Assembly: GCA_963848295.1 (NCBI GenBank) | Contig: CAWKDB010000004.1 | Coordinates: forward strand, 32,001 to 96,000 | DNA: 64,000 nt | Reading direction: 5' to 3' | Origin: an uncultured delta proteobacterium | GTDB lineage: Bacteria > Myxococcota_A > Polyangia > Haliangiales > Haliangiaceae | Shown: one piece after another, positions 1 through 64,000 of the stretch | Layout of the letters: every line of letters starts with the position of its first letter | How positions within the stretch are numbered: position 1 is the stretch's first letter | Translations under genes and position numbers: made by a program | Notes under the pieces: model-generated | Told to the model about the DNA's origin: nothing | Database searches by the model: none | The model's input: the letters and a program-made list of their open reading frames with translations, nothing else

Positions 1-1034
1 ACGGCAAGCTTGCAGAACGCGAGGCCCAGACCGCGGTTGGTCCGCGTCGTGGTCTCGGTGCCGGCCTGCACGAACCGTTCGAACACGCGCTCGCGTTGGT
101 CGAAGGGGACGCCCGCGCCGGCGTCGGTGACGCGAAGCTCGATGCCGTCGTTCGCATGGCGCGTCGTGATCCGCACCTCGGATCCCTCGGGTGCATGCCG
201 GATGGCGTTCTCCGTCAGGTTCTCGAGCACGCGGCGCAGCAGATCGGGATCGGCGGATAACGTCGGCGCATCGATCTGACGCGCGAGTCGAACGTCCGCC
301 GATTGTGCTCGCACGTCGAGCTCGGTGATGACTCCGGCGACCAACTCGTCGAGCTCGATGCGGCTGCGCGTTGGTGCGAGCTGGCCTTCGTCGGCCTTCG
401 CGATGTCGAGCAACGTCGTGATCATTCGCAGCAGGGATCGGCCTTCGTCACGGATCTTTTCGGCGGCGCGCTTCGAGCGTTCGCTGCCTTCGCGATCGCG
501 GATCACGAGCTCGGCGTGCAGTCCGATCGCGTTGACCGGATTCTTGAGATCATGAACCACGAACGCGACGAGCTGTTCTTTCTGGAGCTGCAGCCGCTGG
601 AGGTCGTCGCGCTGGCGCTTGACCTGGGCATAGAGCTCGCTGCGCTCGGCCGCGAGCTTACGCAACCTGAGAGCCGCTTCGACGCGCGCGATCAGCTCGT
701 TGGGACGGAACGGCTTGCTCAAGAAGTCATCGCCACCGGCAGCGACGGTGCGATCGAACGTCTCGACGTCGCGCAACGCGGTCACGAACACGATCGGCAC
801 ATCGTGGCCACCCGGTAGCGCGCGCATCCGCGCACACGCGGTCGGACCATCGGTCCCGGGCATCCGGACATCCAGCAACACGCAGTCGGGCCGATCCCGC
901 TCGAACGCAGCGATGCCATCTTCGCCGCCGAAAGCGAGCACGACGCGATACCCATCGTCTTCGAGCGTTGCCTTGGCAAGCGCGCGATTCTCGGCGTTGT
1001 CATCGACCACGAGGATCGTCGCTCCCGAGCTCAT
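1..1034 (-). CDS. Hybrid response regulator-histidine kinase (REC-HisKA-HATPase), C-terminus runs off the window
   Basis: Manual translation from ATG 1034: MSSGATILVVDDNAENRAL..LLDVRMPG..FLSKPF (REC), VVHDLKNP (H-box), DAGAGVP..VFERF..RGLGLAFC (HATPase). Not in the ORF track because it has no stop in the window. Confidence 0.9.
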   Translation of the reverse strand, partial: MSSGATILVVDDNAENRALAKATLEDDGYRVVLAFGGEDGIAAFERDRPDCVLLDVRMPGTDGPTACARMRALPGGHDVPIVFVTALRDVETFDRTVAAGGDDFLSKPFRPNELIARVEAALRLRKLAAERSELYAQVKRQRDDLQRLQLQKEQLVAFVVHDLKNPVNAIGLHAELVIRDREGSERSKRAAEKIRDEGRSLLRMITTLLDIAKADEGQLAPTRSRIELDELVAGVITELDVRAQSADVRLARQIDAPTLSADPDLLRRVLENLTENAIRHAPEGSEVRITTRHANDGIELRVTDAGAGVPFDQRERVFERFVQAGTETTTRTNRGLGLAFCKLA

Positions 1035-1130
1035 GACCGCAGGACTCTAGCCCACGCGCAATCGGTGCGCGATGACCGAGCGCTGCAACCACGTGATTGC
1101 TGCGTATATCGCGGGTTCGCCGTTTCATGA

Positions 1131-1143
1131 CGCAATTATTGCG
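1131..1143. promoter_or_regulatory. CGCA-N5-TGCG palindrome (candidate activator site)
   Basis: CGCAATTATTGCG; another perfect copy at 1057-1069. Confidence 0.6.
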
Positions 1144-1173
1144 GGCTTTTCACCTGCATCAGATACCGACGGC

Positions 1174-1189
1174 TGGAGCGGGCATTGCA
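1174..1189 (+). promoter_or_regulatory. sigma54 -24/-12 promoter
   Basis: TGGAGCGGGCATTGCA (GG-N10-GC); ATG 14 nt after the -12 C. Confidence 0.7.
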
Positions 1190-1201
1190 ACTCCGTTGAC
1201 C

Positions 1202-1669
1202 ATGGAGACCAAACCTGAACCCGAGCTCCCGCCGCGTCGCGGGTTGCGTCTGCTGCTTCCGGATCACCACCGCCGGATCGAGGCAAAATGCCGAGAGCTG
1301 CTCGCCTCGGCCTACGCCGATGATGCTCGCGAGCTCGTCACGCGCTGGTGTGAGCTCGAGGCCGAGCTCCTCGATCACATCGCCGCCGAAGAAGAAGTCA
1401 TCCTACCGAGCTATACCGAGCACGCACCTGGGGATGCGAAGCGGATCCTCGACGATCACGCGCGGATCCGCGAGCTCGTGACGCCGATCGGCGTGGAGGT
1501 CGAGCTTCACGAGATGCGCGCGGCTCGGCTGCGCCGGCTCGTCGAGGCGCTCGATGCCCATGCCGCTCACGAAGACTCCGTGATGTACCCGTGGGCGCAG
1601 CTCAACCTGCCGGCGGTCGCACAGCGCTTGTTGGCCACGCGGATCGGCCGATGGCTCGGGGGGACGTGA
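1202..1669 (+). CDS. Hemerythrin-like (HHE) domain protein
   Basis: DHH..., HIAAEEEVILP, DH, HAAHEDSVMYP: H/HxxxE pattern repeated twice. Confidence 0.85.
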   Translation: METKPEPELPPRRGLRLLLPDHHRRIEAKCRELLASAYADDARELVTRWCELEAELLDHIAAEEEVILPSYTEHAPGDAKRILDDHARIRELVTPIGVEVELHEMRAARLRRLVEALDAHAAHEDSVMYPWAQLNLPAVAQRLLATRIGRWLGGT

Positions 1670-1708
1670 GCGGTCCGTGCTGATCCGAGCGAGCATCCCC
1701 GTGCCGCG

Positions 1709-2983
1709 GTGAGCTCGCGGCAACTCCGAGAGTCGTTGAGCCTGCTTCGTACGCGCAGGTTCGGCACGTTCTGGTTCGCGACACTGCTCTCGAACATCGG
1801 GTTCTGGGCGCAGGAGGTCGCCGAACCCTGGCTCCTGCTCTCGCTCGGCGCGTCGTCGTTCCTCATCGGGCTCGACGCGTTCGTCGGCGATGCACCGGCG
1901 TGGGTGCTGACGCTCGTCGGCGGCCTGCTCGCGGACCACTTCGATCGACGCAAGATCATCACCGCGTTTCAGTCGATCCAGATGCTGTGCCCGATCGCAC
2001 TCGTGGTCTTGCTCGTGACGGGCACGGTCCAGCCATGGATGGTGATCGCGCTCTCGCTCGTGGTCGGCGTGACAGACGCGCTGTCGATGCCATCGTTTCA
2101 ATCGATCGTCCCGTCGATCGTCGAGCACGACCAGATCGGCGCCGGACTCGCGCTGAGCTCCACGCAGTTCAACGTGTCGCGGATCCTCGGCCCGGCCGTG
2201 GCCGGTCTGATGATCGCGGGAGTCGGCGTGATCGGCTGTTTCGCGATCAACGCCGTGTCGTACATCCCGTTCATCCTCGTCGCGCTGTGGATCCTGCCGC
2301 GGCACGAGCCCGCCAAGGCGCGGTTCGACCGCACCCGTCCGTTCGTCGGAATGGGAGCGATCATCCGGCAGCCGCACCTCCGCGGCGCGCTCCTCACGGT
2401 ATGCACGACGTCATTGCTCTGCGGTCCGCTGATCACGTTCTGCCCGGTCCTGATCCGCGACGCGTTTAACGGCAGCGCCGGCCGGTTCAGCCTGGCGATC
2501 GCCGCGTTCGGGATCGGCGGGCTACTCGGCGCGGTCCTCTTGCTCGGTACCGATCCCGATCGCGATCGCCGGCGGCTCAGCTCGTGGTGTGCGCTGGGCT
2601 ACGGCGCCGTCGTGATCGCTGCCGCGCTCGATCCGTGGTTCTGGGCACTGCCGGGACTCGTGCTCGCGGGCGGCCTCGCGATGACGATGAGCAATACCGC
2701 AGCGAACACGTTGATCCAGGCGACCGCGGCTCCGGAGCTCCGCGGGCAGACGGTGAGCATGTTCATGCTCGCGATCCGTGGCGGAATGGCCCTCGGGAGC
2801 ATCGCGACGGGCGTCTCGATCAGCTTGCTCGGCGTCCGCGCCGCGCTCGCGATCGACGGTCTGCTCGCCCTCGTCGCGCAGCTAACGATCGGGCGGATCT
2901 GGCTGCGATGCGAGCTTCCACTCGAACGAGCAGACCTCGGCACCCATCTTGCTTCTCGAGGCGAACGCGCAGGAGCCGCATGA
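1709..2983 (+). CDS. MFS transporter
   Basis: About 12 hydrophobic segments, [12 protein letters not shown] motif A; stop overlaps xfp ATG. Confidence 0.9.
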
Positions 2984-5340
2984 ACACGAACACCCTCGAA
3001 GACGACGAGCTCCTCGCGATCGACGCCTACTGGCGCGCCGCGAATTACCTGACCGTCGGTCAGATCTACCTGCTCGCGAATCCCCTGCTCCGGGAGCCGC
3101 TGCGGGTCGAGCACATCAAGCCGCGCCTGCTCGGACACTGGGGAACATCGCCGGGCTTGAGCCTGGTGTACGCGCACGTCAATCGAATCATCCGGAACCA
3201 CGATCTCGACGTCATCTATCTCGCCGGTCCCGGCCACGGCGGCCCCGCGATCATCGCCAACGTCTATCTCGAGGGCACGTACTCCGAGATCTATCCCGGC
3301 GTGACCGAAGACGCCGCGGGGATATTCCGCTTGTTTCGCCAGTTCTCCACACCGGGCGGAATTCCGAGTCATGTCGGCCCGACGACGCCCGGATCGATTC
3401 ACGAAGGTGGCGAGCTCGGTTACGTGCTGACCCACGCGTTCGGCGCCGTGTTCGACAATCCCGGGCTCGTCGCGGTGGCGGTGGTCGGTGATGGCGAGGC
3501 GGAGACCGCGCCGCTCGAGGGATCGTGGAAGGGAATCAAGTTCCTCAATGCGGCACGCGACGGTGCCGTGCTGCCGATTCTCCATCTCAACGGCTACAAG
3601 ATCTCGGGCCCCACGGTCCTGGGGCGCGCGACCGACGAGTCGGTCCGCAGCTTGCTCGAAGGTCACGGCTACGACGTCCACTTCGTCGCCGGCGATGATC
3701 CGATGCCCGTGCATCGCGCACTCGCGGAAACCCTCGATACGTGCGTCGCGAAGATCCGATCGATCCAGGACGCCGCACGCACGCGCGGGATCCGCGGCAC
3801 GCCACGCTGGCCTGCGATCGTCCTGCGCACGCCGAAGGGATGGACCGGCCCCAAGTTCGTCAACGGGCTTCCGGTCGAGGGCACGTTTCGCGCGCATCAG
3901 GTGCCACTCGCTGCGGTGCGCACCGATCCAGACCAGCTCTTAGCGCTCGAGAGCTGGATGCGGAGCTATCACCCGGAACAACTGTTCGACACCACCGGCC
4001 GGCTCGCGAGTCGCCTGCGCGCGCTTGCACCGACGGGCGCGCGACGAATGGGCGCGAACCCGCACGCGAACGGCGGCGGACATCACACGGCCCTCGATCT
4101 CCCCGACACCGCGCCGTACGCGCTCGAGGTCGCGCGTCCCGGCGTTGTCCGGCACGAGTCGACGCGGGCACTCGGCGAGCTGGTGCGCGACGTCTATACC
4201 AAGAATCCGACGACGTTCCGGCTGGTCTGCCCCGACGAGACCAACTCGAATCGCCTCGGCGCCGTGTTCGACGTCGACAACCGCTGCTTTCAGGAGCCGG
4301 CGATCGCGATCGACGATCACGTGTCCGCCGACGGGCGCGTGATGGAGGTCTTGAGCGAGCACAACTGCGAGGGCTGGCTCGAGGGCTATGTGCTGACCGG
4401 CCGGCACGGGCTGTTCGCGACCTACGAGGCGTTCGCGCTGGTCGTCGCATCGATGACGACCCAACACGCGAAGTGGCTCGAGATGACCGAGCGCCTGCCG
4501 TGGCGCGTCGCGGTGCCGTCGCTGAACTACCTGCTGACCTCGACCTGCTGGCGCAACGACCACAACGGGTTCTCGCATCAAGGTCCCGGCTTCATGGATA
4601 CGATCATCTCGAAGAAGGGCACGGTCGCGCGGGTCTACCTGCCGCCCGATGCCAACTGTCTGCTCTCGGTTGCGGACCACTGCCTGCGCAGCGCGAGCTA
4701 CGTCAACCTCATCATCATCGACAAGCAGCCTCAGCTGCAGTGGCTCGGCCCAGCCGCGGCGCGCGAGCACTGCGCACGGGGCGCGTCGATCTGGAGATGG
4801 GCCGGAACCGAAGGCGCCGACGAGCCGGATGTGATCCTCGCGTGCGCCGGCGATACGCCCACGCTCGAGACGCTGGCCGCTGCCGCATGGCTCCGAACGT
4901 ACGCGCCCGAGCTACGCGTGCGCGTAGTCAACGTCGTCGACCTGATGAAGCTGTTCTCGCCGCGCGAGCATCCGCACGGAATGACCGAGGCCGCGTTCGT
5001 CGATCTGTTCACGCGCGACGTCGATGTGTGTTTCTCGTTTCACGGCTATGCCGGCGCGATCCATCAGCTGCTCCACGCGCGACCGAACGCCGGGCGGTTC
5101 CACGTCCGCGGTTACAAGGAAGAAGGCACGACGACCACGCCGTTCGACATGGTCGTGCTCAACGAGACCAGCCGATATCACATCGCGATCGACGCGCTCC
5201 GGCGCAGCCGCCGGCCGGTGCCGAACGCGAAGGAGCTGACCGCGAAATGCCTCGACATGCTCGCGCGCCACGCGTCGTACGTCGCGGAGCACTTCGAGGA
5301 TCTGCCCGAGATCCGCGACTGGACGTGGCCCTCGTGCTGA
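2980..5340 (+). CDS. xfp: Xylulose-5-P/fructose-6-P phosphoketolase
   Basis: [37 protein letters not shown] (TPP), [33 protein letters not shown] before ATG 2980. Confidence 0.97.
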
Positions 5341-5363
5341 CGGTGCACCCCGCGATGTAAGCC

Positions 5364-5406
5364 CGCAGCGAGTGCGCGACTCGGAGCTGATCACGCAAGC
5401 CGTTCG
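5364..5406. promoter_or_regulatory. Tandem CGCA-N5-TGCG sites
   Basis: CGCAGCGAGTGCG at 5364 and CGCAAGCCGTTCG at 5394 (30 nt apart). Confidence 0.6.
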
Positions 5407-5435
5407 TGATTCGTCGCAGCTATCGCGCCGAGGCT

Positions 5436-5451
5436 TGGCGCGTCGCTTGCG
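5436..5451 (+). promoter_or_regulatory. sigma54 -24/-12 promoter
   Basis: TGGCGCGTCGCTTGCG; ATG 15 nt after the -12 C. Confidence 0.75.
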
Positions 5452-5464
5452 TAGGAGTCTTGCC

Positions 5465-5902
5465 ATGGATGCCGAGGCCACCCGTAGGACGCTCGTCGCA
5501 CAGCACGACAAGATCCGCGCTCACTTGAACGGGTGCAGCCTCCTGGCCCGGCTGCTCCTCGAGGGCGAGCCGGTCCGGGTCGAGCTCGACGCGGCCCTCG
5601 ATCGCCTGCGTGCCGACTTCGCGGTGCACAACGCGACCGAGACCGAGCTCGTCCGCCCGCTGCTGCACGACTCGCCGAACTGGGGCGCGGTGCTGATCGA
5701 CCGGATGCTGGAGGAGCACGTCGCCGAGCATGCCGCGTTCTGGGAGATGCTGGCTGGATCGACCGTCGAGGTCGCGGCGCGCATGGACGAGCTGATCGAC
5801 GAGCTCGACGCGCACATGGCAGCCGAAGAACGGACGTTTCTCAGCCCGGCCGTCCTTCACCCCGACGTGATCACCCGGCGTCGCCAAGAGGAGCCAACAT
5901 GA
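5465..5902 (+). CDS. Hemerythrin-like domain protein
   Basis: QHDKIR, HNATETELVRP, EEHVAEH, HMAAEERTFL. Confidence 0.8.
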   Translation: MDAEATRRTLVAQHDKIRAHLNGCSLLARLLLEGEPVRVELDAALDRLRADFAVHNATETELVRPLLHDSPNWGAVLIDRMLEEHVAEHAAFWEMLAGSTVEVAARMDELIDELDAHMAAEERTFLSPAVLHPDVITRRRQEEPT

Positions 5903-6432
5903 AGGACCAAACCGTTCGCAGTCACGACCAGGTGAGCCAGCCGTACCCGCGCGTGCGCGACACCTTGCTCGCGAATCCGCATTACGTGTTTCGCCACGCG
6001 ACCGCAGCCGCGACGACACAAGCCGCGACGTTGCACGTCCGGATCGGGGCGCTCGATATCGGCGCCGACGTCGCGATCGAGCTCCTAGGCATCGAATACG
6101 ACGACGCGTTCGATCGACCGGAAACGCGACTGGCGCTCGAATGGCACGCCGCGAAGACTCCGACGCTGTTTCCGTCGATGAAGGCCACGCTCGCAGTGTT
6201 TGCGCTATCACCGACCGAGACCTGCCTCGAGCTCGAAGGACAGTATCGAGTGCCTATGGGAAAGGTCGGCGAGTGGCTCGACGCCGCCGTCGGCCATCGG
6301 ATCGCGGAGGCGTCCGTGACGCGCTTCGTTCAAGAGGTGGCGGGGTGGCTGCGCGAGGAGCTGACGACCTCCGCCGCGAACGACGAAGCAATGCCAGCGT
6401 CGCGGTTCGAGCCGATCATCGATACCGACTAG
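5899..6432 (+). CDS. Hypothetical protein, possibly SRPBCC-like fold
   Basis: GAGGAG RBS, ATGA overlap with upstream gene; LFPSMKATL..LELEGQYRVPMGKVG..D...HRIAEASVTRF. Confidence 0.7.
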   Translation: MKDQTVRSHDQVSQPYPRVRDTLLANPHYVFRHATAAATTQAATLHVRIGALDIGADVAIELLGIEYDDAFDRPETRLALEWHAAKTPTLFPSMKATLAVFALSPTETCLELEGQYRVPMGKVGEWLDAAVGHRIAEASVTRFVQEVAGWLREELTTSAANDEAMPASRFEPIIDTD

Positions 6433-6446
6433 CGCCTTCCCTGCGA

Positions 6447-7187
6447 TCAACGATCGCGAATGGCCGCGTGACAGTGTGCGCACGTCGCGAGCAGCTCTCC
6501 GAAGATCGCAGCGCGTCCGTCCTGATCGCGCATGGCGAGCGCCCGGTTCGCGTAGAGACGAACGCGCGCGACGTCATCGCCGATCTTTTCGCCGTCGGCG
6601 AGCCCCATGTCTTTGAGCTTCACCGTCATCGGTTCCTCGGCGACGATCGTGAGCGGGACCTGCGTGAGCGCCTGCGCACCTTCGAGCCAGCGATCGTTCG
6701 ATGGCCCGATCAGCCCGTCCCACATCCGAGCGGCGGCCCACTGGTGCCCCAGCATCTGCGGCAGCAGCGTGGTGTCGGCGGTCGGGCGAGGGTCAGCGGA
6801 GAATACGATCTTCGCCGCCGTCGCTTCGTGGCAGCGTGCGCATTCGCGACCGAGCGCCGCGGTCGCCTTCGCCGCGGCGACCACGTCCGCAGCGCGCTCG
6901 ATGTTGTGCGAGGACGTCGCGATCCGGTCCAGATACGGCCGCCATTGCGGCAAGGCATCGGGCTCGTCGGACGCGGAGATCGCGCGCGCCTCGAGCTGTA
7001 CTCGAGCGAGGTCGCTGTGGACGACGGCCTGTTCGATCCGGCGCGCGGATTCGAAGCGCTCGTGCATGCGAGCCTGAGCCGCTTGAATCGTCGCCGCGAG
7101 TGACGGTCCGCTCGGGGCCGGCTCCACGTCGTCCTGGCAGCCAAGTGTGGAGAGCGTGAGTGCGAGCGATGCCGAAATCAGGCGCAT
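6447..7187 (-). CDS. Di-heme c-type cytochrome lipoprotein
   Basis: Signal with lipobox TLGC; CARCH and C-terminal CAHCH. Confidence 0.85.
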   Translation of the reverse strand: MRLISASLALTLSTLGCQDDVEPAPSGPSLAATIQAAQARMHERFESARRIEQAVVHSDLARVQLEARAISASDEPDALPQWRPYLDRIATSSHNIERAADVVAAAKATAALGRECARCHEATAAKIVFSADPRPTADTTLLPQMLGHQWAAARMWDGLIGPSNDRWLEGAQALTQVPLTIVAEEPMTVKLKDMGLADGEKIGDDVARVRLYANRALAMRDQDGRAAIFGELLATCAHCHAAIRDR

Positions 7188-7199
7188 GTGCCGCGTTGT

Positions 7200-7215
7200 T
7201 GCATTCGATGTGCCC
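7200..7215 (-). promoter_or_regulatory. sigma54 -24/-12 promoter
   Basis: GGGCACATCGAATGCA on minus strand; ATG 7187 is 14 nt downstream. Confidence 0.7.
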
Positions 7216-7235
7216 GTCGAGGCGAGGGCCGCTCG

Positions 7236-7277
7236 CGCAGCGATTGCGCCCGTGAGGCGCGAGCCGCGGTTCTTGCG
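7236..7277. promoter_or_regulatory. Tandem CGCA-N5-TGCG sites between divergent promoters
   Basis: CGCAGCGATTGCG at 7236 and CGCGGTTCTTGCG at 7265. Confidence 0.6.
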
Positions 7278-7306
7278 CGCATCACATGTCTTGCTCGAGC
7301 CTTGCG

Positions 7307-7322
7307 AGGCACGCGGGATGCA
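7307..7322 (+). promoter_or_regulatory. sigma54 -24/-12 promoter
   Basis: AGGCACGCGGGATGCA; ATG 7335 is 14 nt downstream. Confidence 0.7.
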
Positions 7323-7334
7323 ACTCATGCGCGC

Positions 7335-7424
7335 ATGAACCACGAAGCGCCAATGGCCCCTCGCGTTATTGACGTTGGATCCGGGCTCGGCGTCGCGGGT
7401 TGGCTCGCGGCGAACGGCGCGTAG
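7335..7424 (+). pseudogene. 29-aa ORF resembling the N-terminus of a class I SAM methyltransferase
   Basis: MNHEAPMAPRVIDVGSGLGVAGWLAANGA*; VIDVGSGLG resembles SAM motif I. Confidence 0.4.
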
Positions 7425-7430
7425 ACTGCC

Positions 7431-9083
7431 GTGGGCTCGACGACCGCAGCGCGCCCGCTGCCCGAGGTCCGGAACCTGCTCGCTCCTGATGTGACCCGGT
7501 GGCCTCTCGACTCCACCAAGCCGGTGATCGAGCTCGAAGGCGTTTCGCTCGCCTTCGGTGACAAACGCGTGCTCGATGATCTGGACCTCGCGATCGAGCC
7601 GGGGAAGACCACCGTAATCCTTGGCTGCGGCGGCTCCGGTAAATCGGTCTTGCTCAAGCTGATGATGGGGTTAATCCAACCCGATCACGGGCGAGTGCTC
7701 GCGTTCGGACGCGATCTCGCCCTCGTCTCGCCGATCGAGATGCTCGAGCTCCGCAAGCGCATGGGGATGGTGTTCCAGAACTATGCGCTGTTCGACGCGT
7801 TGTCAGTCGAGGACAACGTCGGGTTCTCGCTGGCCGAGAACTCGGGGCTTCGCCACGCCGAGATCGCTTCGCGGTCGCACGAGCTACTCGAGCTACTCGA
7901 TCTCGTGGGCAGCGAACGGATGTTGCCCGGCGAGCTGTCCGGAGGGATGCGCAAGCGAGTCAGCCTCGCACGGGCGCTGGTAGCAAATCCCGAGGTCGTC
8001 CTGTTCGACGAGCCGACGACGGGTCTGGACCCGGTGATGGTCGAACGCGTCGACGAGTTGATCAGGTTGGTGAACGCTCGGTATCGGGTCACTTCGGTGA
8101 TCATCAGTCACGACCTGACCAGCGCGAGGCGGCTGGCCGATCGCGTCGCGTTCCTCGACGGCGGCAAGATCGCGTTCACCGGCACATTTGACGAGCTGTT
8201 GGCGAGCGAGGTCGCTTCGGTCCGGAGCTTCGTCGAAGCAGCGAAGGTCTCGGCCTCTGTGGTCGAGCACCTCGAACGTCGCTCCTCGCTGGCCGAGACG
8301 CCCGTCGTCGAGCTAACCGGCGTCACCAAGTCGTTCGGCGCCAAACAGGTGCTGCGTGGCGTCGATCTCGCGATCTATCGGGGGCGAACCACCGTGCTGA
8401 TCGGCGCTAGCGGCTCCGGCAAGTCGGTCATCATCAAGCACATCTTGGGGCTGCTCAAGCCCGACAGCGGCAAGGTCCTCGCATTCGGCGAAGACGTCGG
8501 CGCGATGAACGATCTGGAGCTCGCTCGAATCCGCACCCACTTCGGGCTCGTGTTCCAGCACGCTGCGCTACTCGATTGGCTGTCGGTCTTCGACAACGTC
8601 GCGTTCCCGCTGAGAGAGCGCCCGGGCCGAACCGATCCCGACGCAGATGCGCGGGTGGCCGAAGTGCTGGATCGACTCCATCTTACAGAGATCGCGCGGC
8701 GCATGCCGGGAGAGCTCTCGCTCGGCCAGCGCAAACGGGTCGGGCTTGCTCGCGCGATCGTGACGAAGCCAGACGTCGTGATCTACGACGAGCCGACCAC
8801 GGGTCAAGATCCCATTCGCACGCTCGAGATCGACGACATGATCCAGGAGATGCAAGCGCGTTACCATCTCACGAGCATCGTGATCAGCCACGACATGGCG
8901 TCGGCGTTTCGCATCGGCGACATGATCGCGATGTTGCACGAGGGTGTGATCGTGGCGTTCGGAACGCCAGACGAGCTACGGGCTTCCAGCAACGAGCATG
9001 TCCAGCGCTTCATCCACGCCGGCGTTGGCAATTCTCCCCGCAATTCTCCCCGGCGCGCGACCGGTACGGGACAGGGCGCATGA
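7431..9083 (+). CDS. ABC ATPase with two tandem MlaF-like nucleotide-binding domains (start may be GTG 7491)
   Basis: Two sets of Walker A ([16 protein letters not shown]), LSGG/LSLG, DEPTTG(L/Q)DP and ISHD. Confidence 0.9.
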   Translation: MGSTTAARPLPEVRNLLAPDVTRWPLDSTKPVIELEGVSLAFGDKRVLDDLDLAIEPGKTTVILGCGGSGKSVLLKLMMGLIQPDHGRVLAFGRDLALVSPIEMLELRKRMGMVFQNYALFDALSVEDNVGFSLAENSGLRHAEIASRSHELLELLDLVGSERMLPGELSGGMRKRVSLARALVANPEVVLFDEPTTGLDPVMVERVDELIRLVNARYRVTSVIISHDLTSARRLADRVAFLDGGKIAFTGTFDELLASEVASVRSFVEAAKVSASVVEHLERRSSLAETPVVELTGVTKSFGAKQVLRGVDLAIYRGRTTVLIGASGSGKSVIIKHILGLLKPDSGKVLAFGEDVGAMNDLELARIRTHFGLVFQHAALLDWLSVFDNVAFPLRERPGRTDPDADARVAEVLDRLHLTEIARRMPGELSLGQRKRVGLARAIVTKPDVVIYDEPTTGQDPIRTLEIDDMIQEMQARYHLTSIVISHDMASAFRIGDMIAMLHEGVIVAFGTPDELRASSNEHVQRFIHAGVGNSPRNSPRRATGTGQGA

Positions 9084-9125
9084 CGGACGACCTCTACGAA
9101 TCGTTCACGCGACTTTGAAGCCTCG

Positions 9126-9167
9126 CGCATGTTTTGCGCCGCCGTCCCCGGCTCCGAAGGCTTTGCG
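9126..9167. promoter_or_regulatory. Tandem CGCA-N5-TGCG sites
   Basis: CGCATGTTTTGCG at 9126 and CGAAGGCTTTGCG at 9155. Confidence 0.6.
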
Positions 9168-9197
9168 CGTATCGCTGTGTGGGAACCGGCCGACGCG

Positions 9198-9213
9198 AGG
9201 CACGTGCGATGCA
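9198..9213 (+). promoter_or_regulatory. sigma54 -24/-12 promoter
   Basis: AGGCACGTGCGATGCA; ATG 9228 is 16 nt downstream. Confidence 0.7.
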
Positions 9214-9227
9214 GCTCTAGTGTGGTC

Positions 9228-10472
9228 ATGAGTCAGGACGCTGCTAGCTCGGCAACCGCCGCCCCGTCGCCCCATGGCGTGAAGACACGGACGAGTCATC
9301 GCGCTCGCAATGCGATCATCGCGAGCCTCGCCATCGCGCTCGCGCTCTTCGGCGCATATCTCTGGCGCTCGGCTTCGCGGGACAGCCGGCCGGTGTTCCA
9401 GTTCGAGCTCGCCAATGCGGGCCGAGGACCGATCCAGGCGAAGGTGACCGCGACCGGGACCGTCAATCCGATCGTCACGGTTCAAGTCGGCACCCAGGTG
9501 TCCGGGACGATCGAGAAGCTCGGCGCCGACTTCAACTCGACGGTCACGCCGGGCCAGATGATCGCGCAGATCGACCCGAGACTGTTTCGCGCCGCGGTCG
9601 AACAGGCGCAGGCGAATCTGCTCGCGGCGCGCGCGAGCACGCACAAGGCGCGGGCCCAGCTGATCCTCGACCAGCGAACAGCCGTGCGCAACCGCGGACT
9701 CGCGGCCCAGCAACTGATCGCGCAGGCGACGGTGGAAGCGAGTGACACCGCGGCCGTCGTCGATCAGGCCCAGCTCGAGCAGTCGATCGCCGCCGAAGCG
9801 CAAGCGCAGGCCGCGCTCGATACCGCAACGTTGAACCTTCACTACACGACGATCACCTCGCCGATCGCGGGCACCGTGATCACGCGCAACATCGACGTCG
9901 GCCAGACCGTCGCCGCGTCGTTCGCCGCTCCCACGTTGTTCCTCATCGGGCAGGACCTCACGAAGATGGAGGTCGATAGCAACATCGCCGAAGCGGATGT
10001 CGGAAGGCTCGCGCCGGGGATGACCGCCACGTTCTCGGTCGACGCCTACCCGACGCGGAGCTTTCACGGATCGATCCGTCAGGTTCGCAGCTCGCCGCAG
10101 ATCGTCCAGAACGTCGTGACCTACAACGCGGTCATCGACGTCGATAACACCGACCTCGCGCTCAAGCCTGGCATGACCGCGAATCTCGAGGTCATCTACG
10201 CGGATCGAAAGGACGTCAATCGCGTCGCGAACGCTGCCTTGCGGTTTCGGCCACCTCCGCAGCTCGCCGGAAAGACCGGGGTGGCAGTCCCGCCGGGCAA
10301 GAAGGTGGTCTGGGTGATGCGTGCCGGTGCGCCACGTCCGATCGAGATCACGACGGGCGTCAGCGACGGCACCGACACCGAGGTCGTCAACGGCGACCTC
10401 CAGCCCGGAGATCAGGTCGTCACCGAAGCGAATCCCACGCATCGCGCATCCGGTGCCGGGAGGATCCTGTGA
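9228..10472 (+). CDS. MacA-like periplasmic adaptor (efflux MFP)
   Basis: N-terminal TM, VQVGTQVSG, ITSPIAGTVI, GQTVAASF, NVVTY, LKPGMTA. Confidence 0.9.
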   Translation: MSQDAASSATAAPSPHGVKTRTSHRARNAIIASLAIALALFGAYLWRSASRDSRPVFQFELANAGRGPIQAKVTATGTVNPIVTVQVGTQVSGTIEKLGADFNSTVTPGQMIAQIDPRLFRAAVEQAQANLLAARASTHKARAQLILDQRTAVRNRGLAAQQLIAQATVEASDTAAVVDQAQLEQSIAAEAQAQAALDTATLNLHYTTITSPIAGTVITRNIDVGQTVAASFAAPTLFLIGQDLTKMEVDSNIAEADVGRLAPGMTATFSVDAYPTRSFHGSIRQVRSSPQIVQNVVTYNAVIDVDNTDLALKPGMTANLEVIYADRKDVNRVANAALRFRPPPQLAGKTGVAVPPGKKVVWVMRAGAPRPIEITTGVSDGTDTEVVNGDLQPGDQVVTEANPTHRASGAGRIL

Positions 10473-11194
10473 CCGACGCTCGACCGTCGACCGCGTTGAT
10501 CGAGCTCGATCGCGTCGTCAAGATCTACTCTCTCGGCGAGGTCGAGGTAATCGCGCTCGATGACGTCTCGCTGCAGATCCCCGCCGGACAGTTCGTCGCG
10601 GTGATGGGTGCCTCCGGATCGGGTAAATCGACGCTGATGAACGTGATCGGTTGCCTCGATCGCCCGACCTCCGGTGTCTACCGGCTCGCCGGCCGCGAGG
10701 TGGGCCATCTCGAGCGCAACGAGCTCGCGCGGATCCGCAACGAGACGATCGGGTTCGTGTTCCAGCACTTCAACCTGCTCGCGCGCACCACGGCGCGCGA
10801 GAACGTCGAGCTGCCTCTGCTGTACTCGAACATTCCCGCACGCGAACGCTCCGAGCGCGCGATGGCGGCGCTCGAGCGCGTCGGACTCGCGGGCCGAGCC
10901 GACCACACACCGAATCAACTGTCCGGTGGTCAGCAACAGCGCGTGGCGATCGCGCGAGCGCTCGTCAACGATCCGAAAATCATTCTCGCGGACGAGCCGA
11001 CCGGCGCGCTCGACTCGCGCAGCGGCATGGAGATCATGGAGCTGTTTCAGACTCTCGGTCGCACTGGAATCACGAACGTGGTCGTCACGCACGAGCCTCA
11101 CGTCGGCGGCTGCGCCGAACGCATGATCACGATGCGCGACGGTCGCGTCATCTCGGATGTCGCGCAGCAACCAGCCGCGGCGGTCGCCGCATGA
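10469..11194 (+). CDS. MacB/LolD-type ABC ATP-binding protein
   Basis: [33 protein letters not shown]. Confidence 0.93.
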
Positions 11195-12420
11195 ACGCGA
11201 CGCTCATCGTGCGCAGCGCGGGTCGGGCGCTCGCCCGCAACAAGATGCGGTCGTTTCTCACGGCGATCGGCGTGGTCATCGGGGTCAGCGCGGTGATCGC
11301 GATGGTCGCGATCGGTGAGGGCGCGAAGCGTCGCGTCGAGCAGACGTTCGAGGCGATGGGTACGAACTTGCTGATCGTCTTGCCCGGCTCGGCATCGTCC
11401 GGTGGAATGATGGGCGGCACCGGCACCAAGGCGACGCTGACCTGGGCCGATCTCGCGGCGATCCGCAAGGAGCTCCCGGCTGTGCTCGCCGCGGCGCCGG
11501 TGTTGCGCGCGAGCGTGGTCGTTCAGGGGGAGGATCAGAACTGGACGACCGGGGTGATCGGGACGATCCCCGACTACCTGACGATCCGGAGCTGGAACAT
11601 CGCGCGCGGTCGCGCCTTGGACGTCGGCGATGTCGACGGCGCCGCGAAGGTGGTGGTGCTGGGGCAGACCGTGGTCGATAACGTGTGGGGTAAGAGCTAC
11701 GACCCGGTCGGCCATACGGTACGAGTCCGCGGGATCCCGTTCACGGTGATCGGCGTGCTCGAGCGGAAGGGCCAGTCGCCGGTCGGCCAGGACTACGACG
11801 ATACCGCGCTCGTTCCGTCGTCGACGTTCGAGACCAAGATCCAGGCCGGCCTCGGTGGCTACGTGAACGGCGCGATCTTCGTCAGTGCGATCGCGGCCGA
11901 TCAGACCCAGCGCGCGCAAGACGAGATCACGAGCCTGCTCCGCGATCGCCATCGGCTCGCGGTCGGAATGGATGACGACTTCTCGGTTCGCAATCTGGCC
12001 GAGATGGCCGCAGCGCAGCAGCAAGGAACGGCGATCCTGACCACGTTGCTCGCCGCGATCGCCGCGGTCTCCCTGCTCGTCGGCGGCATCGGCATCATGA
12101 ACATCATGCTCGTGAGCGTCACGGAACGTACGCGAGAGATCGGGCTGCGGATGGCGGTCGGCGCGAGGTCGTGGGATGTGCTCGCGCAGTTCCTCGCCGA
12201 AGCGCTCGCGCTATCGCTCGGCGGCGGCCTGATCGGCATCGGGTTCGGACTGGTCGCGGCGAACCGACTCGCCGCGCACTTCAAGTGGCCGTTCTCGATC
12301 CACCCAGAGATCCTCGTGATCGCTGTGGGATTCAGCGCGCTCGTCGGCGTCGTGTTCGGTCTGTATCCGGCCCGCAAGGCATCCCGCCTCGATCCGATCG
12401 AGGCGTTGCGGTTCGAGTGA
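11191..12420 (+). CDS. MacB-type ABC permease
   Basis: RSFLTAIGVVIGV, GGIGIMNIMLVSVTERTREIG, YPARKASRLDPIEALRFE. Confidence 0.93.
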   Translation: MNATLIVRSAGRALARNKMRSFLTAIGVVIGVSAVIAMVAIGEGAKRRVEQTFEAMGTNLLIVLPGSASSGGMMGGTGTKATLTWADLAAIRKELPAVLAAAPVLRASVVVQGEDQNWTTGVIGTIPDYLTIRSWNIARGRALDVGDVDGAAKVVVLGQTVVDNVWGKSYDPVGHTVRVRGIPFTVIGVLERKGQSPVGQDYDDTALVPSSTFETKIQAGLGGYVNGAIFVSAIAADQTQRAQDEITSLLRDRHRLAVGMDDDFSVRNLAEMAAAQQQGTAILTTLLAAIAAVSLLVGGIGIMNIMLVSVTERTREIGLRMAVGARSWDVLAQFLAEALALSLGGGLIGIGFGLVAANRLAAHFKWPFSIHPEILVIAVGFSALVGVVFGLYPARKASRLDPIEALRFE

Positions 12421-12458
12421 GGTAGCGGTCGTCGCTGCGTCCTCGTACAGCGCTCGCG

Positions 12459-12474
12459 TGGCACAGAGGCTGCA
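12459..12474 (+). promoter_or_regulatory. sigma54 -24/-12 promoter
   Basis: TGGCACAGAGGCTGCA; ATG 12488 is 15 nt downstream. Confidence 0.75.
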
Positions 12475-12487
12475 CTCGCTATCAGCC

Positions 12488-12892
12488 ATGCTGATGCCTC
12501 CCATCTCTCGGTACATGACTCGTCAACCGTGGACTATCCGAAAGGACGCGACGATGGCGGAGGCGCACCACATGATGCGCCTGCACCGGATTCGACACCT
12601 TCCTGTCCTCGAAGCAGGCAAGCTCGTAGGAATCGTCACGGAGCGTGATCTCCATTTGATCGAGACCCTACCTGGCGGAGACCCAGACGCCGTGACGGTC
12701 GAGGAAGCGATGACGGTGGACGTCTACGCGGTGCATCCCGACGGCGCCGTCGACTCGATTGTCGAGAAGATGGCAGACCACAAGTACGGTTCCGCCGTCG
12801 TGCTCGACCGACAAGGCGCGGTCGAGGGCATCTTTACGACAGTGGACGCGCTGCAGGTGCTCGCCGAGGTGCTGCGGCGCGCGACCGCCTAG
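12488..12892 (+). CDS. CBS domain pair protein
   Basis: IRHLPVLEAGKLVGIVTERD and GIFTTVDAL. Confidence 0.9.
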   Translation: MLMPPISRYMTRQPWTIRKDATMAEAHHMMRLHRIRHLPVLEAGKLVGIVTERDLHLIETLPGGDPDAVTVEEAMTVDVYAVHPDGAVDSIVEKMADHKYGSAVVLDRQGAVEGIFTTVDALQVLAEVLRRATA

Positions 12893-13049
12893 CCAGCCCG
12901 ATTCGCGTCGACGCTTCGCGCACGACTTGCGCGGGCCGTGATGGCAATGCGGTCGTTGCGCGATCGCGGCCTAGCAAGATGGTCGCGCAGAAATTTCGCA
13001 CTTCCGGACGACGCGAGACCGAGCTTGGCCTGATCGACCCTCGCCGATC

Positions 13050-13265
13050 CTATGCGAGTCCGGCGTACCGAACCCACTGTCCCGAGCGGCGTTGCACGAA
13101 GCTTCGTTCGACCGCCGCCCACGCGATCCGGTGTGCCACGGCTTCGCGATTTCTCCCATATCTGCGAAGCGCGCCATTCAACGCGAGCCGGTACGTCTCC
13201 TGGGCGTCTTTCGGCAGCTGTGCGCACACGGCCTCCGGGAGCTTCGAGTCTGGCTCATCGTGCAT
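13050..13265 (-). CDS. chaB: ChaB family protein
   Basis: LPxxVxxxLPxxAQxxY..A.N..EAVAHRIAWAAV..G.W. Confidence 0.85.
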   Translation of the reverse strand: MHDEPDSKLPEAVCAQLPKDAQETYRLALNGALRRYGRNREAVAHRIAWAAVERSFVQRRSGQWVRYAGLA

Positions 13266-13277
13266 GCCTCATCACCG

Positions 13278-13293
13278 AGCATGCCTTGTGCCA
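13278..13293 (-). promoter_or_regulatory. sigma54 -24/-12 promoter
   Basis: TGGCACAAGGCATGCT on minus strand; ATG 13265 is 14 nt downstream. Confidence 0.75.
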
Positions 13294-13431
13294 TTTCGCG
13301 TCGTATGCCGAGTCAGTTGCTGCCTTGTAAGTTAGTTAGAAGACCGATGCACAGCCGCCCCAGTGAAGCGACTAGACTAGGTTATCCGCGAGATCGTCGA
13401 CATCGATAGGGACGATGGTACCTCGGCGACG

Positions 13432-16176
13432 GTGGTCGACGCGCCGCGACGCGTGCGGCGTCCGGATACCTCGGACCTCGCGGCCGGCACCCGGCTGGAG
13501 CACTTCCAGATCCTCGACCCGCTAGGCCATGGCGGCATGGGCAGCGTCTACTCTGCATACGACCTGCGACTCGATCGCAAGGTCGCGATCAAGGTGCTCG
13601 CGCACGGTGGCACCGGTACCGAGCTGGAGCACCGCCGCCAGCGCCTCCTGCGCGAGGCGCAGCTGATGGCGAAGCTGTCCCACCCGAACGTCGTGCCGGT
13701 CTACGAGGTCGGGGTCGATCGCGACACGATCTTCATCGCCATGGAATATGTCGCCGCGCGCACCCTCGGCGCGTGGCTCGAGCAGGACAAACCGAGCTGG
13801 CGGGAGATCATCGGCGCGTTCGCGCAAGCGGGGCGCGGACTGGCCGCGGCGCACGAGGCCGAGATCGTGCACCGCGACTTCAAGCCCGCGAACGTGCTGG
13901 TCGACGCGAGAGGCCACGTGCGCGTGGTCGATTTCGGCGTCGCGCAGGGACGCCGGCCCGGCGAGCCGCCCGAGCACGCCCCGACACCGCCCGAACGCAT
14001 CGAGCTGCCCGACGGCCGCGAGCTCACCCCGACGCCGCCAGGCACGCCGCTCACCGTGGCCGGATCGCTGATCGGGACGCCCGCGTACATGTCGCCCGAG
14101 CAGTTCCGGACGGCTGCCGTCGATGCGCGCAGCGATCAGTTCTCGTTCTCTATCGCGCTCTACGAGGCCCTTTTCGGCAAGCGGCCGTTCGCGGGGCGCG
14201 GCAAGGAGCTCGCCGAACACGTTACGCGCGGGGTGATCGAGAAGCCCGATCCGAAGTCGCCGGTCCCGGGTTGGGTGATCGCGATCGTCATGCGCGGGCT
14301 TGCGACCGATCCGGCGCGGCGATTTCCGTCGATGACCGAGCTCGTCGACGCCCTCGAGCGCGACCCGAGCCGACGGCGCCGGCGGCTCGCGATGGCGAGT
14401 GCGGGTACGATCGCGCTCGTGGCGGCCGCATCCCTCATCGGCTGGCGCCTGCACTCTCAAACCCAGGTCGAGCCCTGCACCGAGAGCGATGCACCGTTCG
14501 CGGCGATCTGGGATCCCGGCTCGCGCATCGCGCTCGAGCGCGCGTTCGTCGCGACTGGTGCGCCGTACGCGGAGTCGGCGGCGCATCGTGTCGAGGCGAT
14601 CTTCGACCGCTACCGCGCCGACTGGCTCGCGATGCGCGGCGACGCGTGCCGAGCGACCCGCGTTCGTGGCGAGCAGTCCGAGCACGTCCTCGATCTCCGC
14701 GAGTCGTGCCTCGATCGCCGGCTCGGCGAGATGCGAGCGCTCGCCTCGTTGCTCACCGGGACCCTCGACGCGAAGGCCGTCGCTCGTTCGGTCGAGGCCG
14801 CGAGCGCGCTCGCACCGATCGCCGCCTGTGCCGAGGCCGCTGTGCTGCTCCAGCCGGGCGCGCAGCCCACGGATCCCGCGGCTCGTGCGCGGCTCGCCGC
14901 ACTCCGCGACCGGCTCGATCACCTGCGCGCCGCCGAGCTCACCGGCCGTGCGCAGGCGACGCTCGCCGGCACGCGCGCGCTCGTCATCGAGGCTCGCGCC
15001 ACCGCCGATTCCGCATTGATCGCCGACGCGCTCGAGCTGCAGGGAACGACCGAGACCGACGTCGGCCAGCTCGCTCCAGCCGAGGCGACGCTCGGCGAGG
15101 CGCTGCGTCGCACGCGCGAGCTCGGCGACGCCGACCGGTTCGAGGTCGCCGCGATCGATCTCGCGGACGCGCTGGGCGAGGCCGGCATCTCGACCAGCCG
15201 CGAGGCGCTCGGCGTCGTGCGCGTGGGAGAAGCCATGGTCGACGACACCGCCGATCCGACGCTGCCGGTTCGGCTCGCGTACGAGAAGGCTGACGTTTAC
15301 ATGACGCTCGCCCATCCGGACCTCGCGCTCGAGATCCTCGGCCCGGCGGAAGAGCGTGCTCGCCGCACCCTCGGGGACGATCATGTCGTGGTGTTCCAGT
15401 TGCGCGCGCTGCGCGGCGGCGCGCTCGCACGTACCGGCAAGTACGACGAAGCACGCGCGTTGCTCGCGGCCTCGATCGAGCAGCTCGCACGCGTGGTCGG
15501 CCCGCTGCACCCGATGACCGAGCACGCGCGGTTGCAGCGCTGCCACACGTACGTCGAGGCGAACACCCCCGATCAAGCGGCGCCTTGCTTCGCCGCCGTA
15601 CTCCCCGACGCCGAACGCGTGCTCGGCGCGCGCGACCGCGAGTTGCTGTCGTTCACGGCGGACTACGGCATGTCGCTGGCCTTCACCGGGCGATCCGACG
15701 AAGCTCGCACCGTGCTGGCGCGCGCCTACGCGAATGTGCCGGATGCGGCCTGGGGCGAGCAGTGGTTCATCGCCTCCGAGATCGCGAGCGTGCTCGGCGA
15801 TCTCGAGGTCGATGCGGGTGACTATCGCGCCGGCCTCGAGCACTGCAAGCGCGGCGAGGAGGCGACCGAGGCCAAGCACCGCGGCCCGATCGGTGCCACG
15901 TGCATCGGCGAGGCGTTGCTCGGACTCGGTGACCCGGTGCAAGCGCTAGCCGCGCTCGAAGCCGTGCGCGCGGCGGTGGAGTCGACCGATCCGATGCAGC
16001 TCGGCGCGGAGCCGGCGCAGATCGGTGCGTGGCGGTTCGCCTACGCGCGGGCGGTCTGGGCCGTGCGCCACGACGCGGCCACTGCGCGAGCGTTCGCGGT
16101 GAAGGCGCGCGGCGAGCTGCAGCCCGGGCCGCGGCGCGTCCAGCTCGATGCATGGCTCGCGAAGCTGCCACGGTAA
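13432..16176 (+). CDS. Ser/Thr protein kinase with TM segment and TPR-like C-terminus
   Basis: LGHGGMGSVY, VAIK, HRDFKPAN, DFG, GTPAYMSPE. Confidence 0.93.
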   Translation: MVDAPRRVRRPDTSDLAAGTRLEHFQILDPLGHGGMGSVYSAYDLRLDRKVAIKVLAHGGTGTELEHRRQRLLREAQLMAKLSHPNVVPVYEVGVDRDTIFIAMEYVAARTLGAWLEQDKPSWREIIGAFAQAGRGLAAAHEAEIVHRDFKPANVLVDARGHVRVVDFGVAQGRRPGEPPEHAPTPPERIELPDGRELTPTPPGTPLTVAGSLIGTPAYMSPEQFRTAAVDARSDQFSFSIALYEALFGKRPFAGRGKELAEHVTRGVIEKPDPKSPVPGWVIAIVMRGLATDPARRFPSMTELVDALERDPSRRRRRLAMASAGTIALVAAASLIGWRLHSQTQVEPCTESDAPFAAIWDPGSRIALERAFVATGAPYAESAAHRVEAIFDRYRADWLAMRGDACRATRVRGEQSEHVLDLRESCLDRRLGEMRALASLLTGTLDAKAVARSVEAASALAPIAACAEAAVLLQPGAQPTDPAARARLAALRDRLDHLRAAELTGRAQATLAGTRALVIEARATADSALIADALELQGTTETDVGQLAPAEATLGEALRRTRELGDADRFEVAAIDLADALGEAGISTSREALGVVRVGEAMVDDTADPTLPVRLAYEKADVYMTLAHPDLALEILGPAEERARRTLGDDHVVVFQLRALRGGALARTGKYDEARALLAASIEQLARVVGPLHPMTEHARLQRCHTYVEANTPDQAAPCFAAVLPDAERVLGARDRELLSFTADYGMSLAFTGRSDEARTVLARAYANVPDAAWGEQWFIASEIASVLGDLEVDAGDYRAGLEHCKRGEEATEAKHRGPIGATCIGEALLGLGDPVQALAALEAVRAAVESTDPMQLGAEPAQIGAWRFAYARAVWAVRHDAATARAFAVKARGELQPGPRRVQLDAWLAKLPR

Positions 16177-16253
16177 CAACCGCCGGTCCGGCGCCATGCG
16201 CGGGCTGCGGGCACGCGCCTTGACCGGGGCGCCCGGCGCCTTATGTTGTCCGT

Positions 16254-16676
16254 ATGATCGTCCGCTGCGCGTCATGCGCGAAGTCCAACCGCGTTCCCGC
16301 TGCTCGACTGTCTGACCACGCGAAGTGCGCCGCGTGCAAGACGCCGTTGCTGCCCGCTGACCACCCGATCGCGGTAGGCAGCGCGAGTGACTTCGACGAG
16401 CTGGTTCGGAGCTCGCCCGTGCCCGTGCTGGTCGACTTCTGGGCCAGCTGGTGTGGGCCGTGCCGATCGCTCGCGCCCGAGCTCGAGTCGCTGGCCAAGA
16501 GCCGCAGCGGTCGGATCGTGGTCGCCAAGGTCGACACCGAGGCGCTGCCCGCCGTCGCAGGGCGATTCGCGATTCAAAGCATCCCGACCATGATCTTGTT
16601 CAAGAGCGGGAACGAGACCCAGCGGCAAAGCGGGGCGATGCGCGCCGATCAGATCGCAGCGCGGTTCGCGATGTAG
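16254..16676 (+). CDS. trxC: Thioredoxin 2 (N-terminal Zn site)
   Basis: CASC..CAAC plus DFWASWCGPC. Confidence 0.9.
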   Translation: MIVRCASCAKSNRVPAARLSDHAKCAACKTPLLPADHPIAVGSASDFDELVRSSPVPVLVDFWASWCGPCRSLAPELESLAKSRSGRIVVAKVDTEALPAVAGRFAIQSIPTMILFKSGNETQRQSGAMRADQIAARFAM

Positions 16677-16706
16677 CGATCAGCGGCGGCACCATCATCG
16701 CGGCGG

Positions 16707-17830
16707 CTACCCGAGCTTCTTGCGGAAGCGTAGCGCCGACAACACGATGAAGACGCCGCCGATCACGGCGAGGGACTCGATCTCGGGCACGAGGTCTGCG
16801 AGCGTGGCGCCCTTGAGCACGATACCGCGAATGATCCGCAGGAAGTGCGTGAGTGGAAGCGCCTGACCGAGGAGTTGCGCCGGGTACGGCATGCCCTCGA
16901 ACGGAAACAGGAACCCCGACAACAGGATCTGCGGAAGGAATAGAAAGAACGACAGCTGCATCGCCTGCTGCTGCGTATCGACGAGCGTCGATACCAGCAG
17001 GCCGAGCGCGAGATTAGCGACGATGAACAGGGAGGCGAGCGCATATAACGCGAGCCATGACCCCGTGAACGGCACCGAAAACCCGATCGTACCGACCGCG
17101 AGGATGAGCGACATCTGGACATAGCCGATCGCGATGTACGGCACGATCTTGCCGATCACGAGCTCCGCGGAACGAACCGGCGAGACGATCAGCTGCTCGA
17201 GGGTTCCGCGCTCGCGCTCGCGCGCGATGCCCATCGACGTGAACATCACCATCGTCATCGTGAGGATCACTCCGACGAGGCCGGGCACCACGAACACGGC
17301 GGTGCGAAGGTCGGGGTTGTACCAGATCGCGGTTTCCATCGTGATCGGCTCGGTCGCTCCGCCGGTGCGGTGCTCGGCCGACCACGCGGAGATCACCGTG
17401 TTCGCACTCTGGGTCGCGCTCGCGACCGTCTGTGCGTCGGAGCCGTCGACCACGAGCTGGACCTGGGCCGGGTGGCCGGTGACGACCGCCGCCGAGAATC
17501 CGGCCGGGACCACGAGGCCGATCCGCGCTTGTCCACTCCGAAATGTCCGCGCCATCGCGGGATAGTCAGCGACGCGCTCGACGATGTCGTAGAACCCAGT
17601 CGCCTCGAGCCGGCGAACGAGATCGCGGCTCTGAGCCTGGTTGTCGTCGTCCAGCACGACGGTCGGCATGTGGCGAACGTCGGTGTTGATCGCGTAGCCG
17701 AACAGCAACAGCATGATCACCGGCAGCATCACCATCATCCCGATCGTCAGCCGATCGCGCCGGAGCTGGCGGAGCTCCTTTCCCGCGATCACGGCGATCC
17801 GGCCCAGCGGTCCCGATCTCCGCGGTCCAC

Positions 17831-17834
<4 letters not shown>
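16707..17834 (-). CDS. ABC-2 type permease (YbhS-like)
   Basis: KELRQLRRD, LFGYAIN, ARERERGTLEQL, LSGFLFPFEGMP. Confidence 0.9.
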
Positions 17835-18744
<910 letters not shown>

Positions 18745-18748
<4 letters not shown>

Positions 18749-19719
18749 CGGTGGGCCTCTCGCAGCGGCGCGCCGAGACGAACATAGGCGGGCTGGCCGG
18801 CGTAGAGCCGGCCCTCGCGATCGTCGAGGCGCACTCGAACGCGGGCCAATAGGTTCGGTCGCTCGCGCGGGCTATAGATGTAGCGCGGCGTGAACTCGAG
18901 GTGGGGGAAGACCCTCTCGACGACACCCGCGACCTCACGCGGATCTCCTTCGACTGCGAGCGCGATCGCCGCACCGAGGTGAATCCGCGGCAAGTCGGCG
19001 ACCGGCACGAACACGTCGGCGTAGGGCCGGGCGCGATCGACGATCGCCGTGACGGGCGTCCCGGCCGGGACGACCTCGCCGATCTTTGGATAGACGTCGA
19101 CCACCACGCCATCGAGCGGCGAGCTCACCGCGTGCTTGGCGAGGACGCGATCGGCGAGCTCGAGCGTCTGCTGCGCGGTGGCGACCTGCGCCTCCGCGCG
19201 CGCGATCTCTTCGACCCGTGCGCCCTTGGTGAGCGCACGCAGCCGTTGTTCGGCGACACGCCGGTCGCCCAGGGCTCGCGCATACTGCGCGGTCTCTTCA
19301 TCGAGCTGCGCCCTCGTCACCGCGCCCTCTACCACGAGCTTCCGGTCACGTTCCAGATCGCGAGAGCTCACATCCTGGGTCACGCGGGCCGCCTCGAGCT
19401 GCGCTTGGGCGGCACGAACGTCTTCGATTCGAGATCCGGCAAGCACGAGCGCGAGCTCGGCCTTCGCAGTGTCGAGCTCTCGCGCGCGGACAGCTCGCGT
19501 CTGACGATCGATCGCATCATCGAGCGTGGCGATCCGGTCACCGCGGTGGACCGTTGCGCCGGCAACGACATCGAGTGATTCGATCCGCCCGGTGATCTCG
19601 AATGCGAGATCGGTCTGATCGAGCTCGACCATGCCCTGATACCGGCCGTCGGTGAGATCGCGGTTCGTGCATCCGGCGATCAGGGTCACCGTCATGACCA
19701 TCAAGTAGCTCGCGAACAT
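18745..19719 (-). CDS. HlyD/YbhG-family membrane fusion lipoprotein
   Basis: LIAGC lipobox, coiled coil, SPLDGVV, EFTPRY; start uncertain (19719 chosen from promoter spacing). Confidence 0.85.
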
Positions 19720-19777
19720 TCCTGCGTACGTTGCATGCTCCGTGCGCACTGCATGCGAGCCACCGACGGTCTTTGGA

Positions 19778-19819
19778 CGCAGGATCTGCGGCCTTCGCGC
19801 TGTGAGCGCACGAAGTGCG
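19778..19819. promoter_or_regulatory. Tandem CGCA-N5-TGCG sites between divergent genes
   Basis: CGCAGGATCTGCG at 19778 and CGCACGAAGTGCG at 19807, both perfect. Confidence 0.7.
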
Positions 19820-19849
19820 CGAGTTCCGGCCTCGCGTGATGTAGGTGGC

Positions 19850-19865
19850 GGGCATGCCCGATGCA
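19850..19865 (+). promoter_or_regulatory. sigma54 -24/-12 promoter
   Basis: GGGCATGCCCGATGCA; followed by GAGG RBS and ATG 19890. Confidence 0.65.
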
Positions 19866-19889
19866 GTCACCCGCAACGAGGTGAGTGTG

Positions 19890-20804
19890 ATGAAGAGAAC
19901 GAGCTCGTTTCCTGCGCTGTTATTGTTCGTGATCGTCGCAGCCGGCTGCGCGCTGGCGTACGCGCTCTACGGCGGCACCGTCGGGCTCGCGAGCACGATC
20001 ATCGTGACCGCTGCGGTGGTCGTAGGGGTGATCGTCGCGGCCGCACTCAAGGTCGCGGCACCGTGGGACCGAGCGGTCGTCCTGCGCTTGGGCCGGTTCC
20101 GCGCGCTACGCGGCCCCGGCTTGTTCGGGATCATCCCGATCATCGACACGATCCCCTACTGGATCGATACCCGCGTGCTCACCACGGGGTTCAAGGCGGA
20201 GAAGACGCTGACCAAGGACACCGTGCCCGTCGACGTCGACGCCGTGCTGTTCTGGAAGGTGCTCGATGCCGAGAAAGCGGCTCTCGCGGTGGCCGACTAC
20301 ACGACCGCGATCGGCTGGGCGGCCCAGACCGCGCTCCGCGATGTCATCGGCAAGACGGTGCTCGCCGACATGCTCGAAGGCCGCGAGAAGATCAGTGCCG
20401 AGCTGCAGCGGATCATCGATCTGCGCACCGAGCCGTGGGGCGTCAACGTGATCGCGGTGGAGGTCAGGGACGTCTTGATCCCGCCGGCTCTCGAGGATGC
20501 GATGTCGATGCAGGCACAAGCCGAGCGCGAGCGGCAGGCTCGCGTGATCCTCGGCGACTCCGAACGCCAGGTCGCCGAGAAGTTCGGCGAGGCGGCGAAG
20601 ACCTATGCCCACGATCCGGTCGCGCTGCACCTGCGTGCCATGAACATGCTGTACGAGGGTCTCAAGCAGAACTCGACGATCGTGGTGGTCCCGAGCTCCG
20701 CGCTCGAGTCGATGCAGCTCGGCGGACTCGCCGGGATCACGGCGCTCACCATGGGACTTGGTAAGGACGGAGCGGCCAAAGAGACCGCGGTCGCGAGCCA
20801 CTGA
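19890..20804 (+). CDS. SPFH/band-7 (slipin) protein
   Basis: LTKDTVPVDVDAV, AQTALRDVIG, QAQAERERQARVI. Confidence 0.92.
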   Translation: MKRTSSFPALLLFVIVAAGCALAYALYGGTVGLASTIIVTAAVVVGVIVAAALKVAAPWDRAVVLRLGRFRALRGPGLFGIIPIIDTIPYWIDTRVLTTGFKAEKTLTKDTVPVDVDAVLFWKVLDAEKAALAVADYTTAIGWAAQTALRDVIGKTVLADMLEGREKISAELQRIIDLRTEPWGVNVIAVEVRDVLIPPALEDAMSMQAQAERERQARVILGDSERQVAEKFGEAAKTYAHDPVALHLRAMNMLYEGLKQNSTIVVVPSSALESMQLGGLAGITALTMGLGKDGAAKETAVASH

Positions 20805-20822
20805 TCGCCCCGAGGAGGTCCC

Positions 20823-21932
20823 ATGCCGGAATCAGCGCCGATAGAACATCATCACCGTTGGGCGTGGAGGCTCGGCAGCATCGCCGGCGTCCCGATCTAC
20901 ATCCACGCGACGTTCGTCCTCTTGCTCGCGTGGGTGGCGATGAGCCACCTCGACGCCAGCCACGAGGGCGCGATGATCGCGAAGGGCCTTGTGCTCGTCG
21001 TGAGCGTGTTCGCGATCGTCGTGCTTCACGAGCTCGGCCACGCGCTCGTCGCGCGGCGTTTCGGGATCCCCACGCACGACATCACGCTCTATCCGATCGG
21101 TGGGATCTCGCGGCTCGACCACATGCCCGAGCAGCCCAGGCGAGAGCTGCTCGTGGCGATCGCCGGGCCGGCGGTCAACGGCATGCTCGCGCTGGCGATC
21201 TACGCGGGCCTTCGGCTCTCCAACGCGGACGCCGGAGGAGACCCGCTGTCGGTCGGCGGCGCATTTGCTGTACAGCTGATGTGGATCAATATCTCGCTTG
21301 GCGTGTTCAACCTGCTACCGGCGTTCCCCATGGATGGTGGTCGGGTCTTGCGGGCCACGCTGGCGTTGTGGATGGACCGCCCTCGGGCGACTGCCGTCGC
21401 AGCGCGGATCGCCCGAGGGCTCGCGGTGGTGATGGGAGTCGCCGGCCTGATGTGGAGTCCGATGCTCGCGGTGATCGCCTTGTTCGTGTGGATGGCCGCT
21501 GGAGCGGAAGCTGCTGCGGAGCAAATGAAGTCCGCGCTCGGCGGCGCGACGGTCGCCAGCGCGATGGTGACCGGCGTCGAGACGCTCGCACCCGAGACCG
21601 GAATCGGGATCGCCGCCGGTCGGATCGCGACCGGATTTCAACACGACTTTCCCGTCGTCGATGGCACGAGTGTCGTCGGAGTCCTCACCCACGCCGATGT
21701 GATGCGCGGCCTCGCCGCTCAGCGTTCAGATCTGACGGTCGGTGACGTCATGCACCGCGAGTACGCGATCGCAGGTGCCGCGGAAGGTCTTGCCGGCGTG
21801 CTCGGGCGGATTCCACGCGACGGGAGCTCGATCGTCGTGCTTCACGACGATCACCTCGTAGGTTTGCTCGATCTCGAGCACATCAACAAGCTACTCGCTA
21901 TGCGAGGTGCGATCGCCAGCCACCATGCATAG
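20823..21932 (+). CDS. Site-2 protease (M50) with CBS domains
   Basis: HELGH, NLLPAFPMDGGR, C-terminal CBS pair. Confidence 0.92.
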   Translation: MPESAPIEHHHRWAWRLGSIAGVPIYIHATFVLLLAWVAMSHLDASHEGAMIAKGLVLVVSVFAIVVLHELGHALVARRFGIPTHDITLYPIGGISRLDHMPEQPRRELLVAIAGPAVNGMLALAIYAGLRLSNADAGGDPLSVGGAFAVQLMWINISLGVFNLLPAFPMDGGRVLRATLALWMDRPRATAVAARIARGLAVVMGVAGLMWSPMLAVIALFVWMAAGAEAAAEQMKSALGGATVASAMVTGVETLAPETGIGIAAGRIATGFQHDFPVVDGTSVVGVLTHADVMRGLAAQRSDLTVGDVMHREYAIAGAAEGLAGVLGRIPRDGSSIVVLHDDHLVGLLDLEHINKLLAMRGAIASHHA

Positions 21933-21960
21933 CGCGCGATCAACCTGTTAGGGTGATCAG

Positions 21961-22650
21961 ATGCCGCCGCTGCTCGTCGTCGAAGAGCTGTCGATCGCCT
22001 TCGGGGAAGCCGATGTGTTGCAAGGCCTGACGTTCCACGTCGACCGCGGCGACTCGCTCGCGATCATCGGGCCGAACGGCAGCGGCAAGACGGTCCTGTT
22101 CAAGGCGCTCGTCGGGTCGATCCCGTTTCGTGGCCACATCCAGTGGGCTCGTGGCGCCCGCATTGGCTATGTCCCGCAGAAGCTCGATCTCGAGCGCGAC
22201 CTACCGATCACGGGGCTGGATCTGCTCGCGGCAAAGCACCGGGTGCTCGAGAGCGGCGACGACGTCGATGCGCTCGTACGACGCGTCGGTCTCGACGGCC
22301 AGACGCATAAGCCGATCGGCACGCTGTCGGGCGGGCAGCTTCAACGATTGCTGGTCGCCCTCGCGCTCGTCGGCAAGCCCGACGTGCTGCTCCTCGACGA
22401 ATTCACTGCGGGCGTCGATGCCCCCGGGCAGGAGCGGTTGAGCGAGCTGGTCCGAAGTCTCCAGGTCGAACACGGGCTGACCGTGCTCTCGATCTCGCAC
22501 GATCTCAGCGTGGTGTATCGATCTGCCACCAACGTGCTGTGCCTGGCGCGAGACCACGCCTGCATGGGCCCTCCACGGAAGATCCTCACGCCGGATCTGC
22601 TCGCGGAGATCTATGGCACCCCGGTGGAGTTCCACGTCCATGACCCTTGA
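21961..22650 (+). CDS. Metal (Zn/Mn) ABC transporter ATPase
   Basis: GPNGSGKT, IGYVPQK, LSGGQLQR, LLLDE, ISHDL. Confidence 0.9.
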   Translation: MPPLLVVEELSIAFGEADVLQGLTFHVDRGDSLAIIGPNGSGKTVLFKALVGSIPFRGHIQWARGARIGYVPQKLDLERDLPITGLDLLAAKHRVLESGDDVDALVRRVGLDGQTHKPIGTLSGGQLQRLLVALALVGKPDVLLLDEFTAGVDAPGQERLSELVRSLQVEHGLTVLSISHDLSVVYRSATNVLCLARDHACMGPPRKILTPDLLAEIYGTPVEFHVHDP

Positions 22651-23404
22651 GGTCGCCGCCTTCGCGCTGTCGATCGTGACCGCGAGCGTCGCCGGGTTGG
22701 TGGGATGCTTCGTGGTGATGCGGCGGATGACGCTCGGCGCAGATGCGCTATCGCACGTCGCGCTGCCCGGCATCGGCGTCGCACTCGCGCTCGGGATTCA
22801 TCCGCTGTTCGGCGCGACCGCGATGCTGCTCTTCGGTGCGCTGATCATCTGGGGCGTCGAGCGGCGGACCCGGATCGCGACGGAGGCGATCATCGGCGTC
22901 GTGTTCACGACCGCGCTCGCGGTCGGCAGCCTGATGAGCTCGGGCGAGGAGCTCATCGATGCGCTGTTTGGTGGCTCGGGCGCTCAGACGATCGGCGAGC
23001 TCGTGTTCGGAGCGGTCGTCGCGATCGCGATCGGCACCTTCATCGTCGTCGAGCGCAGTCGGCTCATTCTTTGGCTGGTGTCGCCGGAGATCGCGCGAAC
23101 GGCGGGGGTCGACGTCGCGCGGCTCGACTTGATGTTCCTGTTGATCTTCGCGCTCACGGTCGCGCTTGGCTTGCATTACCTCGGGGTGCTGCTCATGGGC
23201 TCGCTGATCATCATTCCCGCGGTCACCGCGAAACGCCTCGCGCGCGGGTTGAACGAGATGATGGGCTATGCCATCGGCATTGCGGTGGTCGCGACCGTCG
23301 TCGGCACGTACGTCGCCCATCGGGTTCACCGTCCGACCGGCCCGATCATCATCACGGTCGCGGCCCTGTGCTTCGTTGGCAGCTTGATCAAGCGGCGACG
23401 GTGA
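22640..23404 (+). CDS. Metal ABC transporter permease (ABC-3)
   Basis: DALSHVALPG, GVLL..SLIIIPA. Confidence 0.9.
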   Translation: MTLEVAAFALSIVTASVAGLVGCFVVMRRMTLGADALSHVALPGIGVALALGIHPLFGATAMLLFGALIIWGVERRTRIATEAIIGVVFTTALAVGSLMSSGEELIDALFGGSGAQTIGELVFGAVVAIAIGTFIVVERSRLILWLVSPEIARTAGVDVARLDLMFLLIFALTVALGLHYLGVLLMGSLIIIPAVTAKRLARGLNEMMGYAIGIAVVATVVGTYVAHRVHRPTGPIIITVAALCFVGSLIKRRR

Positions 23405-23461
23405 CCGTTGCGATCGCCGCTGGTTGCCGTTGCCACATCGACGAGTGATAGCCGAGCCCGG

Positions 23462-24334
23462 TCATCGCGGGCCCTTCGAGACGGAGGATCCGAGATGGCG
23501 TCCGGGTTGTACATCGCTAGCTTGGTCCGCGAACGCGGGCTCGAAGCTCTCGGGCGCGGCGAGATAGGCACGGAACGCGCTCATCGCCCTGCTCACGTGC
23601 CAGCCATCCGCGTAGCGGTGATCGATCGTCGCGGTGATCGGGAGGATGTCGCGCACCTCGACACGGCGATCGACGACGACCCCGCGCGCGGTGATCTCGC
23701 CGACCAGGACCAGCAGCGGCACGTCGTACATCCACGCGAGCGGTGCGAACCCCTGCGGCAACCCGAACATCCCGACGTTGGTGACCATCGCGCTGCCGAA
23801 CGGGGAACGGTGCAGCGATAGCGCGGGTACGTCTAGCTCGAGCTCCTGGGTCAGGAACGCGGTGGCCTTCAAGACACCACGCAGGAGCCAGGAAGGCGTG
23901 AGATCGAGCAGGTGCTTGGTCTGCGCGAGGTCGCGGTCGTTGCCTTGCTTCATCGCGGTGCTGCGCTCGGTCAGCTCGCGGGCGATCGCGAATGCCGGTT
24001 TCACATCGGCGTTCGCGATCGCGACGCCGGAAAGATCGTGACCCTTGGCGACCGCGGTGATGAAGAAAATATCGACCGACCGGCGCGGGCGCACGCGGCC
24101 GCGCCGAATACGCACGTTGAGATCGGGAACCTCCCGCAAGACGTGGGCGAGTGCACGACCGACGACGTGCGTCGCGGTGACGTGATGACCCGCGGCGCGC
24201 GCACGCGCGATGAACGCCAGCGTTGGTCCCGCATCGACGTCGAGCTCACCGAAGATCTGCGGATCGTCTGGTGCGTGCCACATCGCACTCGCGACTCGTC
24301 GCCAGCCCGTGAGGCGCGTGCTCGGTCGCATCAC
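23462..24334 (-). CDS. Stand-alone 2-oxoacid dehydrogenase E2-like acyltransferase catalytic domain
   Basis: FGSAMVTNVG, ITATIDHRYADG (HxxxDG); no lipoyl domain. Confidence 0.85.
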   Translation of the reverse strand: MMRPSTRLTGWRRVASAMWHAPDDPQIFGELDVDAGPTLAFIARARAAGHHVTATHVVGRALAHVLREVPDLNVRIRRGRVRPRRSVDIFFITAVAKGHDLSGVAIANADVKPAFAIARELTERSTAMKQGNDRDLAQTKHLLDLTPSWLLRGVLKATAFLTQELELDVPALSLHRSPFGSAMVTNVGMFGLPQGFAPLAWMYDVPLLVLVGEITARGVVVDRRVEVRDILPITATIDHRYADGWHVSRAMSAFRAYLAAPESFEPAFADQASDVQPGRHLGSSVSKGPR

Positions 24335-25510
24335 GAGGTCCGCTCCTTGCGCGGGATCGCGACGTCGAACGTCGTGCCGCTCGACGACGATGCGACCTCG
24401 ATCGTGCCGCGATGGAGTGCGACCAGGCTATGCACGATCGACATCCCCATCCCGGTCCCGCCCTCCTTCGTCGAGAAGAACGGCTCGTAGATCCGGGGCA
24501 ATACGTCGGCCGGGATCCCGGCACCGTCGTCGCTCACGCGGATGTGAACGTGGCCATCGACGGGAACGACAGCCACGATGACATGACCGCCGGCGGTCAC
24601 CGCTTCGATCGCGTTGTGGATCAAGCTATCGACGACCTGTCGGACCTTCGAGGCATCGATCTCGGCAACGACGGGCCCGGACGCGCCGCCGAGCGTGAGC
24701 GTCGCACCGCGCTGTATCGCCAGCGGCCGGTCGTGCTCGATCACATCGCGCACGAGGGCGACGAGGTCTTGAGACCGTAGCGCGAGTGCCTGCGGTCGCG
24801 CGAACGCAAGGAACTCGTCCAGCAAGGTCGTGAGCCGCTCGAGCTCGTGGTCCGCCAGCTCGATCGGCTCCACGAGCGTCGGATCATCACCGGCGCGACG
24901 CAGCCGGCGCTCCGCGAGCTTGAGCTGGAGCTTGGCGGAGTTGAGGGGGTTGCGCACTTCGTGTGCGAGCCCGGCGCACAGGGTCTGCATCGCCTCGACC
25001 TGCTCGATGCGGCGCTGCTGTTCGGCCGAGACCAGCCGCTCTTCCGAGTCGATCTGATATTGACGCAAGATCACGGCGAGCTCGAGGTCGAGGAGTTTGT
25101 CGACCGCGTTGCGGAAGGCATGCGCCTCCAGAGCAGCCGGACATGCGACGACGATCCGGTCGCCGTACGCGCGCCGGATGACGTTGAGCGCCGGCGACCA
25201 TGTAGTGCTGTGCGAGCCCGATCGCGACGTGGCGTCGACCGATTTGCGAGCGTTTCGCGATGAACACATCGTCGTAAGGCCCGAGCAATCCGGTCGACAT
25301 CCAATCGATCAGTGCGAGGCGCAGCCGCGCGACTTGTTCGGAGCTCGACAGGATCGCGGCCGTGCTCGCGTTCGCCAGTGCCACCGCGTAGAACGCATCG
25401 GCGATCGCCGGAAACGAAGGTGCGAGCACGGGGTGGAGCGCGACGAGCCGTTCGCGATCGTCTGCGCCGAGCGCGAGGTATGCGAGGATCTCGTCGAGGA
25501 GCTCGGTCAC
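24331..25510 (-). pseudogene. Protoglobin-coupled sensor histidine kinase with +1 frameshift (or sequencing error)
   Basis: The globin part (FY..., IGRRHVAIGLAQHYM) is in one frame; LNVIR..VDKLLDLEL..AHEVRNPLN..EPFFSTKEGGTGMG is in another. The span is 1180 nt (3n+1). Confidence 0.85.
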
Positions 25511-26925
25511 CTCTGACCATTTCGCTCGTTGCCGAGAGCGGCGTCCTTGGCCTGCACGACGTCGATTTCGGACCGCGGTGCGGCATGATACTCGTGCAGC
25601 CGATACTGGATCGTTCGCGCGCTGATGCCGAGCATCTCGGCAGCCTTCGAGGTGGAGCCTCCAGCGGCCTTCATGGTCTCGAGGATCGCGTAGCGCTCTA
25701 GCTCGGCCATCGTCGAGCCCGGAATCGGCGGGATACCCGAGGTGCCGACCGGCCGAACGTTGGGCGGGAGGTGACCGACTTCGATCTCGGGGCCGGTCGC
25801 GAGCACGATCGCGCGTTCGATCGCATTCTCGAGCTCTCGGACGTTCCCCGGCCAGTCGTACGCGACGAGCAGGTCGAGCGCCTGTGACGAGATCGCCTCG
25901 ACCGGCTTGCCGTTGTCCTTGGCATAGCGATCGACGAAGAACTTCGCGATCGCCGGAATGTCGGATCTGCGGTCGCGCAGCGGCGGCATCTCGATGTTGA
26001 CGACGTTGAGCCGGTAGAACAGATCCTCTCGGAACCGACCGCGCGCGACCTCCTCTTTGAGATCGCGATTGGTCGCCGCGATCACCCGGACGTCGACGCG
26101 GATCGTCTGCGTGCCGCCGACGCGCTCGAACTCGTGCTCCTGAAGGAAGCGGAGCAGCTTGACCTGCAGCGAGGTGGAGATCTCGCCGATCTCGTCGAGG
26201 AACAACGTGCCGCCATCGGAGAGCGAGAATCGGCCGTCCTTGCGCGCCGTCGCGCCGGTGAACGAGCCCTTCTCGTGGCCGAACAGCTCGCTCTCGAGCA
26301 AGCTTTCGGCGAGCGCGGCGCAGTGCAGCTTGATGAACGGGCCACTCGCGCGCGGCGACCGCTGATGGATCGCGTTCGCGACCAGCTCCTTGCCGGTCCC
26401 GCTCTCGCCCGTGATCAGGACGGTCGCCCGACTCGGGGCGACCTGGTCGACGATCTCGAACACGCGTTGCATCGGTGGGCTCGACCCGACCATGTTGCCG
26501 GGCGCAACACGATCGCGGACGCGCTTGCGCAGCTGTGCCGTCTCGCGGCGCATCGCCTGGTTCGCGAGCACCTTGTCGAGCACGACGAGGAGCTCGTCGA
26601 AGTTGAGCGGCTTGGTCAGATACTCCTCGGCGCCGGCGCGCATCGCCTCGAGCGCGGACTCGACCGCGCCGAAGGCGGTCATCACGACAACGGCTGGCGC
26701 GTCCTCCATCGCACGGAGCTTCTTGACCAGCTCGATGCCGTCCATGCCTGGCATCTTCAGATCGGTGATCACGACATGCGGCGCGAACCCCTCGAACTTG
26801 CCGAGCGCCTTGAACGCATCGGCCGAGGTCTCGACATCGAACCCCTCCTCGCGCAGCAGCTCGGCCAGCGCCGTACGGGCGTGAACTTCATCGTCGACGA
26901 CTAGGATGCGTCCGGTGCGGATCAT
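25507..26925 (-). CDS. NtrC-family sigma54-dependent response regulator
   Basis: REC domain, [34 protein letters not shown]-terminal HTH. Confidence 0.96.
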
Positions 26926-26937
26926 GAGCCATCAGAT

Positions 26938-26953
26938 AGCGAGACGCGTGCCA
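26938..26953 (-). promoter_or_regulatory. sigma54 -24/-12 promoter of the activator operon
   Basis: TGGCACGCGTCTCGCT on minus strand; ATG 26925 is 14 nt downstream. Confidence 0.75.
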
Positions 26954-26983
26954 TGGAGATCCGCGGATTTGCGGGTATCAAAG

Positions 26984-27026
26984 CGCAAGACCTGCGACAC
27001 GAGCGACCTGTCGCGCAAGCCGTGCG
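26984..27026. promoter_or_regulatory. Tandem CGCA-N5-TGCG sites (candidate autoregulation)
   Basis: CGCAAGACCTGCG at 26984 and CGCAAGCCGTGCG at 27014, both perfect. Confidence 0.7.
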
Positions 27027-27059
27027 GGATTCCCACAGCCCGGCGTCGGCGTTTCAATA

Positions 27060-28034
27060 CTACGAATCGGCACCCGCGAGCCGCTCGACCAACACGCGCC
27101 ACCACGGCCGAGGCCAGCGAACGTGTGACCGAGGCTCGTATCCGAGCTCGCGTCGCGCTCGGGCCCCATCGAGCACGCCGCCGAAGTGGAAACGCTGGAC
27201 GTTGAGATCATAGCGAAACTCGAAGCCGGCAACGGCGCGCCGCAGCTTGTACAGCGGTGCCATCAACAGCCCGGGGATCGGGATGTCGGCGCGATTGCTC
27301 TCTGCGATCGCACGAGACAGGGGCAGGGTGTCGGCGCCCGGAATGTTGAACACGCCGATCGCTTGCGATCGAGCGGCGGCTGCGAACGCCACCGCCGCAT
27401 CGTCGAGTGCGAGCACGTTGATGATCGGGTCGAAGCCCATGGGTCGGAGGCAGACTCGCGATGACAGGTAGTCCCACAACTGGCTGCCGGTGGCGGGCGC
27501 TAGCAACTCCGCACATCGAAGCACGGCGATCTGCAATGGACCTTCGTGGTACGCGCAGACCGTTAGGTCGGCCTCGACGCGATCACGCAGCCACTGGGGG
27601 ACGGCCGGATCGAACTCGAGCGCTGCGTTCTCGTCGATCAAGCTCGTCGTCGTGTGGCGCTGCGCGTAGACCTCCGCGAAGCTGCGACAGACAAATCGGT
27701 GGATCGTTGGATGGTCGGCACAGTCGAGCAGCAGTTGGCGGGCGGCCTCGACGTTCTGCGCGTGGACGCGGCGCCCGCCGTCGTGAGCGTCCCGATGCTG
27801 GGCGGTGTGAACGATCGTATCGATCGCGTGCTGTCGCGCCGCACCGTGAATCAGGTCGTGCACTTCACGAACGCGCGTGAGGTCGGTCGCGCGATAGACG
27901 AGGCGCGGATCGGTCGACGGCACCTGCGCCTCCAGGCCGATCGCGAGTACCCGCGTGACGTCGGCATCGGCGAGCAGCTGCTTGACGATCGCTGCGCCGA
28001 GGGGCGTGGTCGCGCCGGTGACCACGACTCTCAT
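27060..28034 (-). CDS. NAD-dependent epimerase/dehydratase family protein
   Basis: VVVTGATTPLG Rossmann start and extended-SDR layout. Confidence 0.85.
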   Translation of the reverse strand: MRVVVTGATTPLGAAIVKQLLADADVTRVLAIGLEAQVPSTDPRLVYRATDLTRVREVHDLIHGAARQHAIDTIVHTAQHRDAHDGGRRVHAQNVEAARQLLLDCADHPTIHRFVCRSFAEVYAQRHTTTSLIDENAALEFDPAVPQWLRDRVEADLTVCAYHEGPLQIAVLRCAELLAPATGSQLWDYLSSRVCLRPMGFDPIINVLALDDAAVAFAAAARSQAIGVFNIPGADTLPLSRAIAESNRADIPIPGLLMAPLYKLRRAVAGFEFRYDLNVQRFHFGGVLDGARARRELGYEPRSHVRWPRPWWRVLVERLAGADS

Positions 28035-28867
28035 CGGAAGACTCCACGTCTGGCCATCCGGAGATCTGCGATCTGGTGCTCGAGCACCGAACGGACTCGC
28101 GTTGCGGCCGCGCCGACGATCTCCGGATCGTCGGCGTCAGCGGCGACGTGATCGTGGTCGAGATGAATCGGTGCGCCGTAGTAGATGCGGTAGTGCGCGG
28201 GCAATGGCAGCGGCCACGCAGGAATCGGCAAGTACGGCGCACCGAACCAGCGGAGGCCGAGCTTGGTCGCAAGCGGCCAGCTCTCCTCGGCACCGAGGAT
28301 GGCCACCGGCACGACCGGCGCGCGATGGCGGATCGCGAGCTCGGCAAACCCAACGCGCCACGCTTGGACCTGATACCGATCGCGGAACCGCTTCGCGGGT
28401 CCCGTGACGCCCTCGGGCCAGATCGCGACGAGCTCGCCGCGGTCGAGGAGATGGGCGACGTTCGCGCGCGTGCCGCTGACCACGCCGCAGCGCGCGTACA
28501 CCGTGCTGATGACCGGCAGCCTCGGCACGAAGTGATCGGTAACCGCGCGCGGGATCCTCGGCGGCTCGAGCTTGCGGAGGATGTCGAAACACAGCATCGC
28601 GGCGTCGACCGGGAGCACGCCGCCGTGATTCGCGACCAGGATCGCCGGCCCATCGATGGGCACGTGCTCGATCCCGCTCGACGTGACGCGGAAGTAGCGA
28701 TCATATATCGGCGCGCACACCTCGAGCATCCGAACGAGCGTTGGCGGGTGGAGCCCGAACAGGTCGTAGCCGTAGCCTTCGTCGTGGAAGCCCGCCCCGG
28801 TCGCGTACCGTGCGAGTGATGTCGGCGCGCCGGCAGAGGGTCTTGTACGTGACTCCATGTCCGACAC
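28031..28867 (-). CDS. Lysophospholipid acyltransferase (PlsC-like)
   Basis: NHGGVLPVD (HX4D), WPEG; start is GTG 28867 or ATG 28858. Confidence 0.88.
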   Translation of the reverse strand: MSDMESRTRPSAGAPTSLARYATGAGFHDEGYGYDLFGLHPPTLVRMLEVCAPIYDRYFRVTSSGIEHVPIDGPAILVANHGGVLPVDAAMLCFDILRKLEPPRIPRAVTDHFVPRLPVISTVYARCGVVSGTRANVAHLLDRGELVAIWPEGVTGPAKRFRDRYQVQAWRVGFAELAIRHRAPVVPVAILGAEESWPLATKLGLRWFGAPYLPIPAWPLPLPAHYRIYYGAPIHLDHDHVAADADDPEIVGAAATRVRSVLEHQIADLRMARRGVFR

Positions 28868-28932
28868 GTGTGGGTTCAGTGCAACTTCTCGGCGAAGCGG
28901 CATGGGACGGGGTGATGCATGCGACGCGCCGA

Positions 28933-29367
28933 TCACGACGCGAGCGCGAGCGGCCGAACGGTGATCGCGAGCGTGACCGGAGCCTTCAACGCCCTCGCGA
29001 TGATGCACTGGCGCTCGGCAGCTCGCAGCAGGTTCTCGGCGCGGCTCTCGTCGCCCGCGGCCGTCACGAGATCGACCTCGAGTCGGATCGCCGTGAACGC
29101 GGGGCCCTCTGGTGTCTTGTCGAGCGTTCCGGTCGCGGCGCCGCGCCAGCTATGGATCCGGACCGACTCGCGCCGAACCAGCGCGTCGAACGTGGTCTGG
29201 AGACACACCAGCGCGGCGCCGACCAGCAACTCTTCTGGACTCCACACCGAGTCGATTCCGCCGAACTGGGGCGGCGCACCCGTGCGGATCGGAGCGCGCG
29301 GTGCTGCGGCGAGCTCGCCGTTCGCCAGCGTCACGGCATACGTATGCGGGAACCGCGCGATCGTCAT
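28933..29367 (-). CDS. OsmC/Ohr family protein
   Basis: PPQFGG..WSPEELL...C, and AERQCIIARAL. Confidence 0.88.
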   Translation of the reverse strand: MTIARFPHTYAVTLANGELAAAPRAPIRTGAPPQFGGIDSVWSPEELLVGAALVCLQTTFDALVRRESVRIHSWRGAATGTLDKTPEGPAFTAIRLEVDLVTAAGDESRAENLLRAAERQCIIARALKAPVTLAITVRPLALAS

Positions 29368-29369
29368 GG

Positions 29370-30029
29370 CTACCCGATCCGCGTTTGATCGATCACCGTC
29401 TCGACACCGCGCGTGCCCCACACCGCGCCGACGATCGCCAAGCGCTCGGTCAGCGAGTCGATGTCGCCGGTCACCGTGACCTTGCCACCTTCGATATCGA
29501 GCTTCACCTTCTTGGCCTCGCGGGTTGCGTGGCGCTCGAGCGCGCCCTCGATCGCCGTGCGCAAGATCGCCGGCGAGATCGATGGCCCAGCAAGCTTGAT
29601 CTCGTTCTGGACCGCGCACACGCCAGCGAGCTGACCCACGGCGCGGGCGGCGTCTTCGCGTTGCGAAGCGACATCGACCGATCCCGACAACGTGACGACG
29701 CCATCGCTGACCGTCGTTTGAACCCGCTCCTCGGGGACCAGCACATGCCACTTCAACGAGGTGCGCGCCGCCTCGGCGATGTCGGCGTCGCTCGGCTTCG
29801 CCGCATAGAGTTTGACCTGAAGATCGTCGGCGACGTCTCGTACGCCGGCCACACGGTGTGCCGCATCGCGCGCGGCGACGCGCTTCGCCCAGCTCGCGAC
29901 GGTGCCGGTCAACGTCACGATCCCGCGATGGGCCTGGACGCCGACCTCCGTCTCGTCGACGCGCGTGTCCCACTTCAGCTCTTCGAGGACATCTTTCTTG
30001 ATCTGTGAATCGGACTTGATGGTTTGCAT
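29370..30029 (-). CDS. BON domain protein (three BON domains)
   Basis: Repeated G.VTL.G.V.S motif, LKWDTRV. Confidence 0.92.
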   Translation of the reverse strand: MQTIKSDSQIKKDVLEELKWDTRVDETEVGVQAHRGIVTLTGTVASWAKRVAARDAAHRVAGVRDVADDLQVKLYAAKPSDADIAEAARTSLKWHVLVPEERVQTTVSDGVVTLSGSVDVASQREDAARAVGQLAGVCAVQNEIKLAGPSISPAILRTAIEGALERHATREAKKVKLDIEGGKVTVTGDIDSLTERLAIVGAVWGTRGVETVIDQTRIG

Positions 30030-30041
30030 GAATTCTCGCCG

Positions 30042-30057
30042 AGCAAGTCGCGTTCCA
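30042..30057 (-). promoter_or_regulatory. sigma54 -24/-12 promoter
   Basis: TGGAACGCGACTTGCT on minus strand; ATG 30029 is 14 nt downstream. Confidence 0.8.
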
Positions 30058-30089
30058 CTGGGTCGGCGAGCTCAGCTGCATGTGGCTCG

Positions 30090-30132
30090 CGCACTCTCGG
30101 CGTCGTGACGGCGCGATCGCGCAAACGATGCG
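30090..30132. promoter_or_regulatory. Tandem CGCA-N5-TGCG sites
   Basis: CGCACTCTCGGCG at 30090 and CGCAAACGATGCG at 30120. Confidence 0.6.
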
Positions 30133-30171
30133 CGATTCTCGTAGCCCGCGCGCCAGCATTCGAGGTGGCGC

Positions 30172-30327
30172 CTCGCGCAAGCCCAAGATCTCGCCGTCCT
30201 GCCCGTTACCGGCACCGGTTGGAGTGACTGGGGTTCGCCCAAGCGCGTGTTCGCCAGCCCTGCCGGGACACCTAGCCACGATCGGCTCGTCGCACGCATA
30301 CGCGGCGACTTCGCACTCGCCGGCTGA
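30172..30327 (+). pseudogene. C-terminal relic of a sugar-phosphate nucleotidyltransferase (mannose-1-P guanylyltransferase-like)
   Basis: LAQAQDLAVLPVTGTGWSDWGSPKRVF...*; the WSDxG motif is present but there is no N-terminus. Confidence 0.6.
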
Positions 30328-30428
30328 TCGAGGTTTCGAGCCTTCCGGAGCCGTCGTACACTTTTCCGCACGACTGGCGTTCATCGCTGAACGGCGCGAC
30401 GGAGCTGCGCCCTCTCGGGCGATCGCAC

Positions 30429-30644
30429 TCACGCGAGCCGCGATCGCGGGACCCAGATCCCGGCCGCGCGCTGAAAGTAGCGTCTCTTCACCGCCGCCCA
30501 GGCGATCCTGTGAGCGATGGCTTCGCGATCGGCGCCGTACCGTGCGAACGCGTCGTTGAACGCCGCGCGATAGATATCTTGGGCGTGTTGCGGCAGATGC
30601 TTGCGCACGCCCACCGGGAGATTGGAATTCTTGGTGTAGGGCAC
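30429..30644 (-). CDS. chaB: ChaB family protein (second copy)
   Basis: MPYTKNSNLPVGVRKHLPQHAQDIYRAAFNDA..AHRIAWAAVKRRY. Confidence 0.9.
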   Translation of the reverse strand: MPYTKNSNLPVGVRKHLPQHAQDIYRAAFNDAFARYGADREAIAHRIAWAAVKRRYFQRAAGIWVPRSRLA

Positions 30645-30656
30645 GTGGCCAGCAGC

Positions 30657-30672
30657 AGCACGAGTCGTGCCG
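30657..30672 (-). promoter_or_regulatory. sigma54 -24/-12 promoter
   Basis: CGGCACGACTCGTGCT on minus strand; GTG 30644 is 14 nt downstream. Confidence 0.7.
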
Positions 30673-30685
30673 AGGTACGCGGCCC

Positions 30686-30701
30686 TGGAACGGTCCATGC
30701 A
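30686..30701 (+). promoter_or_regulatory. sigma54 -24/-12 promoter
   Basis: TGGAACGGTCCATGCA; ATG 30715 is 15 nt downstream. Confidence 0.7.
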
Positions 30702-30714
30702 CTCTCGAAGCACC

Positions 30715-30843
30715 ATGTCTGACAAGTTCCAACAGATTCACCAGCACGAGATCGCCGAGCGGCGCCGGGCCTCGATCTACTTCCTGGTGTTGTCGATCGC
30801 TGTGCTGATCATCATCGCGGCGTTCGCGATCGCCGTACGCTGA
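30715..30843 (+). CDS. 42-aa single-TM small protein
   Basis: MSDKFQQIHQHEIAERRRASIYFLVLSIAVLIIIAAFAIAVR*; has its own sigma54 promoter. Confidence 0.65.
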   Translation: MSDKFQQIHQHEIAERRRASIYFLVLSIAVLIIIAAFAIAVR

Positions 30844-30914
30844 CCGATCGGGTGGTCCGGCCATGCTGATAGTGCGATAGGCGCGATGCTTCAACCTGTG
30901 CGAAGGAGTGTGTC

Positions 30915-31109
30915 ATGCGACTCAACGAAGGATCGATCGACCGAGTGATGCGCATCGTCATCGGCCTCGTGCTGCTGTCTCTCGTCGTAGCCGGCCCTCA
31001 TTCGCTGTGGGGCCTGTTCGGGCTGATCCCGCTGCTCACCGGAGTCTGGGGCTTCTGCCCGCTGTACCGCGCACTCGGCATCTCGAGCTGCCGCACACGT
31101 GCTGCGTGA
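30915..31109 (+). CDS. DUF2892 (YgaP-like) membrane protein
   Basis: NEGSIDRVMR..GLIPLLTG..FCPLY..LGISSC; AAGGAG RBS. Confidence 0.88.
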   Translation: MRLNEGSIDRVMRIVIGLVLLSLVVAGPHSLWGLFGLIPLLTGVWGFCPLYRALGISSCRTRAA

Positions 31110-31157
31110 TGCCATGATCGGTCGCGCGCAATCGCGAGGAGCTCACGATTGAATGAC

Positions 31158-32330
31158 ATGCGGTGCTTGCTGACGATCAACGCGGGCTCTTACAGCCTGA
31201 AGACTGCGGTGTTCCGGGAGGACTCTCTCGAGCGACTGGTCGCCGTCGAGGTGACCGGCATCGATCACGTGGCCACCATGACATGGTCGATGGGCGGCGA
31301 TCGTCAGGTCGAGAAGCTCGCAGGCATCAGCGATCACGATACGGCCCTGTCCGCCGTACTGGAGCGGTTGCGGCAGCGATTGGGCCGAATCGAGTGGAAA
31401 GCAGTGGGCCACCGAGTCACTCACGGGTTTGACTGCCTCCAGCCGCGGATCGTCGACACCGAGCTGCGTTCGTACCTCGAAGCTCTCATTCCGCTCGCGC
31501 CGCTGCACCAGCCGCACAACCTGGCTGGGATCACGGCGGCCGAGCGCCTCGCCCCAAGCGCGTTACAAGTCGCTTGCTTCGATACGTCGTTTCACCGGAC
31601 GATTCCCGACGTCGCGCGCCGCTATGCGTTGCCGCGCGAGCTCAGCGCTGACGGCATCGAGGCCTATGGATTCCACGGGCTGTCGTACGAATACATCGCG
31701 TCGATCCTGCCGAGTCATCTCGGGCCACGCGCCGACGCACGCGTGATCGTCGCGCACCTCGGCAGCGGCGCCAGCATGTGCGCCATGCGCGAGCGCAAGT
31801 CCGTCGCGACCACCATGGGGCTCACCCCGTTGGACGGCTTGCCGATGGCAACGCGATCAGGCGCACTCGATCCCGGCGTCATCTTGTACCTGCTCGAGAC
31901 TCGCAAGATGGACGTCGCCGACGTCCGAGATCTGCTCTATCAACGCTCCGGCCTCCTCGGAGCTTCGGGCGTCAGCGACAGCATGAAGGAGCTACTCGCG
32001 TCTGCCGATCGCGGTGCCGCCGAGGCGGTGGAGTTGTTCGTGTATCGCGGCTCGCGCGCGATCGGTTCGCTCGCCGCCGCACTCGGCGGGCTCGACGCGC
32101 TCGTGTTCACCGGAGGCATCGGAGAGAACAGTGCGCCGATCCGCAGCCGCATCGTCCACCAGCTCTCCTGGCTCGGAGCCCAGATCGACGAGCGGGCTCA
32201 CGCTGACGGTCGCGCGGTGTTCAGCGACGCGTTGAGCCGGGTCTCCCTCGTCGTGTTGCCGACCGACGAGGAAGCGATGATCGCTCGCCATGTCGCCGCG
32301 CTGTTACGCGACGGCGACCACGCATCGTGA
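31158..32330 (+). CDS. ackA: Acetate/propionate kinase
   Basis: INAGSYSLK, GHRVTHG, APLHQP, FDTSFH, YGFHGLSY, HLGSGAS, TRSGALDPG, FTGGIGEN, TDEE. Confidence 0.95.
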   Translation: MRCLLTINAGSYSLKTAVFREDSLERLVAVEVTGIDHVATMTWSMGGDRQVEKLAGISDHDTALSAVLERLRQRLGRIEWKAVGHRVTHGFDCLQPRIVDTELRSYLEALIPLAPLHQPHNLAGITAAERLAPSALQVACFDTSFHRTIPDVARRYALPRELSADGIEAYGFHGLSYEYIASILPSHLGPRADARVIVAHLGSGASMCAMRERKSVATTMGLTPLDGLPMATRSGALDPGVILYLLETRKMDVADVRDLLYQRSGLLGASGVSDSMKELLASADRGAAEAVELFVYRGSRAIGSLAAALGGLDALVFTGGIGENSAPIRSRIVHQLSWLGAQIDERAHADGRAVFSDALSRVSLVVLPTDEEAMIARHVAALLRDGDHAS

Positions 32331-32377
32331 TCGTCGCGCGCGATCCTCACCGTGTGCGGTGCTCGTCGTCCGCTGCG

Positions 32378-32806
32378 TCAGAGCACCGTCCGGACCACGA
32401 ACACATTGCGGTCGGCGTGATTCACGACCTTCGCGGCGGTCGTGCCAAGCAGATGATCGATTCCGCCAAAGCCATGCGAGCCGATCACGATCACGTCGGC
32501 ATCGCGCGTGCGCGCCGCACGAACGATGCCATCCCATGGCGTCGCATAGTCCGTGAAGATCTCCTCTACCATGCCGTGACGGAGCGTACTCGCCAGCTGG
32601 TCGAGGTCCTCGTGCGCCTTGCGCTTGAGCGCGTCATCCAGGTTCGTATCCGTCGCGGCCAGCACTTCGCGCGGAAGATCGAGCGGGACGCCGATGGCGC
32701 GGAACAAGACGAGCTTCGCATCGGCGAGCTCCGCGAGCCGAGCGGCAGCGGAGAGCACGAGCCCTGCGCGGGCCGATCCATCGAGGGCGACCAGAAGGCG
32801 CTTCAT
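32378..32806 (-). CDS. Universal stress protein
   Basis: MKRLLVALDGS, DVIVIGSHG..LLGTTAAKVV. Confidence 0.93.
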   Translation of the reverse strand: MKRLLVALDGSARAGLVLSAAARLAELADAKLVLFRAIGVPLDLPREVLAATDTNLDDALKRKAHEDLDQLASTLRHGMVEEIFTDYATPWDGIVRAARTRDADVIVIGSHGFGGIDHLLGTTAAKVVNHADRNVFVVRTVL

Positions 32807-32862
32807 GGCGTCACCGCATTCGCATGCTCGACCGTGTACCGAGAGACCGGCGACATCAACAT
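32803..32862 (-). pseudogene. 19-aa leader ORF derived from a CBS gene N-terminus
   Basis: MLMSPVSRYT... versus MLMPPISRYM... of 12488-12892; its stop overlaps the USP ATG. Confidence 0.55.
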
Positions 32863-32875
32863 GAGGGATCCGAGT

Positions 32876-32891
32876 TGCATGGCGCGTGCCC
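32876..32891 (-). promoter_or_regulatory. sigma54 -24/-12 promoter
   Basis: GGGCACGCGCCATGCA on minus strand; ATG 32862 is 15 nt downstream. Confidence 0.7.
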
Positions 32892-32920
32892 GCGCGCGCG
32901 GCTCGACTCGTGTGGCACGC

Positions 32921-32963
32921 CGCAATGATTGCGCTTCGCTCTCGGGAGCGCGCTCCGCTTGCG
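32921..32963. promoter_or_regulatory. Tandem CGCA-N5-TGCG sites between divergent promoters
   Basis: CGCAATGATTGCG at 32921 and CGCTCCGCTTGCG at 32951. Confidence 0.65.
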
Positions 32964-32983
32964 CGGAGTAGCCCCCGAGGAGC

Positions 32984-32999
32984 AGGAACGAACATTGCT
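32984..32999 (+). promoter_or_regulatory. sigma54 -24/-12 promoter
   Basis: AGGAACGAACATTGCT; ATG 33012 is 14 nt downstream. Confidence 0.7.
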
Positions 33000-33011
33000 C
33001 TATCGGTCCTC

Positions 33012-33683
33012 ATGAGAAACTGTCTGCCACTCGTCGCGCTCGTGGCCGGGTGCGAAGGCTTGACCCCTGCGCCTCCGCCGTCGGTCCTGCCGTCGTTGCA
33101 GGGAGTTCTGATCGTGACCGAGTCGGACCGTGCATCACCGTCGGTGATCGACCGAATCGGCGAGTCGAGCCCCGAGTGCGTGGCAGATGCCTATGGCGGC
33201 ATCGAGCTTGTCGCCGATGTCGCGCCTAACCCCGGCAAAGAGACGGTGCTCGCCTCGTTCTCCCAGGGCGTCGTCGTCCTTGCAGCGGATGGCCACCGGA
33301 TCGCGTCGACACCCGGCTTCGACTGCACGGGCTCGCAAGACGACTTGGTTGCGGTGGAGATCGTGCGGACCTCGCTCGATACTCCGGTGATCGCCGTGGC
33401 GGCCAACCAGGGCGGTCGACGCGAGAGCTCGGCATGGCTCGAGCTCCTCGCGGTGGGCAAGTCCGATCACCTCGATCGGCTATTCGTGGGTGAGATCGAG
33501 CGATACGACGAACTGGGCACGCACACGGGGGGCGTCACGATCGTCCCGGGTGGCCTCGTGTATCGACATCCGATCGATGGCGTGAGCTTGTGGAGGTACG
33601 AGGTCCCGACTCACCGATACGTCAAGTGGCGATCGATCGAGCGCCCCAAGTCACGGGACCGTCGCTCGCCGGCTATCGACTGA
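33012..33683 (+). CDS. Hypothetical lipoprotein
   Basis: MRNCLPLVALVAGC lipobox; plausible composition. Confidence 0.7.
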   Translation: MRNCLPLVALVAGCEGLTPAPPPSVLPSLQGVLIVTESDRASPSVIDRIGESSPECVADAYGGIELVADVAPNPGKETVLASFSQGVVVLAADGHRIASTPGFDCTGSQDDLVAVEIVRTSLDTPVIAVAANQGGRRESSAWLELLAVGKSDHLDRLFVGEIERYDELGTHTGGVTIVPGGLVYRHPIDGVSLWRYEVPTHRYVKWRSIERPKSRDRRSPAID

Positions 33684-33700
33684 CCCGACTCGCTACGCTG

Positions 33701-34702
33701 TCATGCCGTCACGAGCACCGCGGATCCGTCGAACCGGCCGGCACGCAGATCGTCGAGAGCCTGATTTGCGTCGGCGAGCGCATACGTCGTTACCTTGGGC
33801 CTCAGGCCGACCGTCGGTGCGAGCGCGAGCAACTCCTCGGCATCGCGACGCGTCAGATTCGCGACCGATCGGATCGTCCGCTCTTCCCATAACAGACGAT
33901 ATGGGAACGACGGGATGTCACTCATGTGGATGCCCGCGCAGACAACGACGCCGCCCGGTGCGACCGATGCGAGCGCCAACGGAACGAGCTCGCCGACCGG
34001 TGCAAAGATGATCGCCGCATCGAGCGCCGCCGGCGCGCGTTCATCCGATGCGCCACTCCATGTCGCGCCGAGCTCGCGCGCGAACGTTTGCCCGCGTGTA
34101 TCGCCGGCGCGCGTGAACGCGAACACTTCGCGTCCTTGGTGGAGCGCGATCTGCGCGATCTGATGGCCGGCAGATCCGAAGCCGTAGATCCCGAGTCGCG
34201 CTCCGCTGCCGGCGAGGTGCAACGCGCGATACCCGATCACCGCACCGCACAACAGCGGCGCGGCCTCGACCGCGGTGTAGTCGGCCGGAATACGGAATGC
34301 GTAGCGCGCGTCCGCGACGCACGCGTCCGCGAAGCCGCCGTCGCGGTGATAGCCCGTGAACCGCGCCGACCGGCACAAGTTCTCGCGGCCCTCACGACAG
34401 TAGCGGCACGCTCCGCAGGTCCAGCCGAGCCACGGCACGCCGACCCGCTCGCCGACGTGGAAGGTCGTGACCTCGGCGCCGAGCGCCGTGATGGTCCCGA
34501 CGATCTGGTGGCCCGGCACGCGTGGCAGTCCGCCTTCGGCGAGCTCGCCATCGACCACGTGCAGATCAGTCCGGCACACCGCGCACGCCTCGATCGCGAT
34601 TCCGACGTCGTTCGGTCCGGGGACCGGCGTTGACCGCGCGCGCAAGACGAGCGGCCCGCCGATCCGCTCGAGCACCATGGCGCGGGATGAGCTGGTAGTC
34701 AT
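33701..34702 (-). CDS. Zinc-dependent alcohol dehydrogenase family protein
   Basis: CRTDLH, PGHQIVG, CGACRYC..ENLC, GIYGFG. Confidence 0.93.
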   Translation of the reverse strand: MTTSSSRAMVLERIGGPLVLRARSTPVPGPNDVGIAIEACAVCRTDLHVVDGELAEGGLPRVPGHQIVGTITALGAEVTTFHVGERVGVPWLGWTCGACRYCREGRENLCRSARFTGYHRDGGFADACVADARYAFRIPADYTAVEAAPLLCGAVIGYRALHLAGSGARLGIYGFGSAGHQIAQIALHQGREVFAFTRAGDTRGQTFARELGATWSGASDERAPAALDAAIIFAPVGELVPLALASVAPGGVVVCAGIHMSDIPSFPYRLLWEERTIRSVANLTRRDAEELLALAPTVGLRPKVTTYALADANQALDDLRAGRFDGSAVLVTA

Positions 34703-34714
34703 GACCGTCATGAG

Positions 34715-34730
34715 GGCAAGTGATGTACCG
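34715..34730 (-). promoter_or_regulatory. sigma54 -24/-12 promoter
   Basis: CGGTACATCACTTGCC on minus strand; ATG 34702 is 14 nt downstream. Confidence 0.7.
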
Positions 34731-34832
34731 AGCCGACCATGCAACGCGCACTCGGTCAACGTACGTTCTGCATCGCGGCATCTGCCATGCGCATATTTCG
34801 CGCGAACGCGATCGCAGCAAGCTCCCGACGAA

Positions 34833-34848
34833 TGGCTCGGGTCGTGCA
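34833..34848 (+). promoter_or_regulatory. sigma54 -24/-12 promoter
   Basis: TGGCTCGGGTCGTGCA; ATG 34861 is 14 nt downstream; CGCATATTTCGCG at 34790. Confidence 0.65.
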
Positions 34849-34860
34849 GCCGCGCTCACC

Positions 34861-35097
34861 ATGGTGACGCGTGAGCGCACAGACTCGGAGATCCTCGGAC
34901 GCATCGCCTATGTCGATCCGTCGAAACAATGGGGCTATCTTCATGGCCCGCGTGGCGAGCGTGTGTACTTCCACGCGACCGCGGTGCCCGACGGGATCGC
35001 GAACCTCGCGATCGCCACCGAGGTTCATTATCGGCTTGCCGACGGCGGCGATCAGCTTTGCGCGACGCACGTTCGGCGCGAGAGGCGTGGTCGATGA
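34861..35097 (+). CDS. Cold-shock (OB-fold) domain protein
   Basis: G.I..V...KQWGYL...VYFHATAV, resembling RNP1/RNP2. Confidence 0.75.
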   Translation: MVTRERTDSEILGRIAYVDPSKQWGYLHGPRGERVYFHATAVPDGIANLAIATEVHYRLADGGDQLCATHVRRERRGR

Positions 35098-37793
35098 CCG
35101 AGGAGCCGGTCGAGGTGATCCTTCGCGACGGCACGTCGATCTCGATCCGCGCCGCGCGTCCCGATGACCGGGACCGCTTGCTCGCGTTGTTCGCGCGCAT
35201 GAGCTCGACCTCTGTACGTCACCGGTTCTTTGGAGCGAAGCGCCAGCTGACCGAATCCGATCTGAGTTACCTGACAAGTGACGACACCACCGTCGCCCTG
35301 GTGGCCACGATCCGACGCGGTTCGGAGCAGACCGTTCTCGGTACCGGGCGCTACGTCGTCATTCCAAAGACACCGACGGTCGCGGAGATCGCGTTCGACG
35401 TGGGCGACGCGGACCAGGGCCGCGGGATCGGAACGCTGCTGCTCGAGCATCTCGCCCGGATCGCGCGTGGCCGGGGCATCGCGACGTTTCGCGCCGAGGT
35501 CGAGGCCGACAACGGCCAGATGCTCGAGGTGTTCGCTCGCAGTGGCTTCGCGGTGCGCGAGTCCCTCGACGAGCGCATCTTTCACGTCGACATCCCCGTG
35601 GATGACACCGAGCGCTTCCTGAGCGCCGCCGCCGCACGCGAGCGGTTCGCCGTCGCCCAGAGCTTGCGCGCCATGTTCGCACCGGCGTCTGTCGCGGTGG
35701 TCGGGGCGTCGCGGAAGCAGGGCACGATCGGCCGCGCGATTCTCGACAATCTGATCGCCGACGGCTTTCGCGGAGCGATCTATCCGGTGAACCCGAAGGC
35801 TCCGGAGCTGGGAGGACGGCGATGCTACGCCTCGATCGCCGCGATCGGCACACCCATCGATCTTGCCGTCATCGCAGTTCCGTCACCGGCGGTCGAAGCC
35901 GTCGTCCGCGAGTGTGCGGCTTCGGGTGTGCGCGGCGTGGTCGTGATCACGGCGGGTTTTGCGGAGGTCTCGGCGTCGGGACGCGCCGCCGAGCACAGGC
36001 TTCGAGCGATCGCGCGCGGCGCGGGGATGCGGATGATCGGACCGAACTGCATGGGTGTGCTCTCGACCGATCCCGCGGTTAGCCTGAACGCGACCTTCAG
36101 CCCGGTGTTTCCGCCGGCCGGCAACGTGTCGATGGCGACGCAGAGCGGTGCGCTCGGCCTCGCGATGATCGACTACGCACGCGATCTAGAGCTCGGCATC
36201 GCCGAGTTTGCATCGATCGGCAACAAGGCCGACGTCTCGGTCAACGATCTGTTGTCGTACTGGCACGATGACCCTCGGACGCGCGTCATCGCGCTCTACC
36301 TCGAGAGCTTCGGCAACCCACGCACGTTCGCGAGGCTCGCACCCGAGATCGCGCGTGAGCGGCCGATCGTGGCGGTCAAGTCAGGACGCTCCGCCGCCGG
36401 GACGCGCGCCGCGTCGAGCCACTCGGCCGCGCTCGGAAGTCTCGACGTCGGGATCGACGCGCTGTTCGCCCAGACCGGCGTGATCCGCACCGATACGCTC
36501 GAGCAGCTGTTCGATGTCGTCTCGCTGCTCTCGAGCCAACCCGTCCCTGCGGGACCGCGGATCGGCGTCGTCACGAACGCGGGTGGGCCCGGCATCCTGC
36601 TCGCCGACGCGTGCGAGGCCCACGGCCTGACGTTGCCGACGCTCGAACCCCAGACCCTCGATGCGCTTCGCGCGTTCCTGCCTGCCCAGGCCGGCTTGTC
36701 GAATCCGATCGATATGATCGCGTCGGCGCCGGCCGAACACTACGAAGCCGCGATCGACCTCGTCGGTCGCGATCCCAACGTCGACGCGGTCGTCGTGATC
36801 TACGTACCCGTGCTCGTGACCGAGCCCGAGGCCATCGCGAGCGCGATCGCGCGCGGTGCGGCGGCGGTCCCGCGCGACAAGCCGATTGCCACCGTGTTCA
36901 TGTCGTCGAAGGGCACGCCGGCCGTGCTGTCGCAGGGCACACGAGGCGCGATTCCGTCGTACAGCTTCCCCGAGAACGCGGCGCTGGCGCTCGGCGCAGC
37001 CGTTCGCTACGGGACCTGGCGCAAGCGCCCGATCGGCGCTCGGCTCGTGCTGGCGCCCGAGCAAGAACAAGCGGTGCGCACGAAGGTCCGGGCGCTGCGC
37101 GCCGGGCGCGATGACGGATGGCTGGCTTTCGACGAGATCGCAGCCCTCCTGGAGATCGTCGGCGTACGCGTCGCACCGCACCGCACCGCGATGCCCGACG
37201 CACGCGCGGCCGCGGCTGCAGCAGGACAGCTCGGCTTTCCCGTGGTGCTCAAGGCGATCGCCCCGGGCTTGATCCACAAGACCGAAGCCGGCGGGGTCGT
37301 GCTCGATCTGGTCGACGCGAACGCGGTGACGATGGCCGCAGACGCGATGCGGACACGCTTCACCGCAGACGGCCGTGTTCTCGACGGCTTCCTGATCCAA
37401 CGCGAGGTTCCACGGGGACTCGAGGCGCTCGTCGGTGTCACGAGCGATCTGTCCCTCGGGCCGCTGCTCGTCGCGGGGATCGGCGGCGTCGCAGTCGAGC
37501 TCTATAAGGATGTCGCGTTCCGGGTGACGCCGGTGACCGACGTGGATGCCTCCGCGATGCTCGATCAGCTACGCGGCCGGGCGCTGCTCGACGGCTTTCG
37601 CGGAGCGCCGGCCGCGGACCGGGCGGCGTTACTCGACGTCTTGCTTCGCATTTCGGCGCTCGTGGAGCTCGTGCCCGAGCTCGTGGAGCTCGACCTCAAC
37701 CCGGTCATCGTTCTCGAGCGCGGCGCCGGCGCGGTCGTGGTCGATGCGCGCCTACGGCTGGGAGTCGACGCAGCTTCGAGGACGGCAACATGA
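35094..37793 (+). CDS. GNAT acetyltransferase fused to NDP-forming acyl-CoA synthetase (Pat-like)
   Basis: N-terminal GNAT (QGRGIGTLLL), VAVVGAS, GPNCMG, QSGALG, SIGNKADV, ASSHSAAL, TNAGGPG, HKTEAGGV, LDLNPV. Confidence 0.93.
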   Translation: MTEEPVEVILRDGTSISIRAARPDDRDRLLALFARMSSTSVRHRFFGAKRQLTESDLSYLTSDDTTVALVATIRRGSEQTVLGTGRYVVIPKTPTVAEIAFDVGDADQGRGIGTLLLEHLARIARGRGIATFRAEVEADNGQMLEVFARSGFAVRESLDERIFHVDIPVDDTERFLSAAAARERFAVAQSLRAMFAPASVAVVGASRKQGTIGRAILDNLIADGFRGAIYPVNPKAPELGGRRCYASIAAIGTPIDLAVIAVPSPAVEAVVRECAASGVRGVVVITAGFAEVSASGRAAEHRLRAIARGAGMRMIGPNCMGVLSTDPAVSLNATFSPVFPPAGNVSMATQSGALGLAMIDYARDLELGIAEFASIGNKADVSVNDLLSYWHDDPRTRVIALYLESFGNPRTFARLAPEIARERPIVAVKSGRSAAGTRAASSHSAALGSLDVGIDALFAQTGVIRTDTLEQLFDVVSLLSSQPVPAGPRIGVVTNAGGPGILLADACEAHGLTLPTLEPQTLDALRAFLPAQAGLSNPIDMIASAPAEHYEAAIDLVGRDPNVDAVVVIYVPVLVTEPEAIASAIARGAAAVPRDKPIATVFMSSKGTPAVLSQGTRGAIPSYSFPENAALALGAAVRYGTWRKRPIGARLVLAPEQEQAVRTKVRALRAGRDDGWLAFDEIAALLEIVGVRVAPHRTAMPDARAAAAAAGQLGFPVVLKAIAPGLIHKTEAGGVVLDLVDANAVTMAADAMRTRFTADGRVLDGFLIQREVPRGLEALVGVTSDLSLGPLLVAGIGGVAVELYKDVAFRVTPVTDVDASAMLDQLRGRALLDGFRGAPAADRAALLDVLLRISALVELVPELVELDLNPVIVLERGAGAVVVDARLRLGVDAASRTAT

Positions 37794-37915
37794 CTGCGAC
37801 GTCTACGGCGGCGAGCTCCGACGCTCCTCGCGTTGCGGAGGTCGACCGAGCCATGCGGAACGCGAAGAGTGCCGCACTCTTTGCGTCACGGGGCCTGCCC
37901 AGCTACCATTGCGAC

Positions 37916-38539
37916 GTGCGCAAGATTGTCGTTGTCGTGATCGCAATGTTCAGCAGCGGCGCCTTCGCGCAGGTGTCCCCGGCCAGGCTCTACGAGGCGA
38001 CGGCCGCCTCGCGGAGCCGAGATGCGGACGCGCACCGCGATGCCGTCGCACTCGGAAATCTCGGGATCTCCGACGACGGGACCACAGCTTTTGAGCTCGT
38101 GCAGCTGGAGGCGTCGCCATCAAGTCCGGCTCGCGTCGTCGTGCGCGACTCCGGACGTCGTCGTCGTCCAGCGATTTTCTGGGTCGACGTGGGCCGCAAC
38201 GCCTCGGCCCGCTTCGTCACCAACAACAACCTGTTGATCGAGTCGAGCTGCGGTTCTTCGTGCTCGATCGCCGAGCTGCGCAGCTCCAGCGGCCGGCGGC
38301 TCGCATCGCTCGAGAACGCAGATGTCTCTCCCGACAAGCGGTTTGCGGCGAGTGTCAGGATCTTGAACTTGGAAAGCGGCGAGAGCGATCTGACGGTGGT
38401 CGATCTTGCTTCCGGTCGAACGTTGAAGACCTGGAAGAAGCAGGTCGGTGTTGCGAGCTGTGCATTGCACTGGCGCGGAAGCCGTTTGGAGTCGGGCGGC
38501 TGCGACGATGCGATCCCGGTGAAGCAGTTCTCCTGGTAA
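37916..38539 (+). CDS. Hypothetical secreted protein
   Basis: MRKIVVVVIAMFSSGAFA signal-like N-terminus; CGSSC; start uncertain. Confidence 0.5.
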   Translation: MRKIVVVVIAMFSSGAFAQVSPARLYEATAASRSRDADAHRDAVALGNLGISDDGTTAFELVQLEASPSSPARVVVRDSGRRRRPAIFWVDVGRNASARFVTNNNLLIESSCGSSCSIAELRSSSGRRLASLENADVSPDKRFAASVRILNLESGESDLTVVDLASGRTLKTWKKQVGVASCALHWRGSRLESGGCDDAIPVKQFSW

Positions 38540-38559
38540 ACGCCGCCCAGCTCGCCCTC

Positions 38560-40368
38560 CTAGCGGATCGACGACCAGGCCTCGTTGGCGGCGAGCGCAC
38601 GGCCGCGATCGCGGAGCGACCGAGCGAGGTCACCGGCGGCGGCGTGGGCGAACGCGTCGACGAGCTCTGCGGCCGACGCGAAGCGCTCGTCGACTTGCTT
38701 GGCAAGGCCGATCGCGAGCACGAGCTCGAGATCTGGGGCGAGCGTGACGAGCTCCGAGGGGCGGCGCGGCGCGGTGTGGACGACGCGATAGAGCGTCTCG
38801 GCCACCTCGCGCGCGGCAAACGGCGGCTGACCGGTGAGGCCGCGGTACGCGACCGCGGTGAGCGCGTAGAGATCGGTCCGGTGATCCACGGGCGCGCCAC
38901 GCGCTTGCTCGGGGGACATGTACGACGGCGTGCCGACGACCTGGCCGGAGGTCAGCGTGTCACCGTGCTCGGCTAGTCGCGCGACACCGAAGTCGAGGAT
39001 CTTCCAGCTACCGTGATGGAGGAACAGGTTCTGCGGCTTGATATCGCGATGGATCACGCCGGCGCTGGCGGCGGCTGCAAGGCCTTCCCCGACCTGGCGC
39101 ACGAGGTCGAGGACCTTTTCGACGCCGAGCGTGCGGCGGCCGCGCAGGATCTCGGCGAGGCTCTTGCCCTCGAGTCGCTCCATCACCAGGAACGGCACCG
39201 GGTGTTCGCCGACCTCGATCACGCGGACGACGTTCGGCGAGGAGATGCCGGCGGCGGTCTTGAGCTCCCGGAAGAACCGCTGGACGTGTTGCGGGTTGCC
39301 GAGCGACGTCTGCGACAACAGCTTGATCGCGACCGGCTCGCCGGTGCGCGGGTCGGCGGCGCCGTAGACCTCTCCCATCGCGCCGCGGCCGATCACGTCG
39401 CCGAGCTCGTAGCCGGCGATCACCTGATCGCTGAACCGGCCGCGGCCCGATCGCAGCGCGCGATCGAGCTCCGCCCGGGCCTCGAGGAGCAGCGCCTCGC
39501 GCTGGGTCGCGATCCGGATCGCGCGCTCGAGCTCTCCAACCGCGAGCAGTGCCGAGCGCCGCGACATTCGCGCCGTGATGAACGTACCGGCCATCACCAT
39601 CTGGACGAGCAGTTGGATCATCCACTGGACGCGTCCAGACAGCGCAGCGCCCGAGACCAGGCCGGTATCTCGCGTCACGCCGAGGATCACGAGTCCGGCG
39701 GTCGCCGCCTGGCTGACCGCGCACACCGACCACACCGCCGCGGCGAGTCGCACGCTCGAACCGAGCCCCGTGAAGTACACCGCGAGCACGACCAGCACGG
39801 GCGCGGGCGAGAACGCGCCGAAGTAGGGGATCGCGGCGGCAACCGCGAGCGTCGGCAAGAAGAAGCCGATCATCGTGGACGGCCGGCGGTACGCGATCGG
39901 ATCCGCGGTGCGGCGATACAGAAATGCGATCCCGCCGACCGACATCAACACCGCGATGATCAGCATCGTCGCCGCGGTCTGATCGCCGGGCACGAACAAC
40001 ACCGACGCGCCCCCGATGATCACCATCGCGAGCGCGACCAAGCAGAACCAGCGCGTGCGGAGGATCTCGTCGCGCTCGAGAGCCAGGAGCGGCGAGCCTA
40101 TCGTGGTCGCGCCGCCCCGGGTGAGCGATCCCGCCGAACGCGCGCTCTGCGCCATCGAGCCCGAGGTCGAGGGGCTGATGCTCGGCGACGAGGTTGGCGA
40201 TGGGGCACGTCGCGGCGGCGTCCCGGCGGCGGACCTATCATTAGCGCGTCCGCTGACCACGGCGGAGGCCACGGGATCCGCGACGGTCTGGCGCTCCGGG
40301 TCGTCATCGCCCTCGGTCGCGAGCAGCCCCGTGGCCTCGTCGTCGGGCGCGGCCTCTTCGGTCACCAC
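38560..40368 (-). CDS. Ser/Thr protein kinase with N-terminal multi-TM region
   Basis: IGRGAMGEVY, VAIK, HRDIKPQN, DFG, GTPSYMSPE; about five TM segments upstream. Confidence 0.9.
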   Translation of the reverse strand: MVTEEAAPDDEATGLLATEGDDDPERQTVADPVASAVVSGRANDRSAAGTPPRRAPSPTSSPSISPSTSGSMAQSARSAGSLTRGGATTIGSPLLALERDEILRTRWFCLVALAMVIIGGASVLFVPGDQTAATMLIIAVLMSVGGIAFLYRRTADPIAYRRPSTMIGFFLPTLAVAAAIPYFGAFSPAPVLVVLAVYFTGLGSSVRLAAAVWSVCAVSQAATAGLVILGVTRDTGLVSGAALSGRVQWMIQLLVQMVMAGTFITARMSRRSALLAVGELERAIRIATQREALLLEARAELDRALRSGRGRFSDQVIAGYELGDVIGRGAMGEVYGAADPRTGEPVAIKLLSQTSLGNPQHVQRFFRELKTAAGISSPNVVRVIEVGEHPVPFLVMERLEGKSLAEILRGRRTLGVEKVLDLVRQVGEGLAAAASAGVIHRDIKPQNLFLHHGSWKILDFGVARLAEHGDTLTSGQVVGTPSYMSPEQARGAPVDHRTDLYALTAVAYRGLTGQPPFAAREVAETLYRVVHTAPRRPSELVTLAPDLELVLAIGLAKQVDERFASAAELVDAFAHAAAGDLARSLRDRGRALAANEAWSSIR

Positions 40369-40502
40369 CGACGAGGATAGCGCGATTACGACAGCCAGTC
40401 GCGACTGAGTACCCGATGCTCTCGGGTACGTCGAGCCCGCGTAGATCGTCGGCGCCGATGAAAAGGCGAGCGCGAGCTGGCGGTTCGCCCTGCTCCGCGG
40501 GG

Positions 40503-41396
40503 TCAGTATCCATACTTGTTCGGGATGTCGAACGCGGCGGTGATCGTATAGGTCTGGGCGTGGACCGGGTCGCCGGCCACGTTGAACGAAACGCCGGCGG
40601 CGATGCGCGTGCCGCGATCGATCGGGCTCTTGAACGGACCCAAGAAGATTTCTGGCGCGATGAACAACGCCTCGGCGGGTGTCTTCGTCGCGCCCGGAGG
40701 GAGCGCGATCGAGCCATCGAGGTAGGTCGTGCTGTTCAGCTCGACGCTCGCGTAGACCGGAAAGCTCGAATGGATCGGCGTGAGGAGGACCGAGGCATAT
40801 GCCGTCTCGAGCAGCTGTCTCGCAGACGCCCCGTGAACGAGCGGTATCAACGCTGTGACGTTGCCCTCGAACACGAGCCGGTGGAAGAAGCGCTGAGCGG
40901 CATACGCGAACGGACCGACGAAGTAGTCGCCCGCGCTGATGTCGCCATGACCGGTCGGGAAGGTTCCCATCATCCCGATCGACAGCATGTCGTCGTGCTC
41001 CAACGAGCCCGACGCCAGGTACTGGAGCAGGAGTTGAGCGTCGCCGAAGCCCGTTGGCTGCTGATCGATGCCGATCTGGAACGGCACTGCCGCCACGATG
41101 CCGAGGTGCGGCGACAGGATCAACCCGAGCTCGGCCGATGGCACGTCGGCGCTGCCCTGGTTCCCGCGGGAGTACGCGTCGAAGATCTGGGCCTGTTGCT
41201 CCAGTTGTGGCGGCGCGCCGACGATCGGGAACGGAAAGAAAAGCTGCTCCCAGGTCGTCGGCTCCGGCTCTCCATCGTCGGCCCGCGTCGTTGACGACCA
41301 GGCGATCGCCGCCAGCAAACCGACCGCGGTGCCCAGGATCCTCGGCGTCTGGCCTTGGCCGAGCGAACAAGGGAACGACCTGCGATGCGGATTCAT
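40503..41396 (-). CDS. Hypothetical exported protein, possible outer-membrane beta-barrel
   Basis: Signal-like segment, GFGDAQL, FPTG, alternating aromatic/hydrophobic strands. Confidence 0.6.
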   Translation of the reverse strand: MNPHRRSFPCSLGQGQTPRILGTAVGLLAAIAWSSTTRADDGEPEPTTWEQLFFPFPIVGAPPQLEQQAQIFDAYSRGNQGSADVPSAELGLILSPHLGIVAAVPFQIGIDQQPTGFGDAQLLLQYLASGSLEHDDMLSIGMMGTFPTGHGDISAGDYFVGPFAYAAQRFFHRLVFEGNVTALIPLVHGASARQLLETAYASVLLTPIHSSFPVYASVELNSTTYLDGSIALPPGATKTPAEALFIAPEIFLGPFKSPIDRGTRIAAGVSFNVAGDPVHAQTYTITAAFDIPNKYGY

Positions 41397-41443
41397 CTGA
41401 AACACTAGCCTTCGTTTACGGTAGCCGTCTATGGTTACCATAA

Positions 41444-41800
41444 ATGCTGGCAGCGGCCGACCGCGAGATCCGTCTTGGCATCTGGAAGATCCACATCCTT
41501 CATCACGCGGCGTCGCGCGAGGTGTGGGGCTTGTGGTTGCTCGAAGAGCTAGCGGAGCACGGCCACGAGCTCAGCCCGGGCACGCTGTATCCGGCGTTGG
41601 CGCGGATGGAGACGAATGGCTGGCTGCGCCGGCGCAAGACGAGCTCGCATCCGCGCGCGCGACAGGTCTATCGGATCACGCCGGCGGGCCGCGCGTTGCT
41701 GAAGACGCTGAAGCACGAGGTGGCCGAGCTCTATCGAGAGGTCGTGCTCGGCGAGGAGCCGGACCACGACGACGATCACCGCGCTGGTAACCGACGATGA
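41444..41800 (+). CDS. PadR family transcriptional regulator
   Basis: LSPGTLYPALARME..GWL..RQVYRITPAG. Confidence 0.92.
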   Translation: MLAAADREIRLGIWKIHILHHAASREVWGLWLLEELAEHGHELSPGTLYPALARMETNGWLRRRKTSSHPRARQVYRITPAGRALLKTLKHEVAELYREVVLGEEPDHDDDHRAGNRR

Positions 41801-42285
41801 CCCGGCCGGAGTGGATCGATCGCGTCCTCGGATCGCGCGCGCCGCGCGCCATCGCGCTCGTCCGGGCGGCGATCGGGTTCGTGTTTGTAACGGAGGGCAT
41901 CCTGAAGTTTCTCGACCCCGCCGCGTTTGGCGCGGGCCGATTCGCGAGGATCGGGATCCCGGCACCGGAGGTGATGGGGTCGTTCGTCGGCGTGGTCGAG
42001 ATCGCGGGGGGCGTCCTCGTCTCGCTCGGTCTGCTCACGCGACCTGCGGCGTTCGCGCTCGTGATCGACATGCTCGTCGCGATCGCGTCGACGAAGATAC
42101 CGATCCTGCTCGGCCAAGGGTTCCTCGGGTTCGCCGGTCCATCGGGAGCCTCTGGCTTCTGGCCGATGGCGCACGAGGCTCGGCTCGATCTCGCGATGCT
42201 GTTCGGGTGCGCGTGCCTGGTCGTGATCGGCGCCGGCCCGCTCTCATTCGACGCCCGGCTGTCCCGCCCGAGCGTCCGCCCCTAG
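41797..42285 (+). CDS. DoxX family membrane protein
   Basis: R..IG.VF..EGILKF, VEIAGG..LGLLTR, GAGPLSFD. Confidence 0.9.
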   Translation: MTRPEWIDRVLGSRAPRAIALVRAAIGFVFVTEGILKFLDPAAFGAGRFARIGIPAPEVMGSFVGVVEIAGGVLVSLGLLTRPAAFALVIDMLVAIASTKIPILLGQGFLGFAGPSGASGFWPMAHEARLDLAMLFGCACLVVIGAGPLSFDARLSRPSVRP

Positions 42286-42509
42286 TCAGTACCGCTCGCG
42301 CTTTCAACGTCGCCGCGCTCGTGCTGCCGGGAGGGCCGACGCGACCGAGCTCGCGCAGCATCACGTGCAGCTCTTGCAGCCGGGCGATTTCATCCCGGAC
42401 ACCGAGATGCCTACCATGTCGGCGGCTTCTCTCGCGGCTCGGCCCTAGGCTGGCGGTGGTGTCGATCGCCGGTGCCGCCGCGAATGCGCGCGACAGGGAT
42501 CGCTCGCCC

Positions 42510-42647
42510 GGCTACCGCCTCATGGTCGGCGGCGACGCGGCGATCGTCGAGCGCATCGACCCGATCTTGCGGACGCTGGCACCGGGCGTCGCCGCCGCAC
42601 CGCGAACGCCCGGTCGCGACGGCGCCGAGACGACCGCCGAGCGCGGG
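42510..42647 (+). pseudogene. gnd: Internal fragment of decarboxylating 6-phosphogluconate dehydrogenase
   Basis: GYRLMVGGDAAIVERIDPILRTLAPG..RTPGRDG..TAERG matches the short-type Gnd internal segment; both flanks missing. Confidence 0.65.
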
Positions 42648-42829
42648 TTATGTCTGTCGATGGACGGAACGGCGGCCAAGGCTATCGCCGAACAATTGAA
42701 GAACGCCGAGATAACAGCTTGATCATCGCTGATGGCGACGTAGCCGAATGACTGTTCGGTCGAATTCGTGTCACGGCAATGTTTCAAATGCTTTCATTGA
42801 CTTGAGATGGCTACGATCGTATGGATGTG

Positions 42830-42849
42830 CCGAATGAACGTTCATTCCG
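42830..42849. promoter_or_regulatory. TetR operator (perfect 16-bp palindrome GAATGAACGTTCATTC)
   Basis: CCGAATGAACGTTCATTCCG overlaps the tetR ATG; TTGACT-17-TATGGA lies upstream (42797-42825). Confidence 0.85.
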
Positions 42850-43499
42850 GAAAGCGCCGAGCGACCGCCACCGCCGCCGAGACCCGCGGTCGCCAGGCGC
42901 ACGACGCCAAGCGCCGAGTTGTGCTGACCGCGGCGCTCGAGGCGTTCGCCGAACGCGGTTACTACGGAACGACCGTGCCCGACGTAGCAGCTGCTGCAGG
43001 CGTGGCGATCGGGACGCTCTATCACTACTTCGCGACCAAGGAGCGGCTCGTCAACGAGGTGTTCCGCGACGCCAAGCTCCGCATGCGCAGCGCACTGCTC
43101 GACGGCATCGCCGAGCCGGTGCTCGACAAACCGCAGGCGGTCGAGGCGTGGTTCTTCGAGATGTGGGGGCGGCTCGCCAGGTTCGTGCGCGCCGAGCCCG
43201 CCACGTTCCGGTTCCTCGAGATGCACGAGCACGTCGCGTACCTCGATCTCGAGAGCCGGCAGCACGAGCTCGCCACGGTCACGCCGATCTTCGCGGTGGT
43301 CCAGCGCGTCGCAGACCGCTCCGGCGGCGCGCGCGCCGACCTCATGGTCGCGCTGTCGTATGGCGCGTTCGTCGGGTTGTTCAGGGCCAGCCGGCACGGC
43401 TACGTGACACTCGACGACGCCAGCCTCACCGCCGCGGGCGCGATCGCGTGGCGGATGCTCGCGCCCGAGGCACTGCGCGCACTGGGAGAGCCGGAGTGA
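42834..43499 (+). CDS. TetR family regulator, Bm3R1/FatR-like
   Basis: FAERGYYGTTVPDVA..AGVAIGTLYHYFATKERLVNEVF; C-terminal F..H...YL..ES and GAF..L pattern. Confidence 0.9.
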   Translation: MNVHSGKRRATATAAETRGRQAHDAKRRVVLTAALEAFAERGYYGTTVPDVAAAAGVAIGTLYHYFATKERLVNEVFRDAKLRMRSALLDGIAEPVLDKPQAVEAWFFEMWGRLARFVRAEPATFRFLEMHEHVAYLDLESRQHELATVTPIFAVVQRVADRSGGARADLMVALSYGAFVGLFRASRHGYVTLDDASLTAAGAIAWRMLAPEALRALGEPE

Positions 43500-44473
43500 C
43501 CGCCGCGACGCGCACCGGGCTGCTCCGCCATGCCGCCGATCGCCGCGCGGTCGGGCTCGCGCTCGCGCACGTCGCGCTGGTCGCCGCGACGCTCGCCGCG
43601 TATCGCGCGGGCTACCCACGCTGGCTGTTCGCCGCGGTCACGTTCCCGGTGCTGTCGGTATCGTCGTTCGTCCAGCTGATCTCGGTGCACAACGCGATGC
43701 ACTCGCCGGTGTTCGCGAAGAAGGCGCACAACCGGCTGTGGCAGTGCGCGTTGTCGATCTGTATCGGCTACCCGGTGAGCATCTACGTGCCGGTCCACAA
43801 CCTCAGCCACCACCTCGGGCTGCAGACCCCGCGCGACGTGCTGCGAACGACCGAGGTGCGCCACCGCTGGAACCTCGCAAATCTCGTCCACCACATGGCG
43901 ATGGGCACGCTCCACCTCCACCTGTTGCACTTCGCGTATCTCGCCGAGATGCGCAAGTCGCGGCCGAAGTGGCTCGGCCAGGCGGGCTGGGAGGCGCTCG
44001 CGGTCGCGCTCTATCTGACCGCGTGCGCGCTCGTCGTCGGGCCGCTCGCGATGCTGGTCCTCGTGTTCGTGCCGGCGATCGCGGGGCAGTGGTTGATGGT
44101 CGGCTTCGGCTACGTCCAGCACGACGGCTGCGATCACGACAGCGAGTACAACCACTCGCGCAATTTTCTGTCGCCACTTTTGAACTGGGTGATCTGCGAC
44201 AACGGCTATCACACCGCTCATCACAATCGGCCGGGCTTGCACTGGAGCCTCGGGCGAGCGGCGCATCGCGAGCGCGTCGTGCCTCACATGGATCCGGCGC
44301 TCGACGAGCCGTCGCTCGTCCTCTACATGTGGCGCACGTTCGTGTGGCCTGGCAAGCGCCTGCACTACGACGGCACGCGGGTCGTGCTTCCGGCGCAGCG
44401 CGCGCGGCGCGAGCTGTGGACGCCGCCGAGCGCGATCTCGACCGGCGCTTCGAGCGGCGCAGTGGACGGCTGA
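43496..44473 (+). CDS. Membrane fatty acid desaturase family protein
   Basis: His boxes HNAMH, HNLSHH, HTAHH; TM segments. Confidence 0.92.
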   Translation: MTAATRTGLLRHAADRRAVGLALAHVALVAATLAAYRAGYPRWLFAAVTFPVLSVSSFVQLISVHNAMHSPVFAKKAHNRLWQCALSICIGYPVSIYVPVHNLSHHLGLQTPRDVLRTTEVRHRWNLANLVHHMAMGTLHLHLLHFAYLAEMRKSRPKWLGQAGWEALAVALYLTACALVVGPLAMLVLVFVPAIAGQWLMVGFGYVQHDGCDHDSEYNHSRNFLSPLLNWVICDNGYHTAHHNRPGLHWSLGRAAHRERVVPHMDPALDEPSLVLYMWRTFVWPGKRLHYDGTRVVLPAQRARRELWTPPSAISTGASSGAVDG

Positions 44474-45768
44474 TGCGGACCTCGACGTCGATCGCGATCC
44501 TCGGCGCGGGTGCCTCGGGCCTCACGCTCGCACGCCGGCTCGCCGACCTCGGGTTCACGCGCGTCGTCCTGTTCGAACGCGCCGCCGAGGTCGGTGGCAA
44601 GTCGTGCACGGTCGACCTCGATGGCCGGCCTCACGATCTCGGCGCGACGATGGGTGTGCCGATCGACTATCGCGAGGTCGTCGAGCTTTCGACCGAGGCG
44701 AAGCTGGCGACCGCGCGGTTTCCGACCGAGCTGCACTTCGATCAGCGCGGCCGCGTGGTGCCGCCCGGGCCGCGTCGCGACCTGCCGCAGGTGCTCGCGC
44801 AGACTGCGAAGTACGTCGCGCTTCATCGCCGGACGTTCCGCGGCGAGCTGCACGAAGCCGATCGCGAGCTCGCCGAGCCGTGGAGTGACGTCGTCGCGCG
44901 CCACGGGCTCGAGCACGCGAGTCGCCGCATGCTGTGCTACCGCACCGGCTATGGCTATGGCTTCGACGACGAGGTCCCGGCCGCAATGTACGCGAGCTTG
45001 ATCCAGCCGCGCACGCTGCTCGGGCTCGCGACCGGTGCGCCATTCGTGTGGCAGGGTGGTACCCAGCCGATCTGGAAGGCGCTCGCCGCGAGGATCGCGT
45101 CGCGGGTCGAGATCCGCCGCGCGACTCCGGTCACGCGGATCTCGCGCGACGGCCATGGCGTGCGCGTGTGGACCGGCGCGCGCGTCGAGCCCTTCGATCG
45201 CCTCGTCATCACGTGCGATCCGAAGCACGCGCTCGGCGTGCTCGACGCGAACGCGACCGAGCAGCGCTGGTTCTCGCAGGTGCGCACGTACCCGTACGCG
45301 ACGTTCGCGTGCGAGGTCGAAGGCCTGAGCGAGGGCCGCGCGTCGGTCGGCTATCTCGACGCGAACATGCGGCGCGATCGCATGGGCCGGCCGATGGCGT
45401 GGGTCAAGCGCTACGCCGACCAAGACGTCTTCGTGTTTCACCTGTTCGCGCCCGACGCGATGCCGGATGCCGAGATCGCGCGGCGGATCGCGGGCGATGT
45501 CGCGCGCCTCGGCGGCCGGTTCGTCGCCATTCGCGCGTCGCGCCGCTGGTCGTTCTTTCCGCACTTCTCGTGCGACGCGGTGCGTGGCGGCGCGCTCACC
45601 GAGATCGATCGCTGGCAGGGTGAGCGGCGCACGTATCTCGCCGGCGAGGCCCTGTCGTTCGCGACGATGGCCCGCGTGGTCGAGCTCGCGACGAAGCTCG
45701 CGCATCGCATCGCGCGCGAGCGCGAAGGCGTGTCGACCGTCGTGCCCGCGGCGCAGGTGGCGTCATGA
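44473..45768 (+). CDS. FAD-dependent enzyme, polyunsaturated fatty acid isomerase (PAI)-like
   Basis: GAGASG, VGGK, GATMGVP, GYG...VPAA, W..GTQ, NMR.DRMG, WSFFPH, QG.R.TY.AGE.LSF. Confidence 0.85.
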   Translation: MRTSTSIAILGAGASGLTLARRLADLGFTRVVLFERAAEVGGKSCTVDLDGRPHDLGATMGVPIDYREVVELSTEAKLATARFPTELHFDQRGRVVPPGPRRDLPQVLAQTAKYVALHRRTFRGELHEADRELAEPWSDVVARHGLEHASRRMLCYRTGYGYGFDDEVPAAMYASLIQPRTLLGLATGAPFVWQGGTQPIWKALAARIASRVEIRRATPVTRISRDGHGVRVWTGARVEPFDRLVITCDPKHALGVLDANATEQRWFSQVRTYPYATFACEVEGLSEGRASVGYLDANMRRDRMGRPMAWVKRYADQDVFVFHLFAPDAMPDAEIARRIAGDVARLGGRFVAIRASRRWSFFPHFSCDAVRGGALTEIDRWQGERRTYLAGEALSFATMARVVELATKLAHRIAREREGVSTVVPAAQVAS

Positions 45769-46997
45769 GCGAGGCCACTGCGACCCCGACGTTCACGCTG
45801 GCGGAAGTGCGCGAGCGCGGGCTGGTCGTCGTCGGCGACGACGTCTACGACATCACCAAGTTCGCCGCGAAACACCCCGGCGGCCCCGAGATCACGCAGC
45901 TGTGCGGCAGCGACGCGACGTTCCCGCTGATCAACGCACACGGCATCCGCGGCGAGTTGCCCAAGCTGCCCAAGAAGCTGCGCATCGGCACGATCGACCA
46001 CGCGACGCTCAAGCCCGCCGATCGCGACCTCCGCGCGATGTGGGCCGACTTCCGCGAGCGCGGGCTGTTCCGCTACAAGCCGTGGTGGTTCGCGCTCGAC
46101 CTCGTGCGCGGGCTCGGCTTCTTCCTGCTCGGCTGGCTCGTCATGGATCGCTCGCCGGTCGCGGCGTTCTTCGCGCTGCTCGTCGCGCGGCTCAACGTGA
46201 TGTGGTGGGTCCACGACGCCTGTCACGACTCGGTGTTCACCGATCGCAAGGTCGCGAAGCGCTGGGCGGAGTTCATGTCGCTGCTGTTCGTCGGCACGTC
46301 GGTGCTCGAGTACCAGTACGTGGTGCATCGCATGCACCACGGGTTTACGAACACGATCGGCGCCGATCAGGCGATCCAGACCGGCCCGGTCGTGTGGCAC
46401 GAGATGATGCGCGCGCGCACGAGCGACACGTTCGTGCCGGTGCAATCGATCTTCTGGTTCGCGGTCGTGCTGCCGCTGACGCTGCCGTACTTCATCTACA
46501 TCGGGTTTCGCCACTCGATCCGCGAGCGCGCCTACTGGACGATGCTCGGCGTCGTCGTGCGCTGGGGGATCGCGCTGTGGGTGTTCGACGATCACCTCGT
46601 GATGTTTCTCGGCTCGAGCATCTTGGCGGCGTACATCCTCGGGCTGACCGCGAGCCTCAACCACTTTCACCGGCCGATGTCGTCGCAGACCGACTGGAGC
46701 TTCGCGCGCTCGGTCACCTGCGTGACCCAGAACTTCGGCGGGCGCAACCGGGTCACGGGCTGGCTCGTCGGTGGCTTGTCGTTTCATATCGAGCATCACT
46801 TCTTCGCGACGATGCCACGCCGCAACTACCGCAAGATCGCGGCCGAGATCCGCGCGTACTGCGAGCGCCATCACCTCGCCTACGAGACCGTCTCGCTCGG
46901 CCACGCGGTCGCCACGCTGTGGCGCAAGCTCCGCCATCCGTACGACAACAACGTGCCGCCGAGCCGGCCGAGCATGGAGCTCCGCCGTGGCGGCTAG
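45765..46997 (+). CDS. Cytochrome b5-fused fatty acid desaturase
   Basis: VYDIT.F..KHPGG b5 domain; HDACH, HRMHH, HIEHH. Confidence 0.92.
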   Translation: MSEATATPTFTLAEVRERGLVVVGDDVYDITKFAAKHPGGPEITQLCGSDATFPLINAHGIRGELPKLPKKLRIGTIDHATLKPADRDLRAMWADFRERGLFRYKPWWFALDLVRGLGFFLLGWLVMDRSPVAAFFALLVARLNVMWWVHDACHDSVFTDRKVAKRWAEFMSLLFVGTSVLEYQYVVHRMHHGFTNTIGADQAIQTGPVVWHEMMRARTSDTFVPVQSIFWFAVVLPLTLPYFIYIGFRHSIRERAYWTMLGVVVRWGIALWVFDDHLVMFLGSSILAAYILGLTASLNHFHRPMSSQTDWSFARSVTCVTQNFGGRNRVTGWLVGGLSFHIEHHFFATMPRRNYRKIAAEIRAYCERHHLAYETVSLGHAVATLWRKLRHPYDNNVPPSRPSMELRRGG

Positions 46998-47745
46998 GCG
47001 CGGCCCGAATCGCGCCGACCTCGCACCGGCGCTCGTGATCACCGGGGGCGTCGCGCTCGCGTTGGTTCCGTTCGCGATCGCGCTTCCCGCGGCGGTGCTC
47101 GCCCCCGTGTGGCTGGCCTCGTTCGTCGCGCGCAGCATCGCACCCGTGCACCAGCACTGCCACGCGCACGCGAAGGTCTTCCGGAGCGCGGTGCTCGATG
47201 CGACGTACGACACGATCCTCATGCTCGCGGCCGGCAACACGACCGCGGTATGGGAGCTCCAGCACGTGCGCGGTCATCACCGCACGTACCTCGGCCGGGT
47301 CGGCGATCCCGCGAATAACGATCGGTTCGGCGGCGGTCGCGTGCGGTTCACGGTCCTCGGCGATGCGGCGTCGATCGCTGACTCGCTCCGCATCGCGCGG
47401 GGCGATCACAGCGCGCGCCGGCGCCTCGTCGCTCAGCTCGCGCTCCAGCTCGCCGTGATCGTGGCGCTCGCGATCGTCCACCCCGGTCTCGCGCTCGCGT
47501 TCTTCCTGGTGCCGTGGCTGCTCCTCCGCTGGGCCGTCTTCTGGTTCAGCTTCGCGCAACACGATTCCGTGCCCATGCACGACGTCTACAGCGGATCGGT
47601 GACTCGGTTTGGCTGGACCAACCGCATGTACCTGAACGTCGGCCATCACACCGCGCATCACGAGAAGCCGACGCTGCACTGGACGCAGCTGCCGGCGCGC
47701 ACCGACAAGATCGTGGAAAGGATCCCGGCGTCGTGCTTGCGCTGA
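46987..47745 (+). CDS. Fatty acid desaturase family protein (compact)
   Basis: HQHCHAH, HVRGHH, QH, NVGHHTAHH; GTG start overlaps upstream gene. Confidence 0.88.
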   Translation: MAARRGPNRADLAPALVITGGVALALVPFAIALPAAVLAPVWLASFVARSIAPVHQHCHAHAKVFRSAVLDATYDTILMLAAGNTTAVWELQHVRGHHRTYLGRVGDPANNDRFGGGRVRFTVLGDAASIADSLRIARGDHSARRRLVAQLALQLAVIVALAIVHPGLALAFFLVPWLLLRWAVFWFSFAQHDSVPMHDVYSGSVTRFGWTNRMYLNVGHHTAHHEKPTLHWTQLPARTDKIVERIPASCLR

Positions 47746-48923
47746 CCATCCGACCGTTCGAGCGGCTTGCCGAGCACACGGTGCGCCGCGCGTTCGAGAC
47801 CGCCGACATCGCGGTCGGCGGATCGCGTCCGTGGGACGTGCGGGTCCGCGCTCCGAGCTTCTACACGCGGCTCGCGCGTAATCCCGCGTTCCAGCTCGGC
47901 GACACGTACCTCGACGACCTGTGGGAATGCGACGCGATCGACGAGCTGCTCTACCGGTTGCTCGCGTCGGGCGTCGCGCGCGATAGCGAACGGCGCGGCA
48001 CATTCCATCTGCGTTCCGCGTGGGCGCGCCTGCGCAACCGGCAGTCGGTCGCGCGCGCGACCGACGTCGCGACCGCCCACTACGACCTCGACACCGAGCT
48101 GTACCGCCGGATGCTCGACGATTCGCTCACGTACACCTGCGCGTACTTCCGGTCGCCGACCGACGAGCTCGGAGCCGCCCAGCGCAACAAGCTCGCGATG
48201 GTGTGCGACAAGCTCGCGCTCCAGCCTGGCGAGACCCTGCTCGACATCGGCTGCGGGTTCGGCGGGCTCGCCGCGTTCGCAGCGCGCAATTACGGCGTGC
48301 ACGTCGTCGGGGTCACCAACTCGGTGCAGCATCATCGCGTCGCACGCGAGCGCTATGCCGACCTGCCGATCGAGTTCTTGCTGCTCGACTATCGCGAGCT
48401 GCCCGGCCTGCACCGCCGGTTCGACAAGATCGCGTCGATCGAGATGATCGAGGCGGTCGGTCCGAAGAACTTCGCGACGTTCATGGCGATCGCGCACGAC
48501 TGCCTCGCGCCCGACGGCCGATTCCTGTTGCAGTCGTTCATCTCCCCGACGAGCCGGTATGTGTGCAACGAGTGGTTCGATCGCTACATCTTTCCCAACG
48601 GCGTCTCGCCCTCGTTCGCGCAGCTCGCGCGCGCGACCCGGCGCAACTTCGGTGCGCCGCAGCACGTCGAGGACCTCGGCGCGCACTATTCGCCGACGCT
48701 GCTCGCATGGGATCGCAACCTCCGCGGCGCGTGGACGGACCTCGAGGCCGCGCTCGGCCGGCGGTACGACGCTCGGTTCCGCCGGATGTGGCACTTCTAT
48801 CTGACGTGCCTGGCCGGCGCATTCCGTGCCGAGGATCTCCGGCTGTGCCAGACCGTCTATGCGAACGAGCCGGTCGGCGAGCTGGCTCGGCTCGAGCCAA
48901 ATGCGGCTACGCCGGTTGGGTAA
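47733..48923 (+). CDS. cfa: Cyclopropane-fatty-acyl-phospholipid synthase family SAM methyltransferase
   Basis: HYDL, YTCAYF, AQRNKL..CDKL, LLDIGCGFGG, EMIEAVG, YIFPNG, F.RMW.FYL. Confidence 0.9.
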   Translation: MLALTIRPFERLAEHTVRRAFETADIAVGGSRPWDVRVRAPSFYTRLARNPAFQLGDTYLDDLWECDAIDELLYRLLASGVARDSERRGTFHLRSAWARLRNRQSVARATDVATAHYDLDTELYRRMLDDSLTYTCAYFRSPTDELGAAQRNKLAMVCDKLALQPGETLLDIGCGFGGLAAFAARNYGVHVVGVTNSVQHHRVARERYADLPIEFLLLDYRELPGLHRRFDKIASIEMIEAVGPKNFATFMAIAHDCLAPDGRFLLQSFISPTSRYVCNEWFDRYIFPNGVSPSFAQLARATRRNFGAPQHVEDLGAHYSPTLLAWDRNLRGAWTDLEAALGRRYDARFRRMWHFYLTCLAGAFRAEDLRLCQTVYANEPVGELARLEPNAATPVG

Positions 48924-50370
48924 GCGACGGTACGTCGCCGGTTCGCGCGAGCTCGGCGAACCAGCGCGCACTCGCTTTGGGCGTGCGACGCATCGTGGCT
49001 CGATCGACGTGCACGAGTCCGAAGCTGGCTTCGGGATGGTAGCCGTGCTCCCACTCGTAGTTGTCGAGAAACGTCCACGCGAAGTAGGCCTCGACGGGCA
49101 CGCTGGCGCGCACCGCCTTGAGGACGCGCTCGACGTGCTCGGTCAGATAGGCGATGCGGCGGTTGTCGGGCGTCATCGTGCCTGTGTCGTCGAACTTGGG
49201 CTTCTCCGCCATGCCATTCTCCGACACGTAGACGCGCTTGAGCCCGTAGCTACGATAGGCGTGCCAGACCTGGTGAAGCATGTCGTAGATCGCCGTCGGG
49301 TAGTACGGCGGGACAAAGATCGGCCAGCCCAGGTCGTTGGTCGGCGCGTCCTTGATCAGGCACGACCGATAACGCAGCTCGGCGCTCGGATCGTCTTCGA
49401 CCATGAGACCGTAGTAGTTGTTGATGCCGATGAAGTGGCAGCGAGCGCCGATCTTGATCTGGCGCATGTCGGCTTCCCCCACCGGCGGTAGGTGAGCGGC
49501 CATGAGCTCTGCGAGCTCGGCCGGGTACGTGCCGAGAAAGACCGGATCGAGGAACCACGCGTTGGACATCCCATCCGCGATCCGCGCAGCGCGCAGATCG
49601 TCCTCGCTCGAGGTCATCGCATAGCAAGGCATCGTGCTGAGCACCGGGCCGAGCCGAGCGTCGGGCCGGTGGCGCCAGACCTCCTCGGCCATCGCGCCGC
49701 CGGCGAGCAGGAGGTGATGCGCCGCCGCGAATGCGCGCGACAGCGATCTCTCGCCCGGCGCATGCACCCCTTGATGATATCCGAGGAAGGCGGCACACCA
49801 CGGTTCGTTGATCGTGAAGTACTCGTCGATCAGATCGCCTAACGAGTCTGCGACGACGGCGGCGTGTCGCGCGAGCAGATCGACGGTGTCGCGATTGGCC
49901 CAGCCGCCCGCATCTTGAGCGTACTGGGGCAGCTCCCAGTGATAGAGCGTCACGTAGGTGCGGATGCCGCGGTCGTGCAGACCGCCGAGGAATCGGCGAT
50001 ACCAGGCCAACGCGCGGTCGTTTGGACTTCCGTCACGGTGCAGGACGCGTGCGACCGACACCGAGGTGCGGAAGTGCCGGATCCCGAGGGTCGCGAGCAG
50101 GTCGAGATCCGCCTCCCAGCGGTGAAACCGATCGACTCCCGCGAGCGTCGAGTCGGCGTGGCGCGCCTCGGAGAACCGCAGCCACATCGATGGTTCTGAT
50201 CCCTCTTCGTCGAGGGTGTGGCGCTCGCCGATCACTTGCAGGTCAGAGTCACCGAGCCCGAACCGAAACCCGTCTGGAAACGCGGGGCGCATGGTCGGAG
50301 CGTAGTCCGACGCTGGCCATAGGGAAGCCAGTCGGGCGACGATCTCAGGACGCACGTAGTTGGCATTCAT
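48907..50370 (-). CDS. Glycoside hydrolase family 1 (beta-glucosidase-like); alternative start 50292
   Basis: TLYHWELP, TINEPW (acid/base), VSENG (nucleophile), WTFLDNYEW. Confidence 0.92.
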   Translation of the reverse strand: MNANYVRPEIVARLASLWPASDYAPTMRPAFPDGFRFGLGDSDLQVIGERHTLDEEGSEPSMWLRFSEARHADSTLAGVDRFHRWEADLDLLATLGIRHFRTSVSVARVLHRDGSPNDRALAWYRRFLGGLHDRGIRTYVTLYHWELPQYAQDAGGWANRDTVDLLARHAAVVADSLGDLIDEYFTINEPWCAAFLGYHQGVHAPGERSLSRAFAAAHHLLLAGGAMAEEVWRHRPDARLGPVLSTMPCYAMTSSEDDLRAARIADGMSNAWFLDPVFLGTYPAELAELMAAHLPPVGEADMRQIKIGARCHFIGINNYYGLMVEDDPSAELRYRSCLIKDAPTNDLGWPIFVPPYYPTAIYDMLHQVWHAYRSYGLKRVYVSENGMAEKPKFDDTGTMTPDNRRIAYLTEHVERVLKAVRASVPVEAYFAWTFLDNYEWEHGYHPEASFGLVHVDRATMRRTPKASARWFAELARTGDVPSLTQPA

Positions 50371-51874
50371 TACCGTCGCGATCGAGGCGGACGCTCGAAG
50401 CATAGGTCACGATCGCCTGGCGCCAGACCCAGAGGATGGCGAACCGAACCAAGCACAGCGCGAACGCCGCGGCGGTGCCGGCGACCAGATTGGTCACGGC
50501 CATCGTCGCGCATGCGGCGAGCAGGCACGCACCGAGCGCGAGCTCGGTCAGCATCCAGCGAAGTTGTCCCGGCACCACGTGGGCGATGAACTTGTTCGTG
50601 CGCACGAACCGCGAGTGTCGGTTCCACAGGCACGACAGCCAGCTGAGCGAGAAGATCCAGCCGAGGCCAAGGTGTGTCGTGTAGGCGCGCATCACGTCGC
50701 GGTACGTGCAGCCGTCGCGTCGCAGCCCGACCGCGATCGTGACGAAGCGCAGCACGAAGAACGAGAGCAACGTGGCCGCGCTGAGATAGATCGCGACGTC
50801 CTGCACCGGCGCGAGCGGCCCGACCGCCGCCGCGATCGCGAGTACGATCAGGGATAGCGACGGGATCAGGTTGAAGTTGAACCACGCCGTCATGTGGGCA
50901 CAGATCCCGAGCTTCTGCCGCCACGCGAGCTCGCGTCCGAACAAGAGCTGACGCCATGATGCGCGCAGGATCTGTGCGTTGCCGAAGGCCCAGCGCCAGC
51001 GCTGCTTCTTGATCCCGGCGAGATCGAGCGGCATGAGCCCGGCACCGGCGGGCTCGTCGACATAGACCGTGCGGTAGCCGTGGCGTAGGAAGCGCAGGCC
51101 CAGCTCGGCATCCTCCGTGATCACCTCGGTATCGAATCCGCCCACGGCTCGAAGCGCGCGGAGATCGATCAGCGTCAGGGTTCCCGTCGAGGGGACGCAA
51201 TCGAGTCGATTCGCCATGTGCATGTAGCTCGCGAAGTAATGCCGGAACTCGAGAGCGAGGCCGGCGTTGTCGCGGGCGATGTTGCGATAGCCCTGCGGGA
51301 ACTGGACGACCGCGACGCGATCGCCGGTGACGTAGGTGAACGCGCGCCGCAGACAATCGGGAACCACCTGGTAGTCGGCGTCGACGACGAAGATGTACTC
51401 GGCGCGCCGATCGATGTAGGCGCGCGCCCAGTTCAACGCGCCGGCCTTGGCACCGGGAAGCCCTTCGACGTGCAGGAAGCGAAATCGCGGGCCGAGCTCG
51501 GCACACGCGCGCGCCACCGGACGCCAGATCGCCGGATCGACCGTGTTGTTATCGATCACGACGACCTCGTAGGCCGACCATTCGAGGCGCGCCAGGCTGC
51601 GTAGCGTTTCGATCAGGACGTCCGGGGGCTCGTCATGAGCCGGAACCTGGATCGACACGAACGGCTCGCGTGGGTTGGACACGGCTCGCGAAGGCCGTTT
51701 GCGCGGCAGAGACATGAGCGCGGCCTGCAGACCGACCACGCAGAGATTCGCGACGAGGTTGCACAGCACCAGCACGGCGAGTGCGACCGGGCAAAGCCAC
51801 GCGAGGACGACGCCGATGGTCGCGGCCGCGAGAGCCATCCACCGCGGGGGGCCGTGTCGACGGAGATGCTTCAT
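50345..51874 (-). CDS. Processive GT2 glycosyltransferase (NdvB/cellulose synthase-like)
   Basis: IDNNT, KAGALN, VDADY, QFPQ, ITEDAELG, QRWRW; TM segments at both ends. Confidence 0.9.
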   Translation of the reverse strand: MKHLRRHGPPRWMALAAATIGVVLAWLCPVALAVLVLCNLVANLCVVGLQAALMSLPRKRPSRAVSNPREPFVSIQVPAHDEPPDVLIETLRSLARLEWSAYEVVVIDNNTVDPAIWRPVARACAELGPRFRFLHVEGLPGAKAGALNWARAYIDRRAEYIFVVDADYQVVPDCLRRAFTYVTGDRVAVVQFPQGYRNIARDNAGLALEFRHYFASYMHMANRLDCVPSTGTLTLIDLRALRAVGGFDTEVITEDAELGLRFLRHGYRTVYVDEPAGAGLMPLDLAGIKKQRWRWAFGNAQILRASWRQLLFGRELAWRQKLGICAHMTAWFNFNLIPSLSLIVLAIAAAVGPLAPVQDVAIYLSAATLLSFFVLRFVTIAVGLRRDGCTYRDVMRAYTTHLGLGWIFSLSWLSCLWNRHSRFVRTNKFIAHVVPGQLRWMLTELALGACLLAACATMAVTNLVAGTAAAFALCLVRFAILWVWRQAIVTYASSVRLDRDGNECQLRAS

Positions 51875-51876
51875 CG

Positions 51877-52104
51877 CTAGGCCACCGCGCAAGGATCGCG
51901 GGATGCGTTGCCGCACCACACCGCGCCGTCGATGCGCAATCGGATCGCGAGCCCTCGGTCGACGTAGGCCACCCTGGACGGCGAGCGAGCCGAGTAGCAG
52001 CGCGTCCACGCTCCACGCTCGACTTCTTGCAACGTGATTTCGCGCGCGCTCGCGACGTCGAGCCGCTCGAACACGATGACCAACCCTAGGTGACCGAGCT
52101 CCAA
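51877..52104 (-). CDS. Small hypothetical protein
   Basis: TTG start just downstream of a sigma54 promoter; stop is 2 nt before the GT2 ATG. Confidence 0.4.
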   Translation of the reverse strand: MELGHLGLVIVFERLDVASAREITLQEVERGAWTRCYSARSPSRVAYVDRGLAIRLRIDGAVWCGNASRDPCAVA

Positions 52105-52119
52105 TGTAGTCGCCGTTAC

Positions 52120-52135
52120 AGCACGCTCTGTGCCA
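52120..52135 (-). promoter_or_regulatory. sigma54 -24/-12 promoter of the GT2-GH1 operon
   Basis: TGGCACAGAGCGTGCT on minus strand. Confidence 0.7.
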
Positions 52136-52205
52136 ACGGCGGGCTACGGAACCCGGGTGGTTGCGGAGGCCCGAGCGCGTCGAGTCTTGCAGATCGCAAG
52201 ACCGC

Positions 52206-53551
<1,346 letters not shown>

Positions 53552-53555
<4 letters not shown>

Positions 53556-55579
53556 GATGCCACCGGCCACGCGACGCGCACGCGGGTTCCCGCGCCGGGT
53601 GCGCTCTCGAGCTCGATCTCTGCCGAGTGGGTGCGAACGATCTGGGCGACGACCCAGAGGCCCAGGCCCGTCCCTTGCCCGCGCTTCTTGGTCGTGAAGA
53701 ACGGGTCGAACACCTGCGGCTGGATCTCGGCCGCGATGCCATGGCCATCATCGCGCACCTCGAGCACGACGGTCTTGCCCCGGCGGGTGGCCGAAATCTC
53801 GACGTGACCCGCCGGACCGCAAGCATCCAGCGCGTTCAGGACGAGGTTGATCATCACCTGCTGTACCTGATCGGGATTGGCACGGATCGGCGGCACGGGC
53901 TTGGAGACGTGGACCTCCACCGCGACGCCGCGCTTGGTCGCTTGCGCGTGCAGCAGCTCGCGCACCGCGTGAAGGCTCGCGGCTAGATCGAGCGGCAGCA
54001 TGGCCTCGGGGGCGGGGCGCACGTAGTCGAGCAGCTGCTGGATCATCCGGGTGACGCGATCGATCTGATCCATCGCGACGCGATGATTCGACGCCTCGGC
54101 ATGCTCGTTGCCAAGGTGGGAGAGCGCGAGCTCGACACGTCCACGCGCCACGTTGAGCGGTGTGCCCACCTCGTGCGCGATGCCGGCGGCTAGTTGTCCC
54201 GCGGTCACGAGCTTCTCCGAATGCAAGAGTCGCTCCTCGATCCGACGCAGCTGGGTGAGGTCCTCGAACACCAGCAGTGCGCTGACGTCTGCGATCGCTC
54301 GCTCGAGCGGGACCGCATGGAGGTTGAGCCAGGCCTCTTGCGCGAAGAGGCCGCAGCGGATGCGATGCAGCGACTGGGGCTCGTGCGATTCGAGCGCGGT
54401 GTCGACGAGCTTCGTGACGAGCGCCGCATCTCGGACGTTGCGACTGGCAAACACTTCGTCCAGGCGTCGGCCGATGATGTCGCCTGCGAACCGTTCGCTG
54501 AACGAGCGGTTGGCGCCGGTGACGCGGCCATCCTCCGAAACCATGAGTACGCCGCTGGGGATGTGGTCGACGATCTTCTCGGCTCGCTCGGTGAGGTGCT
54601 CGAGGCGCGCGGTGCTGCGCACCCGTTCGCGCAGCATCGCGGCACGGCGCGCATTATGAATCACGTATCCAGCGGCCACGAGCAGCAGGATCAGCACCAG
54701 CCCGCTGCCGACCAGGACGCGATGGACGACGAGCTGTTCCTGCTCGTCGAGCGGGCTCGTCGAGGACACGACGACGATCGTCCACGGCCTCCCATGCTCG
54801 ACGTTCACGGTCGCCGAGATCGCGACCGCAGGCGCGGCCGGTAACCCGACGGATCGGGCGACGGCCGCATCGACGATGCGCGGCGATCCGATGCCGGCTT
54901 CAGGTCTCGTCCACGGGGCGCGCGAACCATCGCCGACCAAGGCTGCCAGCTTCGGATCGCTCGACGGCGTTGCCACACCGTCGGGTCCAAGGACCACGGT
55001 GCGCGAGAACGGATCGCGCGGCAGCTTCACTCTCGTCAGCAGCAGCTTGGTGTCGACCAAGATCGCGATCGTAACGCGATGCTGGGGCGAGTGCCGAGCG
55101 TACACGCGGTACCACGCGGCGCCGTCGTCGCCGCCGCGCAGCGCGGCCGACACCTGGAGCGTATCGGGTGTAGCGGCCGCCTGGTCGAGTGTCTTCATCA
55201 TCTGCGTGCGTAGGAGGTCGGCGATCGCCGGCGGCGCATCGAACGCGACGACCTCGATCGTGTCCGCGGCCGACGTCCGCGAGTCCATCACGACATATTC
55301 ACGCTTGATCGTCGCGATCGCGTGCAACTCGCGTTCGGCGACTTGTGGCGACTCTGCTCGTTCCATCAGCGTCACGGCGAGATCGAAGTCTTCGTTGAGG
55401 TCGGCCAGATCGGCGGCAAATCCGCGCGCAGCCTCGGTGACTTCCTGAGCCCGCTCCTTCGCGTAGCGATCGTAAAGGTCTTGACGGTCGCGACTCACGA
55501 CATGCTGGCCGACGAAGATCAGCACGATCAACGCGGCGATCGACGCCAGCACGACGACGAAGACGGGCCGGTAGCTCAT
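53552..55579 (-). CDS. Membrane sensor histidine kinase with PAS-like domain
   Basis: Two TM segments, AHEVGTPLN, NLVLNALDA, DDGHG, DPFFTTK, GTGLGL. Confidence 0.93.
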
Positions 55580-55728
55580 CAGCGAGCCACTAGATGTACC
55601 ACTCTCGCGGCTTTCGCCCCTCTCGCGGTTTGCGAGGGTGGTCTTGCATTTTGCGTCGGTCGGCTACGTGGTGTGCGTGAACGCTCGCTTCGCCGTGGTC
55701 GACCGCCGTGTTCGATCGGGCGGAATGC

Positions 55729-56082
55729 TCAGTCGAACGTGCGGTCGGTCGCGTACTCGAGCGCGACGACCTCCCAGCCGGCCGCGACTTTGTGGGCGAT
55801 CGCGAACGCGTGCAGGATGAGCGCCCCGGCCTTGTAGCGCATCCGGAGCCGCGCGCTTACCGCCGCGCAGTCGCCGACCACGAGCTCGTGATGATCGTAG
55901 TCGCTGCCCTCCTTCGACGTCACGACCTGGAGGTCGAGCTTGGTCCAGCGCGCGAGCAGCTTGCTCGTCGCGGCGGCGCCTCTCGCGTGATCGGCTGCGG
56001 ACGTACCGTAGACCGTGACCGCCGGATCGGTCGACAGGTGCTTGGCGATCTCGGCCGGGTGCGCGAGCCAGCCGACGAGCAC
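55729..56082 (-). CDS. Hypothetical protein, probably a truncated C-terminal fragment
   Basis: Protein-like composition, but the frame is open upstream only to a nearby TAG and has no good start or RBS. Confidence 0.35.
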   Translation of the reverse strand: MLVGWLAHPAEIAKHLSTDPAVTVYGTSAADHARGAAATSKLLARWTKLDLQVVTSKEGSDYDHHELVVGDCAAVSARLRMRYKAGALILHAFAIAHKVAAGWEVVALEYATDRTFD

Positions 56083-56164
56083 TGACGGCGATGGTTCGGC
56101 CGGCAGCTCCTTGATGTCATCGGACTGATGCGACTACTCCCGTTCTGGCACGTCTGACCAGGTA

Positions 56165-57607
56165 ATGAAGCTATACGCGGCACTGTTCGCGTTGACGTTC
56201 GCGCGTCTCGCGATCGCCGGGGCAGGTGCGCATCCGCCGGTGGGTGCGAACTCCGAGATCGATCATCTCGTCGCAACGGTCGCCGGCGCGCCGATCTGGC
56301 AAAGCGAGCTCGACGAGCGCGGGCAGGGCGTCGACGAAGCGGTCGATGACGAGGTCGTGATCGGCCAGGTCGACGCGAGCTATACCAGCGTGAGTCCCGG
56401 CGAGCTCGACCAGGCCGTCGCCACGGTGGCGCGGCAGAACAACGTCGACGACGCCGGACTCGACGCGTTGCTCGCGAGCCGTCGCCTGACCCGTGCGACG
56501 TTCCGCGCCGCGGTCGAGCGCCAGCTGCTCGTGATCAAGGAGCTGCGGCTCGCGCTGGGCGACCAGCTGACCGCGACCCCGAAAGGAGACGCCGCGCGCC
56601 GCCAGTGGATCAGCGCGCAGCGCGAGCTCGTCCACGTCGCGGTCGCGCGGGCGCCGGTCCTGACCGGACGCGTGGTCGATTGGACCGCGCTCGTCGGACC
56701 GATTCGCGCCGTCGGGATCACCGGAGCGACCGCGCCGGTGCGGACCGCGGCCCACGACATCCTCGCAGCCGAGGTCGGCGCTTCCCTCGATCGCGCGCGC
56801 CTGCGCGGCGAGCTCGCACGCGTGCTGGCGCTGCCGGGCCTGGCCGATGTCGCGGTGACCGGTGCCCAGCGCGCGGACGGAATTGCCCTGTCCGTCGCGT
56901 TGTCTCCCGAGCCGATCCTTCACGCGTTCGCGGTGCGCGAGCGCGGATCGCCACCGGATCCGGCGCTGTCAGCTTCCAGTATCGTGACCGGCCAGCCACT
57001 CGATCCGTCGCTGCTAGATACCCTGACGAACGCGCTGCGCGATTCCTACTTAGAGCGCGGCTATCGCAACGCGCGCGCGACGTGGACGCTCGCGCCCGCG
57101 GCCGCGGGACAGGTCGATGCCGCCGTCGAGCTCGACCCCGGTCAGGCCTTCGTCATCGACGCGATCGAGATGAAAGGCAATACCCGGACTCCCCGCGCCG
57201 CGCTCGTCAAGGCACTCGACAGCAACGTGATCGTGGGCGGTCCGTGGCTCGACGATCACGTCGAGCGCGCGAAGTGGCTGGTCCTGGCGTACTACTACGA
57301 TCACGGGTTCGTGATGGCGCACGTCGACACCGAGGAACCGACGGCGCCGCACGGCAAGCTCGTGTTCGACATCCGCGAAGGCAGCCAGTACCGGATCGGA
57401 ACCGTCACGTTCCCCGGCGTGCCGGCGGCCGACGCCAAGCGCTACCTCGCGATCTCCGCGTTGCATCCGCATGACGTGTTCTCGCGGACGGCGATGACCG
57501 ACACGTCGACTCGCGTGCGCGATGCAGCCCACGCGGCGACCGCGACGCCGACGACGATCGTCGACGAGGCTCATCACCTCATCGATGTCCGCATCGAGCT
57601 CGAGTAA
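56165..57607 (+). CDS. Secreted SurA N-terminal-like + POTRA domain protein
   Basis: Signal peptide; IDHLVATV.G.PI..SEL; Y.ERGY..A, I.MKGN, YYYDHGF..A.V, I.EG.QY.IG.V.F.G. Confidence 0.75.
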   Translation: MKLYAALFALTFARLAIAGAGAHPPVGANSEIDHLVATVAGAPIWQSELDERGQGVDEAVDDEVVIGQVDASYTSVSPGELDQAVATVARQNNVDDAGLDALLASRRLTRATFRAAVERQLLVIKELRLALGDQLTATPKGDAARRQWISAQRELVHVAVARAPVLTGRVVDWTALVGPIRAVGITGATAPVRTAAHDILAAEVGASLDRARLRGELARVLALPGLADVAVTGAQRADGIALSVALSPEPILHAFAVRERGSPPDPALSASSIVTGQPLDPSLLDTLTNALRDSYLERGYRNARATWTLAPAAAGQVDAAVELDPGQAFVIDAIEMKGNTRTPRAALVKALDSNVIVGGPWLDDHVERAKWLVLAYYYDHGFVMAHVDTEEPTAPHGKLVFDIREGSQYRIGTVTFPGVPAADAKRYLAISALHPHDVFSRTAMTDTSTRVRDAAHAATATPTTIVDEAHHLIDVRIELE

Positions 57608-57644
57608 CGGGACGTCGTACGAAGACATCCTCGACGCATCACGG

Positions 57645-57971
57645 CTACGGATACGCGCAGGCGACCGTCACGATGCCGCTCGAAACTTCGCAGCCAGGCG
57701 TGGCGCCGCTGCATGTCGGCACACTCGGGATGACGCACGCGCAGGTCGGCGTCGCGGCGCAGCCGGGTGGCAGCGGATTGCAGCCGATCTGTTGGGCTGC
57801 GACCGATGCGGTGATCGCGCCGACGGACTGCATGTAGCAATATTGGTCCGCGGAGCAGGTCTGGCCGTTGCACGGTCCGAGCGCCGCCGCGGCATCGGGA
57901 GATGATGGAATCGACTCGCGGTGACTGCACGCGCACACCACGACGAGCACAGCGAAGATGAGGTGCCGCAT
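57645..57971 (-). CDS. Small Cys-rich lipoprotein
   Basis: MRHLIFAVLVVVCAC signal; 10 further Cys. Confidence 0.7.
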   Translation of the reverse strand: MRHLIFAVLVVVCACSHRESIPSSPDAAAALGPCNGQTCSADQYCYMQSVGAITASVAAQQIGCNPLPPGCAATPTCACVIPSVPTCSGATPGCEVSSGIVTVACAYP

Positions 57972-58089
57972 CGCAGCGACTGTAGATCGGCTGGCCTCGC
58001 TCCGGGTGTGCAAACATCTGCACAGCCCTCCGGTCGAACCTATCGCGAACCACGCGTTGCGGTTGTCCATCAGCTAGGCTCGGCGGAAC

Positions 58090-58512
58090 ATGACGGCGAA
58101 ACGCGCTCCGGCCAGCTCGGCGGCCTCGAAGAACATCACCAAGCGGATCCGCGAGCTCGGCGACTGGCGCGGCGACACGCTCGCGCGGGTTCGCCGGCTG
58201 ATCCACGAGGCGGATCCGGAGATCATCGAGGAGTGGAAATGGATGGGGACTCCGGTGTGGGAGCACGATGGTGGGGTGTGCACGGGCGAGTCGTACAAGC
58301 AGGTCGTGAAGCTGACGTTCCACCGAGGCGCTTCGCTCGACGACCCGAAGCAGCTGTTCAACTCCAGCCTCGAGGGGAACGTGCGGCGCGCGATCGACCT
58401 TCGCGAAGGCGAGAAGATCAACGAAGCCGCGTTCAAGACCTTGATCCGCACCGCGGTGGCGGCCAACGCCGCGGCTCGGGCCGGACGCGCGGCGGCGAAG
58501 AAGAAGAGATAG
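58090..58512 (+). CDS. DUF1801 (YdhG-like) protein
   Basis: DWRG.TL..R.LI..ADP.I.EEWKW, FNSSLEGNVRRAID. Confidence 0.88.
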   Translation: MTAKRAPASSAASKNITKRIRELGDWRGDTLARVRRLIHEADPEIIEEWKWMGTPVWEHDGGVCTGESYKQVVKLTFHRGASLDDPKQLFNSSLEGNVRRAIDLREGEKINEAAFKTLIRTAVAANAAARAGRAAAKKKR

Positions 58513-59874
58513 CTAGCCCGCCGGTTCGGCGGCGAGCACGGCCTCGACCTTGGGCTCGAGCAGCTGGATGCGCTTCCAGGCGCCGCTCTTGAACCGGACG
58601 GCCAGCGCGATCGCGAGCACCGCGAGATAGCCGACCAGGCACGCCATCGCGCCGTTCGCGCCGCCGTGCCACACGCGCACGACGAGCAGCGAGCCCGGCA
58701 CGAACAGCCCCCACGCGATCGCGACGCGGATCGTCGCGGTCCACGCGGTATCACCGGCGGCGCGCAACGTCTCGTTGAGGCTCATCCCGGTCGCGTCGAA
58801 CACCTGCCAGATCGCGCTGATCATCAGCATCGGTACGCCGGTCGCGATCAGCGTCGCGCCACCGCCGGACGGTGCGAACCACGAGAACACGTGCTCGGGT
58901 ACGAGCACGTACAGCAACGCCATCGCGCCTTCCCAGACGATCGTGCACGCGAGCGTGAGCTTGACGTGCGACCACACCCGATCCTTGTCACCGGCGCCGA
59001 TCGATTGCCCCGCGAGGATCGATCCGGCGACCGCGAGTCCGAACGCCGGCATGAACGCGAGCGAGTTGACCGCGATCACGATGTTGAGCGCGGCGACGGT
59101 CACCGCGCCGAGCTTCGCGATGACGACGTTGACGAACAGCGCGAAGGCCGCGAACTCCAAGAACCAGTTGAGGCCGTTCGGCAATCCGAACCGCGCGACC
59201 CGCCACAGCTCGCGGCGCGATAGCCCGAGCGGTTCGTGCTGCTTCGGCGCGCCGCCCCAGCCGCGCCAGAACGCGACGCCGAGAAACCCGAAGCCCAGCC
59301 ACGTCGCGATCACGCATGCGATCGCGGCGCCGTCGACGCCGAAGTGCGGGATCAGGATCGCGTTGCCGACCACGGCGAGCACCATCGTGATGAACCCCGC
59401 GATCATGGCCATCCAGGTGTTGCCGAGCCCGCCGTACCAGCTGCCGAGCGCCTCGATGCCCACCGCCGCCATCACCGACAACAAGCGGATCTGCATGTAG
59501 CTCGCCATCAGCTCGCGGACATCGTCCGGATAGCTGACGAGGCCGAGCACGGGCAAGACGAGCGGAATCGCGATCGCCGCCACGATCCCGGCGATCAGCG
59601 CGAACCCGAGCCCGTACCACGCGAACCGCCGCGTCTCTTTGAAGTCACCGCGGCCGACGAGCTGGGCGACGAAGCTCTGCACGATGAACGTGATCCCGGT
59701 CGGCAGCATCACGAAGGTCATCGCGTTGAGCCCACCGGTGGCGACCGCCGCGATCGACTTCTCGCCGAGGTTCTTGACCTGGAGCACATCGGCGAACGTC
59801 ATGACCGACTGACTCGCGCGCGCCAGCACCATCGGCGCTGCGAGCGAGAGTAGGGTCGCGAGCCGCGAGCGCAT
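58513..59874 (-). CDS. MATE family efflux transporter
   Basis: LAAPM, 12 TM segments, GLP, GQSIGAG, LRAAGDT. Confidence 0.9.
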   Translation of the reverse strand: MRSRLATLLSLAAPMVLARASQSVMTFADVLQVKNLGEKSIAAVATGGLNAMTFVMLPTGITFIVQSFVAQLVGRGDFKETRRFAWYGLGFALIAGIVAAIAIPLVLPVLGLVSYPDDVRELMASYMQIRLLSVMAAVGIEALGSWYGGLGNTWMAMIAGFITMVLAVVGNAILIPHFGVDGAAIACVIATWLGFGFLGVAFWRGWGGAPKQHEPLGLSRRELWRVARFGLPNGLNWFLEFAAFALFVNVVIAKLGAVTVAALNIVIAVNSLAFMPAFGLAVAGSILAGQSIGAGDKDRVWSHVKLTLACTIVWEGAMALLYVLVPEHVFSWFAPSGGGATLIATGVPMLMISAIWQVFDATGMSLNETLRAAGDTAWTATIRVAIAWGLFVPGSLLVVRVWHGGANGAMACLVGYLAVLAIALAVRFKSGAWKRIQLLEPKVEAVLAAEPAG

Positions 59875-59933
59875 GGCCGCGAACCATGCGGCCTAGCCGT
59901 CGCTCGCGCAAGGATCCGGGAGCGCGATGGAGG

Positions 59934-60716
59934 TCAGCGCGAGATCGTGACGTACGCCGGTAGCTTCGCGCTGCGACCGTCGCCGAGCGTCTTGCCGCGC
60001 AACCGTCGCCATGCCCACGGCACGAAGAAGTCGCGGCCCCACGCGAGATCGTCGGCGAGTCGCGCCGCGAGCGTCGGCGGTGGCTCGTCGGGGAACGGCG
60101 TGCGCCAATGCTCGTCGCTGCCCGGGACCTCGAGCGCGTGAGCGAGCGCGGCGGCGCTGCGCGCGTGGCCTTCGGCGTTGAGGTGCAGGCGGTCTCGACT
60201 CCATAGCCGTCGATCGCGCGCGAGCTCGAACGCGCCGAGGTCGACGACCTGCGCACCGTTCGCGCGCGTGACCTCGCGCAGCGCGATGTTGAGCGCGCGC
60301 GTGCGCGTCGACAGCAGGCGCGACACCGGTCCGACCGCGAGTCGATGCGATAGATCCGGAATCGTCACGGTGACGACGTGGCACCCCGCCGCGCCGAGCG
60401 CGCGCTGGATCGTGCCGACCTCGGCGGCGACGGCCCGAGCGTCGTAGCTGAAACCCAGCAGATCGTTCATCCCGGCGACGACGGTCGCGAGGTCCGGCGC
60501 GAGTGCGAGCGCCGGTTCGAGCTGCTGCTCGCAGATCTCGCGCGCGGTCCGCCCGCGCACCGCCAGATTCGCGTACGCGATCGGCGCGCGTTGCCCGATC
60601 GCGAGTCGCTCGGCGAGCCGGTCGGCCCAGCCGCGATAACCACCCGCACCGTCGGGGTCTTCGAGCCCTTCGGTGGTGCTGTCGCCGAGCGCGACGTAGC
60701 GCGCGAACCGCCTCAA
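59934..60716 (-). CDS. SGNH/GDSL hydrolase
   Basis: GDSTTEG, NLAVRG, GMND, DRLH. Confidence 0.92.
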   Translation of the reverse strand: MRRFARYVALGDSTTEGLEDPDGAGGYRGWADRLAERLAIGQRAPIAYANLAVRGRTAREICEQQLEPALALAPDLATVVAGMNDLLGFSYDARAVAAEVGTIQRALGAAGCHVVTVTIPDLSHRLAVGPVSRLLSTRTRALNIALREVTRANGAQVVDLGAFELARDRRLWSRDRLHLNAEGHARSAAALAHALEVPGSDEHWRTPFPDEPPPTLAARLADDLAWGRDFFVPWAWRRLRGKTLGDGRSAKLPAYVTISR

Positions 60717-61753
60717 GGAAACACGAGGATGTGCGGGCCGATCAAGTCGGGCTCATCGATGCCCTTGATCTTGCCGGCGAGCGAGACCTCGGTGCCGCTG
60801 CTCCACGCGGCCTTGAGGTCGACCTTGATCGGCGATGGGTTATCGCCTTCCTCGTCGTGCGACAGCTCGATGTTGCTCGCGGATGGCACCTTCGACGCGC
60901 CGACGCCGATCGCGACGATGCCGGTCTCGGTGAACGAGGTCGAGTCGACCCCAGTCTCGGTCCCGGTCGTGCACTCGCCCGAGTAGTGCAGGGGCACGTG
61001 CAGTGTCGCGCCGGTGACGGTCGCCGCATCGAGCGCGACGTCCGAGCTGCACTTGAGCGTATCGAGGCCGTCCACGACCGAGAACACGTACCAACCGGCC
61101 GGTAGCTTTGCCGCGACGAGCGTCTCGAGGTGGCCTCCGAACCCACCGGAGTTGCAGCCGCGCGTGAGCTTCTCGAGCTGTTGGAACGGCGCGATCAGCT
61201 TGCCGCCGACGTCGATCGCCTTGTCGCCGCACGTGCAGTCGGCTTCGCCGGCATCGGTGTCGACCACGCGGCCCTTGCAGTACGCCGCGATCGAAGCAAA
61301 GGGCCCATCGAACTTCGCCGGCACCAGCGAATCGGCGGCGGCCGCCGCGACCGGATCGAGCTTCGCGAGCGCGGCCCTCACCACGCGATGGGGTCGAGCC
61401 GCGAGCGATTGTTTGTAGGCCTCGATCGCGCCCTGCTTATCGCCGCGCGCTTCGCGGATCAGCCCGAGGTTGTAGAGCGAGGCGCCGCGGATGCTCGGCG
61501 TGCCCTGACCCGCGAGCGACTTGCGGGTCAGGGTCTCGGCCTTCGCATAGTCCTTCGCGAGATACGCCGCGAAGCCGGCCTCGGAGGCGAGCGTCGGATC
61601 GTCGGGCGCATCCTTGAGCGCCGCTTCGAACACGGCCACGGCCGCGGCGTACTTCTTGTGGTTCGCGAGCTGGCGACCCTTCGCGAGCGACTGCTTCACG
61701 GTGTCGGCGTGGGCGAGGCTGGCCACGAGCAAGAGGGCGACGGCGGCGCGCAT
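60713..61753 (-). CDS. Secreted TPR-containing protein
   Basis: Signal LAHA; TPR-like SLYNLGLI..A.EAY..SL; Cys-containing C-terminal domain. Confidence 0.8.
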   Translation of the reverse strand: MRAAVALLLVASLAHADTVKQSLAKGRQLANHKKYAAAVAVFEAALKDAPDDPTLASEAGFAAYLAKDYAKAETLTRKSLAGQGTPSIRGASLYNLGLIREARGDKQGAIEAYKQSLAARPHRVVRAALAKLDPVAAAAADSLVPAKFDGPFASIAAYCKGRVVDTDAGEADCTCGDKAIDVGGKLIAPFQQLEKLTRGCNSGGFGGHLETLVAAKLPAGWYVFSVVDGLDTLKCSSDVALDAATVTGATLHVPLHYSGECTTGTETGVDSTSFTETGIVAIGVGASKVPSASNIELSHDEEGDNPSPIKVDLKAAWSSGTEVSLAGKIKGIDEPDLIGPHILVFP

Positions 61754-61815
61754 GGAGCCGAGACTAGCGGATGAGCGGATCGGTTACCAACCACAGCGCT
61801 CGTGGTAGCGGTGCG

Positions 61816-63459
61816 CTAACGCTCGACGCGGTAGACGATGAAGTAGCGGTCGCCATCGAACGCGATCGGCGCGGCGATCGCGGCGGCACTCCGCTCGACG
61901 ACGAGATAGTCAGCGCCGAACGATCGCGCGATCGCGAGGCGGCGCGGTCCAGGGACATCGGCCCATCGGTGCTCGACCTCCTCGTGCGTCGCAGCGTCGG
62001 GAACGTCCACGACCCGACACAACCGGCGATACCAGGCGACGAGCTCGTCGGGGATCAGCGGCGGCGACCACGTATCGGCGACCAACGCGCGCCGCGCGAG
62101 CAAGCGGAAGCGACCGAAGCCAGGTGGCGTCAGGAACAGCGCGTCGACCGCGGTCGATCGCCTCGCCCACAGGGTCACCGGATCGACCGCGGCGGCGATC
62201 CGCGGAGCGCACAACGCGGCGCGGCGATGACCGACCGCGATCGCGCACGACGCCACCGCGAGCGCGATCGGCACGTAGTCGCGCACCGCGGCAGGAAGCG
62301 CGCGCGCCGCGATCACGACGAGCGAGGCGAGACCGAGCACGATGTAGGCTTCGCGAGGTGGGACGATGTGGCGTTGGGCGACGATCGCGACGATCGCCGC
62401 TGCGAGCGCGATGCGCCGCCACCGCGGGACAAGGCGCAGGCGAGCCGGCTGCTCGATGACCGCGATCATCGCGACCGCGGCGACGAGCTGACACGCGAGT
62501 TGCGCGAACGGACCCGTGCGCCAGACAAATAGCCGCGTCAGTCCGAGCGTGCTCGGGATCCAGATCACCGCACCGGTGACGAGGCAGATCGCGCTCGCGA
62601 CCCACGCGAAGCGCCAGAGCCGGTCGAGCACGGTCGCCCGCGCGAGCGGCCGGGCGAGTGGCAACGCCGCCCATGCCGCGATCAACCAGCCGACCAACGA
62701 CAGCGCGGAGAACGTGACGCGGTACGGATCGTAGTGCCCGGGCGCGTGGAACTTCTCGAGGATGCGCAACGCGAGATCCGGATCGTTTGCGCTCGCGGTG
62801 AGCTCGGGCACGAACCACACGAGGACGAGGAGCTGCGGCACGACGAGCGTCGCGACTCGTCGCCAGTCCAGCGGGTGCGTCGCGAGCTCGGCCGCCGCGA
62901 ACAGGCCGACGCCGAGGACGAGAAAGTTCACGTGCAGCGCGCCGGCGCACGCGAGCGCGATCCCGGCGACGAACGTTCGGCCGCGCAGCCAGGCAACGAG
63001 CGCGATCAGCCAGCCTAGCGTCGCGAGCGAAGACGGCTGGAGATACCCGGACCACAGATACGAACCGGCGAGCGCTCGACCTTCGGTCAACGCGAGCCAG
63101 GCTGCGAGCACCGCGAACAGCGCGAGCGCGCCGCGTGACACGACCGTCGTGACGGCGTAGTAGACAGCGACGTAGGTCGCGACCGAGACCACGAGCTGCG
63201 CGATGAAGAACGCGACCGCGCCATCGTCGTCGAGACGAAACAGCCAAGCGGCGAGCCACGCGAATACCGGGTGATACGCGGTCGTGTGAGTCACGAGCCA
63301 GTCGTTGCGATAGAGCTCCGGGTGGGCGAGGCGCAACGGCTCGACCAAGTAGGTCAGCTGCGTCTTCGTGGCGAAGCAGCTCGCGTACGCGATCGACAGC
63401 ACGACTGCGATCGCGATCACGGTGGCGGCGATCAGCCATCGCCGGTCCTCCAGTCTCAT
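61816..63459 (-). CDS. Multi-pass membrane protein (DUF6798-like, GT-C-like topology)
   Basis: P.LY.NDW...H..F, many TM segments, LFLTPP..FRL.ARR. Confidence 0.7.
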   Translation of the reverse strand: MRLEDRRWLIAATVIAIAVVLSIAYASCFATKTQLTYLVEPLRLAHPELYRNDWLVTHTTAYHPVFAWLAAWLFRLDDDGAVAFFIAQLVVSVATYVAVYYAVTTVVSRGALALFAVLAAWLALTEGRALAGSYLWSGYLQPSSLATLGWLIALVAWLRGRTFVAGIALACAGALHVNFLVLGVGLFAAAELATHPLDWRRVATLVVPQLLVLVWFVPELTASANDPDLALRILEKFHAPGHYDPYRVTFSALSLVGWLIAAWAALPLARPLARATVLDRLWRFAWVASAICLVTGAVIWIPSTLGLTRLFVWRTGPFAQLACQLVAAVAMIAVIEQPARLRLVPRWRRIALAAAIVAIVAQRHIVPPREAYIVLGLASLVVIAARALPAAVRDYVPIALAVASCAIAVGHRRAALCAPRIAAAVDPVTLWARRSTAVDALFLTPPGFGRFRLLARRALVADTWSPPLIPDELVAWYRRLCRVVDVPDAATHEEVEHRWADVPGPRRLAIARSFGADYLVVERSAAAIAAPIAFDGDRYFIVYRVER

Positions 63460-63605
63460 CGGCGCGCAGCAAGAGCAATGGCTGTACCAGCGCGAGTGGA
63501 TGCAATTTCACCGAGCTGCGATTTTCGTCGACTCGGATCACTGGCAGGACGCGGCAGTGATGTCGCGAACGCATCCGCGCGTTCGTGCATTTCTCACGGC
63601 GGTGA

Positions 63606-64000
63606 CTAGCTCGTCGGCGCGTCGATCGTGATCGCGAGCTTGCCGCGGATATCGCCGATGCGTTGCCGCTCGAGCGCGGTCGGCAGCTCGGCGAGGGGAA
63701 AGCTCGCGTCGAGGATCGGCTCGAGCTTGGCTTCGTCGAACCAGGTCGCGAGCTGCGCGAAGTCGGCGGCGACGGGCTTGACGATGATGAACGTGCAGCG
63801 CTTCGACGAGAACCACGAGCGCGCGATGCCGAGGAACAGCCCCGGCCCGGGCAACAACGCGACGTAGGTGCCGCCACGGTCGAGCAGCGGCGCGCACGTC
63901 CCGAACGTCGACGTCGAGGCGACGTCGAACACGACCGCGAAGCGCTCCTCGATCGCGCGCAGTGGCGTCGTCTTGTAGTCGTAGACCCGGTCGGCGCCGA
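63606..64000 (-). CDS. NAD(P)-dependent MDR/quinone oxidoreductase family protein, C-terminal part (start outside window)
   Basis: GADRVYDY..VFD..L.P.LD..FPL..A....GK. Confidence 0.8.
   Translation of the reverse strand, partial: GADRVYDYKTTPLRAIEERFAVVFDVASTSTFGTCAPLLDRGGTYVALLPGPGLFLGIARSWFSSKRCTFIIVKPVAADFAQLATWFDEAKLEPILDASFPLAELPTALERQRIGDIRGKLAITIDAPTS

Follow-up and report, generated by a model that had tools for sequence, protein, structure and literature searches.

In this genome, from a Kofleriaceae soil myxobacterium, most sigma54 promoters probably start transcription on the A of the AUG start codon, 14 (sometimes 15) bases past the C of the -12 element, giving leaderless mRNAs. 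The cluster of such promoters in the window, i.e., the whole stretch of 64,000 nucleotides analyzed here, probably marks an NmpR-type low-oxygen island. We give this reading as a whole a probability of about 0.75.

Sigma54 genes of model organisms have leaders with a Shine-Dalgarno (SD) sequence, and to our knowledge, nearly all described cases of leaderless transcription involve sigma70-type -10 promoters. Our literature search found no published description of sigma54 initiation coupled to leaderless translation on a genome scale. A preliminary description of the window had listed 16 sigma54 promoters, 15 of them apparently driving leaderless or near-leaderless mRNAs of a single regulon, and had suggested that this could favor translation under stress.

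Sigma54 elements of the window

All 16 elements lie where they had been placed, each named by the base 5' of its GG. In every one, GG and GC stand 10 bp apart in a TGGCAC-N5-TTGC-like sequence, and the 16 score 9.3 to 16.4 bits against a PWM trained on sites outside the window. The genome encodes a single canonical RpoN that has both Region I and the RpoN box, and its sigma54 activators account for 77 PF00158 matches (about 63 strong, with full domains). The PWM matches at 16/16 sites, the single rpoN, and the many activators together support the assignment as sigma54 promoters. Local density is high, with 11 sites in a 35-kb bin versus 1.3 expected. The PWM also found three sites absent from the preliminary description, at 28931(-), 2938(+), and 63489(-), with starts at 14, 28, and 16 nt, respectively.

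The preliminary description had also measured correctly how far each start codon lies from the -12 C: 14 nt at ten sites (1174, 7215, 7307, 13293, 26953, 30057, 30672 [GTG], 32984, 34730, and 34833), 15 nt at four (5436, 12459, 30686, and 32891), and 16 nt at 9198. The exception is 19850, at 26 nt, with GAGG 8 nt before the ATG and an alternative in-frame GTG at +17. Gene starts are those of our own simple gene model. At two of the 16 sites, the ATG leads only into a short ORF before the real gene (7335, 29 codons; 32862, 19 codons). The elements are as follows, with C+n giving the position of the start codon relative to the -12 C.

1174..1188, + strand: sigma54 element; ATG 1202 at C+14, hemerythrin gene 1202-1669
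2938..2952, + strand: additional sigma54-like element; ATG 2980 at C+28, phosphoketolase
5436..5450, + strand: sigma54 element; ATG 5465 at C+15, hemerythrin gene
7201..7215, - strand: sigma54 element; ATG 7187 at C+14, product with N-terminal lipoprotein-type signal peptide
7307..7321, + strand: sigma54 element; ATG 7335 at C+14, 29-codon ORF with in-frame stop shortly before ABC ATPase ORF 7431-9083
9198..9212, + strand: sigma54 element; ATG 9228 at C+16, HlyD/RND adaptor operon
12459..12473, + strand: sigma54 element without upstream NmpR box; ATG 12488 at C+15, CBS-domain gene
13279..13293, - strand: sigma54 element without upstream NmpR box; ATG 13265 at C+14, ChaB gene
19850..19864, + strand: sigma54 element, leadered; ATG 19890 at C+26 with GAGG (or GTG at +17), SPFH/band 7 operon
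26939..26953, - strand: sigma54 element; ATG 26925 at C+14, predicted autoregulated nmpR promoter
28917..28931, - strand: additional sigma54 element; ATG 28903 at C+14, acyltransferase
30043..30057, - strand: sigma54 element; ATG 30029 at C+14, BON-domain gene whose start agrees with homologue N termini
30658..30672, - strand: sigma54 element without NmpR box, back to back with 30686; GTG 30644 at C+14, ChaB gene
30686..30700, + strand: sigma54 element without NmpR box; ATG 30715 at C+15, 42-aa membrane peptide
32877..32891, - strand: sigma54 element; ATG 32862 at C+15, 19-codon ORF with stop overlapping (ATGA) the start of USP gene 32378-32806
32984..32998, + strand: sigma54 element; ATG 33012 at C+14, product with N-terminal lipoprotein-type signal peptide
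34716..34730, - strand: sigma54 element; ATG 34702 at C+14, Zn alcohol dehydrogenase
34833..34847, + strand: sigma54 element; ATG 34861 at C+14, 78-aa ORF, then GNAT/acyl-CoA synthetase ORF
63475..63489, - strand: additional sigma54 element, outside the island; ATG 63459 at C+16

Spacing, start codons, and the probable transcription start

Across the whole genome, a sigma54 motif stands 14-15 nt before the ATG of 141 of 3,432 operon-first genes. Control spacings of 12-13, 20-21, 30-31, and 40-41 nt gave 3, 5, 7, and 6 operon-first genes, and five shuffles gave 1-3 matches at 14-15 nt, which rules out chance or a GC artefact as the cause of the spacing. Just 1/1138 operon-internal genes has the motif at this distance. 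The genome-wide histogram of the distance d, proposed in the preliminary description as a check, has a sharp peak at d = 14-15 and a sharp left edge (8, 126, 60, 19, 21, and 12 ATGs at d = 13 to 18, background about 5). Among strong intergenic sites, 194/327 (∼60%) have a start codon at C+13-18. The 154 short-spaced genes belong to 139 families, ruling out repeated copies of one promoter, and many of them begin with a signal peptide. A shorter spacing in relatives is likewise ruled out, since d = 11-13 is at background in 151 genomes of the class, except for one repeated element.

Homologues of the BON-domain gene (30 rows, 21 with a good promoter) start at C+14-17 in 11 cases and at C+34-93 in nine, with one unassigned; no start at C+18-33 was found among the 21. 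Within one genus, these homologues switch between short-spaced and leadered architectures. Together, the homologue starts and the 139 families indicate that the short-spaced starts are real. The arrangement is found at sigmaA promoters too (85/371 versus 8.5 expected), and a TANNNT peak at -12/-13 is also present in this genome.

The short-spaced genes carry two signatures of leaderless mRNAs. An SD is present in 4/137 short-spaced ATG genes (background 6.8%), in 31/42 leadered sigma54 ATG genes, and in 116/325 operon-internal genes. A search for the 16S 3' end, from which the anti-SD would be read, gave no match in the part of the genome covered. Start codons at d = 14 comprise 93 ATG and 12 GTG (93/105 ATG), and ATG makes up 44/49 at d = 15, with TTG at background; the leadered sigma54 class has 42 ATG, 16 GTG, and 5 TTG.

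The leadered sigma54 promoters suggest where transcription begins. The initiator dinucleotide (YR) is present at C+13/C+14 in 37/84 of them (background 0.23, p = 2e-5), and a peak at C+14 is seen in 24/58 when sites with ATG/GTG at +6 to +21 are left out (p = 5e-4). YR at +12 and +13 is at background in these promoters. The peak covers ∼40% of leadered sites, and the YR excess at +15 is weak (p about 0.1, d of at least 22). At d = 14, the base before the ATG is a pyrimidine in 82/93 cases; a pyrimidine is frequent before the ATG of SD genes too (78/118). In another genome, G062, YR counts at +12, +13, and +14 are 1, 19, and 13, and in four Myxococcales genomes they are too small for calibration (16, 14, and 20). 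This genome has no tRNA or tmRNA gene with a strong sigma54 motif for calibration of the transcription start site (TSS). For TGGCACG promoters of Sinorhizobium (S.) meliloti, TSSs have been mapped to C+14, +14, +11, +13, and +13 (PMC3616915, Table S10), so +14 is within the real range. These are the five of nine TGGCACG rows with real TSSs; the four “virtual” rows were dropped, and the other entries examined, mostly weak matches, were not used. The YR peak at C+14 would place the TSS on the A of the AUG, and the short-spaced sigma54 mRNAs, in the window and in the genome, are thus likely strictly leaderless.

A probable NmpR-type low-oxygen island

A dyad found de novo upstream of the window promoters is the NmpR box, GCGCA-N5-TGCGC, and genome-wide, boxes of this type cluster 36-39 and 65-69 bp from sigma54 sites. 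A box with at most one mismatch lies within 25-140 bp of 12/16 sites, and at 36-39 or 65-69 bp of 9/16, versus a null of 0.5%. The proposal of a single regulon thus gains support at 12 sites, but the other four (12459, 13293, 30672, and 30686) lack a box, and their membership in the NmpR regulon is therefore not established. The boxes and the putative regulatory genes are listed here.

1056..1070: NmpR-type enhancer GCGCA-N5-TGCGC, perfect; centre 112 bp upstream of the GG of the 1174 promoter
5363..5377: NmpR-type box, one mismatch; 67 bp upstream of the 5436 promoter
7235..7249: NmpR-type box, perfect; between the divergent 7215 and 7307 promoters
9125..9139: NmpR-type box, perfect; 67 bp upstream of the 9198 promoter
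19806..19820: NmpR-type box, perfect; 38 bp upstream of the 19850 promoter
26983-26997 and 27013-27027: NmpR-type box pair, 15 bp apart; 38 and 68 bp upstream of the 26953 promoter
30119..30133: NmpR-type box, perfect; 70 bp upstream of the 30057 promoter
32920..32964: NmpR-type box pair, starts 32920 and 32950, centres 32927 and 32957; 37 and 67 bp upstream of 32891, between divergent promoters
34789..34803: NmpR-type box, one mismatch; 67 bp from 34730 and 38 bp from 34833
24331..25510, - strand: protoglobin-coupled histidine kinase, NmpU/AfGcHK-like (5OHE match, E = 2e-18)
25507..26925, - strand: NtrC-family sigma54 activator, NmpR orthologue, predicted leaderless

The orthology of the activator is based on a one-way best hit plus synteny: its counterpart in Myxococcales genomes, at 57-58%, is the gene next to the sole protoglobin there, and its best matches adjoin the only protoglobin in G343, G357, and G378. 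The kinase resembles AfGcHK (PDB 5OHE) in being protoglobin coupled. Its globin and kinase parts are in different frames in this assembly (frameshifted). Contig C10 of the genome encodes another protoglobin kinase and another NmpR-like activator. The island resembles the NmpRSTU oxygen-limitation regulon of Myxococcus xanthus, as described in PMC11841059, in its GCGCA-N5-TGCGC boxes ∼15 bp apart with a sigma54 promoter, its predicted nmpR autoregulation, its protoglobin kinase, and its predicted CBS, USP, and hemerythrin targets. In contrast, the nmp-operon promoter of G378 (Myxococcales) has a leader, and its boxes lie at 50 and 79 bp rather than 38 and 67 bp, whereas the NmpR targets here are mostly predicted to be leaderless. 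In five Myxococcales genomes, the combined box-plus-promoter pattern gave only noise (15 matches versus 35 in the reversed control). The window cluster is likely an NmpR-like low-oxygen regulon, switched on by the system known from Myxococcus, which would be why the window is so dense in short-spaced promoters.

In the mechanism we propose, the protoglobin kinase would sense O2 and relay the signal to the NmpR orthologue. This activator is predicted to bind the enhancers ∼38 and 67 bp upstream and would open the sigma54 promoters of its own gene and of those for hemerythrin, USP, BON, ADH, and transport. RNA polymerase would then start on the A of the AUG, and by analogy with known leaderless translation, ribosomes may load at the 5'-terminal AUG without a Shine-Dalgarno sequence.

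Alternative readings and wider meaning

The same sigma54 promoters could start at the canonical C+12/13, giving near-leaderless mRNAs with leaders of 1-3 nt and SD-free translation. The E. coli and textbook convention puts the TSS at C+12, 19 bp from the motif centre, which would mean leaders of 2-3 nt here, and the glmY 5' end is at C+13 (PMC4591121). The S. meliloti TSSs range from C+11 to +14 (PMC3616915), YR in G062 is highest at +13, and small shoulders at d = 16-18 indicate that short leaders exist. However, YR in this genome peaks at +14 and not at +12 or +13, and a TSS at +12 should leave some zero-leader genes at d = 12-13, positions that are empty here and across the class; we regard a canonical start as unlikely. 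Least probable is that the motifs are not working promoters, with transcription coming from further upstream and sigma54 acting as a roadblock over the start, or the motif acting as an RNA-level translation signal. Sigma54 does occupy many noninitiating sites in E. coli (PMC4591121), but here the enhancer boxes stand at fixed helical distances upstream, an RNA signal would serve operon-internal genes too (which almost never have the motif), and the two-block GG-N10-GC geometry with the initiator signal fits a promoter.

Leaderlessness could also be a stress adaptation specific to the hypoxia regulon. The window genes are typical hypoxia and stress genes, 15/16 of the original sites are of the short type, and the orthologous CBS promoter of G378 is leadered (C+47 with an SD), indicating that the architecture changed between lineages. 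However, the short-spacing fraction is equal with and without an NmpR box (21/31 versus 225/386, Fisher p = 0.35; 17/24 versus 176/261 at a stricter threshold, p = 0.82), and on this ground we rejected stress-specific leaderlessness. Short spacing also spans 139 unrelated families and the sigmaA promoters, and the BON homologues flip architecture inside one genus. The suggestion that leaderlessness was chosen for translation under stress is thus unsupported, and we give it slightly less credence than a canonical start. The leaderless reading itself draws indirect support from SD depletion, AUG bias, and the initiator signal at C+14, but not as a property of this regulon.

Strictly leaderless sigma54 mRNAs would set this genome apart from known systems. 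The E. coli sigma54 set (Bonocora et al. 2015, PMC4591121) shares GG-N10-GC, a single RpoN, and, presumably, activator dependence, but all 41 protein-coding intergenic-sense sites reported there are at least 18 nt from the gene. GeneMarkS-2 group C (Actinobacteria, Deinococcus-Thermus) is similar in having a promoter directly before the AUG, no SD, and AUG bias; it is defined by a Pribnow (-10) box, whereas enhancer-dependent sigma54 would add ∼190 such starts here (PMC6028130). Group C is described there as rare in Proteobacteria (5.6%), and “sigma” and “Myxo” are absent from the text of PMC6028130. In M. xanthus, leaderless transcription was suggested for pexR, a single gene with a sigmaA-type promoter (PMC12754779). 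The predicted leaderless sigma54 trait is pronounced in Kofleriaceae and in some of the Polyangiales. It is weak in the samples from Myxococcales and from Desulfobacterota, both of which are raw counts without control spacing. We consider it rather likely that in the Haliangiales and part of the Polyangiales, abundant soil myxobacteria with dozens of sigma54 activators, most sigma54 transcription is strictly leaderless, with the A of the AUG at C+14, a trait gained or lost within the Myxococcota.

If this is confirmed, a lineage with ∼60 activators would regulate ∼200 promoters solely by way of the enhancer, and riboswitches, sRNAs, and SD tuning would have no 5' UTR to act on at those promoters. 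The constant 14-nt spacing would help to locate start codons and TSSs, and to delimit whole sigma54 regulons, in uncultured Kofleriaceae; the GeneMarkS-2 group C model relies on the -10 box (PMC6028130). The leaderless reading is directly testable in cultured relatives. It is also relevant wherever Myxococcus or E. coli is to host genes and promoters from Polyangia. Finally, the NmpR hypoxia regulon would be extended to the Haliangiales, with many new predicted targets.

Sigma54 Motifs Before Gene Starts

The genome (7.78 Mb, 68% GC) falls in the Kofleriaceae of the Myxococcota, as its RpoN shares up to 93% identity with those of Kofleriaceae MAGs and clusters with them. It has a single canonical rpoN and 77 PF00158 matches, ∼63 of them strong. 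A preliminary description had read 16 GG-N10-GC elements in the window as sigma54 promoters of one regulon, 15 of them apparently driving leaderless or near-leaderless mRNAs. We recovered all 16, and the distances from the -12 C to the start codon are exact: 14 nt in ten cases, 15 nt in four, 16 nt in one, and 26 nt in one. With a weight matrix trained on sites from outside the window, they score 9.3 to 16.4 bits, and three further elements emerge:

2938, plus strand: element 28 nt from its start codon
28931, minus strand: element 14 nt from its start codon
63489, minus strand: element 16 nt from its start codon

Gene starts were taken from our own hexamer gene model (6718 genes). At a threshold of 8, in-frame ATGs number 8 at 13 nt from the C (C+13), 126 at +14, 60 at +15, 19 at +16, 21 at +17, and 12 at +18, with ∼5 at positions elsewhere; the small +17 shoulder could reflect a favoured 3-nt leader. 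The motif lies at 14 to 15 nt in 141 of 3432 operon-first genes, compared to 3, 5, 7, and 6 at four control spacings, 1 to 3 in shuffles, and 1 of 1138 operon-internal genes. Therefore, this spacing is not equally frequent before random genes, the objection that the preliminary description had raised against itself. Among 327 strong intergenic motifs, a start follows at +13 to +18 in 194, at 19 to 300 nt in 91, and not at all in 42; several in the latter two groups have an ATG at +14 that the gene model overlooked. The 154 genes at 14 to 15 nt are spread over 139 families, and a signal peptide begins many of their products; they can therefore be counted as independent, and their starts are credible. 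We inspected 30 homologue rows for the BON gene at 30029. A good promoter is present in 21, with the start at C+14 to +17 in 11 (including the query and one paralogue), at C+34 to +93 in 9, unassignable in 1, and at C+18 to +33 in none.

Position of the Transcription Start

To calibrate the start from sequence, we used leadered sigma54 promoters as a reference set. A pyrimidine-purine (YR) step occurs at C+13/C+14 in 37 of 84 (background 0.23, p=2e-5), and YA is enriched at +14 and +15. When sites that have an ATG or GTG between +6 and +21 are excluded, YR at C+14 persists in 24 of 58 (p=5e-4), with +12 (11) and +13 (12) at background. In the short class, i.e., genes starting near C+14/15, this C+14 peak falls on the A of AUG; 93 of the 105 starts at +14 are ATG. 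A pyrimidine precedes the ATG in 82 of 93 short-class cases, and fairly often in Shine-Dalgarno (SD) genes as well (78/118). Only 4 of 137 short-class genes have an SD, versus 116 of 325 operon-internal genes and 31 of 42 ATG genes with leadered sigma54 promoters.

We estimate a probability of about 0.75 that short-class mRNAs are strictly leaderless, starting on the A of AUG. Leaders of 1 to 3 nt are unlikely, though the E. coli convention of a start at C+12, as given in the available part of PMC4591121, does count against strict leaderlessness. However, mapped starts of S. meliloti TGGCACG promoters lie at +14, +14, +11, +13, and +13 in the accessible portion of the PMC3616915 supplement, and G062, a leadered myxococcotan, has almost no YR at +12 (1) compared to +13 (19) and +14 (13). 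The same calibration was uninformative in four Myxococcales genomes.

A Sigma54-Dense Island

The window's 35-kb bin holds 11 strong sigma54 sites versus 1.3 expected, and comparable islands occur on contig C10. The island encodes hemerythrins, CBS, USP, BON, ChaB, and SPFH proteins, ADH, acetate kinase, phosphoketolase, and transporters, along with an NtrC-family activator and a protoglobin kinase (top PDB match AfGcHK, 5OHE, E 2e-18). Upstream of the promoters, a de novo search for dyads recovered CGCA-N5-TGCG from 10 of 18 regions and GCGCA-N5-TGCGC from 6; the latter is the consensus of NmpR, the NtrC-family low-oxygen activator of M. xanthus, in the excerpted PMC11841059. Genome-wide, boxes concentrate 36 to 39 and 65 to 69 bp upstream of promoters, in agreement with the 14 to 15 bp pair spacing in the same excerpt. 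At 9 of the 16 originally listed sites, these positions hold a box with no more than one mismatch (null 0.5%); another three have a box elsewhere within 25 to 140 bp, and four have none in that range. The activator's best matches (57 to 58%; next best, 48 to 50%) adjoin the only protoglobin gene of each of G343, G357, and G378; G342, one of five genomes searched, has no match this close. The island is therefore most likely an NmpR-type low-oxygen regulon, with its activator predicted to be autoregulated.

Several features of the window stand apart:

7335-7430, plus strand: 29-codon ORF, then one in-frame stop, then the ABC ATPase ORF 7431-9083
12918-12932: perfect NmpR-type box in the gap where the convergent CBS and ChaB genes end, upstream of none of the promoters found
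24331-25510, minus strand: protoglobin kinase divided over two frames
30658-30700: back-to-back sigma54 promoters 14 bp apart, no space for an enhancer, no NmpR box
32803-32862, minus strand: 19-codon ORF at a predicted leaderless start, similar to the N-terminal end of the CBS protein at 12488; its stop forms an ATGA overlap with a USP gene that has no obvious SD

The 19-codon ORF may represent the remnant of a gene, with translational coupling to the USP gene that follows. The 29-codon ORF could be a leader peptide, or its stop could come from a nonsense change or an assembly error. Several sigma54 activators elsewhere in the genome are split like the kinase, a pattern suggestive of indel errors in the assembly. 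The genome carries another protoglobin kinase and NmpR-like activator at C10:4.211-4.213 Mb. Further sigma54-dense islands, several with NmpR boxes, are located at C10:1.855-1.925 Mb, 2.52-2.59 Mb, and 1.61 Mb, C4:5-30 kb, and C11:345-349 kb; by eye, their translations resemble candidate hydrogenase, HemN, and USP genes.

Predicted Leaderless Starts in This and Other Genomes

Using a strict motif pattern in one set of 301 Myxococcota genomes, we compared spacings of 14 to 15 nt with 20 to 27 nt; these counts are descriptive, since related genomes are non-independent samples. The genome's own family has 189 versus 59 matches (6 genomes; 12.8-fold per spacing). Family f3 has 265 versus 154 (23 genomes; 6.9-fold), a ratio driven by seven genomes that have 22 to 34 matches, f4 has 116 versus 117 (18 genomes; 4-fold), and f32 has 28 versus 166 (18 genomes; 0.7-fold). 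Families f3 and f4 group with Polyangiales in a quick RpoN tree with one genome per family. Named Kofleriaceae and relatives have 17 to 58 matches per genome, and a Haliangium MAG has 8. Raw counts, taken without a control spacing, are 154 in 61 Myxococcales genomes (maximum 11) and 49 in 101 Desulfobacterota genomes (maximum 4). The nmp-operon promoter of G378 is leadered, with an SD and ATG at C+47. In G547, from the class Polyangia sample, a sigma54-like motif recurs in 31 near-identical copies that have an ATG at C+13 and probably represent the terminus of a repeated mobile element.

Each of the three components, sigma54 promoters, leaderless mRNAs, and the NmpR regulon, is already known singly. 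Our search of the literature on leaderless transcripts with sigma54, RpoN, or myxobacteria, which covered few subscription journals, found no paper on sigma54-driven leaderless transcription. In the available sections of PMC12754779, the sole leaderless case mentioned is the sigmaA-type pexR, and the word "leaderless" is absent from a 2025 cross-phylum sigma54 survey (PMC12316311). Leaderless mRNAs of B. japonicum and C. jejuni have -10 boxes, and GeneMarkS-2 group C depends on a Pribnow box (PMC6028130, in part); in contrast, the class described here has a sigma54 motif ahead of the AUG.

The idea of one sigma54 regulon held up for most of the listed sites, the 12 of 16 with a box, most likely as an NmpR-type regulon, but the proposal that leaderlessness favours translation under stress found no support: the short-spacing fraction is alike with an NmpR box (21/31) and without one (225/386; p=0.35). 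The sigmaA TANNNT box has two peaks before ATG, at -12/-13 and -15, which could reflect a favoured 3-nt leader. Of 371 unambiguous operon-first genes, 85 have this box 12 to 17 nt ahead of the ATG, versus 8.5 expected; leaderless starts thus appear to be in general use in this cell, beside SD-led ones.

What the first reader, a model, noticed from the sequence alone, without database searches (positions are those of the whole stretch)
42830..48923. Six-gene fatty-acid tailoring operon: three desaturases + PUFA-isomerase homolog + Cfa-like methyltransferase under a lipid-sensing TetR
Seen: tetR, desaturase, flavoprotein, b5-desaturase, desaturase and cfa all overlap at their junctions (GTGA, TGATG, ATGA and two short overlaps), so they form one operon. 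It has no ACP, fatty acyl-AMP ligase, PKS or thioesterase. Known: each family modifies C=C bonds of acyl chains. The characterised bacterial furan-fatty-acid route uses a Cfa-like methylase, a flavoprotein and DUF1365, and DUF1365 is absent here. Polyyne clusters carry ACP/FAAL. Inference: this is an O2-dependent route to an unusual membrane or free fatty acid (conjugated polyene, enyne, methyl-branched, cyclopropyl or furan type). I do not recognise this gene combination as a described pathway.
Basis: partly seen in the sequence, partly recalled or inferred. Interest (0 to 1): 0.9.

Follow-up and report, generated by a model that had tools for sequence, protein, structure and literature searches.

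The report
Myxobacterial methylase-isomerase fatty-acid tailoring operon
A six-gene operon, kept intact in several uncultured myxobacteria, pairs an unusual lipid methyltransferase with a double-bond isomerase (the two are fused into one protein in other bacteria) and three desaturases, and likely builds a methyl-branched, conjugated membrane fatty acid by a route not found in the papers searched.

Summary
Observation confirmed. tetR, desA, a PAI-type flavoprotein, a cytochrome-b5 desaturase, desC and a Cfa-like gene overlap by 4/1/4/11/13 nt. The same gene order occurs in 6 of 147 genomes of the order (relatives titled Kofleriaceae/Myxococcales), and shorter versions occur in Polyangia-like MAGs. 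The core is the methyltransferase plus the isomerase: two other bacterial proteins fuse them, and both fused halves are sister to the operon genes. The methyltransferase has an E. coli Cfa scaffold, but its clade carries G236E/H240A/H266Q/I268F. The first three changes also occur in UfaM-like methylases; H266Q also occurs in active cotton cyclopropane synthases. The genome has a canonical cfa and a ufaD-DUF1365-ufaM cluster elsewhere, so this operon is an extra route. The b5 desaturase has His, not Gln, opening its third box (65 of 65). A FadR-like palindrome overlaps the tetR start; 'lipid-sensing' is not shown. Best reading: an O2-dependent route to a methyl-branched conjugated polyene acyl chain (0.4). 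Rivals: cyclopropyl or cyclopropene chain, furan chain, PUFA scavenging, sphingolipid tailoring. The product is unproven. New variant of a known kind.

The parts
42795..42823 (+). Probable promoter: TTGACT, 17 nt, then a TA-starting hexamer 8 nt before the ATG at 42834 (leaderless transcript inferred)
   Evidence: Sequence; TTGA-start hexamer at similar distance in 6 of 7 aligned relatives. The consensus scan did not call it.
42832..42847 (.). Perfect 16-bp palindrome GAATGA-ACGT-TCATTC, probable TetR operator, overlapping the tetR start
   Evidence: Found with at most 2 mismatches at the tetR start in 7 of 7 distinct related loci that include it, and not in 3 loci without tetR. 6 exact sites in the genome against 0.04 expected. 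A weaker copy lies at 42746-42761.
42834..43499 (+). tetR, 221 aa (open frame from 42807), TetR-family repressor
   Evidence: PF00440 E 8e-18; 51-66% identity to orthologs at the head of the operon
43496..44473 (+). desA, 325-aa membrane di-iron desaturase-family protein; boxes HNAMH, HNLSHH, QHDG, HTAHH intact
   Evidence: PF00487 E 4e-24; box histidines invariant in 10 aligned orthologs
44473..45768 (+). PAI-type FAD enzyme, 431 aa, soluble
   Evidence: 2b9w E 2e-42; TM 0.87; no hydrophobic segment
45765..46997 (+). Cytochrome-b5-fused desaturase, 410 aa, front-end-like layout with HPGG but third box HIEHH
   Evidence: PF00173 + PF00487; H[IV]EHH and [SG]LNH[FY]H in 65 of 65 family members
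46987..47745 (+). desC, 252-aa desaturase-family protein; boxes HQHCH, QHVRGHH, QHD, HHTAHH
   Evidence: PF00487 E 1e-21; absent in L026, and a ~50% paralog follows the methyltransferase in four loci
47733..48923 (+). Cfa-family SAM methyltransferase, 396 aa, with E237/A241/Q267/F269 where E. coli Cfa has G236/H240/H266/I268
   Evidence: PRK11705 407 bits against cut-off 400; alignment to 6bqc; clade counts

Best explanation
The operon likely makes a methyl-branched, conjugated polyunsaturated acyl chain on membrane phospholipids, using O2 and SAM. Shown: the six genes form one conserved unit, and the methyltransferase and the PAI-type flavoprotein travel together and are fused in two other bacteria. 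Inferred steps: (1) the three di-iron enzymes add cis double bonds to a C16-C18 chain, with the b5 domain feeding electrons; (2) the Cfa-like enzyme adds a SAM methyl to a cis double bond and, with Glu237/Gln267 in place of the bicarbonate site, removes a neighbouring proton to leave a methyl branch beside a shifted trans double bond, as UfaM and MmaA1 do; (3) the flavoprotein takes a hydride from the allylic or bis-allylic carbon onto FAD and returns it elsewhere, giving a conjugated diene or polyene, so that it stands in for UfaD. The TetR likely represses the leaderless operon at the palindrome until a lipid-like ligand releases it. The product may serve as a membrane antioxidant or be passed to the genome's DUF1365 (UfaO-like) enzyme to give a furan fatty acid.
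For: Strict co-occurrence: PAI clade, desA (69% or more) and the methyltransferase (65% or more) are in the same 6 of 147 genomes. Fusions: L037:5519-8245, 908 aa, and P0064, 921 aa, are CMAS + Amino_oxidase. The fusion halves are sister to the operon clades in the PAI tree (99) and the Cfa tree (99 with four motif columns removed). Motif: G236E 65 of 66, H240A, H266Q and I268F each 64 of 66 among the nearest hits, against G 54 of 55 and H266 52 of 55 among the next hits. All 15 Cfa-family genes detected beside DUF1365 (29 loci read) have E..EAVG and Q. MmaA1 has Glu at the G236 position and makes trans-olefins with methyl branches (PMC12845086, passages). E239/H266/Y317 bind the catalytic bicarbonate in E. 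coli Cfa (PMC11387697, passages). The genome already has a canonical-motif cfa. The UfaM then flavoprotein sequence gives an 11-methyl-10,12-diene on phospholipid (PMC7380195, first part and passages).
Against: Cotton GhCPS1/2 also have H266Q and do make cyclopropane fatty acids (PMC3132707, passages), so the motif does not exclude a ring. MmaA1 keeps the His266 equivalent. The protein still passes the E. coli Cfa family cut-off and is closer to canonical-motif Cfa (46%) than to UfaM-like proteins (37%; the canonical set was chosen by similarity to it). PAI uses only free fatty acids (PMC5442254, passages), whereas Cfa and UfaM act on phospholipids, and the operon has no lipase. This is softened, not removed, by PAI-like domains sitting next to ACP in many multidomain proteins and by changed pocket residues. 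No desaturase regiochemistry could be assigned. No lipid, expression or enzyme data exist here.
Confidence: 0.4

Rival explanations
1. The methyltransferase closes a cyclopropane ring as plant CPS enzymes do, and the desaturases and flavoprotein place double bonds next to or in the ring, giving a vinyl-cyclopropane or cyclopropene (sterculic-type) fatty acid.
For: H266Q occurs in active cotton cyclopropane synthases, which also carry C139S and a fused FAD-oxidase domain (PMC3132707, passages). Both bacterial fusions have H266Q and C139S. E. coli Cfa scaffold and family cut-off are met.
Against: The genome has a canonical cfa already. The motif matches DUF1365-linked UfaM-like genes in 15 of 15. 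A PAI-type hydride shuttle fits a skipped diene better than a ring (recalled mechanism).
Confidence: 0.25
2. The operon is a self-contained second route to furan fatty acids: desaturases and the PAI-type enzyme make a conjugated diene, one di-iron enzyme inserts O2 in place of UfaO, and the methyltransferase methylates the diene or the furan as FufM does.
For: PAI's product 10E,12Z-18:2 (PMC13365329, passages) has the diene position of the furan precursor 11Me-10,12-18:2 (PMC7380195). FufM shows a Cfa-family enzyme can methylate a furan. The b5 enzyme has a non-standard third box, which might mean non-desaturase chemistry.
Against: 23 of 24 sampled genus members already carry DUF1365. No furan-forming di-iron membrane enzyme appeared in my searches. 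The fusion locus has no desaturase in the 5.5 kb upstream (the contig ends 0.6 kb downstream).
Confidence: 0.15
3. The operon scavenges or detoxifies polyunsaturated fatty acids taken from prey or plant litter: the TetR senses them, the flavoprotein isomerises the free acid and the other enzymes remodel it.
For: PAI acts on free fatty acid. The operator shares half-sites with those at fadR-etfB and a fadE-like gene. The distribution is patchy, 6 of 147.
Against: Desaturases and a SAM methyltransferase spend reductant and SAM and add unsaturation. No hydratase, reductase, CoA ligase or transporter is in the operon (an SDR is inserted in 1 of 6).
Confidence: 0.1
4. The genes tailor sphingoid bases, as fungi do with delta-4 and b5-fused delta-8 desaturases and a Cfa-family C9-methyltransferase, giving a 9-methyl sphingadiene or triene.
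For: The gene set parallels that eukaryotic pathway (recalled, not tested against sequences). Myxobacteria make sphingolipids (recalled).
Against: None of the 4 BioF/SPT-family proteins in the genome reaches a serine palmitoyltransferase cut-off (243-304 bits against 500-670), though two are unassigned and the genome is 85% complete. It leaves the fused fatty acid isomerase unexplained.
Confidence: 0.07

Closest known systems
UfaM-UfaD-UfaO(-FufM) furan fatty acid pathway (Rhodobacter, Rhodopseudomonas; PMC7380195)
   Same: A Cfa-family methylase working with an FAD enzyme on acyl double bonds; the E..EAVG/Q motif is shared with DUF1365-linked methylases.
   Different: No DUF1365 in the operon. 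The flavoprotein is PAI-type (149 bits to PAI, 36 bits to the genome's UfaD-like protein). The methylase is on a separate branch. Two to four di-iron desaturases are added.
Propionibacterium (Cutibacterium) acnes PUFA isomerase PAI, PDB 2B9W
   Same: Whole-length sequence and fold match, TM 0.87; aromatic residue kept at the Phe168 position (Tyr 42, Phe 4 of 46).
   Different: 28% identity. Phe165 is Arg (43 of 46), Phe193 is Leu (45 of 46) and the Arg88 position is variable (Arg in 15 of 46; near a gap). It lies in a biosynthetic operon and is fused to a methyltransferase in relatives.
Plant cyclopropane synthases (Sterculia, cotton GhCPS1/2; PMC3132707)
   Same: Cfa domain with H266Q joined to an FAD domain in one protein, as in the two bacterial fusions.
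   Different: Domain order is reversed (plant: oxidase first). The paper links the plant oxidase domain to a bacterial gene near a CPS homolog; I did not compare the plant sequences directly.
E. coli cyclopropane fatty acid synthase Cfa (PDB 6BQC)
   Same: Two-domain scaffold, E 1e-87, family cut-off passed; E239, Y317 and C139 kept.
   Different: G236E, H240A, H266Q and I268F are fixed across the clade.
Front-end (cytochrome b5-fused) desaturases
   Same: N-terminal b5 with HPGG, three histidine boxes; sources label relatives delta-6 or FADS-like.
   Different: The third box starts with His in 65 of 65; 3 of the 4 more distant myxobacterial homologs with a readable box have Gln.

Membership tests
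E. coli-type cyclopropane fatty acid synthase | Whole-protein score over the NCBIfam PRK11705 cut-off, N-terminal lipid-binding domain | tested here: met
   407 against 400 bits; aligns to 6bqc over residues 21-378
E. coli-type cyclopropane fatty acid synthase | Bicarbonate ligands Glu239, His266, Tyr317 | tested here: not met
   His266 is Gln in 64 of 66; Glu239 and Tyr317 are kept; ligands from PMC11387697
E. coli-type cyclopropane fatty acid synthase | Forms a cyclopropane ring on phospholipid | not testable with these tools
   Needs an assay
UfaM/UfaD/UfaO furan pathway | DUF1365 (UfaO) gene in the cluster | tested here: not met
   None in the operon; present in a separate cluster on contig C10
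UfaM/UfaD/UfaO furan pathway | UfaD-type flavoprotein and UfaM orthologue | tested here: not met
   36 bits to the UfaD-like protein; methylase on a separate branch from 14 DUF1365-linked genes, 37% identity. The characterised Rhodobacter sequences were not in hand; DUF1365-adjacent genes stood in for them.
PAI-type PUFA isomerase | PAI fold with FAD-binding motif | tested here: met
PAI-type PUFA isomerase | Arg88/Phe193 gate for a free carboxylate (roles recalled; the paper could not be read) | tested here: not met
   Thr85 and Leu185 by alignment; Leu in 45 of 46, Arg in 15 of 46; the Arg88 alignment lies near a gap
PAI-type PUFA isomerase | Isomerises a skipped cis,cis-diene to a conjugated diene | not testable with these tools
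   Needs an assay
Front-end desaturase | N-terminal cytochrome b5 with HPGG and three histidine boxes | tested here: met
Front-end desaturase | Gln opening the third box (QxxHH; feature recalled) | tested here: not met
   H[IV]EHH in 65 of 65
Polyyne / ACP-dependent desaturase clusters | ACP, fatty acyl-AMP ligase and thioesterase in the cluster (recalled) | tested here: not met
   None among the 10 proteins scanned; flanks of related loci were listed but mostly not scanned
Plant-type cyclopropane synthase | H266Q Cfa domain with an FAD domain fused at its N-terminus | tested here: inconclusive
   Gln met; separate genes here, and reverse order in the fusions
Sphingolipid 9-methyl tailoring | Host makes sphingolipids (serine palmitoyltransferase) | tested here: inconclusive
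   0 of 4 candidates over the cut-off; two unassigned; genome 85% complete
FadR-type acyl-CoA-sensing TetR | Whole-protein match to FadR and a FadR-type box | tested here: inconclusive
   39 against 200 bits; operator half-sites equal those at the genome's fadR-etfB and fadE-like genes; the two closest paralogs sit near SDR genes

The most novel reading that the evidence does not exclude
The operon is a bacterial route to a strained or oxygen-containing ring lipid made by membrane di-iron enzymes: either a cyclopropene (sterculic-type) fatty acid, whose ring-desaturating enzyme the cotton paper leaves unidentified, or a furan fatty acid made without DUF1365. The PAI-type enzyme would act on membrane-bound chains as the partner of a new methyltransferase subfamily.
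Probability: 0.18. Interest if true: 0.82.

Novelty: new variant of a known kind. Interest (0 to 1): 0.6.

Why it matters
It gives a biosynthetic setting to the PAI family, whose one solved member works alone on free linoleate. It defines a Cfa-family subfamily (65 sequences here) that automatic annotation calls cyclopropane synthase although a bicarbonate ligand is replaced. It supplies a small, testable set of enzymes that may place methyl branches, conjugated double bonds or rings on esterified chains. A PAI-type enzyme that accepts esterified chains would remove a stated bottleneck in making conjugated linoleic acid (PMC5442254). If the ring reading holds, it would supply candidates for the missing cyclopropene step.

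Tried and rejected
Chance clustering or a single-genome oddity: rejected by synteny. The convergent GH1 glucosidase (48907-50403, 17-nt overlap) and the upstream padR/doxX genes as part of the unit: not seen in the flank listings of nine related loci. 'H266Q proves it is not a cyclopropane synthase': rejected after reading the cotton paper. 'It is the UfaM/D/O pathway': rejected. Convergent origin of the motif from E. coli-type Cfa: not resolved, the fork is open. Imidacin pathway: a PKS product, unrelated (PMC11301661, first of three parts). Atlas searches for desA and desC gave only generic desaturase clusters. More distant desA homologs stand without other operon genes in the six regions read, so they gave no function. 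No solved relative of desA. Plasmid search gave one distant, unannotated hit. No RNA holder listed. Earlier scan findings: none. The PAI structure papers, Huang 2002 and Lemke 2014 were not held under the ids tried, so PAI residue roles are recalled. Finds in PMC12089945, PMC7020751 and PMC10785318 gave nothing useful. The B. subtilis FadR box consensus was not found in the listing. No supplements were read; sequence-network supplements of PMC11387697 might bear on whether this Cfa clade was noted before.
Full report
OBSERVATION. The six genes lie on the + strand at 42834-43499 (tetR; frame open from 42807), 43496-44473 (desA), 44473-45768 (flavoprotein), 45765-46997 (b5 desaturase), 46987-47745 (desC) and 47733-48923 (Cfa-like). 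Overlaps are 4, 1, 4, 11 and 13 nt and GC3 is 0.87-0.94. Pfam confirms the families. The histidine boxes of all three desaturases are intact and conserved in orthologs. The flavoprotein matches P. acnes PAI over its length (2b9w, E 2e-42); a model at pLDDT 91.5 has PAI as its clear best fold match, TM 0.87. Neighbours are padR/doxX upstream and a convergent GH1 glucosidase downstream.

HOST AND SPREAD. The window is in G000 (7.8 Mb, 85% complete). Relatives with the operon are titled Kofleriaceae, Myxococcales or Myxococcota bacterium. Among 147 genomes of the order, 6 (all one genus, G000 included) have the flavoprotein clade. The same 6 have desA at 69% or more (14 have any hit at 1e-20) and the methyltransferase at 65% or more (9 at 1e-85, the other three at 42-46%). 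All six have tetR-desA-pai-b5des-desC-cfa in this order; one has two extra genes, including an SDR, after tetR. A fourth desaturase follows the methyltransferase in G023, G010, G031 and L033. Versions without tetR occur in L026 (no desC), L027 (contig ends) and L034. Of 16 loci from the genome and metagenome scans (7 + 9; L028 and L029 give the same matches), 15 show operon neighbours in this order and 1 is a fusion. Flanking genes differ between the six genomes, so this is an accessory cassette. In a sample of 401 genomes of the phylum, 17 have a PAI-like gene; only G000's belongs to this clade, and none of the other 16 has an operon gene within 1.5 kb. G010 is unpublished: it is one of the six genomes, one of the four loci with a fourth desaturase, one of the tetR operator loci and one of the 15 DUF1365-linked genes.

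THE CORE IS METHYLASE PLUS ISOMERASE. L037, a 44%-GC metagenome contig, encodes a 908-aa protein with a CMAS domain followed by the flavoprotein. P0064 (921 aa, MBY0371359.1) has the same layout. In the flavoprotein tree (85 rows, FastTree) the fusion group is sister to the operon clade, support 99. In the Cfa tree (52 rows, four motif columns removed) fusion and operon sequences form one group, support 99. The pair is therefore shared more widely than the desaturases, whose number varies. L037 has no desaturase in 5.5 kb upstream, but its contig ends 0.6 kb downstream.

THE METHYLTRANSFERASE IS NOT A PLAIN CFA. It passes the E. coli family cut-off narrowly, but reads SIEMIEAVG...FLLQSF where the solved synthases 6bqc, 7qos and 5z9o read SVGMFEHVG...L(L/I)H. 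Among it and its 65 best hits, G236E is in 65 of 66 and H240A, H266Q and I268F in 64 of 66 each. The exceptions are one canonical Cfa and one aberrant fragment. Among the next 55 hits G236 is kept in 54 and H266 in 52. Glu239, His266 and Tyr317 hold the catalytic bicarbonate in E. coli Cfa (PMC11387697, passages). G000 itself gives two controls: a canonical-motif cfa on C2, and on C10 a flavoprotein-DUF1365-methylase cluster whose methylase has the E/A/Q motif. All 15 Cfa-family genes detected beside DUF1365 in 29 loci have that motif. MmaA1, which makes methyl branches with trans olefins, has Glu at the first position but keeps the His; in Hma, Glu146, Glu149 and Ser178 hold a water (PMC8708032, passages). 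Against a simple reading, cotton GhCPS1/2 have H266Q and make cyclopropane acids (PMC3132707, passages). The motif thus marks methylases that partner an FAD enzyme; it shifts the odds from ring to branch without settling them. The clade is not a UfaM orthologue (37% identity, separate branch); whether the motif arose twice is unresolved.

THE FLAVOPROTEIN. It is PAI-type, not UfaD-type (36 bits to the genome's UfaD-like protein). By the alignment, PAI Phe168 is Tyr160, Phe165 is Arg157, Phe193 is Leu185 and Arg88 is Thr85. In 46 clade members these are Tyr 42/Phe 4, Arg 43, Leu 45, and variable with Arg in 15. From memory, Arg88 and Phe193 close the channel on a free carboxylate and Phe168 stabilises the cation; the papers were not held. 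PAI uses only free fatty acid (PMC5442254, passages). An altered gate, and PAI-like domains beside ACP in FAAL-ACP-thioesterase proteins, make esterified substrates plausible here. This is inference.

THE DESATURASES. The b5 enzyme forms a tight family (64 hits at 34-94%) with a front-end layout, but its third box is H[IV]EHH in 65 of 65; 3 of 4 distant myxobacterial homologs with a readable box have Gln. desA and desC fall in large uncharacterised desaturase clusters. No position or reaction type can be assigned. G000 has five other desaturase-family genes.

REGULATION. A perfect palindrome GAATGA-ACGT-TCATTC overlaps the tetR ATG, downstream of a TTGAC element, and recurs at the tetR start in all 7 distinct related loci that include it. 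This suggests an autoregulated, leaderless transcript. The genome has 6 exact sites against 0.04 expected (mean 0.14 for 59 permuted hexamers, highest 4). The others lie at a FadR-like gene before etfB, before a fadE-like acyl-CoA dehydrogenase, at two TetR paralogs and at an SDR gene. The operon's TetR matches FadR only in the DNA-binding domain. Lipid sensing is plausible, not shown.

MECHANISM. Most likely (0.4) the operon builds a methyl-branched conjugated polyene on membrane lipid: desaturation, SAM methylation with proton loss, then FAD-mediated double-bond migration. One concrete version: methylation of cis-vaccenate gives 11-methyl-12E as UfaM does (PMC7380195), a 9-desaturation makes a skipped diene, and the PAI-type enzyme moves it to the 11-methyl-10,12-diene, with further desaturation extending the system. 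Every chemical step is inferred. Rivals are a cyclopropyl or cyclopropene chain (0.25), a self-contained furan route (0.15), PUFA scavenging (0.1) and sphingoid-base tailoring (0.07; no serine palmitoyltransferase over cut-off among 4 candidates).

NOVELTY. It works like the methylase-flavoprotein lipid-tailoring units (UfaM/D, plant CPS) but fails membership of the furan pathway, of polyyne clusters and, at the active site, of E. coli Cfa. Five searches of the open-access library (listings only, apart from the papers named) showed no description of this combination or of a Cfa-PAI fusion; subscription journals and MIBiG were not searched. No earlier scan finding matched. Verdict: real, conserved, product unknown; new variant of a known kind; interest 0.6.

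Noticed in passing
L037:5519-8245; P0064: Cfa-like methyltransferase fused to the PAI-type flavoprotein in two unrelated bacterial records (908 and 921 aa); domain order is the reverse of plant cyclopropane synthases.
   Followed up: yes
P0095, P0096, P0102, P0111, P0115, P0126, P0136, P0138, P0139 and others: PAI-like domains are common inside FAAL-ACP-thioesterase and PKS-type multidomain proteins, some with a P450; they form their own branch. I found no paper on them.
   Followed up: partly
P0069, P0071: Proteins of 860-892 aa made of two tandem flavin amine-oxidase-family (PAI-like) domains.
   Followed up: no
L021:8674-12074 (G000 C10): Separate flavoprotein-DUF1365-methylase cluster, the layout of the UfaD/O/M furan fatty acid pathway; DUF1365 is in 23 of 24 sampled genus members.
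   Followed up: yes
G000 C2:145046-148210: The canonical-motif cfa lies convergent with, and about 1 kb from, another desaturase gene.
   Followed up: no
L060:4025-5489, L062:4011-5870, L061, L063: The same GAATGA-N4-TCATTC box marks a FadR-like gene before etfB, a fadE-like gene and two TetR paralogs near SDR genes; a probable FadR regulon of this genus.
   Followed up: partly
L025:4919-7022 and L061:3900-6192: A tetR-unknown ORF-SDR unit stands alone in G000 and heads the operon in G031, suggesting the regulator was recruited from that unit.
   Followed up: partly
L026:3790-5277, L034:11348-12385: In both tetR-less versions the methyltransferase is followed at once by a similar membrane-type ORF with no Pfam hit.
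   Followed up: partly
P0398-P0401: Relatives of the b5 desaturase that lack the b5 domain but keep the HIEHH box.
   Followed up: no
L051, L052/L056, L053: Several genomes of the phylum carry pairs of neighbouring distant PAI-like genes.
   Followed up: no
window 48907-50403 (-): GH1 beta-glucosidase convergent with the operon end, overlapping it by 17 nt; not seen beside the operon in relatives.
   Followed up: partly
window 40503-41441 (-): 312-aa ORF with no Pfam or NCBIfam hit, looks like a secreted or outer-membrane protein.
   Followed up: no
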